DNA from: Euprymna scolopes
Taxonomy: Eukaryota
Assembly: GCA_053919585.1 (NCBI GenBank)
Contig: CM132791.1
Length of the DNA: 64,000 nt
Strand: one strand, 5' to 3'
Shown here: positions 1 to 64,000 of the stretch, piece after piece
How the letters are laid out: each line of letters begins with the position of its first letter
Position numbering within the stretch: position 1 is the stretch's first letter
Notes under the pieces: generated by a model
Seen by the model: the letters and a program-made list of their open reading frames with translations, nothing else
The model's database searches: none
What the model was told of the DNA's origin: nothing
Translations under genes and position numbers: made by a program

Positions 1-43
1 TACTGAATTTCACGAACTCAGTATAATTACACATAAGTCTATA

Positions 44-45
<2 letters not shown>

Positions 46-89
<44 letters not shown>

Positions 90-255
90 CAAATGATTAA
101 TAAAACATGTTAAAAGACATCTTGAAAAAGAGTTAAAAACATATTTAATTTTAAAAAGGAAGCACAAGATAAGTGTATAGTCCTTAATCCGCGGAGTTTC
201 GAAGAAATACCCTCCTTCTCATCAGAAGGCAGGAATTAGCAAAATGCGGGATCGG
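46..255 (-). mobile_element. Penelope-like pseudo-LTR fragment (HHR family A) ending in (TA)n
   Basis: Reverse complement aligns by eye with 31227-31376, which follows a Penelope-type GIY-YIG ORF; runs into (TA)n at ~46-86. Confidence 0.75.
182..228 (-). ncRNA. Minimal type I hammerhead ribozyme (family A, copy 1)
   Basis: Minus strand: ctt CTGATGA gaagga-gggtat-ttcttc GAAAC tccgcgga TTA agg. Core, 6-bp stem II, palindromic stem III region, 3-bp stem I. Confidence 0.75.
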
Positions 256-1273
256 TGTCGCCTTCTGAAAGAAGTGGCAAAGTCTGTTAAGCCTGTGATA
301 AAGCCCCCATTAAAGACATCACATACAAAACCGATTTATATAAGCAGGGGACAACATGAAAACGGACTTTTAGAAAGGTTTGTTCACGGATGAAGGACGT
401 ATCACTCTTGATGGCCCAGATGGCTTGAGCAAGGGATGGGTCCTAGATGGATAACATCGTCATCAGCGTTTAAGGTGCTAACAAGGTGGTGGTGGGATAA
501 TGATTTGGACTGGATTATCGGAGGTACTTTAGTTGGCCCATGGAAAGTTCCAGAAGGCGTTAAAATGACGGAAAATGCTTACATAGCTTTTCTGCAGGTG
601 CACTTTGGACCATGGCTGGAGAAGCAAAGGTTGACGTTCAGAAGAACCAATATTTTGATGCAGAATAATGCTCCTTTGTATGCAGCAAACAAAAGCAAAG
701 AGTAATGCAACAACTGGGGTTCTCTGGGCTACGGAAGAAGGAGTGGCCTGTGAATTGAACCGAATTGAGATTCTTTTGGAGTATCATGAAACGACGCCTC
801 TATGCAAGTGGACGCCAATTTAAGAGCAAAGATGAGTTGTGGGATAATCTCCAAGAAGTATTGCGAGGAATAACTGTTGACGAAATCACAAATTTGACTA
901 ATTCTGTGGACCAACGTCTTTTACAAGTAATTCATAAAAAAGGATTGCATATCCTCTACTAATTATTTCACGTAGAAATTGTTATGTAGTTCTTGTGTTC
1001 TAAGCATTTTTCCTAGTTCATTTAATGTTGGAAAATTATTTCAATAAACAAGTTATGTGTATATTGTGTTTTTTTCTCAAACTCGTTAATACCGTGACCC
1101 ACTGAAATCAACAGATATCCCTGTTTTCTGCCATAGTTTCGCTAATACTGCTTTAAATACTTTTATTTTCTGACTGGAGTAACTGAATAGTATTGCAAGC
1201 ACTTTCTCAAAGTTTCATGGATTTTTATTCACTAAATATTTAAAAAAATGTAAACTCGTTTTAATTTGACACG

Positions 1274-1279
<6 letters not shown>
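256..1279 (+). mobile_element. Tc1-like DNA transposon relic, 5'-truncated, frameshifted transposase
   Basis: Fragments FTDE..ITLDGPDG, GTLVGPWKVPEGVKM, MQNNAP, WSIMKRRLY..QFKSKDELW match the Tc1 DDE domain; probable right TIR ~1250-1279 followed by (TA)n. Confidence 0.85.
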
Positions 1280-1324
<45 letters not shown>

Positions 1325-1852
1325 TATATTCATATATTTATCTACTACCATCTACATATGCGTGCGTATGACTCAATTATTTTCAAAGACTCGTATTTGC
1401 CACAATATTACTGATCTTTGAACCTCGGCCAAAATATATAAATTATGTTTACAATAAATCCAATTAGTCTCTTCACAATTTTAAGGACACGTCTAAACTG
1501 TAACAGCCTTGTTATTTGAGAAAAAATATAACTTATTTTTTCTTCTAATTGATTATGTCTGTTACGGTGTATTATGCTGCTCTGTATTCAGACATTTAAT
1601 CGTGTCATTGATACTTTTAAATAGAGAGGAAAGTAGCGAAATAGTTGCCGAACTCTGAAATTATTTCAGCTATTATATCATTTTGTAAAACTAGTCTGAG
1701 TACCTGATAATGCCGGGTCTCTGAAAGCTTTCTTTTGAAATCGTAAAAAGATAAGTAAAAACATAAGTGATTTGATCAGGTTTATTATTTGGATCTATGT
1801 CAGCTAGGAAATAACGGTGACATTAGAGCTAATGAAACCTAAAATTTTCTTG

Positions 1853-1928
1853 TGAGAGAGTCGAACCTAATCGTAGGAATATACGATTTAAATTAACGGT
1901 GAACACTTTACTCAAATAGCCACCGATC
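1853..1928 (-). pseudogene. Degenerate tRNA-derived sequence (SINE head or pseudo-tRNA) with long variable arm
   Basis: Minus strand: GGTGGCTATTTGAGTAAAG (A-box-like), hairpin TCGTA-tattcc-TACGA, GGTTCGACTC (B-box). Acceptor and anticodon stems decayed. Confidence 0.4.
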
Positions 1929-2799
1929 AAACAAAAATATTTTGTTATTATTATAGCAGAGTGCGTATGATAAATATCAGCACTAACCGAAATATAGGTG
2001 GCTAACTAAGGTATTATCATCATTAGCAGCGTTTGAGCACATATGCAAAGTAGCAAGTGTGTAAGGGCTTGCATCAGAAGAAAAGAAATAAATGACAGCA
2101 TGTGGTCGGAAAGAAACAAATTGCGCGGCGGTAAAGATGGACGTGTAAAGTTGAAGACGATAAATGGCTGACTATGGTCGAATAGGTGGACCTGTGACTT
2201 CGTTGTGGCAGCGAGGGACTTTTAAGCTGGTGTTGAGATGGCGGGGTTTTTATAATCTCATGGCAGACGAAATGAACAGTAAAAAAAATAAGAAGCAAGG
2301 AATGTTTGAAACGTGACAGTAATAAATGCCTTTTGCTAAAACAGAAAAAAAGTCGGATTTATTTTTGTTTCTTTCTTTCCCTGCGACGTTACATTATGAC
2401 ACACCTAAAATGTTTATGAGGTCAGCGTAGGATTACAACCTCCGCATTAAAATAAAATATTTCGATATTTTATTTTATTAAGTTATCACTTCTTATCCCC
2501 CTCGTGGTTTAATGTAAGTGAGTGTCAGGTTGCACTGATTATCGGGAGTGGTAGAATTTGGATAGTGTTTGATTATTTAAGAAGACGGCTTTACAATAAT
2601 TTGTTTACATTAGACTTCAAAACGACCATGTTAAAGTTCGTTGTGAATAATTCGATTGTACTAAATGAATAAATACGAGAACAAATTTAATTTTTAATAA
2701 AACAAACGTCGAATTGACTATATTTATTTATTGACAATGGAAAGGTTTAGAAGTGTGTGATTCAATCGGCTTGCAAAGAATACGCTACAATGTCTGATC

Positions 2800-2990
2800 A
2801 TTTTCTTTTTCAATCTTCACCCCAAACAAGGCAAGTGCCACTTTGAAGTAGGGGGCTACTATTGAGGACAATTTGCGGAGGCTTTATGAAGGGAGATAAG
2901 TAGAAAGATGTTTGTTCACATTACACTTGAACTTCAACATATCAGTACAGTTGGGAAAGCAGTATCCTGGAAGGGAGTTTCAAAGACACA
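2800..2990 (-). mobile_element. 3' end fragment of CR1/L2-group LINE family 2
   Basis: Reverse complement matches 17300-17480 (aagttcaagtg..tagtagccccct..ccttgtttggggtgaa plus A-rich tail). Confidence 0.8.
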
Positions 2991-3157
2991 TTTGATTCAC
3001 CAATTTGTGCAATTAATCTTCACATAAACATTATGATTATCTCATACGGTAAATAAGTTACAAAAAACTAACAAGACTTTTGTATAAATAACCATATTTT
3101 ATTTATGTGAGTATAAGTTACTCGATTATAAAACGAAAATTAAATTACAATATTTCT

Positions 3158-3161
<4 letters not shown>

Positions 3162-3224
<63 letters not shown>
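3162..3224. repeat. (AAT)n microsatellite
   Basis: Direct inspection. Confidence 0.95.
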
Positions 3225-3225
<1 letters not shown>

Positions 3226-4740
3226 TGCTAGAAGGAGTGAAGTAAATAGATTAACAAAATGATCATGAAATGCTTTTTCAGAACTGATCCTTATGATGAA
3301 ACTGGAAAGGACATCAAGGGATACAGAAAACGAGGGAAGTTGGAATCAACAAAATAAGACACGCAAAAGTAATTTGGAAGAATTGTTGCTTATCAGAGGT
3401 GAAAGTGGAGGCCATAAAAAGGCAGGTGAAGTAATAGGCGATAACATGTTAAACGACGATGTCCAAAATGATTAGGGAAGGGCAGACGATAAAGTGAAAG
3501 ATGTGTATGAAGCCGCAGGAAATAGAGAGGTAGCAAATACGAGGTGATTGGTAATGATGGGGAAACTGATGATAAGGTGCTGGAAGAAACTGAAGAAGTG
3601 AAAGGAATTATTAAAAGACTGATGGAGATCATGTTTTTAGAAAAAAAGAATTAAATATTTTGAATTGTTGTGAATGTCCGCATTTGAGAAGAAGTATGAA
3701 ACAATGGAAAGGGTTATTGATATCAAACGGAGAAGATCTGGTTCAAACTCATGTTAATAGAAGGATTTTTAGTGGGGGGGGGCAACTTCCTGTCATTGTG
3801 TTTTATTTTGAGTATGTTATTATTTCTGTTCATATTACCCAAGGTAAATCCGTGTTATTAGTTGGGAAAAGAAAGAGTAACGGGTAAACCATTTAGTATG
3901 GATGACGTAAAACTGTATCCAAAGAATGAAAAAAAAACCCAGCCAATTAATGACATTTGTATAGAATTTTACATGAAAGAAGTGCGGTGTCGGATATTGA
4001 AAGGAGAAAATTGTCGAAAGCGTTTGAATAGGGGTAAGATAAAAGAGGTTGGAGAAGTAGGATACACCTACTTAAGCGCTGTGGAATTAGATAAAATAAC
4101 AGAGCTAAAATAAAGAGAATAATAGGAAAAGAACAGAAGCGAAGACTACGGTTGATTCTTAAGTCAAGATTGAATGCGAAAAAGAAAATATCCACAGTAA
4201 GCACATTGGCAGTAGCTATATTAAGATATGAGGTGGGTATTATTCAATGGAAATAAAATGAGCTGGAGGATATGGACAGGGAAACACGGAAAACGATAAA
4301 AAGGAATGAAGCTCTCATACAAAGAGTGATGTCTATAAATTATATGTGAAAAGAGGTAGCACGATGGCTATTATGTGTAGAACGATGCGTAAAAGTAGAA
4401 GAAAATAGTTCGAAAGTTTATATCTCTAACTAAAAAGAAAAAGCTTATAAAAAAGTGGCATAATTTGACAAATTGCAAGAGAGTGAACTAGTAAGGAGAA
4501 AGGAATTTAAGACAATAGATGGAGAAAAAGTGAAAGACGTGAATTATAAATGGCCATTTCAGTAGAGATCTATCAGAGGCAGTGAACGAGGGGAAAACCT
4601 GGCGAACGTTGTCAAAATGTAACTTGAAGGTTGGGACAAGATCCCTAATATGTGCTGGTTAAGAGTCCCCTGTATTGACTTTGTTGTTGAAAGATGAAAA
4701 TGCACAACACCTTGTCAGTAGTTGTGAAAAGTTAAAAAAT
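3225..4740 (+). mobile_element. Highly decayed R4/Dong-like non-LTR retrotransposon
   Basis: Residual RT-thumb motifs (FSMDDVKLY, YTYL, AVAILRY, LEDMDRETRK) similar to 23650-24200; abuts (AAT)n. Confidence 0.6.
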
Positions 4741-4934
4741 AAACACAGTTTTCATATTTTTTATTAGTAAATCAATCATCTCGATCTGTGCAATGAAGTT
4801 ATTAAACTTATAAAAACTGCTGCCAATATATTGTATTAAGGCAAATCGATATGGCAAATCGAAGAAAAGATGCAAAGAAAGCATGCAGATTTAAGAACAA
4901 TTTAAGTAAAGAATAAGTTATCGGAAATGGCATT

Positions 4935-6355
4935 TTTACAACATTTTGGTCAATATAACGTTTCTCAACATGTTGATCAATGTTACGTTTTACAACATGT
5001 TGGTCAAGGTAACGTTTTAAAACATGTTGGTCAATGTTACGTTTTACAACATGTTGGTCAATGTTACGTTTTACAACATGTTGGTCAATGTAACGTTTTA
5101 CAGCATTTTGGTCAATGTAACGTTTTACAGTATTTTGGTCAATGTAACGTTGGTCAATGTAATGTTTTACAGCATGTTGGTCAATATAACGTTTCACAAC
5201 ATGTTGGTCAATGTAATATTTCACAACATGTTGGTCAATGTAATGTTTTACAACATGTTGGTCAATGTAACGTTTTACAGCATGTTGGTCAATGTAACGT
5301 TTTACAGCATGTTGGTCAATGTAATGTTTTGCAGCATGTTGGTCAATGTAACGTTTTACAGCATTTTGGTCAATGTAATGTTTTACAGCATTTTGGTCAA
5401 TGTAACGTTTTACAGCATGTTGGTCAATGTAACGTTTTACAGCATATTGGTCAATGTAACTTTTTATAACATGTTAGTCAATGTAACGTTTTACAGCATG
5501 TTGGTCAATGAAACGTTTTACAACATGTTGGCCAATGTAACGTTTTACAACATGTTGGTCAATGTAACGTTTTACAGCATCTTGGTCAATGTAACGTTTT
5601 AGAGCATGTTGGTCAATGTAACGTTTTACAGCATTTTGGTCAATGTAACGTTTTACAGCATGTTGGTCAATGTAACGTTTTACAAAATATTGGTCAATGT
5701 AACGTCTTACAACATGTTGGTCAATGTAACGTTTTACAGCATGTTGGTCAATGTAACGTTTTACAGCATGTTGGTCAATGTAACGTTTTACAACATGTTG
5801 GTCAATGTAACGTTTTAAAGCATGTTGGTCAATGTAATGTTTTACAGCATGTTGGTCAATGTAACGTTTTACAGCATGTTGGTCAATGTAACGTTTTACA
5901 GCATGTTGGTCAGTGTAACGTTTTACAGCATGCTGGTCAATGTAACGTTTTACAGCATGTTGGTCAATGTAACGTTTTACAGCATGTTGGTCAATGTAAC
6001 GTCTTACAACATGTTGGTCAATGTAATGTTTTACAACACGTTGGCCAATGTAACGTTTTACAGCATGTTGGTCAATGTAACGTTTTACAGCACGTTGGTC
6101 AATGTAACGTTTTAAAACATGTTGGTCAATGTAACGTTTTACAGCATGTTGGTCAATGTAACGTTTTACAGCATTTTGGTCAATGTAACGTTTTACAGCA
6201 TGTTGGTACATGTAACGTTCTACAACATGTTGGTCAATGTAACGTTTTACAGCATGTTGGCCAATATAACGTTTTACAGCATGTTGGTCAATGTAACGTT
6301 TTACAGCATGTTGGTCAATGTAACGTTTTACAGCATGTTGATCAATGTAACGTTC
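4935..6355. repeat. 27-bp minisatellite (~52 units, consensus CATGTTGGTCAATGTAACGTTTTACAG)
   Basis: Direct tandem repeat without spacers; explains the QHVGQCNVL / MLVNVTFYS / KRYIDQHAV ORFs. Confidence 0.97.
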
Positions 6356-8004
6356 GACCAATATAATGTTTGATCATTTACTGCCAACTCGATTTTTTCA
6401 AGTCGCCTTTCATAAAAACTATTTCTTGCTCTTACGGCTTGACAGCCCAACTGATCTTAAACATACAGGTATATACATGGTTCAACGTGAATGAGTTTTT
6501 TTTATGTCCGTGCGTCAGTTGCACACTTTCCTTCACATGTGGGTTTCAGGATAAAAATATTTATTGCATAAAAATGTTCTTGCGGTAAAAATGGTTAAAC
6601 TTATAGCGATAGTAGCGTTGAACAATATTGCTTAAACGGACTGTTCAAGAACGACTAGAAACTGTTTTTTTGACAGCTAGAAGGACTTAAAAGAGTGAAT
6701 GACGTCATATCTGATGCTGACCATTCTATGAATTTTTAAAGGCGCAATGAATCAAATATCAAAGAAGGTATCCTCTAAAGTATAACGACAAAATAACATA
6801 ATGGCCACTATTGATATGCTTAAAGAGAAGCTTAAAATGTTTCAAAATTTAAAACACCCACACCTAACGGTGTAAAAAATATCAATTTCAAAACCTCTTG
6901 TTTCTTTTCATACTTTTGTAGCAATAATAAATGGCTATCTGAAGACATATTGCTTTCCTGAGTGGCTGACAAAAACGTACTGGAGTCATGATTATAAACG
7001 ATAAGACAAAAGGGAATGAGATACTAAACTATAGATTAATCACTTGTCTCTCAGTTATGTGGAAACCTTCATATATTGTCTGTATATATCTATGAACATT
7101 TAAATCAACACACTTTGCTGCTTAAGGAACAGAAGGCCTGACAAAAAAAACCCATATAATATCAAAGATCAACCTCTGATTGAGCCTGAGAAACTACAGA
7201 CAAAGAACTACTATCCTTATCATACAATTGATAGATTATAGGAAAACACTTTACATAGATGCAAAAATGCTTAGATATTTTCAGAATACCCCCAAACATT
7301 TAAACAACGTTAATACATGGCATGAAAAATTGATAAAATAATTTCACTTCAAGAGGATCAGCAGAATCAAATGTGTACACTATGTGAGTTAAACGGGGCT
7401 TTCGGAAAAAAATTCTTTCTGGCTTTGAAAATAGTGCAGGTGCCTGAGGGATGACACACATTTGACTTTACCTTTACTTTTGTGCAATTTGGCTCTTGTG
7501 ACAAGGATTGCGTCGATAGTGAATTACTCTCTGAAGCAGTAGAATGATCTAATCAATACGATATCGCACCCGTTGTTAATCTTCATTAAAAGTTATTTCT
7601 GAAACGTTGTTTAAACTATAAATTAAATTTCAATTTATTTATCCTTTATTTGATGTTGTTTTCTAATGTTCTTATTGAATTTCCTTACTTAATTTTATTC
7701 CGGTAATTTAAACAATCAGTTATAATCGTAACTTTTTATGTCTCTGTAATTGTACCACAAAACAGGACCGTTTCGCGTCAGATTAGAGGATAGTGTATTA
7801 CATAATCATAATCCAGCCATTAGTGCATCTTAGATTTATCCAACAGATAATTGAATTGTTACCATAATATTATTTTGGATGAAAATAATATCAGCCTACT
7901 TATCTATGATGAAGGTACAGTAATGCCTATAACGGACGGATTCCACCAACTGAGAAACCACTAGACCAACATCATCACCAGCAGAAGATCAACAACACCA
8001 GCAG

Positions 8005-11000
8005 GATGCCAGTGGTAAAATGCCGATTCCCGACTGCAACTTTTAGACAGCTGATCTTGACGCAGCAATTATGGTAGCACTTCTGACAACCCATGCGCTA
8101 GTGCACACCACAACTCCCGCAAGTACTGCAAGCTGCAACAAGGTAGAAAAAGTCAAACGACCTACCATCTCATCAGCTGGTACAAGTGAGGACTGGTCAT
8201 ACTTCCTATCACGATGGAATGATTATGTCGAAGCCACCAAAATCAAGGACAAAAAACTGGTAATTCAACTGTTAGAGTGCTGTGATGAAAGTTTGCACAG
8301 AGACCTTACAAGATCAACTGGCGGCTCCCTGATGGAATAGTCTCAAGAAGATGTTCTAACAGCCATGAGAGTCCTGGTAGTGCATGAGGAAAACACAATG
8401 GTGGCTCGGGTTATGCTGAACTATATGATACAAGACCGTGAAGAAACTGTGCGCTCATTTGGTGCTCGTCTCCGTGGACCAGCAGGAGTATGCAAATTCC
8501 TAATACCGTGCCCCAGCTGCAGCCATGAAGTCAACTACACAGATGCAATCCTACATGATGTGCTTGTTCGTGGACTCAATGACTCTGACATTCAGCTAGA
8601 CCTCCTTGGGGACAGAAATCAGAGCATGACCCTTGAACAAACTTTTCAGTTGGTTGAAGCCAAGGAATCTGGTAAACGCTCTGCATCCAAACTACTTGAT
8701 TCCCAAGGGGCCGAAGCAGCTAGTAGCACATGTCATTGCAACTGAAATGCTGCACATGTCGTAACCAAGAAAACTGAAAAACAAGAGACAGCATGCACTT
8801 ATTGTGGAAAGAAAGGTGACGGTGCGGGAGCAACTCTCCAACTTCGCAAGAAAGAGTGTCCAGCATACGGTTAGACCTGCAACAATTGCAGAAGAATGAA
8901 CCACTTTGAGGCTGTGTGCAGAGGTAAACAAAAAGTGACGGACACCAAGACTGAACATGAAAGTGTTGTATTTGACTCCCTCTGTGCTGCAACCAGTTAT
9001 GAGAAAAACTATGGCAGACATGTTGTTCATCTCGACCATCATCTGTACAATCAGCTATCAGACACTTGGGTGTGCCAGTCATCACAGCCTCAACCATTCA
9101 TTCAAGTGACTGCTTGTGTTGCTCCCAAAGACTACGACCACTTTGACATAGACTCAAAGATCACACCAAAGCCAAAGACAACTACCATCACTGCTCTGGC
9201 TGACACAGGCTGCCAGTATCAAAGTGTTTCATCGACTCGGTATCTCAGGGAAACTCTTAATTCCCGTGACAATGAAGGTGCATGCTGTTAACAATGTTGG
9301 CATAAGAATTATTAGAGCAGCTATTCTCCGCATCTCTGGCAAAGGGACCAGAGGGGAACCCTATGAAACGCCCCAAGTTGTGTATGTGACTGATAAATCC
9401 GACAAAATGTTTCTAAGCAGAGAAGCATGTGCAGCACTTGGCATGATTACACATAACTTCCCAACCATTGGTGAATCACAGAGCAACAGTCAAGCAGCAA
9501 TGAAGACTATCAGCCAATGTGTGGTTCGCTCATGTCCACAGGAAGATAAGAAAAACTCTGCACCGCAAATCCAGTCACAATCAACATCTTCTCAAGACTC
9601 TATGTCCACCTCATGTAAATACAGTGACAAGTGTAAATGCCCCAAACGTGAATCACCACCCCCTCCACCGTCGGCTCTGCCATTTCCTGCAACTGAAGCT
9701 AACCGAGAGAAACTTCAACAGTAACTACTAGACAGGTACAAATCCAGTACCTTCAATACATGTCAGCATCAACCAAACATGACATGCCCACCGACACGGC
9801 TCATGATCGACCCCAAAGCTACACCTGTCGCACATCACACACCTGTCCCAGTACCACTACATTGACAGGATGAAGTGAAAGCAAGCCTAGATCAGGATGT
9901 TCAACTTGGCATCATTGAGCCCGTCCCAGTTGAACAACCAGTCACTTGGTGTCATCGCATGGTGGTCTGTGCAAAGAAGAATGGCACTCCACATCGAACC
10001 ATAGACTTCCAAGCACTCAATGTTCATGCAGTGAGGGAGACCCACCACACGCAGTCAGCATTTCATCAGGCTTGCTCCATCCCATGCCTCACTAAAAAGA
10101 CTGTCTTTGATGCCTGGAATGGATATCTCAGTGCACCCATTAGAGAAGACAACAAACATCTCACCACCTTTCCACACCGTGGGGGGGGGCAGGTACATGT
10201 ATAAAACTGCACCTCAAGGATACATAGCCTATGAGGATGGCTATACTCGCCACTTCGATGAAATCGTCACCAACATTCCTGACAAAACAAAGTGCATTGA
10301 CGACGCTCTTCTTTGGTCAAACAATATCCAGAACAGTTTCCTTCAATCCTGTAACTGGCTGGAAACTTGTGAAAAGAACGGTATCATCTTGAACCCGGGG
10401 AAATTCATCTTTGCTCAAGACACTAGAGAGTTTGCTGGCTTTGAAACTCCAGACAGCGTGCGACCATGTAGTCACTATCTTGAAGCAATCTTAGACTTTC
10501 CTTCACCGAAGAACATCACAGACATGAGATCATGGTTTGGCCTTGTAAACCAGGTATCATACGCCTTCAGCATGACTGACAGGATGCAAGCATTCAGACA
10601 ACTGTTGAAACCTGGAACTCCATTCAACTGGGACGACACACTGGAACATCTTTTTCAGGAATTCAAAGCAGTCATCACCAGTAAAATTGAACATGGTGTC
10701 CAGATATTCGACAAAAACAAACCAACTTGCTTAACTACAGACTGGTCGAAGAATGGCATTGGATTCTGGCTGTTCTAAAAACATAGCACATGCATCAAAA
10801 CTGTGCCCTTCTGTTGCCGAGACGGGTGGAAGATAACTCTAGTTGGCAGCAGGTTCACCAGCCCCACAGAATCCAGGTAGGCACCTGTCGAAGATGAAGC
10901 CCTTGCAGTTGCTGACGCCTTGGAGAAAGCAAGATACTTTGTTCTGGCATGTGACAAGTTGATCATCGCAGTAGACCACAAGCTCCTGATCAAGCTTTTT

Positions 11001-11220
11001 GGGGACAGATCACTGGAGGACATCCCCAATTCAAGACTTTGCAATCTGAAGAAAAAGACCTTAAGCTACAAGTTTACAATGCTACACGTGCCTGGTGCCA
11101 AGCACTGTGCTGCCAATACCGTATCTAGTCACCCAGTTGGAAGGCCTGACAATATGGTTCTCATTGATGACATAGCCTCTGTTGATGGCTACTGCCACAA
11201 ACCACCCCAAGGGTGATAAA
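8005..11220 (+). mobile_element. Ty3/Gypsy (Mag-like) LTR retrotransposon relic: gag, protease, RT, RNase H; integrase missing
   Basis: Gag with two zinc-knuckle remnants (CTYCGKKG; CNNCRRMNHFEAVC), protease ALADTGCQ, RT APQG..KCIDDAL, RNase H TTDWSKNGIG / EDEALAV / VDHKLL; many stops and frameshifts. Confidence 0.92.
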
Positions 11221-11325
11221 GTCAGGTGGGCAACCAAATTTAGCAAAGACTGCGCACATGGCAGGTCGGGGTACTTTGTCAAAGGCCTTTTCTAAATATC
11301 ATAAAATATGTTTATTTTCTGATAT

Positions 11326-13602
11326 TTAGAAAAGGTCTTGATGGGCTGCTGATTTCCAAGGCTCTTTTCTTGTAATTGACATATGAAGAAAATCATGTCG
11401 CGAAGGTCGAAATCCATACTGGAACTCTGGCAAGACATCTTCTGTGAGGATGAGGAGGCGGTCGAGGAGGATATGAGTGAATATCTTGCTTGTGATTCTT
11501 AGGAGTGACATACCCTGGTAGTTATTACAATTTTCCCAATCTCTTTTTTTGAATATTATTATAATTGTTGCATTGCGGAAATCACTAGGGAAGGTCTTCA
11601 TCTCCCATGCATTCAGTATGAGGTGCATGAGACTGTTCCTTAGTTCAGGGCGACCATGTGTAAGTAGCTCCAGTGGGATGTTGACAGGTCCAGGTGCTTT
11701 GCCAGGTCTCATGCGTTTTAGGGATTTGTCACTCTAAGGGTTAACAGCCTGGTCGTTGAGAAGTGTTTTTATAAATGGGACCTCCATCTTAGTAGAACTG
11801 CCTCGGTGTCGTGAATGAGGCCAAAAATGTCTTTTGTTGCACATCTCGTTGATCAGTTTCCTCTGCATCATGGCCTGTCTAAGGATGATCCAGTGGTGCT
11901 CTACGGTGGCTTGGCCCACAGGTTCTGCAAAGTGGCGTTCACAAAATTCCTTGAAATTCTTTGCGAATTGTGGATCACAGAGCTTGTTGTAATCATAGCA
12001 TAGGTGTGGTACGCAGTGGAGTATCTTTCTAGGTGGTCAAGGGGTAATCACTTTCAGTTTAGAGATCAGTAGCCTATGATCCGCCCAGCAGTCGTCTGCT
12101 CCAGGCATAGTTTGGGTGATGCAAACGTTTTTTCTCTCTCTGGTTCTGGTTAGAATATAGTCCAGAATATGCCAGTGTTTGGACCAGGAATGTCTCCCAG
12201 TTGTCTTTTGTTGGTTCGTGAGTCTAAAGATGATGTTGATCACAAGTTGGTATTCCGCACACAAACCAAGTAGGAGCTGTCCATTGGCATTACAGTTACC
12301 GATGCCATGATGTCTAATGATCCCCTCCCATAGTCCATGCCCACTCAAGTATTAAAGTCTCCCAGCACGACAAGTTTGTCGGTATTAGGTACTATCTGAA
12401 TTGTGTGGTTGAGCCGGGTGTAAAATGCAGCTTTGTCTTCGTCTGTTGAAGTCAAAGATTAGGCGTAGATTGAAATCATGGTGATGTGTCTGTTCCCTGT
12501 GATAGGAAAGTGAACAGTCATCAGGCACTCAGTAATAGCCGTGGGGACTATGTACTGTTGCACAAGCTGGGAACGGATTGCTAAGCCAAAACCATGTATC
12601 TTCAGGCAGTTTGGTTTCGCTAAAGGCCGCTACATCAATATTGAAGCGGTTAAGTTTCTTTGCAAATGAGTTCTGTATGTCATTTTTGACGGAAGGTGTT
12701 TGGTTGGTCTTAAAGGGTGCGGATATTCTATGCCCAAATGGTTAATATCTGTTTATTTTTGTTTTGACTGCGTTAGTAGGATGTCCACCAGCCGCTATAA
12801 ACTGGCCAGACAGGTTTTCCGTAACATATGTTTACCCCACCTTTTCTTAAGGGTCTCCCCATGTGGGGCAGGCTGCTATGATCTTTAATAGGCTAGCCCA
12901 GTCACGGCTTCAGCTGCCAAACCCTGGTGTCATGGAATAGTCACCAAGGAACTGCGATCTCAGATCCTCTGCCTGAGTGCAGTTGTGAGTTTCAATTCAT
13001 CCAGTCCTGTCACCGTCAGCTGCGATACTACTGCTTCGGGACTTGGTTAGGGTGGGTTAGGGTTAGGGTGGCGATGATGAGGATGAATTAAGAAAAGTAA
13101 ATGTATAGAAAACAGAAAGGAAGACAAAATGCCACTCGCTGTGTAAATTGTTTTGTTGGTTGTGGCTGCGCGAAGCCATGCACACTCGTTTTGGCATGTA
13201 CTGCTTCCACTGCGGCTACATATGGATGAGACAGGCAGCCCCCACAATGCAGGTTGCATCAATCAACTGTGTCTTTGATTCACCAAAAACCCGCCTTGCT
13301 GCCTTCCCGGCAGGTGTTGCCCTCCTTCGCCTGTGTTTTTTCGTTCCGCGTTTGGATCTTATTAGTTTTATTTCGGGGTTTTCCATCATCTAGTCTTTAC
13401 CCAAAGAGGCAGGCTTTACAAGGCAGCAGGGGGAGTTACCGCTCTATATGTACACATATATGCAAGTTCGTTAGCCGTTGACCCCAAAAGGGATTCCTCC
13501 ACCCTTTGAAAGGTTTTGTTTTTAATCCTTCTGAGAGACTAGCAACCCTCCTCATTAGGCAAAGCCGGTGGAGAAACCGGTTTAGTCGCCGGTTACCCAA
13601 CA
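11326..13602 (-). mobile_element. RTE-clade LINE relic (long 5' UTR, APE endonuclease, RT N-terminus; 3' part lost)
   Basis: LTIWA*NIRTL near 12740; [29 protein letters not shown] (APE); GKAPGP..NNYQGMSLL..QYGFRPSR (RT). Confidence 0.88.
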
Positions 13603-13923
13603 ATAAATAAGTAAATAGAAATAAAACAGAGCGATCACATACGATGAACTTGTCGATAGAATCCGTGTGTCTTTCCTTGGTATGATTTCAAACGATTCAG
13701 ATTGTTCAATCTGTTATTTATTTAAGATGTAATATTTGATAAGATTACAAGAAGTTATTTGGGTTTTATTCGTGATAACTATAGTAATGTTTCTGATTAA
13801 ACAGTAAGTATGTGTGCTTGTATGTGTAAATAAAAAAAACCCCGAAAAAGTTCCGTTTTCATTGGGCGATATGTACAGTGAAAACCCTTATATATGGTTT
13901 TGGTACCCTAGCATAAGTATAAA

Positions 13924-14715
13924 TGTTACAAGGGCCGTCCCCTTCTCATGTAAGTGAGAAGGCAGACTAGATAAGTGAAAATGATGAAAGGAAAAAGCTA
14001 GAGTCGAATCCTGCACGCAAGTGGATAAGTGAAATCCAAGTTCATTGTAAATTCTTTTATAATTAACTAAATATTATTTATGTCAGAAAAAAGCGTTTGT
14101 CCATTATTTTTTAGAATAACTGGATATTAAATATGTCAGTTAAAAGAATGGACAATGCGAGTTTATAAATTAAAGATAGTTTAGATATTGAACAATTAAA
14201 ATTGGGAAATTTTTGTTTTCCAAAAGTGTGTTTCGACAGATATATGTAAATTACAGGCGAAAGAAGTCAGATTGGTCGACAGTGGACTTCTGCCGTCATG
14301 AACAAAGTAATTTCTCCATATATTGAATCGAAGTTTTGAACTTAGAGAGAATCAGAGAAGATCACAATCACACACAGTGATAAAGTCAGTTGGAGACTGG
14401 GAGCCCCTAAGAGGCGAAGGTTAAAAGAGAGACCATGTAGTCATACAAGTTTAAATTCCTGACATCATCATCCGGCCGACAGATGAATAAAGAAATGTCT
14501 GTATTTTTTAACCGTTGTCTTCGTATCGTTATTACAACCGAAAAGGTAAATGTGTTTTGTTATCATCTTAAATGAACGTTGTATAACCCCCTTCCAAGAA
14601 TTATGTGTCCTCCCCACCATCATCAATAATGTATCTCCTCTCCTTTGTGTTAACAAGAACTGTATAAATGTCCCGGCTCCGTATTAATAATATGAAATCC
14701 CCAAGAACCGTCACA
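13924..14715 (+). mobile_element. Probable solo LTR (family X, copy 1)
   Basis: Starts TGTTACA, ends GTCACA; homologous by eye to 24684-25490 (aagggc.gtcccctt.tcatgtaagtg; aattcctga; gtatttttt). No clear TSD. Confidence 0.55.
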
Positions 14716-15337
14716 GTCGTCGTGTGTGTAAATGTATATAAATGTAATTATCACCGGTTATATGTGTCTCCAATATGTACCCGCTCCGTAACATAAATAC
14801 AGCGAAAATCGAATCCAAATATATGCTTGTAAATAGGCACGCACGCGCAAGCAAGGGTAAACACGCGCACACAAATACGAAATGTACATTGATAAATTCA
14901 AATATAAACTAAGTAATTGAAAATGTAAATATACACAGTATGCATATATTTCTTTTCCATTAATACTAGTAGAAATAAAATGAAAAATAATATATACTGT
15001 ACACACGACCGCTCTGTGGAACACTAGCAGGCACAAACTGTTACGGAATTAGATTTGCACGACTGCGTAAACAAACTAACAAGGAAAAAATANNNNNNNN
15101 NNNNNNNNNNNNNNNNNNNNNNNNNNNNNNNNNNNNNNNNNNNNNNNNNNNNNNNNNNNNNNNNNNNNNNNNNNNNNNNNNNNNNNNNNNNNNNNNNNNN
15201 NNNNNNNNNNNNNNNNNNNNNNNNNNNNNNNNNNNNNNNNNNNNTCCAACGAGGGAAAAATGAATATTTAAAAGAGTGTAGCCATCAACAATTGTGGGGG
15301 TTTCAGCCTTTTATCATGTTTTTATTTTAAAATATTT

Positions 15338-15378
15338 TTATAACGTGTTTCAAGCTTTGGTTCGCTTTCTTCAGATAT
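15338..15378 (-). ncRNA. Minimal hammerhead-like motif (family E, left arm)
   Basis: tat CTGAAGA aagc-gaaccaaa-gctt GAAA cacg TT ata. Perfect 4-bp stem II; very short stems I and III. Confidence 0.55.
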
Positions 15379-16104
15379 TTTTGTGAAAAGGTTTTTTTTT
15401 TAAATGTGAGGTTGAAATGTTATTTTTACATCTGCTGATACTAAATGTGTTTTTCAGAGTGATGTGGTCTCAGACATTCTGTCTCCAATAGTAAGTGTTG
15501 GTAGTGTCCGGTCAGAGTTAATTTCAAAGAGGGTGCTTTTGGTCCATTTGGTGAAGGTTTTTATGTCTTTTTTATGACTTTCTTTCCCCATGTATAGCAC
15601 ACATTCACACACAATCACACACACATATACATACATGTACATACACACATGCACACGCATACGTACGGAGGCATATACACATACACACGCACATACATAG
15701 AAATATATGTAGGAGCATACATATATACATACCCACCTACACACTCACACACGTACTCACACACATCCACCAACTAATATATCACACACAAATTGGTTAT
15801 TTTTATTTATTTATTTTTTTCCAATCAAAACGCGGATGCATACATGTACTTAATCATTCAAACATAAATACACGCACACACACAAGTAAGATGGGGAATA
15901 GGTAGGAGAACATATATATACACACACACACCGCACACACACATATACATGCACATACACATATATATACATACATGTATGCACATACACACTCACATAC
16001 ATCCGCATACTATGCAGACATACACACATACATACACGAACATGCAGATGTAAAAATAACATTTCAAACTCCCATTTAATAAAAAAAAAAACCTTTTCAC
16101 GAAA

Positions 16105-16145
16105 ATATCTGAAGAAAGCGAACCAAAGTTTGAAACGCGTTATTA
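16105..16145 (+). ncRNA. Minimal hammerhead-like motif (family E, right arm)
   Basis: CTGAAGA aagc-gaaccaaa-gttt GAAA cgcg TTA; palindromic CGCG at stem III. Confidence 0.5.
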
Positions 16146-16212
16146 AAATATTTTAAAATAAAAATATGATAAAAGGCTAAAAAACCCACAATTGTTGATG
16201 GCTACACTCTTT

Positions 16213-16215
<3 letters not shown>

Positions 16216-16277
<62 letters not shown>
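16216..16277. repeat. (TA)n microsatellite between two HHR elements
   Basis: Direct inspection. Confidence 0.95.
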
Positions 16278-16280
<3 letters not shown>

Positions 16281-16328
16281 CACTGACAGACAGCATTGCA
16301 ACCAGCAAAAACCACAAAAGCCAACAAA

Positions 16329-16387
16329 CCGGAAGTCCAAGACTCAAGTTTCGCTCTCATTTGGGCTCATCAGTCAGACACATCCGA
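16329..16387 (-). ncRNA. Type I hammerhead ribozyme (family C)
   Basis: Minus: cggatgt-gtctga CTGATGA gccc-aaatga-gagc GAAAC ttga GTC ttggac-ttccg. Stem I gtctga/ttggac (two G-U) extended by cgga/tccg; predicted cut between 16341 and 16340. Confidence 0.82.
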
Positions 16388-16456
16388 ACTTAGGATTCGA
16401 CACGCGAGCCTCTTGCATGCGAGGCAAGCACTCTACCAACTGAGGAAACGCGCCGC
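16388..16456 (-). pseudogene. tRNA-Ala(CGC)-derived Pol III head (SINE-like), immediately 5' of the hammerhead
   Basis: CTCAGTTGGTAGAG (D arm/A box), perfect anticodon arm CTTGC-CT-CGC-AT-GCAAG, GTGTCGAATCC (B box-like); acceptor stem broken. Confidence 0.8.
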
Positions 16457-16764
16457 ACACAAGAAATAGATCAAAGAAACCGCAAGATAAGCATCCATTG
16501 CTCAATCACATATCGTTTTGCTTTTGTAAATTTTTAATAATAAACAAATAAATTGTAAAAAAATAAAAGTACTTGTTTTTACAATTTATTTATTATTAAA
16601 TTTTAAGAAAAATAAAACAATATATGCTTATTTTCTTTAAAGCAAAATTGAAAATAATTTCTCGTTATAAGGGGGGAAAAATTGTACAATTCCGTAATTT
16701 CTCTTTGCAATTTCATACAACGGAGATACTTCCGCTCGTATTTTCCAATTTATTCCGATAGCAA

Positions 16765-17490
16765 TATCAATGGCCAGTGACTCCCTGTCTGAGAGTACAT
16801 CTTTTAAACTGCTTGGCCTAACGTTCACAGGAAACATGAGCTGGAACAATTATATTGAAAACATTGCCTGGGCCGCTGCAAAAAAAGTATGCTCTCTCTA
16901 CCGTGCTAGAAAACTACTGACACCTGAAAGTATCCTGTATCTCTATAAGGCCACCATTCGCCCATGTATGGAGTATTGCTGTCACATCTGGGCTGGTGCG
17001 TTTACTACTAGTCTCTCGCTCCTAGACAAGGTTAAAAAAAGAGTCGCCAATCTGATAGGCCCTGAACTGGCATCTAAGCTTCAGCCTCTGTACCATCGAC
17101 GAAACGTTGCATCCCTCTGCTTGTTCTACAAGTATTTTAATGGTGAATGCTCTGACGAACTGCAGACACTTGTGCCCTCACGACGCAGACACCCTCGACA
17201 AACCCGACAGGCAACTAAATCCCATCCCCACACAGTAGAGATCCCTAGATGTAAAAGATCTTTCTACTCCAGTAGTTTCTTCCCCAGAACCGCTAGACTC
17301 TGGAATTCCATTCCAGGATCCTGCTTCCCTAACTGTACTGACATGCAGAAGTTCAAGTGCAACGTGAACCGACATCTTGCTGCCAAAATCCCTACATAGT
17401 GCCGTCGTAGTTGCTGATCCTGATAGTAGCCCCCTACACCAAAGTGTCAATGCGCCTTGTTTGGGGTGAAAATGTAATAAAAAAAAAACA
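16765..17490 (+). mobile_element. 5'-truncated CR1/L2-group LINE, family 2 (RT C-terminus, 3' UTR, A tail)
   Basis: ORF 16770-17399 IRPCMEYCCHIWAGA..HRRNVASLCLFYKYF; near-identical to 52165-52890. Confidence 0.92.
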
Positions 17491-17895
17491 AAAAAAACAT
17501 CAACAGGTTATGTGACTTCTATTGTATGAATATTGTATGTTATCTATTGTATGTATATTTACGACGGCCACGTACTGTCTCGTTCGCTTGCGGTTTTATT
17601 CTTGGTCAGAGGGAAGAAAATTACTGCTGTTTAGCTGCAAAAGGCAATGCCGTCAATATATCATTAGGAAACTGCAAATTATAGATAATATTTTATGTCT
17701 AAATTAATTGTAACATATTTTCATCGTATAGCCTCGACTTATGATTGAGAACATATTCTCCGCCAAAGCAATGTTCCGTTGCGTCAGCATGTATGTGGAT
17801 TAGTAAGGTACAGTCAAGCACTTGCTAAGAGCATCATACAAAAGTATATTGTTTTGTAGAAAGTTATTGCTGTCCTCCCATATGCAGCACTGGAA

Positions 17896-17965
17896 GTAAC
17901 AGCCTAAGTGGCTAACGATGTGGATTGGCAACCCGGGTGTGCCACGTTCGAGTCTAGTTCGTTCC
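17896..17965 (+). pseudogene. Possible degenerate tRNA-derived SINE head
   Basis: AGCCTAAGTGGCTAA (A-box-like) and GTTCGAGTC (B-box-like) at tRNA-like spacing; stems poor. Confidence 0.3.
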
Positions 17966-19508
17966 ACAAGAAATCCTCACTTAGAGATGTTGACAGATTT
18001 TACGTGGCCCCTTCTGATGCATTTCTAGACAAAAAAAAAACATATCGAGGAAACAAATGGCAACAAAATTCACCTGATATACACAGAATGAATGATGTTC
18101 AGCAGTACCAATATACCTCACCTACTATTCACAATTTGTCGTCCATCTGCTAAACGTCACTGAGCGTGAACCTGCAAACAAACCTGGTGCTACCAGATCA
18201 GGCTATCTGAAGATATTGGCTTCCTGAGACGAAATGCACAGAGCATTGATGTTTTTTCCTTTTCTTTTCGCCTTTGCAAAACTTAATTATGCTCTGAAAA
18301 AAAAAAACAAAAAAAAAACGAATATGATCAATTAGATATAACTATATCTTAAATAGACCGCACCAATATAACTTAGGGTTAGTGAAGAAGCACCAACAAT
18401 AAACATTTAGTGACACGTATACACATCAAGATGAATCCTTCATCCCAAGTACACATATCGACATATCGACGCTACGGTACTCATTACACAACATACCTCT
18501 TTTTAGGACCCCGTTATACAACCTATGTTCAGCGTGTGTTAATGCATCGAAACATTTTTAGATATAAATTATTTTTAGTTGACAAAAATGTTTTCAGTAA
18601 AACTTTCTTAATTAAAAATACATATACGTTAGTTTGCTTTAATCAAGCGAAGGTACCTAGATCTGCTGCCTGGGAAAATACAAACCTAACGTATTCCTAG
18701 TACACTATCGATCGTAAGTTAATAGCCAAAAGATATGTGACAGCACACACAAATATACAAAAATACTTATGTAGTTTTATTTTCGTATCGGTAATCTTGA
18801 TTCCTCATAATATTTGAAGACCACGATATCTACAGATTAAACTGACTAATTACACCATGTCAATATTGGTTTCTTTAATTAACACAAGAAACTTAAACAA
18901 AACGTGTAATTAGCAAACGAATCGTAAAGATCAATAATCGTATAAAATTAAACAACAAAACTTTCTATAAAAGACAAAAAGTTTGAAATCTCTTCGGCTT
19001 TCGCTGGCAGAAGACTTTACAGCCAACCAGGTAATGCAGCAAATCTCTAATCACTGCGAACTATTGTCGCTGTTTCGGGGAAGCATAGCTGATAATTTGG
19101 ATCTAATATCTTATGTGACATCGGAAACCGTAGGCGCGACAGGCTGACTAGTTTTAAGTCGGAATTTAACACAAGGCTGAGTTTTAATGTGAGAAAAATG
19201 TAGTTGCTCCAAAATGAGTACACGTGTTGAAAAAATAATGACTATAGTCTTTAAGGATCTTTCTTCCTTACAGTGTAATTATAATTTTTTTTATACTTAC
19301 AAAACCAACTTATTAGTCTTTTGTAAATGTGAGTTTCCATGCACATAATCACTTGTATTCTTACATGTATATGTTTTTGTTATATTTTGACGTTCTACTA
19401 TGCCGACACCTTCACGTTCTACTTCTGCTATCATGGTAGGCCATGCTAAAGGTGGTGATATGTGCCTTCCCATTACAAAAATTGTTGAATTGAAAAGGAA
19501 AAATTAAC

Positions 19509-20020
19509 AAAAGTTTTAGCAATGTTTGGTATATTTCACATTCGAAGTAGCGTAGCAAGGCTGTATCAAAAGAGGAAAGATGGTGGGAGAGGATTGAAAA
19601 GTGTAAAAGATTGTGTTAGAACCAAGGAGATGTCGTTGAAGGAGCATGTGGTTAGCAGTGGGGAGTGGATGCTTAAGGTTGTGGCCAAAGAAGTGGAGGT
19701 ATGTGAGACCAAGGCTGATTATGGGAAATGTATGGATAGAGAAAGGGCAGAGGAACTGGCTAGGAAGAAAATGCATGGAAGGTTCTTCCAGGATATAGCA
19801 GAAGTGGCTGATGAAAGATCATGGCAATGGCTTAGAGCTGGGTATCTGGCTAAGAGTATTGAAGCTTTTGTTTGTGCAGCCCACGAGCAGGCATTAGGAA
19901 CACGATTGTTCAAATAAGTGGTTCTAGGAGAGGAAATTACTGCAAAATGCCGGATTTGTGGTAAGACCTCAGAGTCAATTGCGCACCTTGCAGCAGGGTG
20001 TAGTGGACTGGCCCAGAGAG
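19509..20020 (+). mobile_element. Internal fragment of R4/Dong-like element
   Basis: Near-identical to 23724-24210; LYQKRKDGGRGL, HGRFFQ, CRICGK..AHLAAGC zinc knuckle. Confidence 0.9.
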
Positions 20021-20364
20021 GATGACTCAACGAGTACTTATTTACATAAGACTTGAAATCGATCATATTATCGTCAGATGGGGAAAAAAATTAATCGGTA
20101 TTGTGTAATACAGACAGATGATTTTTGAAAAGAAACTTTGTTCATGGAATTTCCGTTTAGTCAGATACGCAGATAAAGCATAAGCGGTTCGGTTGACTAT
20201 CAATTGAAGATCAATCCACTTCCTACCATATAAGTAACGATAAAGCAACGTCTTTCTGTTTGTGAAAAAGAGGAAGAAGGGAGGCAAAAAGGTCCTTGCC
20301 CATATGATCTCAAAGCGTTTTGAACTCTGTGAATGTTTTAGTTATTGTAATCTTCGGCTCTCAA

Positions 20365-20396
<32 letters not shown>

Positions 20397-20554
20397 GCTT
20401 ATAATTATGCTTATTATTATTAGTATTATTATCATTATTATTAGTTTTATCATGATCATTATTATCATTAGCATCATTATTAATAATAGTTTTACGATTA
20501 TTATTATTATTATTATTATTATTATAATTATTAATATTTTTACCATCATTATTA

Positions 20555-20589
<35 letters not shown>

Positions 20590-21484
20590 ATTAATATTAT
20601 TATTAATATTAATATTATTATTACCGTTAGGATTATTATTATTANNNNNNNNNNNNNNNNNNNNNNNNNNNNNNNNNNNNNNNNNNNNNNNNNNNNNNNN
20701 NNNNNNNNNNNNNNNNNNNNNNNNNNNNNNNNNNNNNNNNNNNNNNNNNNNNNNNNNNNNNNNNNNNNNNNNNNNNNNNNNNNNNNNNNNNNNNNNNNNN
20801 NNNNNNNNNNNNNNNNNNNNNNNNNNNNNNNNNNNNNNNNNNNNNNNNNNNNNNNNNNNNNNNNNNNNNNNNNNNNNNNNNNNNNNNNNNNNNNNNNNNN
20901 NNNNNNNNNNNNNNNNNNNNNNNNNNNNNNNNNNNNNNNNNNNNNNNNNNNNNNNNNNNNNNNNNNNNNNNNNNNNNNNNNNNNNNNNNNNNNNNNNNNN
21001 NNNNNTTCCATTATTATTATTATATTTATTATTATATTTATTATTATATTTATTATTATTATTATCATTATTATTGTTAGCATCATTATTGTTAAAANNN
21101 NNNNNNNNNNNNNNNNNNNNNNNNNNNNNNNNNNNNNNNNNNNNNNNNNNNNNNNNNNNNNNNNNNNNNNNNNNNNNNNNNNNNNNNNNNNNNNNNNNNN
21201 NNNNNNNNNNNNNNNNNNNNNNNNNNNNNNNNNNNNNNNNNNNNNNNNNNNNNNNNNNNNNNNNNNNNNNNNNNNNNNNNNNNNNNNNNNNNNNNNNNNN
21301 NNNNNNNNNNNNNNNNNNNATTATCATTATTAGCGTTATTATTATTAGTAGTAGTAGCATTATTATTATCATTATTATTATTAGCATTATTATTAATAAT
21401 ATTTTTACGATTATTATCATTATTATTATTACCATTATTATTATTCATATTTTTACCATTATTATTATTATTAATATTTTTACC

Positions 21485-21543
<59 letters not shown>
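20365..21543. repeat. (ATT/TAA)n microsatellite tract with two N-gaps
   Basis: Direct inspection; source of the poly-I/L/N ORFs. Confidence 0.95.
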
Positions 21544-24500
21544 GAAGGGAAAAGGTCGGGAGGCGATCTTAGACCTTGGTGGGGAACCCTCCTAGAGATA
21601 ATGTCTCGATAAAACTATCGGTGGTGGTGTAACCTTAAATTCACTAACCCCATTTATGGGAGAATGTCAAATCAAAATATTGAAAATAACGACGTGAATG
21701 AGGCTAGAACATCTTGTGATGTTCGTGAATGAGGCTAGAACATCTTGTGATGTTCGTCAGGTAGATGTCCCACTGATCAACAGGGTGGGTCCTGTCGTCA
21801 TCATACAATTGTTCGAAATTCTGAGGATGTGGCTGGATATAGGGGGAGGGGTGAGAATTGCCAGGGAGGGTACCAAAACACGAATGGAGTTGGAACAGGA
21901 AATGTAAAAAGAAAACATGGACGGATGAGGAAAGAAGAGTACTGTGGGAATGCTTTGTAAGAAGTGGAAGTACCAAATATGGTGGATATATACGAAAAAT
22001 GAAGGAAGAATGGGAATCGAGAGGAGGGGGACCTACAAGTCTCGCGAGTTTGGTATCCCAGTTAAAACAAATTAAAAATAACAACCTACTTTCAGTGATT
22101 GCAAGAGAAGAGATTGAATGGATGGTTAGGAATGAAATGAATAACGAAAGTAAAATTGATGAAACTAGCTCTGATGAAAGAACTGAAAGAGTGGAAGTGC
22201 AGAAGGGAAATGTAAGCGATGATGGGAGGCGGACAACTGAGGAGGTATGGAATCCTATGGTTAGGGGAAGTAATGAGAAAGAGTTTGAAGGATCTAAGGC
22301 AGATGAAATCATTGACTCTGAGACAATGGAGCCAGTGAAAGGAGCAGATGTATGGAGAAGTGGTGATGAAATTCGAACTTTGACTTCTGTAGAAAAAGAA
22401 GTACTTCAGAAGTTAAGAGAGGTTTTTCTTAGAGACGAAATCATAGAGATTCCAAGTATGAAGAGTAGTGACAGGCGGAAGGTGAAAAACGAGGTAAAAA
22501 TAATTCAAGGAGTAATTCACAACATCATAAGAAAGAACATATCGATTATGGAACTTAACAGACTTTTATATGAAGCGTCATACGTTATTGCGAATCGTCT
22601 TGGCTTATTACAGAAGAAAAAGGGAAAAATGAAGGATAGAAGGCCACACTGGCAGAGGCGGCTTGAAGAAAGTATTAAACGGTGGCGAGAAAGACATTGG
22701 TAGAATCGAAGAAATAAGAAAAGGAGTTAAACTAGAACAGAAAGCCAAGGACGAGCTTGGAAGGAGGTATAGATTGCTGGCAAAAGGAACGATGAACGTT
22801 CTAACAATGTTGAAAGAGAAGGTCCACACTGGTGGTATAAAAATTAGAAACTTTGTTGTAAAAAAGTGTTGCTTTTCAGCAGAACAACCTTTTCCGGAAC
22901 AATCAGTCTCAGCTGTATAAAGAATTAAACGGTAGTAAACAGGCGGGAAATAACAACACTCTAAATGCAAAAGATGCAACGAGGTTCTGGAGTGGGATTT
23001 GGTCCGTCGACGGGAGATATAATGAGAAGACTAGCTGGTTGGGAGAGGTCAGAGAAAGGCTATCAGAAATGCAGCAGATGAAGAACGTTGAGATAACCAT
23101 CGATGACGTTAAAGCTGGCATACAAAGGATGACAAACTGGAAGGCACCTGGTCCAGATGGAGTGATGGGTTTCTGGTTTAAACAGTCCCCATGCCTTTAT
23201 CCACCTATAACTGCAGCTCTGCAAAGAGTTGTAGAGTCGGGAGATGTCCCTGATTGGCTTGTGAAGGGAAGAACAACACTGATTAGGAAAGATCCTGCAA
23301 AAGGAACAGATGTCAATAATTATAGACCAATTACATGTCTGACATTAATGTGGAAACTGTTGACTGGAATATTTGTGGAGAAAATTTATGAACATCTAGA
23401 GAGTAATGGTGTTTTTTCTGACGAACAAAAGGGGTGCCGGAAAGGCTCGAGAGGTACTAAAAAGTAACTACTAATTTATAAAGCAATAATGCAGGATGCG
23501 AAGAAGAAGAAGAAGAAGAAGAAGAAATCTGAGCATAGCATGTATCCATTACAGAAAGGCTTATGACATGGTTCCTCATTCATGGATACGTGAAATACTA
23601 TTGATGATGAAGGTTGCTGAGAATGTGGTAGGGATTTTGGAGACAAGTCAGTGTTTTGAGATATAGTGCGGGAATTTTAGAATGGTCTGACAAGGATTTG
23701 CATGCCATTGATATCAAAACAAGAAAAGTTTTAGCAATGTTTGGTATATTTCACATTCGAAGTAGCGTAGCAAGGCTGTATCAAAAGAGGAAAGATGGTG
23801 GGAGAGGATTGAAAAGTGTAAAAGATTGTGTTACAACCGAGATGTCGTTGAAGGAGCATGTGGTTAGCAGTGGGGTGTGGATGCTTAAGGTTGTAGCCAA
23901 AGAAGTGGAGGTATGTGAGACCAAGGCTGATTATGCGAAACGTATGGATAGAGAAAGGGCAGAGGAACTGGCTAGGAAGAAAATGCATGGAAGGTTCTTC
24001 CAGGATATAGCAGAAGTGGCTGATGAAAGATCATGGCAATGGCTTAGAGCTGGGTATCTGGCTAAGAGTACTGAAGCTTTTGTTTGTGCAGCACAAGAGC
24101 AGGCATTAGGAGCACGATTGTTCAAAAAAGTGGTTCTAGGAGAGGAAATTTCTGTAGAATGCCGAATTTGTGGTAAGACCTCGTAGCAGGGTGTAGTGGA
24201 CTGGCCCAGAGAGAGAGAGAGTACCACAAAAGACACGATCGCATGGGACTCCAGATATATTGGGAGGCGTGTAAGAGGGTTGGGGTGAAGTGTGCTGGAA
24301 AATGGTTTGAGGAGGTGTCTGATGAAGTGAGAAATAGTGAGGATGGCAAGATAGAGGTACGGTGGGACAAAAGTGTCATAACGACCAAGCAATTGGAACA
24401 TAATCTCAATACCCTGGGACAGGAACGTGAGAGAGAAGGAGAATGAGAAGTGGAGCAATTATGCTCCATTGGCCTTGGAGATAAGGCGTATACACGGGGT

Positions 24501-24683
24501 TAAAACACAAATAATCACGGTCGTAGTTGGTACACTTGGAGTAGTATAAAGTCGTCTGGAAGGACAATTGAAAAAACTACAAATCCCCGATGTTTTAGGC
24601 GGCCTTCAAACCTCTGCAATTATAGGTACCACCAACATCCTTAGGAAAACCCTTAATCTTTGGAGCTCCTGGTTTGAAGCCGG
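21544..24683 (+). mobile_element. R4/Dong-like RLE non-LTR retrotransposon, near full length with internal RT deletion
   Basis: Begins at the end of (TAA)n; probable ATG 21664; Myb-like WTDEERRVLWECF; RT WKAPGPDG, YRPITCL, EQKGCRKGSRG, KAYDMVPHSWI; CRICGK..RHD; C-terminal RLE-type region (WDKSV..EHN, VVVGTLG). Confidence 0.9.
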
Positions 24684-25490
24684 TGTTACATGATAAGGGC
24701 TGTCCCCTTTTCATGTAAGTGTAAAAATAGAGAGATTTAGTTAAAATGAAAATAAGATGAGAGAAAGCAGAAATCGAACCCTGGAGATAAGTTTTAAAGA
24801 ACAATAGGTTTAAATGGAATGTCCGGTGGATTGTTGATTCTGATTAAATAAATAATAACTGAACCATTCATTATTAGAAAGAATGTGGATAATAAAATAT
24901 GGGTTAAATGAATTAGATATGTAGGTTGAATTCCTTTGTGAAAACAACAAAGGAAAAATGGGAAATCAGAATGTTCAAAAACGTGCAGGTCGCGCGTGTT
25001 GATGGCACGTAAGTTGTGGTCACGTTGGCCAGACATGCATGGATTTCTCAATATAGGAAGTGAGAGTTAGTTAGGAAAAGAAGTCAGAAGAAGGGAGGCA
25101 GAGAGTCAGAGTCAGACGAGAGTTTGACCAGGGAAGAGAAGGTTCAGTTCGAACCTTGGACATTGGAAGCGAGAGGGATTTAAACAGAAAAAGATGTAAA
25201 GAAAGAACCTTTGAATTCCTGAATGCAAAGCCATTGACCGGTCAAGGGAAGAATAAATGCTAATCATGTTTTTTTATAACTGCCGTCTCCTGTGTCCATC
25301 ATTACATGAAAAAAGGTATTGTCAATTTATATATAAGAACTATCCGAAATTCATCATCTAAAAAATATATGTTTAGAAAGTAAATGTGTCTATTTTTGTT
25401 ATATAAACACTCCCGTTCATACGAACTGTCAAAGCATAAATGCCAACCTGTCAATCCATCGGCATAAATGCCAACCTATCGGTCTGTCTC
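24684..25490 (+). mobile_element. Probable solo LTR (family X, copy 2) inserted in the Dong 3' end
   Basis: Starts TGTTACA; similar to 13924-14715; right boundary uncertain. Confidence 0.5.
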
Positions 25491-26142
25491 TCTATATATG
25501 GAAACACCCTCTCAAAACGTATTTATATGCAATCTCTCTCATTTATAAACTCTCACTCTCTCTTTATATACACCTGTTAATGTCTTAAAATATGAACACT
25601 TACAACATGAACTCTCCTAAGACTGTCTATCACCCTAAGACTCTTACTTTTCTCATAACAATGAATTTTAAAAATATAACATATATGAAATTCGGTGAAC
25701 AGAGAGACNNNNNNNNNNNNNNNNNNNNNNNNNNNNNNNNNNNNNNNNNNNNNNNNNNNNNNNNNNNNNNNNNNNNNNNNNNNNNNNNNNNNNNNNNNNN
25801 NNNNNNNNNNNNNNNNNNNNNNNNNNNNNNNNNNNNNNNNNNNNNNNNNNNNNNNNNNNNNNNNNNNNNNNNNNNNNNNNNNNNNNNNNNNNNNNNNNNN
25901 NNNNNNNNNNNNNNNNNNNNNNNNNNNNNNNNNNNNNNNNNNNNNNNNNNNNNNNNNNNNNNNNNNNNNNNNNNNNNNNNNNNNNNNNNNNNNNNNNNNN
26001 NNNNNNNNNNNNNNNNNNAGCTCTTTACCTTGTGTTAGTCACCTCAGTGTTCCAAGGAGTATTAATACACCAAATACTAAAATGTTATTATTTTGTAAAA
26101 TATATTATTCTTTTGGTTTATATCTATGAGCAGCTTCTTTCA

Positions 26143-26358
26143 ATAAATAATCTACAATATTGTATTAAATAATGTACAACATTGTATTAAATAATCTACA
26201 ACATTGTATTAAAAAATCTACAACATTGTATTAAATAATCTACAACATTGTTGTAAATAATGTACAACATTGTAGTAAATAATGTACAACATTGTATAAA
26301 ATAATCTACAACATTGTATTAAAAAATCTACAACATTGTTGTAAATAATCTACAACAT
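26143..26358. repeat. 22-bp minisatellite (AATAATCTACAACATTGTATTA, ~10 units)
   Basis: Direct inspection; internal TACAA/TTGTA dyad. Confidence 0.92.
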
Positions 26359-26370
26359 ATATATGTATAT

Positions 26371-27340
26371 AATGGGCGATCAACAATTTCCCCACTATCC
26401 AACAATGATGAGGTTGTTTGCTCAGAAATCGAGAAGGCGAACATGCTTGCCAGCCGTCGACCGTCGAGGACAACCTGGATTTTTCTCTTATCTAAGAAGG
26501 ATTTAATTATGCTAAGTATTCTACCAGTGATGCCGTATGATTTAATTTTCCTGAGGAGACCCTTGTGCCATACCCTGTCAAAAGCCTTAGATATATCTAG
26601 AGCTACCGCTCTGCCCTCTCCCGCTTTGTCCAGTGAATAGTATATACGTTCAGAGATTACAGCGAGGATGTCAGCTGTGGAACGGGCTTGTCTAAATTCA
26701 TATTGTTTGTCAGTCAGAAGTTTAGCATCTGTAAGGTGCCGGACTAGAGCATGGTTAATTATGGTCTCAAATATTTTGGTGAAAAGTGGGAGGAGGCTAA
26801 TGGGGCGATAATTTGATGGGTCAGTTCTTTCGCCAGAATTCTTGAATATTGGTACCACAGAAGCAGTTTTGCAACAGCCCGGAAAGCATGATTCATTAAG
26901 GCATTTGTTTTAGAGTTTGGAGAGAACTGCAGCTATTTCGGCTGAGCACTTTTAAAATAGCACAGCTGGGATGAGATCAGATCCACATGCTTTTAAAGTG
27001 TCAAGATTTTTTATGATAGCATGCACCTGAGCAGGGGTGATTTTTAGATCGTCTAGCGTGGCGTCTGTCCACAAAGAAAAGTCAGGCAGGGGGTGGTTAG
27101 AAAAGTCCAGTGTGGAATTCGAGGCAAACCGGCTGGCAAACCGGCTGAGCAAACAACCTCATGATTGTTGGTTAGCACGGGAATTGTTGATTGCCCATTA
27201 TTTACTACACTGTTGTATATTTTCCAGAAGTCACGATTTCCTAATTTTTGTGCTTCGATGCGTTTTTTAGTGGTTTCAGTAAATTCTCTCTTGGCTTTCG
27301 CTATTTCTTTCTTAACGTTATTTCTAGCTTCTATGTACTT
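26371..27340 (-). mobile_element. Internal fragment of CR1/L2-group LINE family 2, with a short plus-strand piece at 26371-26456
   Basis: Reverse complement matches ~51000-51868 (YRPISLLP, ALDISKAFDRVWH). Confidence 0.9.
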
Positions 27341-27476
27341 TATTTTAAGCGTTTTTAATCATGAATTGAAGTCTCTCCTTCATGATTGCGTTATATATAT
27401 ATATATATATTATTTATATATTAAATAATATATTTATGTATATATATATATTCATATTTATATATTCTCACCACAT

Positions 27477-27740
27477 ACACACACACACACACGCACACAC
27501 ACATATATATATCTCGCTAGATTCAGCCACTCTGATGAGTCGTAGACGGCGAAACACGTGTCAGTTGATAATTTTGGTTTAAAAATAATATATATGCCGT
27601 TCCCCATTTAAGGGGGTACCAAATTGGTCAAATAGAAAATTATTCCCAACTCGCATTTAGGTAAAAAATACAATATCGTATAAATAATTGAATACATTCA
27701 AAAAGTACCGCTAACAAAAACAAATAAAAACATCTATATA
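27477..27740 (+). mobile_element. Short HHR-bearing element (family B, copy 1) flanked by the direct repeat TATATTCTCACCACAT
   Basis: Repeat at 27461-27476 and 27741-27756; the ~200-bp body is homologous to 42073-42271. Confidence 0.8.
27527..27567 (+). ncRNA. Minimal type I hammerhead ribozyme (family B)
   Basis: ccact CTGATGA gtcg-taga-cggc GAAAC acgt GTC agttg; palindromic ACACGTGT at stem III; predicted cut after 27562. Confidence 0.85.
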
Positions 27741-27764
27741 TATATTCTCACCACATTATCCATA

Positions 27765-28380
27765 GTTGAACCAGATGTCAAAGATCAAGGAAACGGAGAA
27801 ATAAAGCTAACACACAGAACTGGCCAGTTCACTCAAAGGGGTATGGAAGGTGAAAAAAGTTAAGATAACACCAATAATAGTAGACGCACTAGGAACAATA
27901 CCATAAAACTCTGAAAAAGAATAGGCGAGACTGGAATCGAAGGAATCGTTAAATAATAATGAAAACGCTGAAATATTAAGAAAACGTTTTGAATGCTGAG
28001 ATTATTGCTCATGATCCTCATACTTTATCAAAAAAGTCAAGGAGGATGGAAAGACAAGAGAAAGAAAGAACTAACAAGACCTCCGCTGGATGAGTGCGAG
28101 AAAGACGAGGACCTTGGGGAGGTTTATTCCTACTCACTTCCTAGTGAAACCCAATGGTCGCTACCAATGCGAAATCAATGAAAGACAGCTATTGCGATAA
28201 TGCAAATTAATGTGCCAAACTTTTCGAAATATGGCGGAGAGTGCTGAAAATCTGGGGACACTTATTGTCACTCAGACTCGATGGAACACTACAGACTGTT
28301 TTCAAAGAGAATGCTTACATGATGGTCTGTGTGAAAGCGCCTACTGAGTGTTAATAATGATGACAATAAGAAAAAGAAGA
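27765..28380 (+). mobile_element. Decayed 3' fragments of R4/Dong-like elements
   Basis: VWKVKKVKITPIIVDALGTIP resembles the RLE C-terminus at 24500-24550; TAA-like tail before the gap. Confidence 0.45.
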
Positions 28381-29498
28381 AGANNNNNNNNNNNNNNNNN
28401 NNNNNNNNNNNNNNNNNNNNNNNNNNNNNNNNNNNNNNNNNNNNNNNNNNNNNNNNNNNNNNNNNNNNNNNNNNNNNNNNNNNNNNNNNNNNNNNNNNNN
28501 NNNNNNNNNNNNNNNNNNNNNNNNNNNNNNNNNNNNGTTTTCGAGGGCATTCATCGTCAAGCCTAAATATCAGTTGACGCGATACAGACAAAATTTAATG
28601 AACGACATCATCATTATTATTTTTTATTTTTATTTTTTATTTTTTTGCGAATTAGTCCACCAGGAAAATTATCTATGGTAATATATTCAATAGGAAATTG
28701 ATTCTAAAAGAATACATACGCAATCTGCATAAATGAAAATATGAACTTACGACTGGCAATACCATGTGTCTAATAATGTGTTGGTAATAATGTAAACATC
28801 TGAGATAAAGTTAAGAACAAAGATTATTCGAAGAAAATACTTAGTAATATCTGCAAATAAGCGAGAAGTTAAGATTTTAATAAAAAATTTAAGCTTCAAA
28901 AAATTAAAATTTAAGTTAAACTATACCTAATGTAACAAGGTTTTAAAACCCTTAAAATAAACTGACGCGCTCCACTCATAATTTGAGATATCCATATGTA
29001 TATAATGTAAGCAAACAATTTAAATAGGTTATATTACATGAACCATGAACAATCTATAATATGATATAAAATTATACAAAGGTATTGCATTTTTGACTTA
29101 AAACTCGAAACAACTTAACTCTATATATCCTGTTCTGCTAATTTTCCTGTTTTTAAAACTTTTTTGTCAATTATGCCTGGTACCACCCTAAACCAGTACT
29201 TAAATAACATTCTCCAATCAAAAAAACATAAGCCGACTTCACAATTCCCATTAACGGAACATAATTATAAGGTGAAGCCCGAAGGTTTTACCTCGAGGTA
29301 TCTAAAGCAAAGAAAAAAGAAAGAACAACAAAAAAGATAAATAGAAGCATTAACTCCCCCACTTCTATAACCCCCCACCATACCCTTTAAGTACTAGGAA
29401 CAAACCTGGTAGCTTTCTTCTTTTCGAGATGACCTCAGAAGACAGGGTCGATGACTTCAGAGCTAAGTTAAACAATTCTTATCCATAACTGTTAATAA

Positions 29499-29644
29499 TG
29501 CCTACACTTTTGCACTATATATATATATAAAATGAAATATGAACTATTTTCGTCTTCAAGTTATTCTTCTTCCCATCCTCCATCTGATATAGTTACTAAT
29601 CCAATACAGCACTGGAGCAGCCCTTCCATCTACAATCATACAAC

Positions 29645-29676
<32 letters not shown>

Positions 29677-30209
29677 TTAATGAGAATAATAATATTTCTC
29701 CTAACAGCCATCCTAACACCAAAAACACTCATTATCCCCTCCAAAATAGTCCTCATACAGACATTGTCCCACCATTTGTTGAACACTATGAACAAAATTC
29801 AAACTATTTAACTAATACAAATCAGCAAATTAATATTAATACCAGACCTCGAGCTTTTAATAAAGTACATGCATATATCGGCGCTACTTCAACATTAATT
29901 AAGAAAAGAATATCAAACCACATTTCTTCTTTTAACAACCATAATTCTAATAATAATCAAGGAACTTCTCTAACCATTTTAATTTAAAAACTTAACTCTA
30001 ACAATACTCCCTTCTCAATCAAATGGAATATTATAAAAAAAGCTAAGTCTTATACTTCAGGCTCTAAATCATGTCGCCTCTGCATAACCGAAGCTATAAC
30101 TATAATTACTTCCCCTCAAAGTAACAATATAATAAATTCTAAAAATGAACTGATCTCTTTCTGTAAACATAAGTCCAAATTTAATTATGGCAAGTTTGAA
30201 ATTACATAG
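29499..30209 (+). pseudogene. Penelope-type GIY-YIG endonuclease with one in-frame stop at 29985
   Basis: One frame reads CL..CTIYIYK-[~110 aa N/S/P/H-rich]-AYIGAT..KKRISNHISSF..SLTILI*KL..IKWNII..CRLCITE..INSKNELISFCKH, the PLE endonuclease pattern. Confidence 0.8.
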
Positions 30210-31253
30210 TTATTACTTTTACCCTTTATATAGATAAAAAGATTTTTCTTTAACTTTATCGTTTTTCGACATACTTCTTAATAATTTATAATTTAATAAT
30301 CCTTTATTTTAATTCTTTATCTCTTTGCATGTCCGGTTTTTATCTGCATTTTTGTTTTATTCTTTAAACTTTCCTATCTATCTAATATATCAATCTACCC
30401 ACACTTTCATTTTACTATATGCATTTACTTACTTTTTTTTCTTGAATTTGCAGATACCGGCCATCCTCTCCCCTTATATAAATTTTATTTTTTATTTTTA
30501 TTCTTATCTTATTTTATTTTATATTTTATATTTTATTTTTTTATTATATTATATTTTATTTATTAATTTATTTATTCTTTATTTTCTATATATTTATTAC
30601 TAATTTATTTATTTATTTTTTATTTTCCTTTTAGTGTCGTTTAACAACTCTTGCTGACATTTTTTTAAGTGATGACTTGTACATTTCAGTTGACCTATAT
30701 TATTTTGCCCTATATATTTTTCGCGCCTTTAACATTTCCTGTCTGGGTCATTTTGACTTTTGTTTCCCTTTATTTTATATTTTATATTTAACTTTATCAT
30801 TATTTTTTAATTTATTTTCTCTTCTTTCTCTTCCCAGATCTTTCTTATTTATATTTATGTCTCAGAAGTAGAGTGAAAATCTCATCTTATTTTTCTTTTA
30901 TTAATATTATTGGAATCTTTTCTGTTTTCCTTGTACACATTTTTGTGAATTATTCCATGGATTTCTGCCTTTGGATTATTGTGGACCATCTTCTTCTATT
31001 TACGGGATCTCCTTGGATTTTACGTGTACAAATGGAAATTCTTTTAACTTTTTTGAAGTTGTACATTTGTATTTTACCGTCACTGGATTTTTTTATTTTC
31101 CACCAGACTATCCATTCGTGTGTAATCACCTTTTCTTTACCATATTCCCTCTGCTTCACTTTTTTTGTTTTCAAGTAAGATCTTTGACTTACTTGTTGTT
31201 TCATCAAATACTTCTGCATGCAAAATCCGATCCCGCATTTTGCTAATTCCTAC

Positions 31254-31300
31254 CCTCTGATGAGAAGGAAAGTATTTCTTCGAAACTCCGCGGATTAAGG
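31254..31300 (+). ncRNA. Minimal type I hammerhead ribozyme (family A, copy 2)
   Basis: cct CTGATGA gaagga-aagtat-ttcttc GAAAC tccgcgga TTA agg. Confidence 0.78.
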
Positions 31301-31959
31301 ACTATCCATTTATCTAGTGTTACCTTTTCAGATTAAATATGTTTTTAACTCATTTCAAAGTGTTTTTTAACATATTNNNNNNNNNNNNNNNNNNNNNNNN
31401 NNNNNNNNNNNNNNNNNNNNNNNNNNNNNNNNNNNNNNNNNNNNNNNNNNNNNNNNNNNNNNNNNNNNNNNNNNNNNNNNNNNNNNNNNNNNNNNNNNNN
31501 NNNNNNNNNNNNNNNNNNNNNNNNNNNNNNNNNNNNNNNNNNNNNNNNNNNAAACTCGAAACAACTTAACTCTACTAATCCTGTTCTGCTAATGTTCTCG
31601 TTTTTAAATCTATTTTGTCAATTATGACTGGTACCACCCTAAACCAGTACTTAAATAACATTCTCCAATGCAAAAAACATAAGCTCCCTTCACAATTCCC
31701 ATTAACGGAAGGTTCTACCTCGAGGTATCTAAAGCAAAGAAAAAAAAAACTTCCACGGATTAATATGGGAGAGGGGAAACTATCTTCAAGTACTATCCTA
31801 AACTGAGAATGGGGTAAAGGACTTATACTAAGTAGATATTAATAAGTCCTTCTTACTTTTTTTTTTAATGGAGAGTAGATAATACAGTGGATGTGTCATC
31901 GGCAGCTCCAGTAACTCGCGCTTCTCCTTTTTTGTCCCCCAGTCCTCATTTCCAATGAG

Positions 31960-34900
31960 TGATGTTTCTGATAAAGGGTGAAGAAAAAGCTGCTTAAAGG
32001 TCGGAAGTACTTCGAGAACAGTAGTCTGAGATGCCGGAAATTTTCTGTCTCTATGTCTATCCTTGCGGCCATGTCACTAGTAAGGGTGCTGGAGGTAAAC
32101 ATTTTCATCTGGGCTGACATTAACCGCCTGATAGTCAGGAATCATAACCTTGGATTGACCACTAAGGAGGCTGTCCTATCAGCAGGTGCAAAGTACTGGG
32201 CCTGCTGTATTGCCATTTGGTGAATGGATTCTGGACCATGCAGTAGTCTCTGGTGAGGCCTCTCGATGCCATACTAGTAGGTAATTGTTACGGCTTTACA
32301 TTATCATGTGCTACAAAAAAAATATCTTCCCATCTTTTCTCTCTTACTTTCCCTCTCTGTACTGTTCTAACCAAGTATGCTAACCTGTTCCACAAATCCC
32401 AAAATCCGCGACATGAAATATCTCCAAAAAAAGACACAAATAAACTTAGAACCCCATCTTCCAACATAGACCACTACTACCATGTCTCCTTCTCCAACGT
32501 ATGGGGTCTACGTTCCAACCTTCCAGAGGTTGAAACCCAATTATAGGAGACAAAAGCTTTTTCTAAGCAAAACTGGAATAGGGCCGACCACCTCCCTAGA
32601 TGAGTTCATAATTAATGGATACTCCAACTTAACATCTAAATCTGACCCCCAAGATCGCCATGGGTGGGGAATATGTGCCTACATTAAGGATGGCTTCCCG
32701 TGTGGCAGGGATATCTCTAGAGAAGACCTTAATTTACCTTATATGTGCTTCCGAGTTGCACTTGCTTACAGCACTGCATTTATATTTGCCTTCTATCGCC
32801 CCCACAACAGCGGAGTTACTATCTTTAAGAGTGTATATGAGAAAATTGACCACATCCTGTCTGCTCACGTTCACATTTGCGGTGACTTCAATGTCTACAA
32901 TGTGAAATGGCTGACCCACTCAAATACGCCTGATGATGAGGGGAGGTTTTGTCATGATTTTGCCATTGCCTATGACCTCACTCAGATTGTTCGCGAGCCC
33001 ACCCGTGCCTGATACTACCAGTCAGTACGCAAACCTTCTAGACCTTTTTCTCTTCATTTCCCCTGAACTATGATCATGTGCCGTTCTATCTCCTCTGGGA
33101 TCCTCCGACTACTCTGTTGTATCAGTTAAGATAAAAATGAAATATAATAAGTCTACAGACATACTTCTCCACCATACTGTATACTGATACTCTATGGCTG
33201 ACTGGAATACCTTCCGTACATTCATATCTGATCTACCTCTCGATTCCATGTTTAAAAAGGATGTCCTCTATAGTATCAGACCTGACCGAATGGTTAATTG
33301 TAGGCATAAACCAATTCATACCATCCAAAAAATTCCAACATAAACCTAACAGCCAGCCATAGTTCTCCCCTGAATGTGCTGCTGCCATTGCACACAGAAA
33401 CCACTTTTTCCATAGCTACCAACGTAATAGATGCACTGAAACTAGAGCTGCTTTCAGAACCGCCAGCAACCACTGTAAAAAAGTAATAAAAAATCCGTTA
33501 AATTCAAAGTAGCTGAGCAGCGGCTTGGTTCCCACCAGTTCTAGCAAATAGCAAATAGGATCCTGAACAGAAGCGTGCGTTCTATCCCAACCATTATCAA
33601 TGTGCCCGAGGTCATGTCGTCAGCATCAGACAAGGCCAAACTATTTGCCAAGAACTTTGCAGCTTACTTTACCCTCTGCGACAAAGGCCATCAACTCCCC
33701 ATATTTCCTCCTACAATACACAACGCGCTAGGTAACATACAAATATCTGTGCATGAGGTCACCAGGCTAATCAAGAACCTTGATTCCAGTAAAGCAACTG
33801 GCCCTGACGGTATTCCAATTATACTGTTAAAAAAGCTACAACCAGAATTTGCTCACATACTTACAAAACTGTTTAAGCGTTGCCTTAAGGAGAAGTGCTT
33901 TCCAACACCCTGGAAAACCTCATCAGTATGCCCTGTATTTAAGAATTCAGGTGATAAGTCATCTCCGTCTCAATACAGACCAATAAGTCTCCTGAGTGTC
34001 ATGAGTAAGTTGCTGGAATCCATATTAAATAGAAAAGTAGTCAACCACCTCAGCAGAAATAACCTTCTAAGTGACATGAATAATGGTTTCCGCTCTGCAA
34101 GATCTACAGTAGATGTGCTTACTGTTATATCACATAGAAGCAGCGAATCTCTCGACAAAGGCTTCATTTCTAGGGAAATTGCTCTTGACATATCAAAGGC
34201 CTTCGATAAGTTATGGCATAAAGGCCTACTTCACAAGATTTCCAGCTATGGTATAACTGGAAATGTTTTCTCTATCATTAAATAATTTCTTTCTGATAGG
34301 CTCATAAGAGTAGTGGTTGGTGGGCAGAAATCAGAGGCCCACAGTATTAATGCTGGAGTCCTTCAGGGGTCGATCCTGGGCCCAACTCTCTTCTTAGTCT
34401 ACATCAATGATCTCCCAAAACACATACTAAAATCATTCGTTGACATCTATGCTGATGGCACGACTATTTATGGCAACACATCAAAGGCCGCAAATGACAG
34501 CGTTCTCTCTGATTCTCTCTCCTCAGATCTTGAGCGCGTGATTCAATGGGGGAAGAGGTGGCTTCGTACCTTTAATGCATCTAAGACCAAGCTCCTATGA
34601 TTACATCATAAACGCTATGATCCCCATCTGGCATCGATTATCCAATCTATTCCTTGCTTCCTTTGTTCCAGCTCGTTTAACTCATTGGTCTAGTAATCTT
34701 TATCAATTTGCTTTCATATCTGTTGCCAAGGTCGCTGGGAAAATGGTGGGGTCCTTCTACCGCTCCAGAAGATATCTCACTGATGATACAATTCTCTATC
34801 TATATAAAAGCCAAGTACGTCCAAGGATGGAGTACTGCTGCCATATCTGGGCAGGAGCTGCTAAAAGCAGCCTATCCTGCCTTGACAGAGTACAAAATAA

Positions 34901-35373
34901 ACTTTGTGGCTTGGTAGGGGATGCCGTTTTCTCTTCCCTGCAACCTCTCTCCCACAGAAGAGACGTTGCGAGCCTGTCTCTGTTTTATCGTTATTTCCAT
35001 GGCAAGTGCTCGTCTGAGCTCCATTCTCTGGTCCCCCCTCGCCAATTATTCACGAAAACCACCCGACTAGCTGAAACCACTGTCAATAATTTTCCCCACT
35101 CTTTATCCGTGCATAAATCAAAACGTAGATTCCAGAAGTGCACGACTGTGGAACTCTCTTCCGTTTGCCTGTTTCCCACCTGACTACAACTTGGATGTCT
35201 TCAAGTCCAACATAAACAAATTCCTGATGACCTGCCCCCTAAGTAATGACACCTTATCAAATCCCCAATACTATTACTACGATACTATCCCTTAGATTAC
35301 TGTACACACAATAATCCTTATCCCCGAGTGGCCCCTGGGCCTTGATAAGTGGTTAACCCTATGTAAAAAAAAA
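31960..35373 (+). mobile_element. Near full-length CR1/L2-group LINE family 1 (APE-RT, disrupted), 3' stem-loop and A tail
   Basis: SNVWGLRSN, ICGDFN, KATGPDG, YRPISLL, ALDISKAFD, GVLQGSILGP, YADG(T), RPRMEYCCHIW; 5' boundary approximate. Confidence 0.93.
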
Positions 35374-35672
35374 TCATCAAAAATAACATCATTAAAATAA
35401 CATCATTTAATATAACATCATTAAAATAACATCATAAAAAATAGCATCATTAAAAATAAGATCATTAAATATAACATCATTGAAAATAACATCATTAAAC
35501 ATAACATCATTAAAAATAACATCATTAAATATAACATCATTTATTATAAATATAACACCATTGAAAATAACATCATTAAACATCACATCATACAAAATAA
35601 CATCATTAAATATAAAATCATTAAAAATAACATGATTTAAAAAGCATCATTAAAATAACATCATTAAATAAT
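35374..35672. repeat. 15-bp minisatellite (AAAATAACATCATTA, ~19 units) directly after the LINE tail
   Basis: Direct inspection. Confidence 0.92.
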
Positions 35673-36136
35673 TAGAACGAATAACTATCTAAAGCATGTA
35701 AGCTTATAAAAACGGAGGGAAAATAAAGACAATGGTCAATTACAGAAAAATTCACCTATAGGTACAGATAAGAAATTAGAATTATATGATCATTTAATAA
35801 AGCTAGTGTACTTAGCAGTTGAGTAGATTTACTAGTTTATGAAAATTTCTGTAAATAAGGAGTACCATAAAATATAGTTGCAAGTAGTACAGAAACTAGA
35901 TTAGATTAGACTATTTTAGTGAAAAATTAAGGTGGTGGAGTAAGTATGTGATTTAGGAGGGGTGATTTATTATGCCTACAATTAATTGATGTCTCTTGCT
36001 TTTTTATTTTAAGAGCCTATCACTATCCTTTAATATTTTGATAAACAGCATTTCATTCAAAGGAAGAAATTAGAATTAACCATTTGAATTTATTTTAATA
36101 ATTTCTCAGTTTAAAATTGGTGTTAGCTTATTTATT

Positions 36137-36246
36137 ATTTGTTCCCTGTAATATAAAAAAGTGATTTATCACTATTTTATATTACAGGGAACAAATGTGA
36201 TTTATCACTATTTTATATTACAGGGAACAAATGTGATTTATCACTA
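36137..36246. repeat. 29-bp-arm hairpin (36137-36196) followed by 36-bp tandem copies of its right arm
   Basis: atttgttccctgtaatataaaaaagtgat-TT-atcactattttatattacagggaacaaat; one mismatch. Confidence 0.9.
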
Positions 36247-36611
36247 TAAGCTGAATTAACAAAAACAAACAAAAACCCAGCCGTTTTAAACGCTGACCTG
36301 TTGATTTGTTTTTTTTTTTTTGTCGTCTGATTTCTATGGTTATTTAGTTGTAAAGTAAAGTGTGAAGATCGTCATTGTCTGCACTCGGAACGTGAGGACA
36401 AACATGAAAAAAAAAAAAACCAAAACAAACAAAAACAAAAACAAACAAAAAATCCAGCCGTTTAAACGCTGACCTTTTGGATTTGTTTTTTTTTTTTACC
36501 TTTGATTTTTATGTTATATACAAATGACAAGTTATGTGTAAAATAAATGACAAAAATTTGTATTCCAAAATTCATCATGGTGACCATCTGATAATTTATT
36601 CCTTTAATTCA

Positions 36612-36725
36612 GTTGACTTATACAGTTCTTGACAGTATCTGTTTCGTAGCGCAAAATCAATCACTTAATTATTATATCAATTAGTGAATCTATTATGCCC
36701 TTTACTCATCAGAAGAAATAGCAAC
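36612..36725 (-). ncRNA. Type I hammerhead ribozyme with long stem II (family D)
   Basis: Minus: ttctt CTGATGA gta..(long imperfect hairpin)..tac GAAAC ag-ata-ct GTC aagaa. Perfect 5-bp stem I and 4-bp stem III; predicted cut between 36631 and 36630. Confidence 0.85.
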
Positions 36726-37350
36726 AATCAATCCATCAAAAAGAATTGAAATGTGATTTGACATGGTAAAAATCCGAAAATTGGAAGAGAAGATGCAGTT
36801 ACCTTTATATTTTTCCATTACGCCATATTGAATTTTATATATATACTGGACTATCAGTGAACCGTTGGGTCAGTATGTTGTATTAGCTATCGAATTCATG
36901 TATGAGAGTGGCAATTGTGACGTAAAGAAAATAGTTTTTTTTTTGACATAACAGAAATATTTCTATGAAAGTATATTAAAATGAAAAAAGAATATAGATA
37001 GATTTCTTTGAGTCGTTCTGTTTATTATAATTGATTATTTTTGAAAAATAAAAACAATTTACAGTTACTGAATTATAAGTGGTTAGCCATACTTATAGAT
37101 AAAGGTGCACTGAACAGATACCATAATACTTATTATAGTTAAATTCAAATTTTGATATATCTGTTTTGTTTTTTTTACATCGTTCATTTCTGCATTACGT
37201 TTAAGTTATTTTAAACCCCACTCTTCCCATGTTAAATAATAATTTCGAAATAATAACGTTAATATTGCAGTGCGCAGGTCATGCGCACATGCGCAACCGG
37301 ATGTCGTAAGTGGATTACATATATCGTTACAAGGTCATTTGAGTTCTATA

Positions 37351-37426
<76 letters not shown>

Positions 37427-38475
37427 ATCTCTTATTCATTATTAATGATTCCCATATTGTGTTAAATTCTATACAATGGAAATGATATACACTAAATGGA
37501 CATAATATTTTCTGTAGAAGTCTTGACGCGTGCGAGAGCTAAGTCGCTCCTGGATACTTTTCTGGTATCACATAAATTCAATTCCTGGAAACATTCATAT
37601 ATGAATGAAACACTGTGAAGATTTTTGGATTTTTTTGTTTTATGCATACTCCTTTCATTATTGTTATCTCGAGACAATTTTTTTTATACACTATTTATTT
37701 TATGTTGATAAATATTGATATTATTGCATATTGCCTTTGTAGGCAATGGACGATTCTCTTTTGACATTATATGGAATATTCGACTGTAAGTTGAGATCTG
37801 ACCCCTGAAACTCACGGCTCTTAATTAATCAATCCAGACTTCCTGTTATGTTTAGCTAATGAACCCCCTTGTTTTAAAAAATAATCCTCTCCTTGCAAAA
37901 CACCACTAAGATATAACCCCAAAAGCTATCGTGAGCACATCCCCCAAAACCAATTACATGTTCCCCATTCCTTTATTACTCCTGTTACATAGCCGTTCCT
38001 GGACTGACAATACGTAATCATGTACTAATGCAATTAGTTCAATCAGTACTTCAAAGTCAAGCTCATCACAATGCTATTTATAGAACACCATATTTATAAT
38101 TTGTTTAGAATGAACTTTTAAACTTGTCTCGATAATTTATATGTAACCTCGTCCTTTGCTTTTACTATCACAAGTTTTCGTCAAGTCTCTTCATTCTTTC
38201 TACAACGTAACGCCACGACTTCCCCCCAAATTGCTCTCTACTCCAAAACATTAAAAACGAAAATGACATATTGTCCACCTGTGATACCACCGAAGTGTTA
38301 GGGAGTTAAAAAATAGGGGAAAAAATTAATAAAAAAGAAAACCTGAGTTTGTCAACAGAACAAAGGTATATTAAGTTGTTCACAAGGCACACAAAAGAAA
38401 ATGAAAATAGTATTGTTAATCAAGACATCGCTGTAATCGCTGAACAAAAGAGGTTAATATGCTTAGAGTTAGTTT

Positions 38476-38962
38476 TGTGACCATGTATGACAGTTAGAGC
38501 AAATTTACGGACAATCTTGTGTCAGCGACAGTTAAGGACAGTTTCCAATTTGTGACAGTCGAAGGCAAAATATGGCTCGCAGCAGACCAAGACGTACTGA
38601 CGATTGACGAACATGCCTTTTATAAAATACGCAGCTGCGTACCTAAACGTTCAGACGGTCAATGGTGTCACAGCGCAACTGCTATTTACAGAATGTGTCG
38701 GAGGTTGTGTTCTATTTTTTGCTTCTAACGTTATTTTATGTTTATACATGTGAGCTGGTGTATGCTTCGCTAGTTGCCAATATTTAAGAGATTACGACAC
38801 GGCCAGAACGAAGAACAGAAGATGAAACAGAAAAGTCCACTGTACACAGCGTTGAGGGTTTTACGGTTATTGAATGGAGAAACACGTCATTTCACACACC
38901 TGTTGTAGAAACAGATAAAATCACTAAGTACAGAGTCAGGGAGCAAAGAGTAATAGGTCACA
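38476..38962. mobile_element. Possible solo LTR or MITE with TGTGACC...GGTCACA termini
   Basis: Short terminal inverted repeat; more GC-rich than flanks; no TSD seen. Confidence 0.4.
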
Positions 38963-41066
38963 AAATTCCTGACAAGTTACAATCCTTGTCGTTGGTTGTT
39001 GCAATATTTTCTACACTAATCGCTGTTTTCCTTGATCTTCTTGCATTTGGAAATTCTTTCTAACTCCTTGTTTTTCCAACAGTAATAAAATTCAAATGTA
39101 ATGTGAACATACATCTTGCCGGTCAACTGATCGGTTAGGTTTCTCTAGATAAATCTGATTCCTACCAGAGTAGCTTTATACTTTTCAATAGCAATATGCC
39201 TAGCTTTGGGTTAATAAAAAACTCGATGCGGCAAATAGAATCGTGGTGTTGAGTAAGCTCTCAGCAGCAAAAAGAAAGCCACAGAATAATCAGGATTTCT
39301 TATTTTGAATATTGTTTTCTTATTACGCGATTAAATTTAATAAATAATATATACATGTTTCTCTTTGATTAAAAGAGAAAGTTTTTTCTCCAAATTCTTC
39401 ATTTTAAATCTGTTTACTGAATTAATCACCATCGAAGTGAGTTAGATATGTCTAACTATTCGAATTGGGGGCATTGTCGGTTGGTCAATGCATTTCAGTT
39501 TCAAATAACAGTGTCATCACTGATAATGCTGATTGAATAGAAGCAACCTTGAAAATGAAAAAAAAAAATGTTATAAAATGGATAAACCGTAATCGGAGAC
39601 GACCCCCAAATCCTTTTCATTAGCTACCAGACTAAAATGTAAACAAGGATGCCACTTCTTTCTTTTGATTGCGACACTTAATTTTGATACTCACCTTATA
39701 ATTCTGATAATCAATGAGGACGTTAATATTCCTGAGTTTTCATTATAATTCAACATAGTATTGAATCACTCTCTCCGAGATTTTGAACAAACACTATTAT
39801 GTCAGGCCCTTAAAATCAGTCGGTCGTACCTCTTAATGTGTTTGCTTCTCTTTACGTCTCTTTCTCGATAAAATAATTCTCTTCTTGCCCACCTCGACTA
39901 TGCTAAAAAAGAAAAGGCCTGTCTGATTTGTCAAGGCAATTCTCCTTAACTAATTAGCAGGCACCTTATTTGTCGAGCTGAATACAAAAATTACTTACTC
40001 TCCCTTTTCTTAATGTGAAGCCGTCCAGGCAACCAGCAGGAAACATTTCCTCCTTAGCGTGCATGCAACTATATTTTTTTACAATCAGATGCCAATCATT
40101 TTCTCGGATGTAAAAGAACTTTGTTGTTAGGCTTCTAAAACTGCAAACATAATCAGTTTTTCAGGATTTTTCTTTATGATTTTTCACTTTAATAATTCAA
40201 TACATATATTATTCTTATTGTTGTGTTTCTTCGTTAATTTTTTTTCAACATTTTCCGACCTCGTAAATTGAAGAACTTCCTTGCCAAAAGATTTTATACC
40301 AAGATGTTTTGTATAGGGTTTCAGTTAGTAACATATACTTCGGTTTGAAAGTAGAATTTTATAAGCAGATCATATTTAACGTTGAAAAAGAAATGTTCTC
40401 GCTAAAAGCAAAGCTTGAACTGACATATCTCATGTTAGATGTAGACAGAGGCTACTATAATAGGATATGTCTGACATTCTAGTCTTCCAAGTTTTAGTTT
40501 TAACTATAATTTTCCTTTGATCTGTCACGTATAAATCTGAAATAATATTTCCATCAGTGTCTTTTATTCGGTTTGTGAAACAACATTTTCTATGGACCAT
40601 CAATCATAAGTTTTATCCAAGTTTTTTTAAAAATAAAAATGAAAATTATAAAAAAGATTTATAAAAAAATAAAGTTATAAAAGATATGTGAATAAAATAT
40701 ATTTTTTAAATCTCGATTATTTATACTTGTTGCTTATACTTGTGATTTTATTAAGCAAAAAACTTGTTTCGGTCTAGAAGGGTTTCTCCTTCACTGACCA
40801 CCTACATACACCGCACTTTAAATAAATATTGAATTGTATTAAAAACGCACAAAGAAAATTAAAAAAAACAACAACACATGCACACACACTGTACATAAAA
40901 ATTAATCTTGGTTGCAAAAATCCGAACAAGTCAGTTATTTTATATTTGTTTCTAACATTAAAAAGTTTGGTTATAATAATTAAAAAAAAATTTTTTTTTT
41001 AATTATGTATTTTTTAATTGACATCATCCGAAATTCTCAGTTATAACGTCGGCTTATTTATTAATT

Positions 41067-41261
41067 TGGTATTATTTTACGCCCTGCCCCAGCATAGTAT
41101 AAACACCCCCAATCACCCCATGTTAAGAACGGTTTTTAGAATACCCCCTCAACCTCCTCATGTTAAGAACGGCTTTTGAGGTTGTTTATCCTGAAAGCCA
41201 CTCTTAACATAGGCAGATTAGGGTATTTATAATACGCTGGGGCACGTCGTAAAAATTTACC

Positions 41262-41262
<1 letters not shown>
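41067..41262. mobile_element. Fold-back MITE-like palindrome
   Basis: Left ttttacgccctgccccagcatagtataaacaccc..atgttaagaacgg is the imperfect reverse complement of the right arm; followed by (ATT)n. Confidence 0.75.
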
Positions 41263-41321
<59 letters not shown>

Positions 41322-41939
41322 ATATAAATAAATAAAAAAAAGAACGTACTCAGAAAGACACCCATTTATTTAAATATATTTTGTTTAACTACGTTCGTTT
41401 TATTACTTACATTACTTACATTAAAATGTTTTGTGTAAATAGAAAAAATTTCTTTAATCCTTAAAAGTTTTGTAAATATCTAATATTAAAAAACATGTTT
41501 TGTAAATATATATTTTTTCTTTAAAATTTTAAAAAGTTTTGTAAATATATTTAAAAAAAATATTGCTCGCGAACATTCGACCATGTCTGCTATATGACGT
41601 GTTTATAAACAACCAACGGAAATATCAAGGTCGAACAACCAGTGTCACTTGAAATATTCGCCAGTATACGTCTTCTGCTATGAGGTATCTAATCTTTACT
41701 TGATCCCTAAGATGTTCACCTTCGCGATAGCATCAGTAGTCCATCTTTCCCTGTTTCCTCCCTCAACCGAGTCAAACTCCCATCTTTTATTTTATCACCC
41801 GGGACTACCAAAACACTCTTAATTTGCATAATCGCATTAGTCTTGTATCTGATGAGTTCCAATTTTGTCTGCTACTGATATTCTTACAACGGACACATGC
41901 TAACCGTAGCCACTTATTTCTATGTTTCTCCGCATTGTT

Positions 41940-42018
<79 letters not shown>

Positions 42019-42019
42019 G

Positions 42020-42075
42020 AAGATAAAATCATCCACTGGCAAGTATTCCGTTGTCCACAACAGATCAGAGTGGCT
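42020..42075 (-). ncRNA. Degenerate family-B hammerhead, inverted relative to the adjacent copy
   Basis: Minus: agccact CTGATct gttg-tgga-caac GgAA tactt GcC agtgg. Stems I and II intact, core mutated. Confidence 0.6.
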
Positions 42076-42271
42076 AAATTCAGCCACTCTGATGAGTCGT
42101 AGACGACGAAACACGCGTCAGAGGATAATTCTATTTTAAAAATAATATATAGGTCGCTCCTCATTTAGGGGTACCAAATTAGTCAAAGGGAAAATTATTC
42201 CCAACTTGCATTGAGATGAAAATGCTATTAGTATAAATAATTGAATTCATTTAAAAAATATCGCTAACAAA
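42073..42271 (+). mobile_element. HHR family B element, copy 2 (hammerhead at 42084-42124)
   Basis: ccact CTGATGA gtcg-taga-cgac GAAAC acgc GTC agagg; body aligns with 27516-27720. Confidence 0.85.
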
Positions 42272-43055
42272 NNNNNNNNNNNNNNNNNNNNNNNNNNNNN
42301 NNNNNNNNNNNNNNNNNNNNNNNNNNNNNNNNNNNNNNNNNNNNNNNNNNNNNNNNNNNNNNNNNNNNNNNNNNNNNNNNNNNNNNNNNNNNNNNNNNNN
42401 NNNNNNNNNNNATTTAAAGTAAAAAGAACATGTTGGTCTGTCACGCTTGAATTTTGGAATATCATTTTCTTCTACCTCACATGGTTAAATGCTTAAATAT
42501 CATTTGCGTTGGTCTGTCACACGTACAATACAATCACATTTGCATAGTTATACTTGTATGTTGAATGTCCGCATTTTAAGATTTACGTTTTTGTTGTTTT
42601 GAAGTTGATTTGAGTTTTTGTGTCTTATTTTCATTTCTAAGTTTTTCATAATTTCCAATCATCATCTGAAACTTATCTAAACGTTGCCAGTTTCCAATTT
42701 CATCTGTTCAACGAGTGCATTTGCTGTTGATTGCCCAAGTAGACGGCCATTGTATTTTACCTGTTCACGCACTGCGCGTGTCTTTAGTAATTTCCAAACC
42801 AACATATCAGTAAAACTCGCGCGCAGATTGATAAGACAAATAATAGAAATGCCAATACACTGTTGCCTTTTTGTTACTCATGCAACGATAATAAAAAATA
42901 ATTGTGATGTCTTTATGTTATTGCAAGGATTGTTACCGCATCTCTGGTTAATCATTAACTATGTGCTTTAGAATCATGTGTTTGGCATGCTGAGTTCAAC
43001 TTCTCTGAAAAGTAGGAAGTTCACTTTGTATCATGCCAATGTACGAAATCATGTA

Positions 43056-43538
43056 CAGGATGTTCTAAAAGTCTTGGACACATTTCAATTCCTCACATCT
43101 GCTTAACTATGAATGGTATTAAAATGAAGTGGTTCCATTTTAAAGCTGAATGAATTATGTTTTTTGTAATTTTTCTATTGATTTGTTCATTTCTTTTCAG
43201 ATCCAGTAATTGCGTTCACTCAACCAGAAAAGGCGTTTTGTGTATTTAAATGTGCAAGAACTGAACCATGGACACTTGTTCATCTCACAACCTGCAATTT
43301 TTGTGAGGATTTGTGAATGGACTGTTCTATGTAGCTCCTATTCCAATAGATGTTGATGAACTGAAGGCCTGAATATAGAAGCTGATTTGTGCCCTATGAC
43401 CAATGGTGCTCGCATTAGAATCCTTGAACATTTCTTGTGAATACAAACTTTTTTAATATACCAAGTGCGTTTTTATATCCGTAATATTTCTCAAGATATT
43501 CAATGTCAAAATGTACCAAAGATATTTTGAACACCTTA
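43056..43538 (+). mobile_element. Internally deleted Tc1/mariner element
   Basis: Imperfect ~30-bp TIRs (caggatgttctaaaagtcttggacacattt / aaatgtaccaaagatattttgaacacctta) flanked by TA; remnants of both transposase ends. Confidence 0.7.
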
Positions 43539-43718
43539 TATTATCAAACGTAAGAATGACAAAGCCAACCAATACAAAATCGACTAGACGAGAAAACATA
43601 CAGAGTTTGTAAAATACGAAAGCTTAGCGTGTACCAATACTGTACTGGTTAGAACAATACGTTTGTGCTGTAAAAGAATGCTTAAAAGAATGACTACACA
43701 CGGATATATGAAAATATA

Positions 43719-44645
43719 CGAGGCGCCTTCAATAAAGCCCCAGACATTTTTTATTCAGATTTACACTTGTCGACTCTTAAAAATTCAGTATGTGGTTGCT
43801 ATACATCTTATGAAATGACTACCCAATTTTTATGATTTACGGTTCACATGAATGGCTACACCTGGAATTGGAATACACCACACTAAAGCCCTTGTCACAG
43901 CTGCTGAACATAAAAAATGCAATCCGGAGGTGAGGACACTTTAGAAGAACGATATGCAATAAATTCTGTTTTAAACTTAGAAAAAACGCAACAGAAAAGT
44001 ATAGAACTTTGAAGACTGCTTTTAGACGATCTTGCATGGATCAAGGATCTGTTTTTGAGTTGTATAAAAAATTAAAGCAAGGCAGAGAGTCTGTGAGGAA
44101 TGATGAGACGTATGGGAGGAGTAAGGAAGTCAGAACACTAGAGCTGATTGACCAAATAAAGGAATTCATAGATAATGATGTGTGCAGAGACAAGAAGAGC
44201 ATAGTTTCATGCATGTGTGGGAATAGTAAACCCAATTATTCTCGAGTAACTCTGCCCCAAGGTCATCAGAAAAGATCGGAAAGAAAAATGTTGTAATAGG
44301 CATCAATATCATTCATCACTCTCATATGGCCCGGACCTTACTCCGTGTAACTTGAGATCATTCTCTAATTTCAAAGAAAACCTTAGAAACTGTTGTTATT
44401 AGACAGTTCAGGAGATGAAAGAGGCTGTGACGAGGGTCATTGACACGCTTACAAAAGAGTACTTTCATGGGACCTTCCAGAAGTTGTTAGAACGATGTTA
44501 CAAGTGTATTGATACAGGAGAAGATTAGTTTGAAGAGGACTAGAATTTTATATGTGTATTAGCGATAAAAGTATCTATAGATATATTATTAGCGATAAAA
44601 GTATCTTTCCGAAACAAAGTCTGGAAACTTATTGAAGGCACCTCA
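43719..44645 (+). mobile_element. Mariner-like element, internally deleted
   Basis: TIRs cgaggcgccttcaataa / ttattgaaggcacctca with TA flanks; EERYAINSV.., HTH-like KQGRESVRNDETYGR, PDLTPC-like motif. Confidence 0.88.
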
Positions 44646-44669
44646 TATCGATCGTTTTTATTCTTTAGT

Positions 44670-44925
44670 GATGATGATGGATGGTTTGTTGTTAGGATGA
44701 TGATGGATAGAGTGTTGTTAGGATGACGATGGATGTTTTGTTGTTAGCAGAATGATGGATAGTTTGTTGTTAGGATGATGATTGATAGTTTGTTGTTAAG
44801 ATGATGATGGATACTTTGTTGTTAGGATGATGAAGGATACTTTGTTGTTAGGATGATGAAGGATGGTGATGTATAGTTTGTTTTTAGGCTGATGATTGAT
44901 GGTTTGTTGTTAGGATGATGATGCA
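44670..44925. repeat. 26-bp minisatellite (GATGATGATGGATAGTTTGTTGTTAG, ~10 units)
   Basis: Direct inspection. Confidence 0.9.
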
Positions 44926-45276
44926 CAGGAATTCGACGTTTTGATTGTTCTTGGGGCCCAAATCGTCAACCAACTCTGACATTCATTTCAGACAGTTATA
45001 AAATATCTAATTGCGACCACCTAAAACGCCCCCATATGATAGTATTTTTTATAACTGATTTGTAAATCGACTCGATTACACCTTTTGCCAAAAAGTGGTT
45101 TTTCAACCATTCAACATTTAACTGATCTTTTTGACAATCGACCTTATTTGCTATTTCTTTTTTTTACTCATCTCCACCCCCTAAGAAGGTATATTGCCAT
45201 TTGTATGTAACAGGCTCCTATTTGGGACCATTCCTAGGAAAGAGTGACAAAATGTTTGTTTACATTACATTTAAAC

Positions 45277-45282
45277 TGTTAC

Positions 45283-45316
<34 letters not shown>

Positions 45317-45740
45317 GAGAGTAAACGTGGAGGTAGACACGTTTACCAGAACCGAAGGTCAGCTGACCAAATTACGTATGTGTGACGTGGTAACGTTGGC
45401 TAGATCTGGGAGATTTGATTTGGGCTTTTAAGAAGACGGACGTTTTTCCGTTGTCTCCCCCTCTTAACTGGGGAGGGGGGAGACGAACGCTGACGTGTGT
45501 GAAGAAGAACCCACACAAGCAGATTTCACTTCCACCTTCTGCAGGACCTCTGGGGAAAGTGAAATAAAAACTATAAAACCCATTCATCGTCTTGGAGTGA
45601 TAAATCTTCGTCAAACAGGTATCAAGTCTCCCTCCAGGATGAGAAATTCCCAGATGGTCCAACATCGAAGAAGCAGAGGTAGGTTCAGAAATTACATGTC
45701 ACACACACGATTCCCTTTATGATAATCAAACACACAACCA
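45277..45740 (+). mobile_element. Solo LTR related to the LTRs at 56788 and 59375
   Basis: TGTTACA start; shares gtagacacgtt..cagctga..gagattt and cacacgattccctttatgataa with the reverse complement of those LTRs. Confidence 0.7.
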
Positions 45741-46989
45741 TTTATATTAGAGACAATCATACGCACACGGAATCTTTTGATGTTATATACACATCCTTAA
45801 ATGGTGCCCCTCGATGATAAACCCAGTGAGAACTTCAATGAGAACCCTATGTAACAAAACCTTTGCATACCAGTATAGTCAGGGAGGGTGGTAGTAGAAA
45901 GATAATCCTTATGCAAAAGCTTATAGTATACTTAATCATTTTTATTTAAATGACTTTTGGGACACAGATACAGATATCAGGTTTAATATATTTGTGGAAA
46001 ATCGTAGTACATGGATATCCGGGTGGATGAGAATAGTGTAATATAAATTCTATTGAATTATATATTGGTCAGACTGCTTCATTTGTTTATCACCTGACTA
46101 CTTTATACCTAAACTTATTATCATATGTTGTTGCAATGTGGTGAATGGTATTACTGTTATTATTTATTGATATCGTTTTTTCTGTGGCGTAATTGCGTGT
46201 TAATTCATACTTGTGTATTTGCAATGCACCTTACATTTGTTGATAAATTTCTATTCTATAGGTATTTTGTGTGAAAGTAATTCAGCTCATTAAAGTCATA
46301 GGTTTTAGTTGTTTTTGTAACATAAGCATTTCCTCTTCAATTCGCTCTGACTCAGTCATTCACTGTGTTGTCACTCATTCTGTGGCCATCACTTCATTGA
46401 TTCGATCAAAAGGTGTGGACAAGTATTCATTCGTATATCCACATTCTCCTCCCGAGTCTTTTACACTCTAAAAGTGTTTCTTATTTTCATTATCTTTTCT
46501 TTTTGTGAAATATAATAAACTGCGTAATTTATTTTTAATGATTAATTCGAGTCAGTGGTGGATAAAAACATAAGCAGTAAATTATAATCAACCCGAATTG
46601 ATAGCATTTTATGAACTGACACTTTGATCCTTGCAAATTACATAATATAAATGATATGAAAATTATCTACTTTTAATTGCAATTGTTGATGCTATTGGGG
46701 TTTAATTAAGTCCAACATTGCATTTTTAAATCCCTCTATTTGTTATCACTTCAGCGAGGATACATATATTTTCGTACAACTCATCAGATTAATCCAATTA
46801 AAAACTATTACGCTGTGTATCAATGTGACAAAATTGAAATATTTACTATGACCCATACACTTACAAAGCTCAAACCGATTTGCCTGTCGCCTACGCCACT
46901 AAAAACCGCGTTCTAGTTCTACCGACTTCGACTACAGTTTTAAAAACAGGAAAACAGTATAAAAGTATACTAAACATTCATACTTAGAT

Positions 46990-47905
46990 GTACGCATAAA
47001 TATGGAAACCTCTAAAAGCTGTCGTCTTCTGCACAGCAGTCACACGGTTTGTATTCAAGGGCTCGCCATTTCAACAATGAATTAAACCTAAAACATCAGT
47101 GTGAAAATAATTGGTTGTTTTCCAATCTGTCTCTACGTGGAAAATTCAGTAATGTTAGAAACGACATGGTATTCGGGCCCCATACATTGAAGACATGAAA
47201 TAACATTTTAATTGCAGCCAAACTGAAACTGTTTTCCTTCAACTTGAACCATTATGTAAAAACAGTTTTATCTTACACCTCATCGAACACCGTTAATGAA
47301 GCTTATTTGATGCTAGTCTGATGTGGGGAGGATATTTACGCTGAGTGGACAAATTCAGTCACTTCACCCTGGCATATTCAGTGAAAGCACGTGTAATTGT
47401 CTTCCGTTTTCCTGCTTTCCGGCTGACTACAATATGTTTGTCTTCAAGTCTAACGTAAATAAGTTCTTGATGAGCCGTTCCATATAAGTTATCAAATTTA
47501 ACAAATTTTCATTACTAATGATTATTATATTGTCCAATTTCTACTGTACACTCTTTAACCCTTATCCTTGAGTTGCCTCTTTGACCTTGATAATGAGTTG
47601 ATACCTATGAAAAAAAAAAAAAAAGAAAAAGTCCAATGTGAACAAGTTCTAATTGAATCGTCCCCCTAAGTAATCCAAGTTTCAAAATTCCCACTGTTTA
47701 CTATGCTAAAATCACAATGACTAATGTATACCTATTAACCCTTATCCTTGAGTGGCCTCTGGGCCTTGATAAGTGGTGACACCCTTGTAAAAAAAAAAAA
47801 AAAAAAAGTAACATCATTAATAACTATTTTTTGTCATTGTCAACTCGTTAACCCTTAGACTCGAGTAGCTTTTGATAAGGGGGGAACCTCCTATGATAAA
47901 AATAA
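46990..47905 (+). mobile_element. Three consecutive decayed 3' ends of CR1/L2-group family 1
   Basis: cccttatccttgagt.gcctct..gccttgataa..(A)n at ~47560, ~47740 and, degenerate, ~47855. Confidence 0.7.
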
Positions 47906-48489
47906 GCACATGAATGCAACTCTGCAGATGTAATATTTTAGTGTACTGGCCCAGATGTAACGCAAGGTTTAGGTGGATGGTTGCTTGATAGAGTTATAGG
48001 ATGCAGTAAGATTTAAGTTTTCTCACCCTAATTTATTTGCAGCAGACTAGGCAATATATTCTATTTTTTTTTCCAACTAATGTTGATCGTTAATATCAGT
48101 CAAAAGGTGCAATTGGTTATGTTGGGAGTGTTTCGTTTATTTTCTTATGGAAAAGAGATGTTGTAGGCGTATTAAATTGGATCATACATTTTAGCACTAT
48201 TCTTTTACAAAGTTCATGTCGTTATGAAATAATGATTATCCATGATGAGTAGGCATTTGATTTTCCATCATGCCCAGAATAGAGCGCGATGATATTAGAA
48301 AATAGATCCATTTCAGACAGAATTATATCGAGGAGGTCATTGATGAAAACCAAGAATAATATATGTCCGATTATTGATCCCCAAGGCACACACCTATATT
48401 GATTTGATATGAGTTAACCATCGAAAACGAAGTACATTTTTTGTAAGAAAAAGTAACGACTGGAAACAATGGCGAGATAGACGGAGAAG

Positions 48490-51400
48490 GGCCAACCACT
48501 TCCCTAGACGAATTCATCATTAAAGGATTCATCATCTAACTTAATGTATAAATCTGACCTCTAAGATCGTCATGGGCGTGGAATATGTGCCTGCATTAAA
48601 GATAGCTTTCCATGAGATATCGCCAGAGACGACCCTAATTTACCTTATATGTGCTTCCGGGTTGCACTAGCTTACACCACTGCATTTATATTTGCTCTCT
48701 ATCGCCCCCACAACAGTGGGGTTACTATCTTTACGAGCATATCTGAGAAAATTGACCACATCCTGTCTGCTCATCCTTCGGCTAACATTCACATTTTTGG
48801 TGACATCAATGTCCATAATGTGGAATAGCTGAGCCCTCAAATAAGACCGATGATGAGGAGAGGTTCTGTCATGATTTTGCCACTGCCTATGACCTGACTC
48901 AGATTATTCACGAACCTACCCGTGTGCCAGATACTACCGGTTAGTATGCAAGCATTCTAAACCTTTTCCTCACAACTTCCCCTGAGCTACATTAATGTTC
49001 TGTTCTATCTGCTGTGGGATCCTTCGACCACTCCCTTGTAGCAGTTAAGATAAAAATGAAATGTAATAAGTCTTCAGACATTCCTCTCCACTGTACTGTA
49101 TATCGATACTCTATGGCCAACTGGGATAGCTTCCGTACATTCATATCTGATCTACCTCTGCATTCCATATTTAAAAAGGATGTGTCCTCTATAGAATCAG
49201 ACCTGACCGAATGGTTAATTTTAGGCATAGACCGATTCATACCATCCAATAAATTCCAACATAAACCTAACAGCCAGCAATAGTTCTCCCCTAAATGTGC
49301 TGCTGCCATTGCACACAAAAACCACTTTTTCCATAGCTACCAACGTAATAGATGTACTGAGACTAAAGCTGCTTTCAGGACTGCCAGCAACCACTGTAAA
49401 ATAAATGCAAGAGAGCAAAATGCTCAGTTTGTTAAATCCAAAGTAGCTGAACAGCGGCTTAGTTCCTACCAGTTTTGGCAAATAGCTAACAGGATCCTGA
49501 ACAGAAGTGTGCGTTCTATCCCAACCATCATCAATGACCTGAGGTCATCTCGTCAGCATCAGTGAAGGCCAAACTATTCGCCAAGAACTTTAATTCTAAT
49601 TCTACCCTATGCGACGAAGTCCATAAACTCACCGTATTTCCTCCTATAACAGACAACATACTATGCAACATACAAATATCTGTGCATGAGGTCACCAAGC
49701 TAATCAAGAACCTTGATTCCAGTAAAGCAACTGGCCCTGGCGGCATTCCAGTTATAGTGTTGAAAAAGCTCCAACCAGAACTTGCCCCAATACTTACAAA
49801 ACTGTTTAAGCATTGCCTTAAGGAGAAGTGCTTTCCAACACCCTGGAAAACCTCATCAGTATGGCCTGTATTTAAGAATTCAGGTGATAAGTCATTTCCC
49901 TCTCAGATCAGACCAATAAGTCTCCTGAGTGTCATGAGTAAGTTGTTGGAATCCATATTAAATAAAGCAGTAGTCAACCACCTCAGCAGAAACAATCTTC
50001 TTAGTGACATACAATATGGTTTCTGCTCCACATGATCTACAGCAGATGTGATAACAGTTATATCTCATAGGATTAGTGAATCTCTTGACAAAGGTTTCTT
50101 TTCTAGGGAAATTGCTCTTGACGTATCGAAGGCCTTCGATAAGGTATGGCATAAGAGCCTACTTCACAAGATTTCCAGCTACATTATCACTGGAAATGTT
50201 TTCTTAATCATTAAATCATTTCTCTCCGATTCGTAATACCCTCCCCCTGACTAGAGAAACAAACCTAGAAACGGACGATCAAGCCTTTATGTGCTTTAGA
50301 CTAAACATACAACGCAATATTAGCTACTTTTATCTTCTTTACTGCGCTCCCTCGACCCAGGACTACACCATAATAAACAAAGTCTCCGACAGTATAGACA
50401 CAGCACTCTCCCTTGACACTAGCGCCCAAGTGACTTTAATGTTCACCACAAAAACTGGCTTGGATTCTCTACTCACACAGATGCAGCGGGCAGCACAACA
50501 CATAGTTTTGCTATATCTCACTCCCTATCACAAATGGTTACGTTTCCAACCCGTTTCCCTGACCAGTAAGAACAAGCATTACTTCTAGATCTGTTTCTGA
50601 CTACAGTTCCCGAGGATTGTACAACAAATGCTGACAGCCCACTCGGGAACGCTAACCATGCAGTGATAATGGTAGAAATCGTCCTAAATTCTAGACCCAA
50701 AACTGAAGAGCCAGTGCTCAAAACAACGAGATATTTTAAAAAAGCTGACTGGGAAGCCATCAGAGATCTTATCAGAGATGCCCCATGGGGAAATATTTTT
50801 TCTCTTCCTGCCGAACAGTGCGCAAATAAGAACACTGAATGGTTCAAAACACCAATGGAAGAACATGTTCCCGTGCGGAAATTTTATAGCAAGCCCCACT
50901 CTCCCCAATGGTTTACTTTGACTTGCGCAACTGTCATTGCTCAAAGGCAGCATGCATCCCGCAGATTTAACCAACATAAGTCCAGTTCAAACAAGCAGAA
51001 GTACATAGAAGCGAGAAATAAAGTTAAGAAAGAAATAGCGACAGCCAAGAGAGAATTTACTGAAACCACTAAAAAACGTATCGAAGCACAAAAATTAGGA
51101 AATCGTGACTTCTGGAAAATATACAACAGTGTAGTAAACAATGGGCAATCAACAATTCCCGTGCTAACCAACAATCATGAGGTTGTTTGCTCAGCAACCG
51201 ACAAAGCTAATATGCTTGCCAGCCGGTTTGCCTCGAATTCCACACTGGACTCTTCTAACCACCCCCTGCCTGACTTTTCTTTGTGGACAGACGCCACGCT
51301 AGACGATCTAAAAATCACCCCTGCTCAGGTACATGCTATCATAATAAATCTTGACACTTCCAAAGCATGCGGACCTGATCTCATCCCAGCTGTGCTATTA

Positions 51401-64000: not shown

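What the first reader, a model, noticed from the sequence alone, without database searches (positions are those of the whole stretch)
182..42124. Dense set of hammerhead-ribozyme mini-elements: about 8 motifs in 5 unrelated families, mostly docked on (TA)n
Seen: CUGANGA..GAAA..UH cores with pairing stems at 182(-), 15338(-), 16105(+), 16329(-), 27527(+), 31254(+), 36626(-) and 42084(+), plus a decayed one at 42030(-). Families A, C and E and copy B1 end in or next to (TA)n; copies A2 and B2 run into N-gaps. Known: minimal HHRs with palindromic stem III occur in Penelope-like element pseudo-LTRs and in retrozymes, and can cleave as dimers. Inference: several non-autonomous ribozyme retroelements share one Penelope-type RT/GIY-YIG machinery with a TA-microsatellite preference.
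Basis: partly seen in the sequence, partly recalled or inferred. Interest (0 to 1): 0.85.

Follow-up and report, generated by a model that had tools for sequence, protein, structure and literature searches.

The report
Hammerhead-ribozyme retroelement copies in TA microsatellites
The window holds nine decaying copies of five abundant non-coding jumping elements that each carry a hammerhead self-cutting RNA motif and were inserted, Penelope-style, into (TA)n microsatellites; the class is already known and this genome is full of them.

Summary
A simple descriptor finds 6 in the window against 0.06 in shuffles. Only 16335-16379(-) passes Rfam's threshold.

Each motif lies in one of five mutually unrelated repeat families. 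Each family has hundreds to thousands of copies at 88-98% identity in this 5.9-Gb, mollusc-like genome.

Stems differ between families but stay paired. In four families helix III is a palindrome, and two copies are predicted to fold into a double hammerhead.

Five of six readable 3' ends in the window abut (TA)n, against 1.5% by chance. In other loci the figure is 79 of 117.

All families show marks of Penelope-like (PLE) insertion: graded 5' truncation, a short extra tail at one end, and head-to-head truncated partners (34 against 1 tail-to-tail). The genome has at least 150 GIY-YIG matches in frames of up to 870 aa.

Two "mini-elements" are really the 3' parts of longer units. The tRNA-like-plus-HHR family is a 410-bp retrozyme-like unit, and RNA-seq assemblies contain it.

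Verdict: new members of a known kind, namely PLE pseudo-LTR fragments and non-LTR retrozymes. The scan reached the same class on other DNA of this genome (s1-295546, s1-288421, s1-279839).

The parts
104..255 (-). It is a 5'-truncated 3' fragment. The HHR spans 182-229, with its core starting at 225 and H17 at 186. The 3' end lies 19 nt from (TA)19 at 48-85.
15264..16043 (-). The HHR is at 15339-15377. The 3' side runs into the N stretch 15093-15244, so that junction cannot be read.
16044..16222 (+). Family A, inverted 5'-truncated partner, head-to-head with the main copy. The HHR is at 16106-16144, with stem I weakened. The copy ends in (TA)31 at 16216-16277.
16277..16466 (-). Family D, a 5'-truncated copy of a unit of about 410 nt. 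A degenerate tRNA-like segment is followed 3 nt later by the HHR at 16335-16379 (Rfam 36.4 bits; one stem II pair is broken). The 3' end abuts the same (TA)31 as family A, from the other side.
27512..27734 (+). Family C, copy 1. The HHR is at 27529-27565. (AT)n lies at both ends. A 16-nt direct repeat at 27461-27476 and 27741-27756 encloses (AC)n(AT)n plus the unit.
29548..31376 (+). Family B, copy 2, a unit of about 1.9 kb. Its 5' end is sharp and lies 19 nt after (TA)7 at 29516-29529. The HHR is at 31254-31300. The 3' end runs into the N stretch 31377-31551. The frame 29532-29987 holds a weak YIG-like motif.
36542..36845 (-). Family E unit. The HHR is at 36626-36717, with a stem II insert of about 60 nt and a true helix III hairpin of 4 bp plus a 3-nt loop. 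(TA)5 lies at its 5' end (36836-36845) and none at its 3' end.
42005..42079 (-). Family C, decayed inverted 5'-truncated partner with both core boxes lost. It ends in (TA)35 at 41943-42012.
42073..42271 (+). Family C, copy 2, head-to-head with the decayed partner. The HHR is at 42082-42126 (Rfam 24.6 bits, below threshold). The helix III palindrome and stem I are each broken by one change. The copy runs into the N stretch 42272-42411.

Best explanation
The nine sites are dead or dying copies of five unrelated families of non-autonomous retroelements. Each family carries a type-I hammerhead ribozyme about 60-180 nt from its 3' end.

Inferred mechanism. Tandem or read-through transcripts are cut by the ribozyme. 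In four families the cut is made by a double hammerhead that forms through an extended palindromic helix III between two copies. In family E the ribozyme acts alone. The RNA is then copied into DNA from its 3' end at a nick made in a (TA)n microsatellite by the RT/GIY-YIG enzyme of Penelope-like elements.

This route leaves four marks: variable 5' truncation, an optional short tail, often an inverted 5'-truncated second copy head-to-head with the first, and microsatellite on both sides.

Families A and B are 3' parts of longer, RT-less PLE-derived units with GIY-YIG remnants. Families C, D and E are short units of 235-410 bp of the non-LTR retrozyme type. D also carries a tRNA-like module next to the ribozyme.

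Shown here: the motifs, the families, pairing and covariation, (TA)n adjacency, the junction anatomy, abundant GIY-YIG frames, and the D-type unit in RNA-seq assemblies. Inferred: self-cleavage, dimer action, circular RNA, and which enzyme moves which family.
For: Motifs and chance:
- The descriptor gives 6 hits against 0.06 in shuffles.

Families:
- Own-genome DNA searches give 149 to 3,422 first-look candidates per family. The 40 scored copies of each are 88-98% identical.
- The family B unit gives 5,075 candidates, most of them starting at the same base.

Structure:
- Stem II differs between families but stays fully paired: AAGC/GCUU, GAAG/CUUC, GUCG/CGAC, GCCC/GGGC.
- Helix III is its own reverse complement in A, C and D, and B holds an 8-nt palindrome.
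- Cofolding two copies gives the double hammerhead as the minimum-energy structure: D -33.7 against -25.8 kcal/mol for two monomers, C -28.5 against -20.2.
- On an alignment of D and C copies, 95.4% of cells are paired, against at most 39% when partners are slid. Seven of 14 pairs change on both sides.

(TA)n:
- In the window, 5 of 6 readable 3' ends abut (TA)n, P about 5e-9.
- In other loci it is 79 of 117, against a deliberately inflated baseline of 0.129.
- (TA)n also lies at the 5' junction of 12 of 22 B copies and 7 of 17 C copies.

PLE anatomy:
- 34 head-to-head, 1 tail-to-tail and 13 tandem neighbour pairs.
- A tail is present on one arm and absent on the other.
- 5' ends spread over many positions while the 3' end is shared.
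- A GIY-YIG remnant lies 1.5 kb upstream of the family A arm in L037 and L042 (PF01541, E 3.8e-4).
- A PLE-type EN fragment sits in the same (TA)n as an E copy in L090.
- 150 of 150 scored GIY-YIG matches exceed the cut-off, in frames of up to 870 aa and often in head-to-head groups.

D family:
- tRNA model hits above threshold lie 3 nt before the HHR in other copies.
- 410-bp arrays exist.
- RNA-seq contigs of four studies hold up to 62% of the unit's words.

Literature with the same features: PMC4209133, PMC7229834, PMC8557442, bioRxiv 10.64898/2026.07.22.740005.
Against: - Only one window motif passes Rfam's threshold, and families A, B and E are never reported by RF00163.
- Family A has A10.1-U11.1 instead of the usual G-C, and an all-A/U stem I of 3 bp.
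- Family B has a mismatch next to the A15.1-U16.1 pair and an ambiguous register.
- No RT was seen next to any family, and no autonomous element with matching ends could be read.
- 5' ends of copies do not pile up at the predicted cleavage site in my small sample.
- Family E's 3' end carries (TA)n in only 8 of 21 copies.
- The covariation rests on comparing families, so it reflects few independent events.
Confidence: 0.82

Rival explanations
1. The elements are SINEs moved by a LINE. On this view the (TA)n is the element's own 3' microsatellite tail and not a target, and the hammerhead is a passenger.
For: - (TA)n is much commoner at the 3' end than at the 5' end for D (34 of 50 against 5 of 65) and for E.
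- D has a tRNA-like module.
- LINE remnants are present in the window.
- The 5'-truncation gradient fits any target-primed reverse transcription.
Against: - Head-to-head truncated partners (18 against 0 tail-to-tail for D, 6 against 1 for E) and the optional tail are PLE marks, not LINE marks.
- Truncated B and C copies have (TA)n on both sides.
- The tRNA-like part is not at the 5' end of the D unit.
- My 5' boundaries for A and D were not the true unit ends, so their low 5' counts mean little.
Confidence: 0.08
2. The inverted pairs (15264-15478 with 16044-16222, and 42005-42079 with 42073-42271) are terminal inverted repeats of TA-targeting DNA transposons (MITE or foldback elements), and the hammerhead-like strings are coincidental.
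For: - Arms of 176-234 bp at 92% identity flank about 570 bp, with TA-rich flanks.
- Tc1/mariner-type elements duplicate TA.
Against: - The arms are unequal: one carries a tail and the other does not.
- The partner arm has any length, from 33 to 230 nt.
- The interior is collinear with only one arm and continues upstream to a GIY-YIG remnant.
- Single arms and tandem forms are common.
- The flanks are long (TA)n runs, not a TA dinucleotide.
- The same core with compensating stems recurs in five unrelated families.
Confidence: 0.03
3. The motifs are real relics, but the ribozyme has no part in transposition. Hammerheads merely ride on PLE ends, as Craig et al. (2021) suggested, and the copies here were never cut.
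For: - Naiad PLEs thrive without canonical HHRs (PMC8557442).
- PLE mini-HHRs cleave poorly in vitro (PMC4209133).
- I saw no pile-up of copy 5' ends at the cleavage site.
Against: - Five unrelated families keep the full core, compensating stems and a palindromic helix III in most copies. That is hard to explain without selection on the source copies.
- Tandem 410-bp arrays and RNA-seq presence fit the retrozyme cycle.
Confidence: 0.07

Closest known systems
[quoted passage not shown]
   Same: - The same conserved core.
- A short helix III with palindromic sequence, predicted to act as a dimer.
- Massive dispersed copy number.
- Paired motifs 100-700 bp apart on opposite strands.
- A position near the 3' end of the element.
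   Different: - Stem II here is 4 bp rather than the 6-8 bp of many PLE mini-HHRs.
- No bulged base lies before 10.1.
- No RT-EN frame was seen next to any window copy. Only GIY-YIG remnants lie upstream of families A and B.
- Family E has a stable helix III and a 60-nt stem II.
Non-LTR retrozymes of animals (Cervera & de la Pena 2020, PMC7229834; Li, Clavereau & Pollet 2026, bioRxiv 10.64898/2026.07.22.740005)
   Same: - Non-coding units of 170-450 bp with a type-I HHR and low GC.
- Tandem arrays (D 410 bp, C about 300 bp) as well as dispersed copies.
- Presence in RNA-seq data.
- A proposed dependence on PLEs.
   Different: - In the window itself the copies are solo or head-to-head, not tandem.
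- Circular RNA was not tested.
- The PLE link here rests on junction anatomy in a mollusc. In the 2026 preprint it rests on sequence similarity of frog retrozymes to pLTRs.
PLE insertion architecture and (TA)n targeting (Craig, Yushenova, Rodriguez & Arkhipova 2021, PMC8557442)
   Same: - An inverted 5'-truncated copy next to the upstream end.
- A short extra tail at one end only.
- (TA)n as the preferred target, which hides target-site duplications.
- Assembly gaps at such insertions.
   Different: That paper reports (TA)n preference for Naiad, which lacks canonical HHRs and is said there to survive in cephalopods only as remnants, and it suggests the preference for Neptune. Here HHR-bearing units use (TA)n. 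The PLE clade involved was not determined.
Schistosome Sm-alpha / Sj-alpha SINE-like repeats with a Pol III promoter and a hammerhead (Ferbeyre et al. 1998; Laha et al. 2000; cited from my own knowledge, not read here)
   Same: A tRNA-like or Pol III promoter module and an active-type hammerhead lie in one short repeat, which is found both dispersed and in tandem.
   Different: This is a different phylum with no sequence relation. In family D the tRNA-like part sits inside the unit directly before the HHR, not at its 5' end.

Membership tests
Hammerhead ribozyme, type I (Rfam RF00163) | Conserved core: CUGANGA, then GAAA, then the A15.1-U16.1 pair and H17 (not G) | tested here: met
   The core is present at eight sites. 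It is lost at 42005-42079(-).
Hammerhead ribozyme, type I (Rfam RF00163) | Three helices around the core, kept by compensating changes | tested here: met
   Stems I and II pair in natural copies of all five families, with different letters in each. On the D plus C alignment 95.4% of cells are paired and 7 of 14 pairs change on both sides. Several window copies have one broken pair.
Hammerhead ribozyme, type I (Rfam RF00163) | Score at or above the curated gathering threshold (34 bits) | tested here: inconclusive
   Family D: 36.4 bits in the window and 34-57 bits elsewhere. Family C: 24-28 bits. Families A, B and E are not reported. The model does not allow long stem II inserts or altered helix III lengths.
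Hammerhead ribozyme, type I (Rfam RF00163) | G10.1-C11.1 closing pair of stem II | tested here: met
   Met in B, C, D and E. Family A has A-U there.
Hammerhead ribozyme, type I (Rfam RF00163) | Self-cleavage at the UH site | not testable with these tools
   This needs transcription assays.
PLE-associated dimeric hammerhead | Short helix III with palindromic sequence, able to extend between two copies | tested here: met
   Helix III is ACGCGU in A, holds UCCGCGGA in B, and is ACACGUGU in C and ACUCGAGU in D. The dimer is the minimum-energy cofold. This is not met by E, which has a 4-bp hairpin.
PLE-associated dimeric hammerhead | Location in the terminal repeat of an element that encodes RT plus GIY-YIG | tested here: inconclusive
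   A GIY-YIG remnant lies upstream of family A in L037 and L042. Family B has only a weak YIG-like motif. No RT was seen. No further genome DNA could be fetched.
Penelope-type insertion | An inverted 5'-truncated copy adjoining the upstream end | tested here: met
   34 head-to-head against 1 tail-to-tail neighbour pairs over all five families, binomial P 1e-9.
Penelope-type insertion | A short extra tail present at one end only | tested here: met
   The tail is about 45 nt in family A, present on one arm and absent on the other. It is about 22 nt in family D.
Penelope-type insertion | Microsatellite, here (TA)n, as the target | tested here: met
   (TA)n lies at the 3' end in 79 of 117 copies, and at the 5' junction in 12 of 22 B copies and 7 of 17 C copies. 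In the window it is 5 of 6, against 0.015 by chance.
Penelope-type insertion | An autonomous RT/GIY-YIG source in the same genome | tested here: inconclusive
   There are 15,395 first-look GIY-YIG candidates. All 150 scored exceed the cut-off, in frames of up to 870 aa, many of 804-808 aa, and in head-to-head groups. The RT domain and the element ends were not read.
Non-LTR retrozyme | A type-I HHR in short tandem repeats of about 170-450 bp | tested here: met
   D-type arrays have a 410-bp period. C occurs as pairs with a 295-315 bp period at other loci. Neither is tandem in the window itself.
Non-LTR retrozyme | Expression as unit-length linear and circular RNA | tested here: inconclusive
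   RNA-seq contigs of four studies hold 30-62% of the words of a D-type unit. RNA ends and circularity were not tested.
tRNA-derived SINE | A tRNA-like Pol III promoter module at the 5' end of the unit | tested here: not met
   The module is real in other copies (RF00005 at 31-33.5 bits against a threshold of 29, ending 3 nt before the HHR). ARAGORN calls none. The unit continues more than 110 nt upstream of the module.

The most novel reading that the evidence does not exclude
In this mollusc, one (TA)n-targeting Penelope-type enzyme mobilises at least five unrelated hammerhead families. One of them is a 410-nt retrozyme whose ribozyme is fused 3 nt behind a tRNA-like Pol III module. The head-to-head, tail and microsatellite junctions would then be the first structural proof outside vertebrates that non-LTR retrozymes are PLE-dependent. 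The insertions may also seed or extend microsatellites, as the 16-nt duplication enclosing (AC)n(AT)n at 27461-27756 hints.
Probability: 0.35. Interest if true: 0.5.

Novelty: new member of a known kind. Interest (0 to 1): 0.3.

Why it matters
The finding adds a large mollusc genome to the catalogue of hammerhead-bearing retroelements. Its junction anatomy (inverted truncated partner, one-sided tail, (TA)n on both sides) can assign short ribozyme repeats to Penelope-type mobilisation even where no sequence similarity to an autonomous element remains. That link was stated as open in 2020 (PMC7761336) and argued from frog sequences in 2026.

Practically, these insertions explain several assembly breaks and much of the (TA)n landscape of this region: 8 of its 13 (TA)n runs touch a hammerhead element. 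The finding does not reveal a new kind of element or mechanism.

Tried and rejected
There is therefore no read-level evidence of cleavage or circles.
Full-length or autonomous elements could not be read, and no unbiased genome background could be sampled.
- ARAGORN finds no tRNA in the window or in 34 loci.
- Pfam finds nothing in the frame 29532-29987. The Atlas gives only a 0.81 lead to GIY-YIG, so the GIY-YIG reading of family B is unconfirmed.
- Pfam also misses the clear EN fragment of L090, which the Atlas places at 0.97 with animal GIY-YIG clusters. No hammerhead core lies downstream of it.
I found no pile-up in my 20-75 copies per family.
- Minimum-energy folds of single isolated motifs do not give the hammerhead shape, as expected for dimer-type motifs.
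- Family A rows could not be aligned in register with C and D by MAFFT and were left out of the pair count.
- 3566-3657(+) matched the descriptor, but it is single-copy in a purine-rich stretch and I rejected it as chance.
- Loci L031, L043, L055, L067 and L079 overlap the window and show letters where the window reads N. I saw some by accident in flank listings. I excluded those loci from all counts and make no statement about the N stretches.

Full report
SETTING

The window is C9:165912001-165976000 of a 5.9-Gb assembly with 46 chromosome-sized contigs. Runs that hold its sequence are labelled mollusc. By size and contig number I infer a decapodiform cephalopod, but this was not tested.

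- A = 15338(-)/16105(+)
- B = 182(-)/31254(+)
- C = 27527(+)/42084(+)/42030(-)
- D = 16329(-)
- E = 36626(-)

N STRETCHES

None of the nine motifs spans an N stretch, so the motif calls do not depend on continuity across N. Three copies end 1-20 nt from one: A at 15264, B at 31376 and C at 42271. Their 3' junctions are unreadable and I left them so.

The own-genome loci L031, L043, L055, L067 and L079 overlap the window and carry letters at those places. Some appeared in flank listings. I excluded these loci from every count and say nothing about the masked letters.

Reading the sites shows CUGANGA, a stem II hairpin, GAAA, helix III and UH at all eight named places. At 42005-42079(-) the copy is clearly homologous but has lost its core.

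Rfam supports only part of this:
- 16335-16379(-) scores 36.4 bits, above the threshold of 34.
- 42082-42126(+) scores 24.6 bits.
- Nothing else is reported at E<=10.

A relaxed type-I descriptor finds 6 sites, against a mean of 0.06 and a maximum of 2 in 200 block shuffles. One hit, 3566-3657(+), is single-copy in a purine-rich stretch and is probably the expected chance hit. The three named sites that the descriptor misses each carry one broken stem pair in the window copy.

THE MOTIFS BELONG TO REPEAT FAMILIES

Own-genome DNA searches give these first-look candidate counts, with the 40 scored copies of each at 88-98% identity:

| Family | First-look candidates |
|---|---|
| A | 2,327 |
| B | 149 |
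| C | 2,514 |
| D | 3,422 |
| E | 3,250 |

- The families share no similarity with one another.
- Most copies elsewhere read better than the window copies. Most C copies have the perfect palindrome and a 5-bp stem I. Most D copies have GCCC/GGGC in stem II, where the window has a C-A mismatch.
- All 30 best genomic RF00163 hits (50-57 bits) belong to the D superfamily.
- Other D copies score 34-46 bits and other C copies 24-28 bits.

STRUCTURE

I used natural copies as examples and built no consensus.

| Family | Stem I | Stem II | Helix III |
|---|---|---|---|
| A | UAU/AUA | AAGC/GCUU | ACGCGU |
| B | CCU/AGG | GAAGGAA/UUUCUUC | contains UCCGCGGA |
| C | CCACU/AGUGG | GUCG/CGAC | ACACGUGU |
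| D | GUCUAA/UUGGAC | GCCC/GGGC | ACUCGAGU |
| E | UUCUU/AAGAA | imperfect hairpin of about 60 nt | ACAG-AUA-CUGU hairpin |

Cofolding two copies gives the classical double hammerhead as the minimum-energy structure for A to D. In it, helix III is extended between the two molecules and the stem I strands are swapped. The energies are:
- D: -33.7 kcal/mol, against -25.8 for two monomers
- C: -28.5, against -20.2
- B: -27.5, against -15.4
- A: -18.9, against -7.6

On an alignment of 18 D and C copies, 95.4% of cells pair, against 24-39% when partners are slid. Seven of 14 pairs differ on both sides between the families. This reflects few independent events but is what a real shared fold predicts.

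The weak points are:
- Family A has A-U at 10.1-11.1 and an all-A/U stem I.
- Family B has a mismatch beside the closing pair of helix III and two possible registers.

(TA)n

In the window, 5 of the 6 readable 3' ends abut (TA)>=5 within 19 nt:
- B1 at 48-85
- A2 and D, from opposite sides of 16216-16277
- C1 at 27735-27744
- the decayed C partner at 41943-42012

A random point has a chance of 0.015, so P is about 5e-9. Eight of the window's 13 (TA)n runs touch a hammerhead element.

At other loci, (TA)n follows the 3' end as below, for 79 of 117 in all. The baseline of 0.129 is itself inflated by how the loci were chosen.

| Family | 3' ends followed by (TA)n |
|---|---|
| A | 12 of 13 |
| B | 16 of 19 |
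| C | 9 of 14 |
| D | 34 of 50 |
| E | 8 of 21 |

Truncated B and C copies also have (TA)n at the 5' junction (12 of 22 and 7 of 17). For these families the microsatellite is therefore a target, not only a tail.

C1 is an exception worth noting. A 16-nt direct repeat (27461-27476 and 27741-27756) encloses (AC)n(AT)n plus the unit.

WHAT THE UNITS ARE

Family B
- It is the 3' end of a unit of about 1.9 kb that starts sharply at 29548, 19 nt after (TA)7. 35 of 40 scored copies start at that base.
- Shorter copies are truncated at 21 different positions but share the 3' end.

Family A
- It is not a foldback mini-element.
- The interior 15479-16043 is collinear with the (-) arm. In L037 and L042 it continues 1.5 kb upstream to a GIY-YIG motif remnant (PF01541, E 3.8e-4 on 27 aa).
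- The (+) arm is an inverted truncated partner.

Family C
- It is a unit of about 235 bp that also occurs as tandem pairs with a 295-315 bp period.

Family D
- It is a unit of about 410 nt. Dispersed copies are truncated at many positions.
- Arrays have a 410-bp period, on C8 and as two head-to-head arrays on C3.
- In other copies the Rfam tRNA model scores 31-33.5 bits (threshold 29) and ends 3 nt before the hammerhead. ARAGORN calls nothing.
- The module is internal, so D is not a plain tRNA-SINE.

Family E
- It is a 304-bp unit. About half its copies continue 3' into a shared sequence.

INSERTION ANATOMY

Among neighbouring copies of one family within 800 bp, 34 pairs are head-to-head, 1 is tail-to-tail and 13 are tandem (binomial P 1e-9). 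The partner is a 3' fragment of any length, from 33 to 230 nt.

Families A and D have two alternative 3' ends, with or without an extra 45 or 22 nt before the (TA)n. In A pairs, one arm has the tail and the other does not.

These features are the published marks of Penelope-like insertion (PMC8557442; PMC4209133):
- an inverted 5'-truncated copy at the upstream end
- a one-sided tail
- (TA)n preference
- a hammerhead near the 3' end
- dual motifs 100-700 bp apart on opposite strands

IS THE ENZYME PRESENT?

A GIY-YIG profile search of the genome gives 15,395 first-look candidates. All 150 scored are above the Pfam cut-off, and many score identically. They lie in open frames of up to 870 aa, often 804-808 aa, and frequently in head-to-head or tandem groups 1.3-5 kb apart. 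That size fits an RT-EN frame, but I could not read the frames, so RT and matching ends remain inferred.

One 5'-truncated EN fragment sits in the same (TA)n as an E copy in L090. The Atlas places it at 0.97 among animal GIY-YIG clusters.

EXPRESSION

RNA-seq assemblies of four studies, including a second organism label, hold 30-62% of the sampled words of one D-type array unit. This shows transcription of the superfamily. It does not show cleavage or circles. Copy 5' ends do not cluster at the predicted cleavage site in my sample.

COMPARISON AND VERDICT

Everything found matches known classes:
- PLE pseudo-LTR hammerheads that act as dimers (PMC4209133)
- animal non-LTR retrozymes (PMC7229834)
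- the proposal that retrozymes are non-autonomous PLE derivatives (bioRxiv 10.64898/2026.07.22.740005)

Two points go somewhat beyond the papers I read. First, the PLE link is made by junction anatomy in a mollusc. Second, there is a tRNA-like module fused to the ribozyme, for which the schistosome Sm-alpha repeats are a known analogue (from my own knowledge).

The window's density, 1 per 7 kb, is about twice that of 208 kb of other sampled sequence (1 per 15 kb). It is in line with the rough genome-wide first-look count, so the cluster is ordinary here.

Earlier notes of this scan reached the same class on other pieces of this genome. I score this as real, well explained, and a new member of a known kind.

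Noticed in passing
window 55607-55718 (-); L020:2722-2820; L001:1997-2113: 5S-rRNA-like sequences score 32.2 bits in the window (below the threshold of 38) and 46.6 and 36.5 bits in two other loci. This looks like a 5S-derived SINE family.
   Followed up: no
window 32482-35183 (+): A non-LTR retrotransposon remnant: a weak Exo_endo_phos_2 match and RVT_1 at E 1.5e-11, in separate frames.
   Followed up: no
window 8000-14000, e.g. 10107-10778 (+): A GC-richer block (0.43-0.46) with a weak RT_RNaseH_2 match, probably an LTR-retroelement remnant.
   Followed up: no
window 27461-27476 and 27741-27756: A 16-nt direct repeat encloses (AC)n(AT)n plus the family C unit. Here the microsatellite lies inside the duplication, as if it was added at insertion.
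   Followed up: partly
window 3566-3657 (+): A single-copy match to the relaxed hammerhead descriptor in a purine-rich stretch, most likely chance.
   Followed up: partly
G000 C8:10432194-10435515; C3:89840417-89842627: Arrays of the tRNA-like-plus-hammerhead unit with a 410-bp period. On C3, two arrays meet head-to-head.
   Followed up: partly
G000, e.g. C12:14496712-14504984; C13:17111032-17117229: Groups of near-identical GIY-YIG matches lie in open frames of 340-808 aa, in inverted and tandem order. These are candidates for young autonomous Penelope-like elements.
   Followed up: no
L090:758-1213 (-): A 5'-truncated PLE-type GIY-YIG fragment of 152 aa is inserted in the same (TA)n as a family E copy. 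No canonical hammerhead core lies downstream of it.
   Followed up: partly
window 36136-36233: A near-perfect hairpin of about 98 nt, reported only as weak miRNA-model matches. It looks like a small inverted-repeat element next to family E.
   Followed up: no
window 15093-15244, 31377-31551 and the own-genome loci L031, L043, L067: Loci returned by the own-genome search carry letters where the window reads N. I did not use them.
   Followed up: no

What the first reader, a model, noticed from the sequence alone, without database searches (positions are those of the whole stretch)
16278..16456. tRNA-Ala(CGC) promoter fused to a hammerhead: candidate Pol III ribozyme-SINE
Seen on the minus strand within ~180 nt: tRNA head with A box, perfect Ala(CGC) anticodon arm and B-box-like motif; then directly a type I hammerhead with extended stem I and a GUC site; then T4/T5 runs (possible Pol III terminators), a short tail and (TA)n. 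Known: SINEs use tRNA heads, and Pol III-type HHR repeats are described in schistosomes (SM-alpha), but tRNA-plus-HHR fusions are uncommon. Inference: a self-promoting, self-processing non-autonomous retroelement, probably mobilised by a Penelope-type RT rather than a LINE. It sits tail-to-tail with family E on the same (TA)n.
Basis: partly seen in the sequence, partly recalled or inferred. Interest (0 to 1): 0.9.

Follow-up and report, generated by a model that had tools for sequence, protein, structure and literature searches.

The report
tRNA-carrying hammerhead retrozyme, truncated copy
This is a worn, 5'-shortened copy of a very abundant ~410-base mobile element of a mollusc genome. In it a tRNA-like piece is joined to a self-cutting hammerhead ribozyme, and it spreads like a Penelope-dependent 'retrozyme', not like an ordinary SINE; the tRNA piece may supply the promoter such elements were thought to lack.

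Summary
Window 16335-16379(-) is a type I hammerhead (HHR) above Rfam's cut-off. A tRNA-Ala(CGC)-like module (16383-16453) sits 3 nt upstream, and (TA)31 follows the tail.

The "tRNA-headed SINE" reading is only partly right.
- The copy (16278-16486) is one 5'-truncated member of a family with at least 3,400 candidate copies and a 409-410-nt unit. The tRNA-like module is internal to that unit.
- Copies show a continuum of 5' truncations and include multimers longer than one unit. One array has 8.3 units at 99% identity.
- 32 of 62 insertions are head-to-head inverted pairs, and nearly all join (TA)n at the 3' end. This is the Penelope-like/non-LTR retrozyme pattern.
- The window's T4/T5 runs are private mutations.

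Between two subfamilies that are about 77% identical elsewhere, the tRNA+HHR core is 96% identical (P=9e-7). The sense strand has no T4 run. A 14-bp helix (P about 5e-5) can sequester the ribozyme.

Best reading: a retrozyme with a built-in tRNA-type module. A promoter role has about 45% odds. Schistosome Sm-alpha is the closest precedent. The partner reverse transcriptase and RNA-level behaviour are unproven. First readers noted similar tRNA+hammerhead elements in other windows of this genome; those notes are unchecked.

The parts
16278..16486 (-). One 5'-truncated, single-orientation copy of the family. It covers about position 245 to 495 of the reference natural copy L020:1212-1709 and carries a 16-nt internal deletion upstream of the tRNA-like part.
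   Evidence: BLAST to natural copy L020 gave 87% identity. The alignment with 33 other copies shows where homology starts.
16454..16486 (-). Remnant of the unit's 'body', the segment just upstream of the tRNA-like module.
   Evidence: It aligns to the conserved upstream sequence shared by family copies.
16383..16453 (-). tRNA-Ala(CGC)-like module. It has an A box, a perfect anticodon arm and a degenerate T arm/B box, with no usable acceptor stem.
   Evidence: Rfam tRNA scores 20.3 bits here and 30.8-33.4 bits full-length in other copies. ARAGORN is negative.
16331..16385 (-). Type I hammerhead ribozyme with extended stem I. Stem II carries a C.A mismatch in this copy. Stem III is 2 bp plus the palindromic loop UCGA in the family (UUGA here).
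   Evidence: Rfam RF00163 scores 36.4 bits at 16335-16379. Family copies score 38-46 bits and the array subfamily 53.1 bits.
16340..16341 (-). Predicted self-cleavage site (GUC|UUGG).
   Evidence: Position of C17 in the Rfam alignment. Cleavage itself was not tested.
16278..16340 (-). 3' tail piece of the unit. It includes the private T4 and T5 runs.
   Evidence: Alignment. The majority of the family has no T4 run.
16216..16277 (.). (TA)31 microsatellite at the 3' junction.
   Evidence: (TA)n of at least 8 nt abuts at least one end of 57 of 62 family insertions.

Best explanation
The locus is a dead, 5'-truncated monomer of a non-coding retroelement family with a 409-410-nt unit. The unit reads: tail piece, about 210-nt body, tRNA-Ala-like module, type I hammerhead, cleavage site.

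Shown here:
- The family is a dispersed high-copy repeat with a fixed 3' end at (TA)n.
- 5' ends are continuously variable, and some copies are multimers longer than one unit.
- Tandem arrays and head-to-head inverted pairs occur.
- The tRNA+HHR core is selectively conserved.

Inferred life cycle:
1. Tandem or multimeric copies are transcribed. The most likely route (about 45%) is RNA polymerase III using the internal A/B boxes of the tRNA-like module, and the T4-free sense strand would allow read-through into the next unit.
2. The hammerheads, probably pairing as dimers through the palindromic stem III, cut at GUC|UUGG to give unit-length RNA.
3. A tRNA ligase (RtcB-type) can circularise that RNA.
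4. A Penelope-like element (PLE) GIY-YIG endonuclease/RT cuts (TA)n, and the (TA)n 3'-OH primes on the U/A-rich end of the RNA.
5. Priming from one DNA end gives 5'-truncated monomers such as this one. Priming from both ends gives head-to-head pairs. Running round a circle or multimer gives tandem arrays.

A 14-bp alternative helix between the T-arm region and the ribozyme's 3' strand probably keeps the ribozyme off in the mature monomer.
For: Copy number and dispersal:
- At least 3,422 and 3,085 first-look candidates for the two halves. Scored copies lie on many chromosomes at 88-93% identity.

5' ends:
- The 5' ends of 30 unselected copies spread from position 1 to 294 of the reference.
- Copies selected for the 5' part often continue upstream into a complete second HHR and tRNA-like part.

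Tandem arrays:
- One array is 8.3 x 410 nt, 99% identical between units, with (TA)n on both sides.
- Further arrays with 409-412-nt spacing exist.

Insertion architecture:
- 32 of 62 insertions are head-to-head (-)(+) pairs and none is tail-to-tail.
- (TA)n lies at one or both ends in 57 of 62, against a 2-13% background.
- These are the published PLE insertion hallmarks (PMC8557442).
- PLEs are extremely abundant here: 14,709 GIY-YIG candidates, with ORFs up to 870 aa.

Core conservation and structure:
- Core conservation is 114/119 positions against 235/306 elsewhere between the two subfamilies (Fisher P=8.8e-7).
- Neither monomer has a T>=4 run although T is 32-35% of bases (P about 0.08 and 0.02).
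- The HHR has a 2-bp stem III with a palindromic loop, the dimer-type design.
- A 14-bp complementarity has P about 5e-5 and is present in the minimum-energy folds.
- The monomer folds better than shuffled sequence (z=-3.7).
Against: - No autonomous PLE sharing sequence with the family was found. The 30 sampled PLE loci and the window's own PLE show no similarity and no Rfam HHR.
- No RNA evidence for cleavage, circles or Pol III starts was obtained. Only poly(A) libraries and contigs were available. Reads come from both strands and mostly from copies embedded in host transcripts.
- 5' ends of copies do not cluster at the expected Pol III start. They show an unexplained cluster 40-58 nt upstream instead.
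- The B box has one extra T.
- The core conservation could reflect module exchange between subfamilies rather than purifying selection.
- The T4-free argument is weak and the two monomers are not independent.
Confidence: 0.75

Rival explanations
1. It is a classical tRNA-derived SINE. Pol III starts at the tRNA head, the transcript ends at T runs, and the hammerhead trims it. Copies are made from that head-first RNA.
For: A-box and B-box-like motifs are present, and the tRNA model hits are above the cut-off in good copies. Schistosome Sm-alpha is a precedent: a tRNA-Gln-derived SINE-like element with an HHR. Two or three of 30 copies start 9-15 nt upstream of the tRNA-like G1.
Against: Most copies that reach the tRNA part extend further upstream with family homology, up to more than one unit. 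There is no excess of 5' ends at the tRNA start. T4/T5 runs are absent from the family majority. Tandem arrays and head-to-head pairs are not SINE-like. A head-first RNA cut at the HHR would separate the promoter from the tail.
Confidence: 0.08
2. It is the same retrozyme-type element, but the tRNA-like module is not a promoter. It works only as RNA structure, for example as a ribozyme on/off switch through the 14-bp alternative helix, as a handle for tRNA-processing, ligase or export factors, or as an RT recognition element. Transcription is then by read-through, as proposed for other retrozymes.
For: The 14-bp complementarity between the T-arm region and the HHR 3' strand has P about 5e-5 and dominates the predicted folds. 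The anticodon stem is also conserved, which a promoter does not need. RNA reads come from both strands within host transcripts. The literature holds that retrozymes lack promoters.
Against: The acceptor stem is weak and is not conserved between subfamilies. Full tRNA mimicry is therefore unlikely. The parts conserved without change include both Pol III boxes. The T4-free sense strand fits Pol III. The two roles are not mutually exclusive.
Confidence: 0.35
3. It is a satellite-type tandem repeat that spreads at the DNA level through unequal crossing-over or extrachromosomal circles. The tRNA-like and hammerhead parts are passengers.
For: Tandem arrays with 99% unit identity exist.
Against: There are thousands of dispersed short copies on all large contigs. 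They have a fixed 3' end, graded 5' truncation, (TA)n junctions and head-to-head pairs. These are signs of target-primed reverse transcription. The core is selectively conserved.
Confidence: 0.04

Closest known systems
Sm-alpha / Sj-alpha SINE-like elements of Schistosoma (Ferbeyre et al. 1998; Laha et al. 2000; Copeland et al. 2009, PMC2770079)
   Same: Both are short non-coding high-copy elements that combine a tRNA-derived part with a type I hammerhead. Both are found dispersed and in tandem. The HHR is very close to the Rfam type I consensus, which I recall is built largely on the schistosome ribozyme. The array subfamily scores 53 bits and differs in stem II by a compensatory pair.
   Different: The host phylum differs (mollusc against flatworm). 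The tRNA origin differs (Ala-type anticodon against tRNA-Gln-TTG). The unit is 409-410 nt against 335 bp. The position of the tRNA part relative to the HHR in Sm-alpha could not be checked here, because the original paper is not held. No sequence comparison with Sm-alpha was possible.
Metazoan non-LTR retrozymes (Cervera & de la Pena 2020, PMC7229834; de la Pena et al. 2020, PMC7761336; Li et al. 2026 preprint 10.64898/2026.07.22.740005)
   Same: Both have a non-coding unit of a few hundred nt carrying a type I HHR, with tandem genomic copies plus monomers. Both are proposed to be mobilised by PLEs. Both have a structured monomer.
   Different: Published retrozymes are said to carry no promoter. 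None of these texts mentions a tRNA-like part. The mussel and coral constructs in the supplement lack the B-box string. Here a tRNA-like module is fused to the HHR and is as conserved as the ribozyme. circRNA was not shown here.
Penelope-like elements with hammerheads near their 3' ends / in pseudo-LTRs (Cervera & de la Pena 2014, PMC4209133; Craig et al. 2021, PMC8557442)
   Same: The insertion architecture matches: strong 5' truncation, partial tandems, an inverted 5'-truncated partner at the 5' end, microsatellite (TA)n bias, and an HHR about 80-90 nt from the 3' end with a short palindromic helix III.
   Different: There is no RT/EN ORF, and no sequence is shared with the PLE copies sampled here. 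PLEs are not reported to carry tRNA-like modules.
tRNA-derived SINEs of cephalopods (Ceph-SINEs; Akasaki et al. 2010; Kojima 2018, PMC5786205)
   Same: Both are tRNA-related sequence in a short non-autonomous element of a cephalopod-size genome.
   Different: Ceph-SINEs are head-first, carry CORE/RTE-derived bodies and depend on RTE LINEs. They have no ribozyme. The present family has an internal tRNA module, an HHR and PLE-type insertions.

Membership tests
Type I hammerhead ribozyme (Rfam RF00163) | Conserved core CUGANGA ... GAAA ... and a cleavable NUH triplet | tested here: met
   CUGAUGA, GAAA and GUC are all present.
Type I hammerhead ribozyme (Rfam RF00163) | Score at or above the curated gathering threshold, over the full-length model | tested here: met
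   36.4 bits against a cut-off of 34 in the window. Other copies score 38-46 bits and the array subfamily 53.1 bits.
Type I hammerhead ribozyme (Rfam RF00163) | Helices I, II and III can form | tested here: met
   The family has stem II GCCC/GGGC, stem I of 6 bp plus 3 bp, and stem III of 2 bp plus a palindromic loop. The window copy has one C.A mismatch in stem II.
Type I hammerhead ribozyme (Rfam RF00163) | Self-cleavage activity | not testable with these tools
   This needs in vitro transcription. The poly(A) RNA-seq showed no pile-up of ends at the site, which is uninformative.
tRNA-derived SINE (Pol III, head-first) | tRNA-related region with A and B boxes | tested here: met
   Rfam tRNA scores 30.8-33.4 bits full-length in four copies. 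The A box is near-canonical and the B box has one extra T.
tRNA-derived SINE (Pol III, head-first) | The tRNA-related region forms the 5' end of the element | tested here: not met
   Family homology continues more than 300 nt upstream and into a preceding unit. 5' ends are spread out and not focused at the tRNA start.
tRNA-derived SINE (Pol III, head-first) | 3' tail shared with a partner LINE, or a simple A-rich tail; target-site duplications | tested here: inconclusive
   The 3' end joins (TA)n. No partner was found among the loci held. Target-site duplications cannot be read in microsatellite targets.
Non-LTR retrozyme | Non-coding unit of a few hundred nt with a type I HHR in each unit | tested here: met
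   The unit is 409-410 nt and every unit of the array has a 53-bit HHR.
Non-LTR retrozyme | Tandem genomic organisation, plus monomers | tested here: met
   An 8.3-unit array, further arrays, multimers longer than one unit, and monomers such as the window copy.
Non-LTR retrozyme | Expression as unit-length linear and circular RNA | not testable with these tools
   Only poly(A) reads and assembler contigs were available.
PLE-mobilised (Penelope-type) insertion | 5' truncation, partial tandems, an adjacent inverted 5'-truncated copy, microsatellite bias | tested here: met
   compared with the description in PMC8557442.
PLE-mobilised (Penelope-type) insertion | Sequence shared with the 3' end or pLTR of an autonomous PLE of the same genome | tested here: not met
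   There were no BLAST hits to 30 GIY-YIG loci or to the window's PLE. The sample was small and drawn mostly from one young PLE family, and further loci could not be fetched.

The most novel reading that the evidence does not exclude
Cephalopod-type genomes may harbour a superfamily of self-sufficient 'Pol III retrozymes'. A tRNA-derived internal promoter drives terminator-free transcription round tandem units. The adjacent hammerhead cuts out unit-length RNA. A built-in T-arm/ribozyme helix switches the ribozyme off afterwards. This would be the first retrozyme class with its own promoter. It would show that schistosome Sm-alpha and retrozymes are one kind of element.
Probability: 0.35. Interest if true: 0.75.

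Novelty: new variant of a known kind. Interest (0 to 1): 0.6.

Why it matters
Reviews state that retrozymes lack promoters and rely on read-through transcription (PMC7761336). This family has a tRNA-type module welded to the ribozyme and conserved as strongly as the ribozyme itself. That offers a concrete, testable answer to how such RNAs are made.

It also links the old schistosome Sm-alpha 'SINE' to retrozymes and to Penelope-type mobilisation.

The family adds a large unannotated repeat class to decapod-size mollusc genomes, which have been reported to contain almost no SINEs (PMC13218726).

The predicted T-arm/ribozyme switch is a simple natural design for controlling a self-cleaving RNA.

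Tried and rejected
- ARAGORN found no tRNA in the window or in 29 loci. The module is tRNA-like, not a tRNA gene.
- Partner search: 30 loci around GIY-YIG hits, plus the window's PLE, show no similarity to the family and no Rfam HHR. The partner remains unassigned.
- RNA evidence: two read-laying runs on poly(A) raw reads and on contigs gave depth but no informative ends, strand bias or circle-specific joints. The 'goes back about 405' joints are expected from the terminal redundancy.
- Ceph-SINE relationship: rejected from the published description.
- I briefly read a hammerhead-like core into 'family E'. I rejected this because E is a fixed-end 172-bp unit occurring as inverted pairs.
- Cleavage-site-defined 5' ends: only a few copies start exactly at the cleavage site, so there is no clear excess.
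I tried no other route.
Natural copies (L020:1212-1709 and L091:633-1042) served as references.

Full report
**What is at the locus**

Read on the minus strand, window 16486-16216 contains four parts in order. First comes a short conserved leader. Next is a 71-nt tRNA-like module (16453-16383) with a perfect anticodon arm reading CGC. Three nt later comes a type I hammerhead, and finally a 63-nt tail that runs into (TA)31.

Rfam places Hammerhead_1 at 16379-16335 with 36.4 bits, above the cut-off of 34. The core pattern occurs once in 64 kb, against 0.03 expected. The tRNA model gives only 20.3 bits on this copy, and ARAGORN reports nothing.

**It is a member of a large family**

A search of the window's own genome gave 3,422 first-look candidates. 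That genome has 5.9 Gb in 925 contigs, at least 46 of them of chromosome size. The 40 scored copies are 88-91% identical and lie on many contigs.

RNA and DNA runs labelled as mollusc hold the window. By size and contig number the host is probably a decapodiform cephalopod; this is my inference.

In an alignment of 34 copies the tRNA-like part, the hammerhead and the tail are always linked. The family majority has a clean stem II (GCCC/GGGC) where the window copy has a mismatch. Good copies reach 38-46 bits for the hammerhead and 30.8-33.4 bits, full-length, for tRNA.

**The tRNA part is not the head**

Homology between copies continues upstream of the tRNA-like module for about 210 nt. It then runs into the tail piece of a preceding unit. 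I used a natural long copy (L020:1212-1709) as a ruler.

- The repeating unit is 409 nt, measured from cleavage site to cleavage site.
- The 5' ends of 30 copies, not selected for their 5' extent, are spread from position 1 to 294. The window copy starts at about 245.
- Copies selected for the 5' half often continue further, through a complete second hammerhead and tRNA-like part.
- A genome search with the Rfam model found arrays with 409-412-nt spacing.
- The one array I could fetch has 8.3 units of 410 nt, 99% identical between units, with (TA)n on both sides.

**Insertion architecture**

I examined 62 family insertions in the loci held.

- 32 are head-to-head (-)(+) pairs abutting within a few nt, and none is tail-to-tail.
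- 57 have at least 8 nt of (TA)n at one or both ends.
- In single-orientation insertions the 3' side carries (TA)n in about 20 of 26, and both sides in 5 of 26. The background is 2-13%.

Graded 5' truncation, partial tandems, an inverted truncated partner at the 5' end and microsatellite bias are the features listed for Penelope-like elements. A cut in palindromic (TA)n leaves two (TA)n 3' ends. Both can prime on a U/A-rich RNA end, which would explain the head-to-head pairs; this is my inference.

PLEs are very abundant here. There are 14,709 GIY-YIG candidates, with ORFs up to 870 aa, and often inverted pairs. However, the 30 PLE loci sampled share no sequence with the family. The partner is therefore unassigned.

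**Evidence that the tRNA-like module matters**

The array subfamily is about 80% identical to the main family overall. The differences are very uneven:

| Region | Identity between subfamilies |
|---|---|
| tRNA-like module | 68/71 |
| Hammerhead | 46/48 |
| Tail, body and leader | 75-81% |

For the core against the rest, Fisher P = 8.8e-7.

The three tRNA differences lie in the acceptor strand and the anticodon loop (CGC to UGC, one CpG transition). Both Pol III boxes are unchanged. The acceptor stem is weak (5 of 7 pairs) and is worse in the array subfamily. Full tRNA mimicry is therefore unlikely.

Neither monomer contains a run of four T on the sense strand although T is the commonest base (P about 0.08 and 0.02). 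This would let Pol III read through tandem units.

There is also a contiguous 14-bp complementarity. It joins the variable-loop/T-arm region to the ribozyme's 3' strand, including GAAA, stem III and the cleavage site (P about 5e-5). It appears in the minimum-energy folds and would hold the ribozyme in an inactive form. The 410-nt monomer folds into a long, partly rod-like structure (z = -3.7).

**What could not be shown**

The available RNA data are poly(A) libraries and assembler contigs.

- The tRNA+hammerhead core is about 100-fold deeper than the body.
- 82-91% of the reads run on into unrelated sequence. The core therefore sits in many contexts.
- Both strands are covered and no ends pile up at the cleavage site.

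Cleavage, circles and Pol III starts remain untested. The 5' ends of copies show an unexplained cluster 40-58 nt upstream of the tRNA-like G1 (9 of 30, P = 1e-4).

**Comparison with known elements**

The closest precedent is schistosome Sm-alpha, a SINE-like element derived from tRNA-Gln and carrying a type I hammerhead. By organisation the family is a non-LTR retrozyme. Reviews say retrozymes have no promoter, and those texts mention no tRNA-like part. It is not a Ceph-SINE. No paper in the library pairs retrozymes with cephalopods. One giant-squid genome paper merely counts 235 hammerhead hits.

**Earlier notes of this scan**

First readers noted tRNA-plus-hammerhead elements in other windows of the same genome. 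These include tandem units of 286-347 nt and one said to be tRNA-Ser-derived. I could not test these notes. They agree with the RNA-depth signal that several families share the design.

**Verdict**

The window copy itself is an inert relic. The family is a new variant of a known kind: a retrozyme/Sm-alpha-type element with a conserved tRNA-type module.

Noticed in passing
Here it forms a 94%-complementary inverted pair around about 608 nt of CA/TA-rich repeats, and similar inverted pairs occur elsewhere in the genome. It looks like a foldback/MITE-type element whose outer end touches the same (TA)n.
   Followed up: partly
window 27532-27555 (+) and 42089-42112 (+): Two copies of a different hammerhead-like core. 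Stem II reads GUCG..CGGC or CGAC, and stem III is the palindrome ACACGYGU. No tRNA-like part lies upstream and there is no similarity to the present family.
   Followed up: no
window 31257-31286 (+) and 196-225 (-): Hammerhead-like cores with a long stem II and a CCGCGG palindrome. The first lies near the 3' end of the RT-less Penelope-like unit noted at 29100-31745. A similar core is at L016:469.
   Followed up: no
G000:C12:14496712-14504984 and many other places: Near-identical GIY-YIG hits occur with open frames of 800-870 aa, often as inverted or tandem pairs a few kb apart. This points to a very young, very abundant Penelope-like family. Its 3' region (L075:700-1413, minus strand) has long A runs and ends in TA/TACA repeats.
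   Followed up: partly
L017:995-1109 (+) and L017:2050-2162 (-): Two 5S rRNA-like matches (43.1 and 37.8 bits; cut-off 38) flank a family copy in inverted orientation. They are possibly a 5S-derived repeat.
   Followed up: no
L091:1043-1116 as laid in runs X23 and X24: One highly expressed locus carries a 74-nt copy that begins exactly at the hammerhead cleavage site. It is preceded by (TA)n-G-T9 and followed by (TA)n, and about 1,000 reads carry four private variants.
   Followed up: no
positions 245-264 of the reference copy L020:1212-1709 (= L020:1456-1475): Nine of 30 unselected copies, including the window copy, start within this 20-nt stretch (P = 1e-4). Several of them are head-to-head junctions. 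It could be an RT stop at the base of the predicted rod helix or a second kind of template end. It remains unexplained.
   Followed up: partly
tRNA-like positions 44-57 against the HHR 3' strand, e.g. L003:1556-1569 and L003:1614-1627: The ribozyme's 3' strand resembles the 3' half of the T arm in 9 of 13 positions, so it can replace it in pairing with the T arm's 5' half. This may hint at how the fusion arose.
   Followed up: partly
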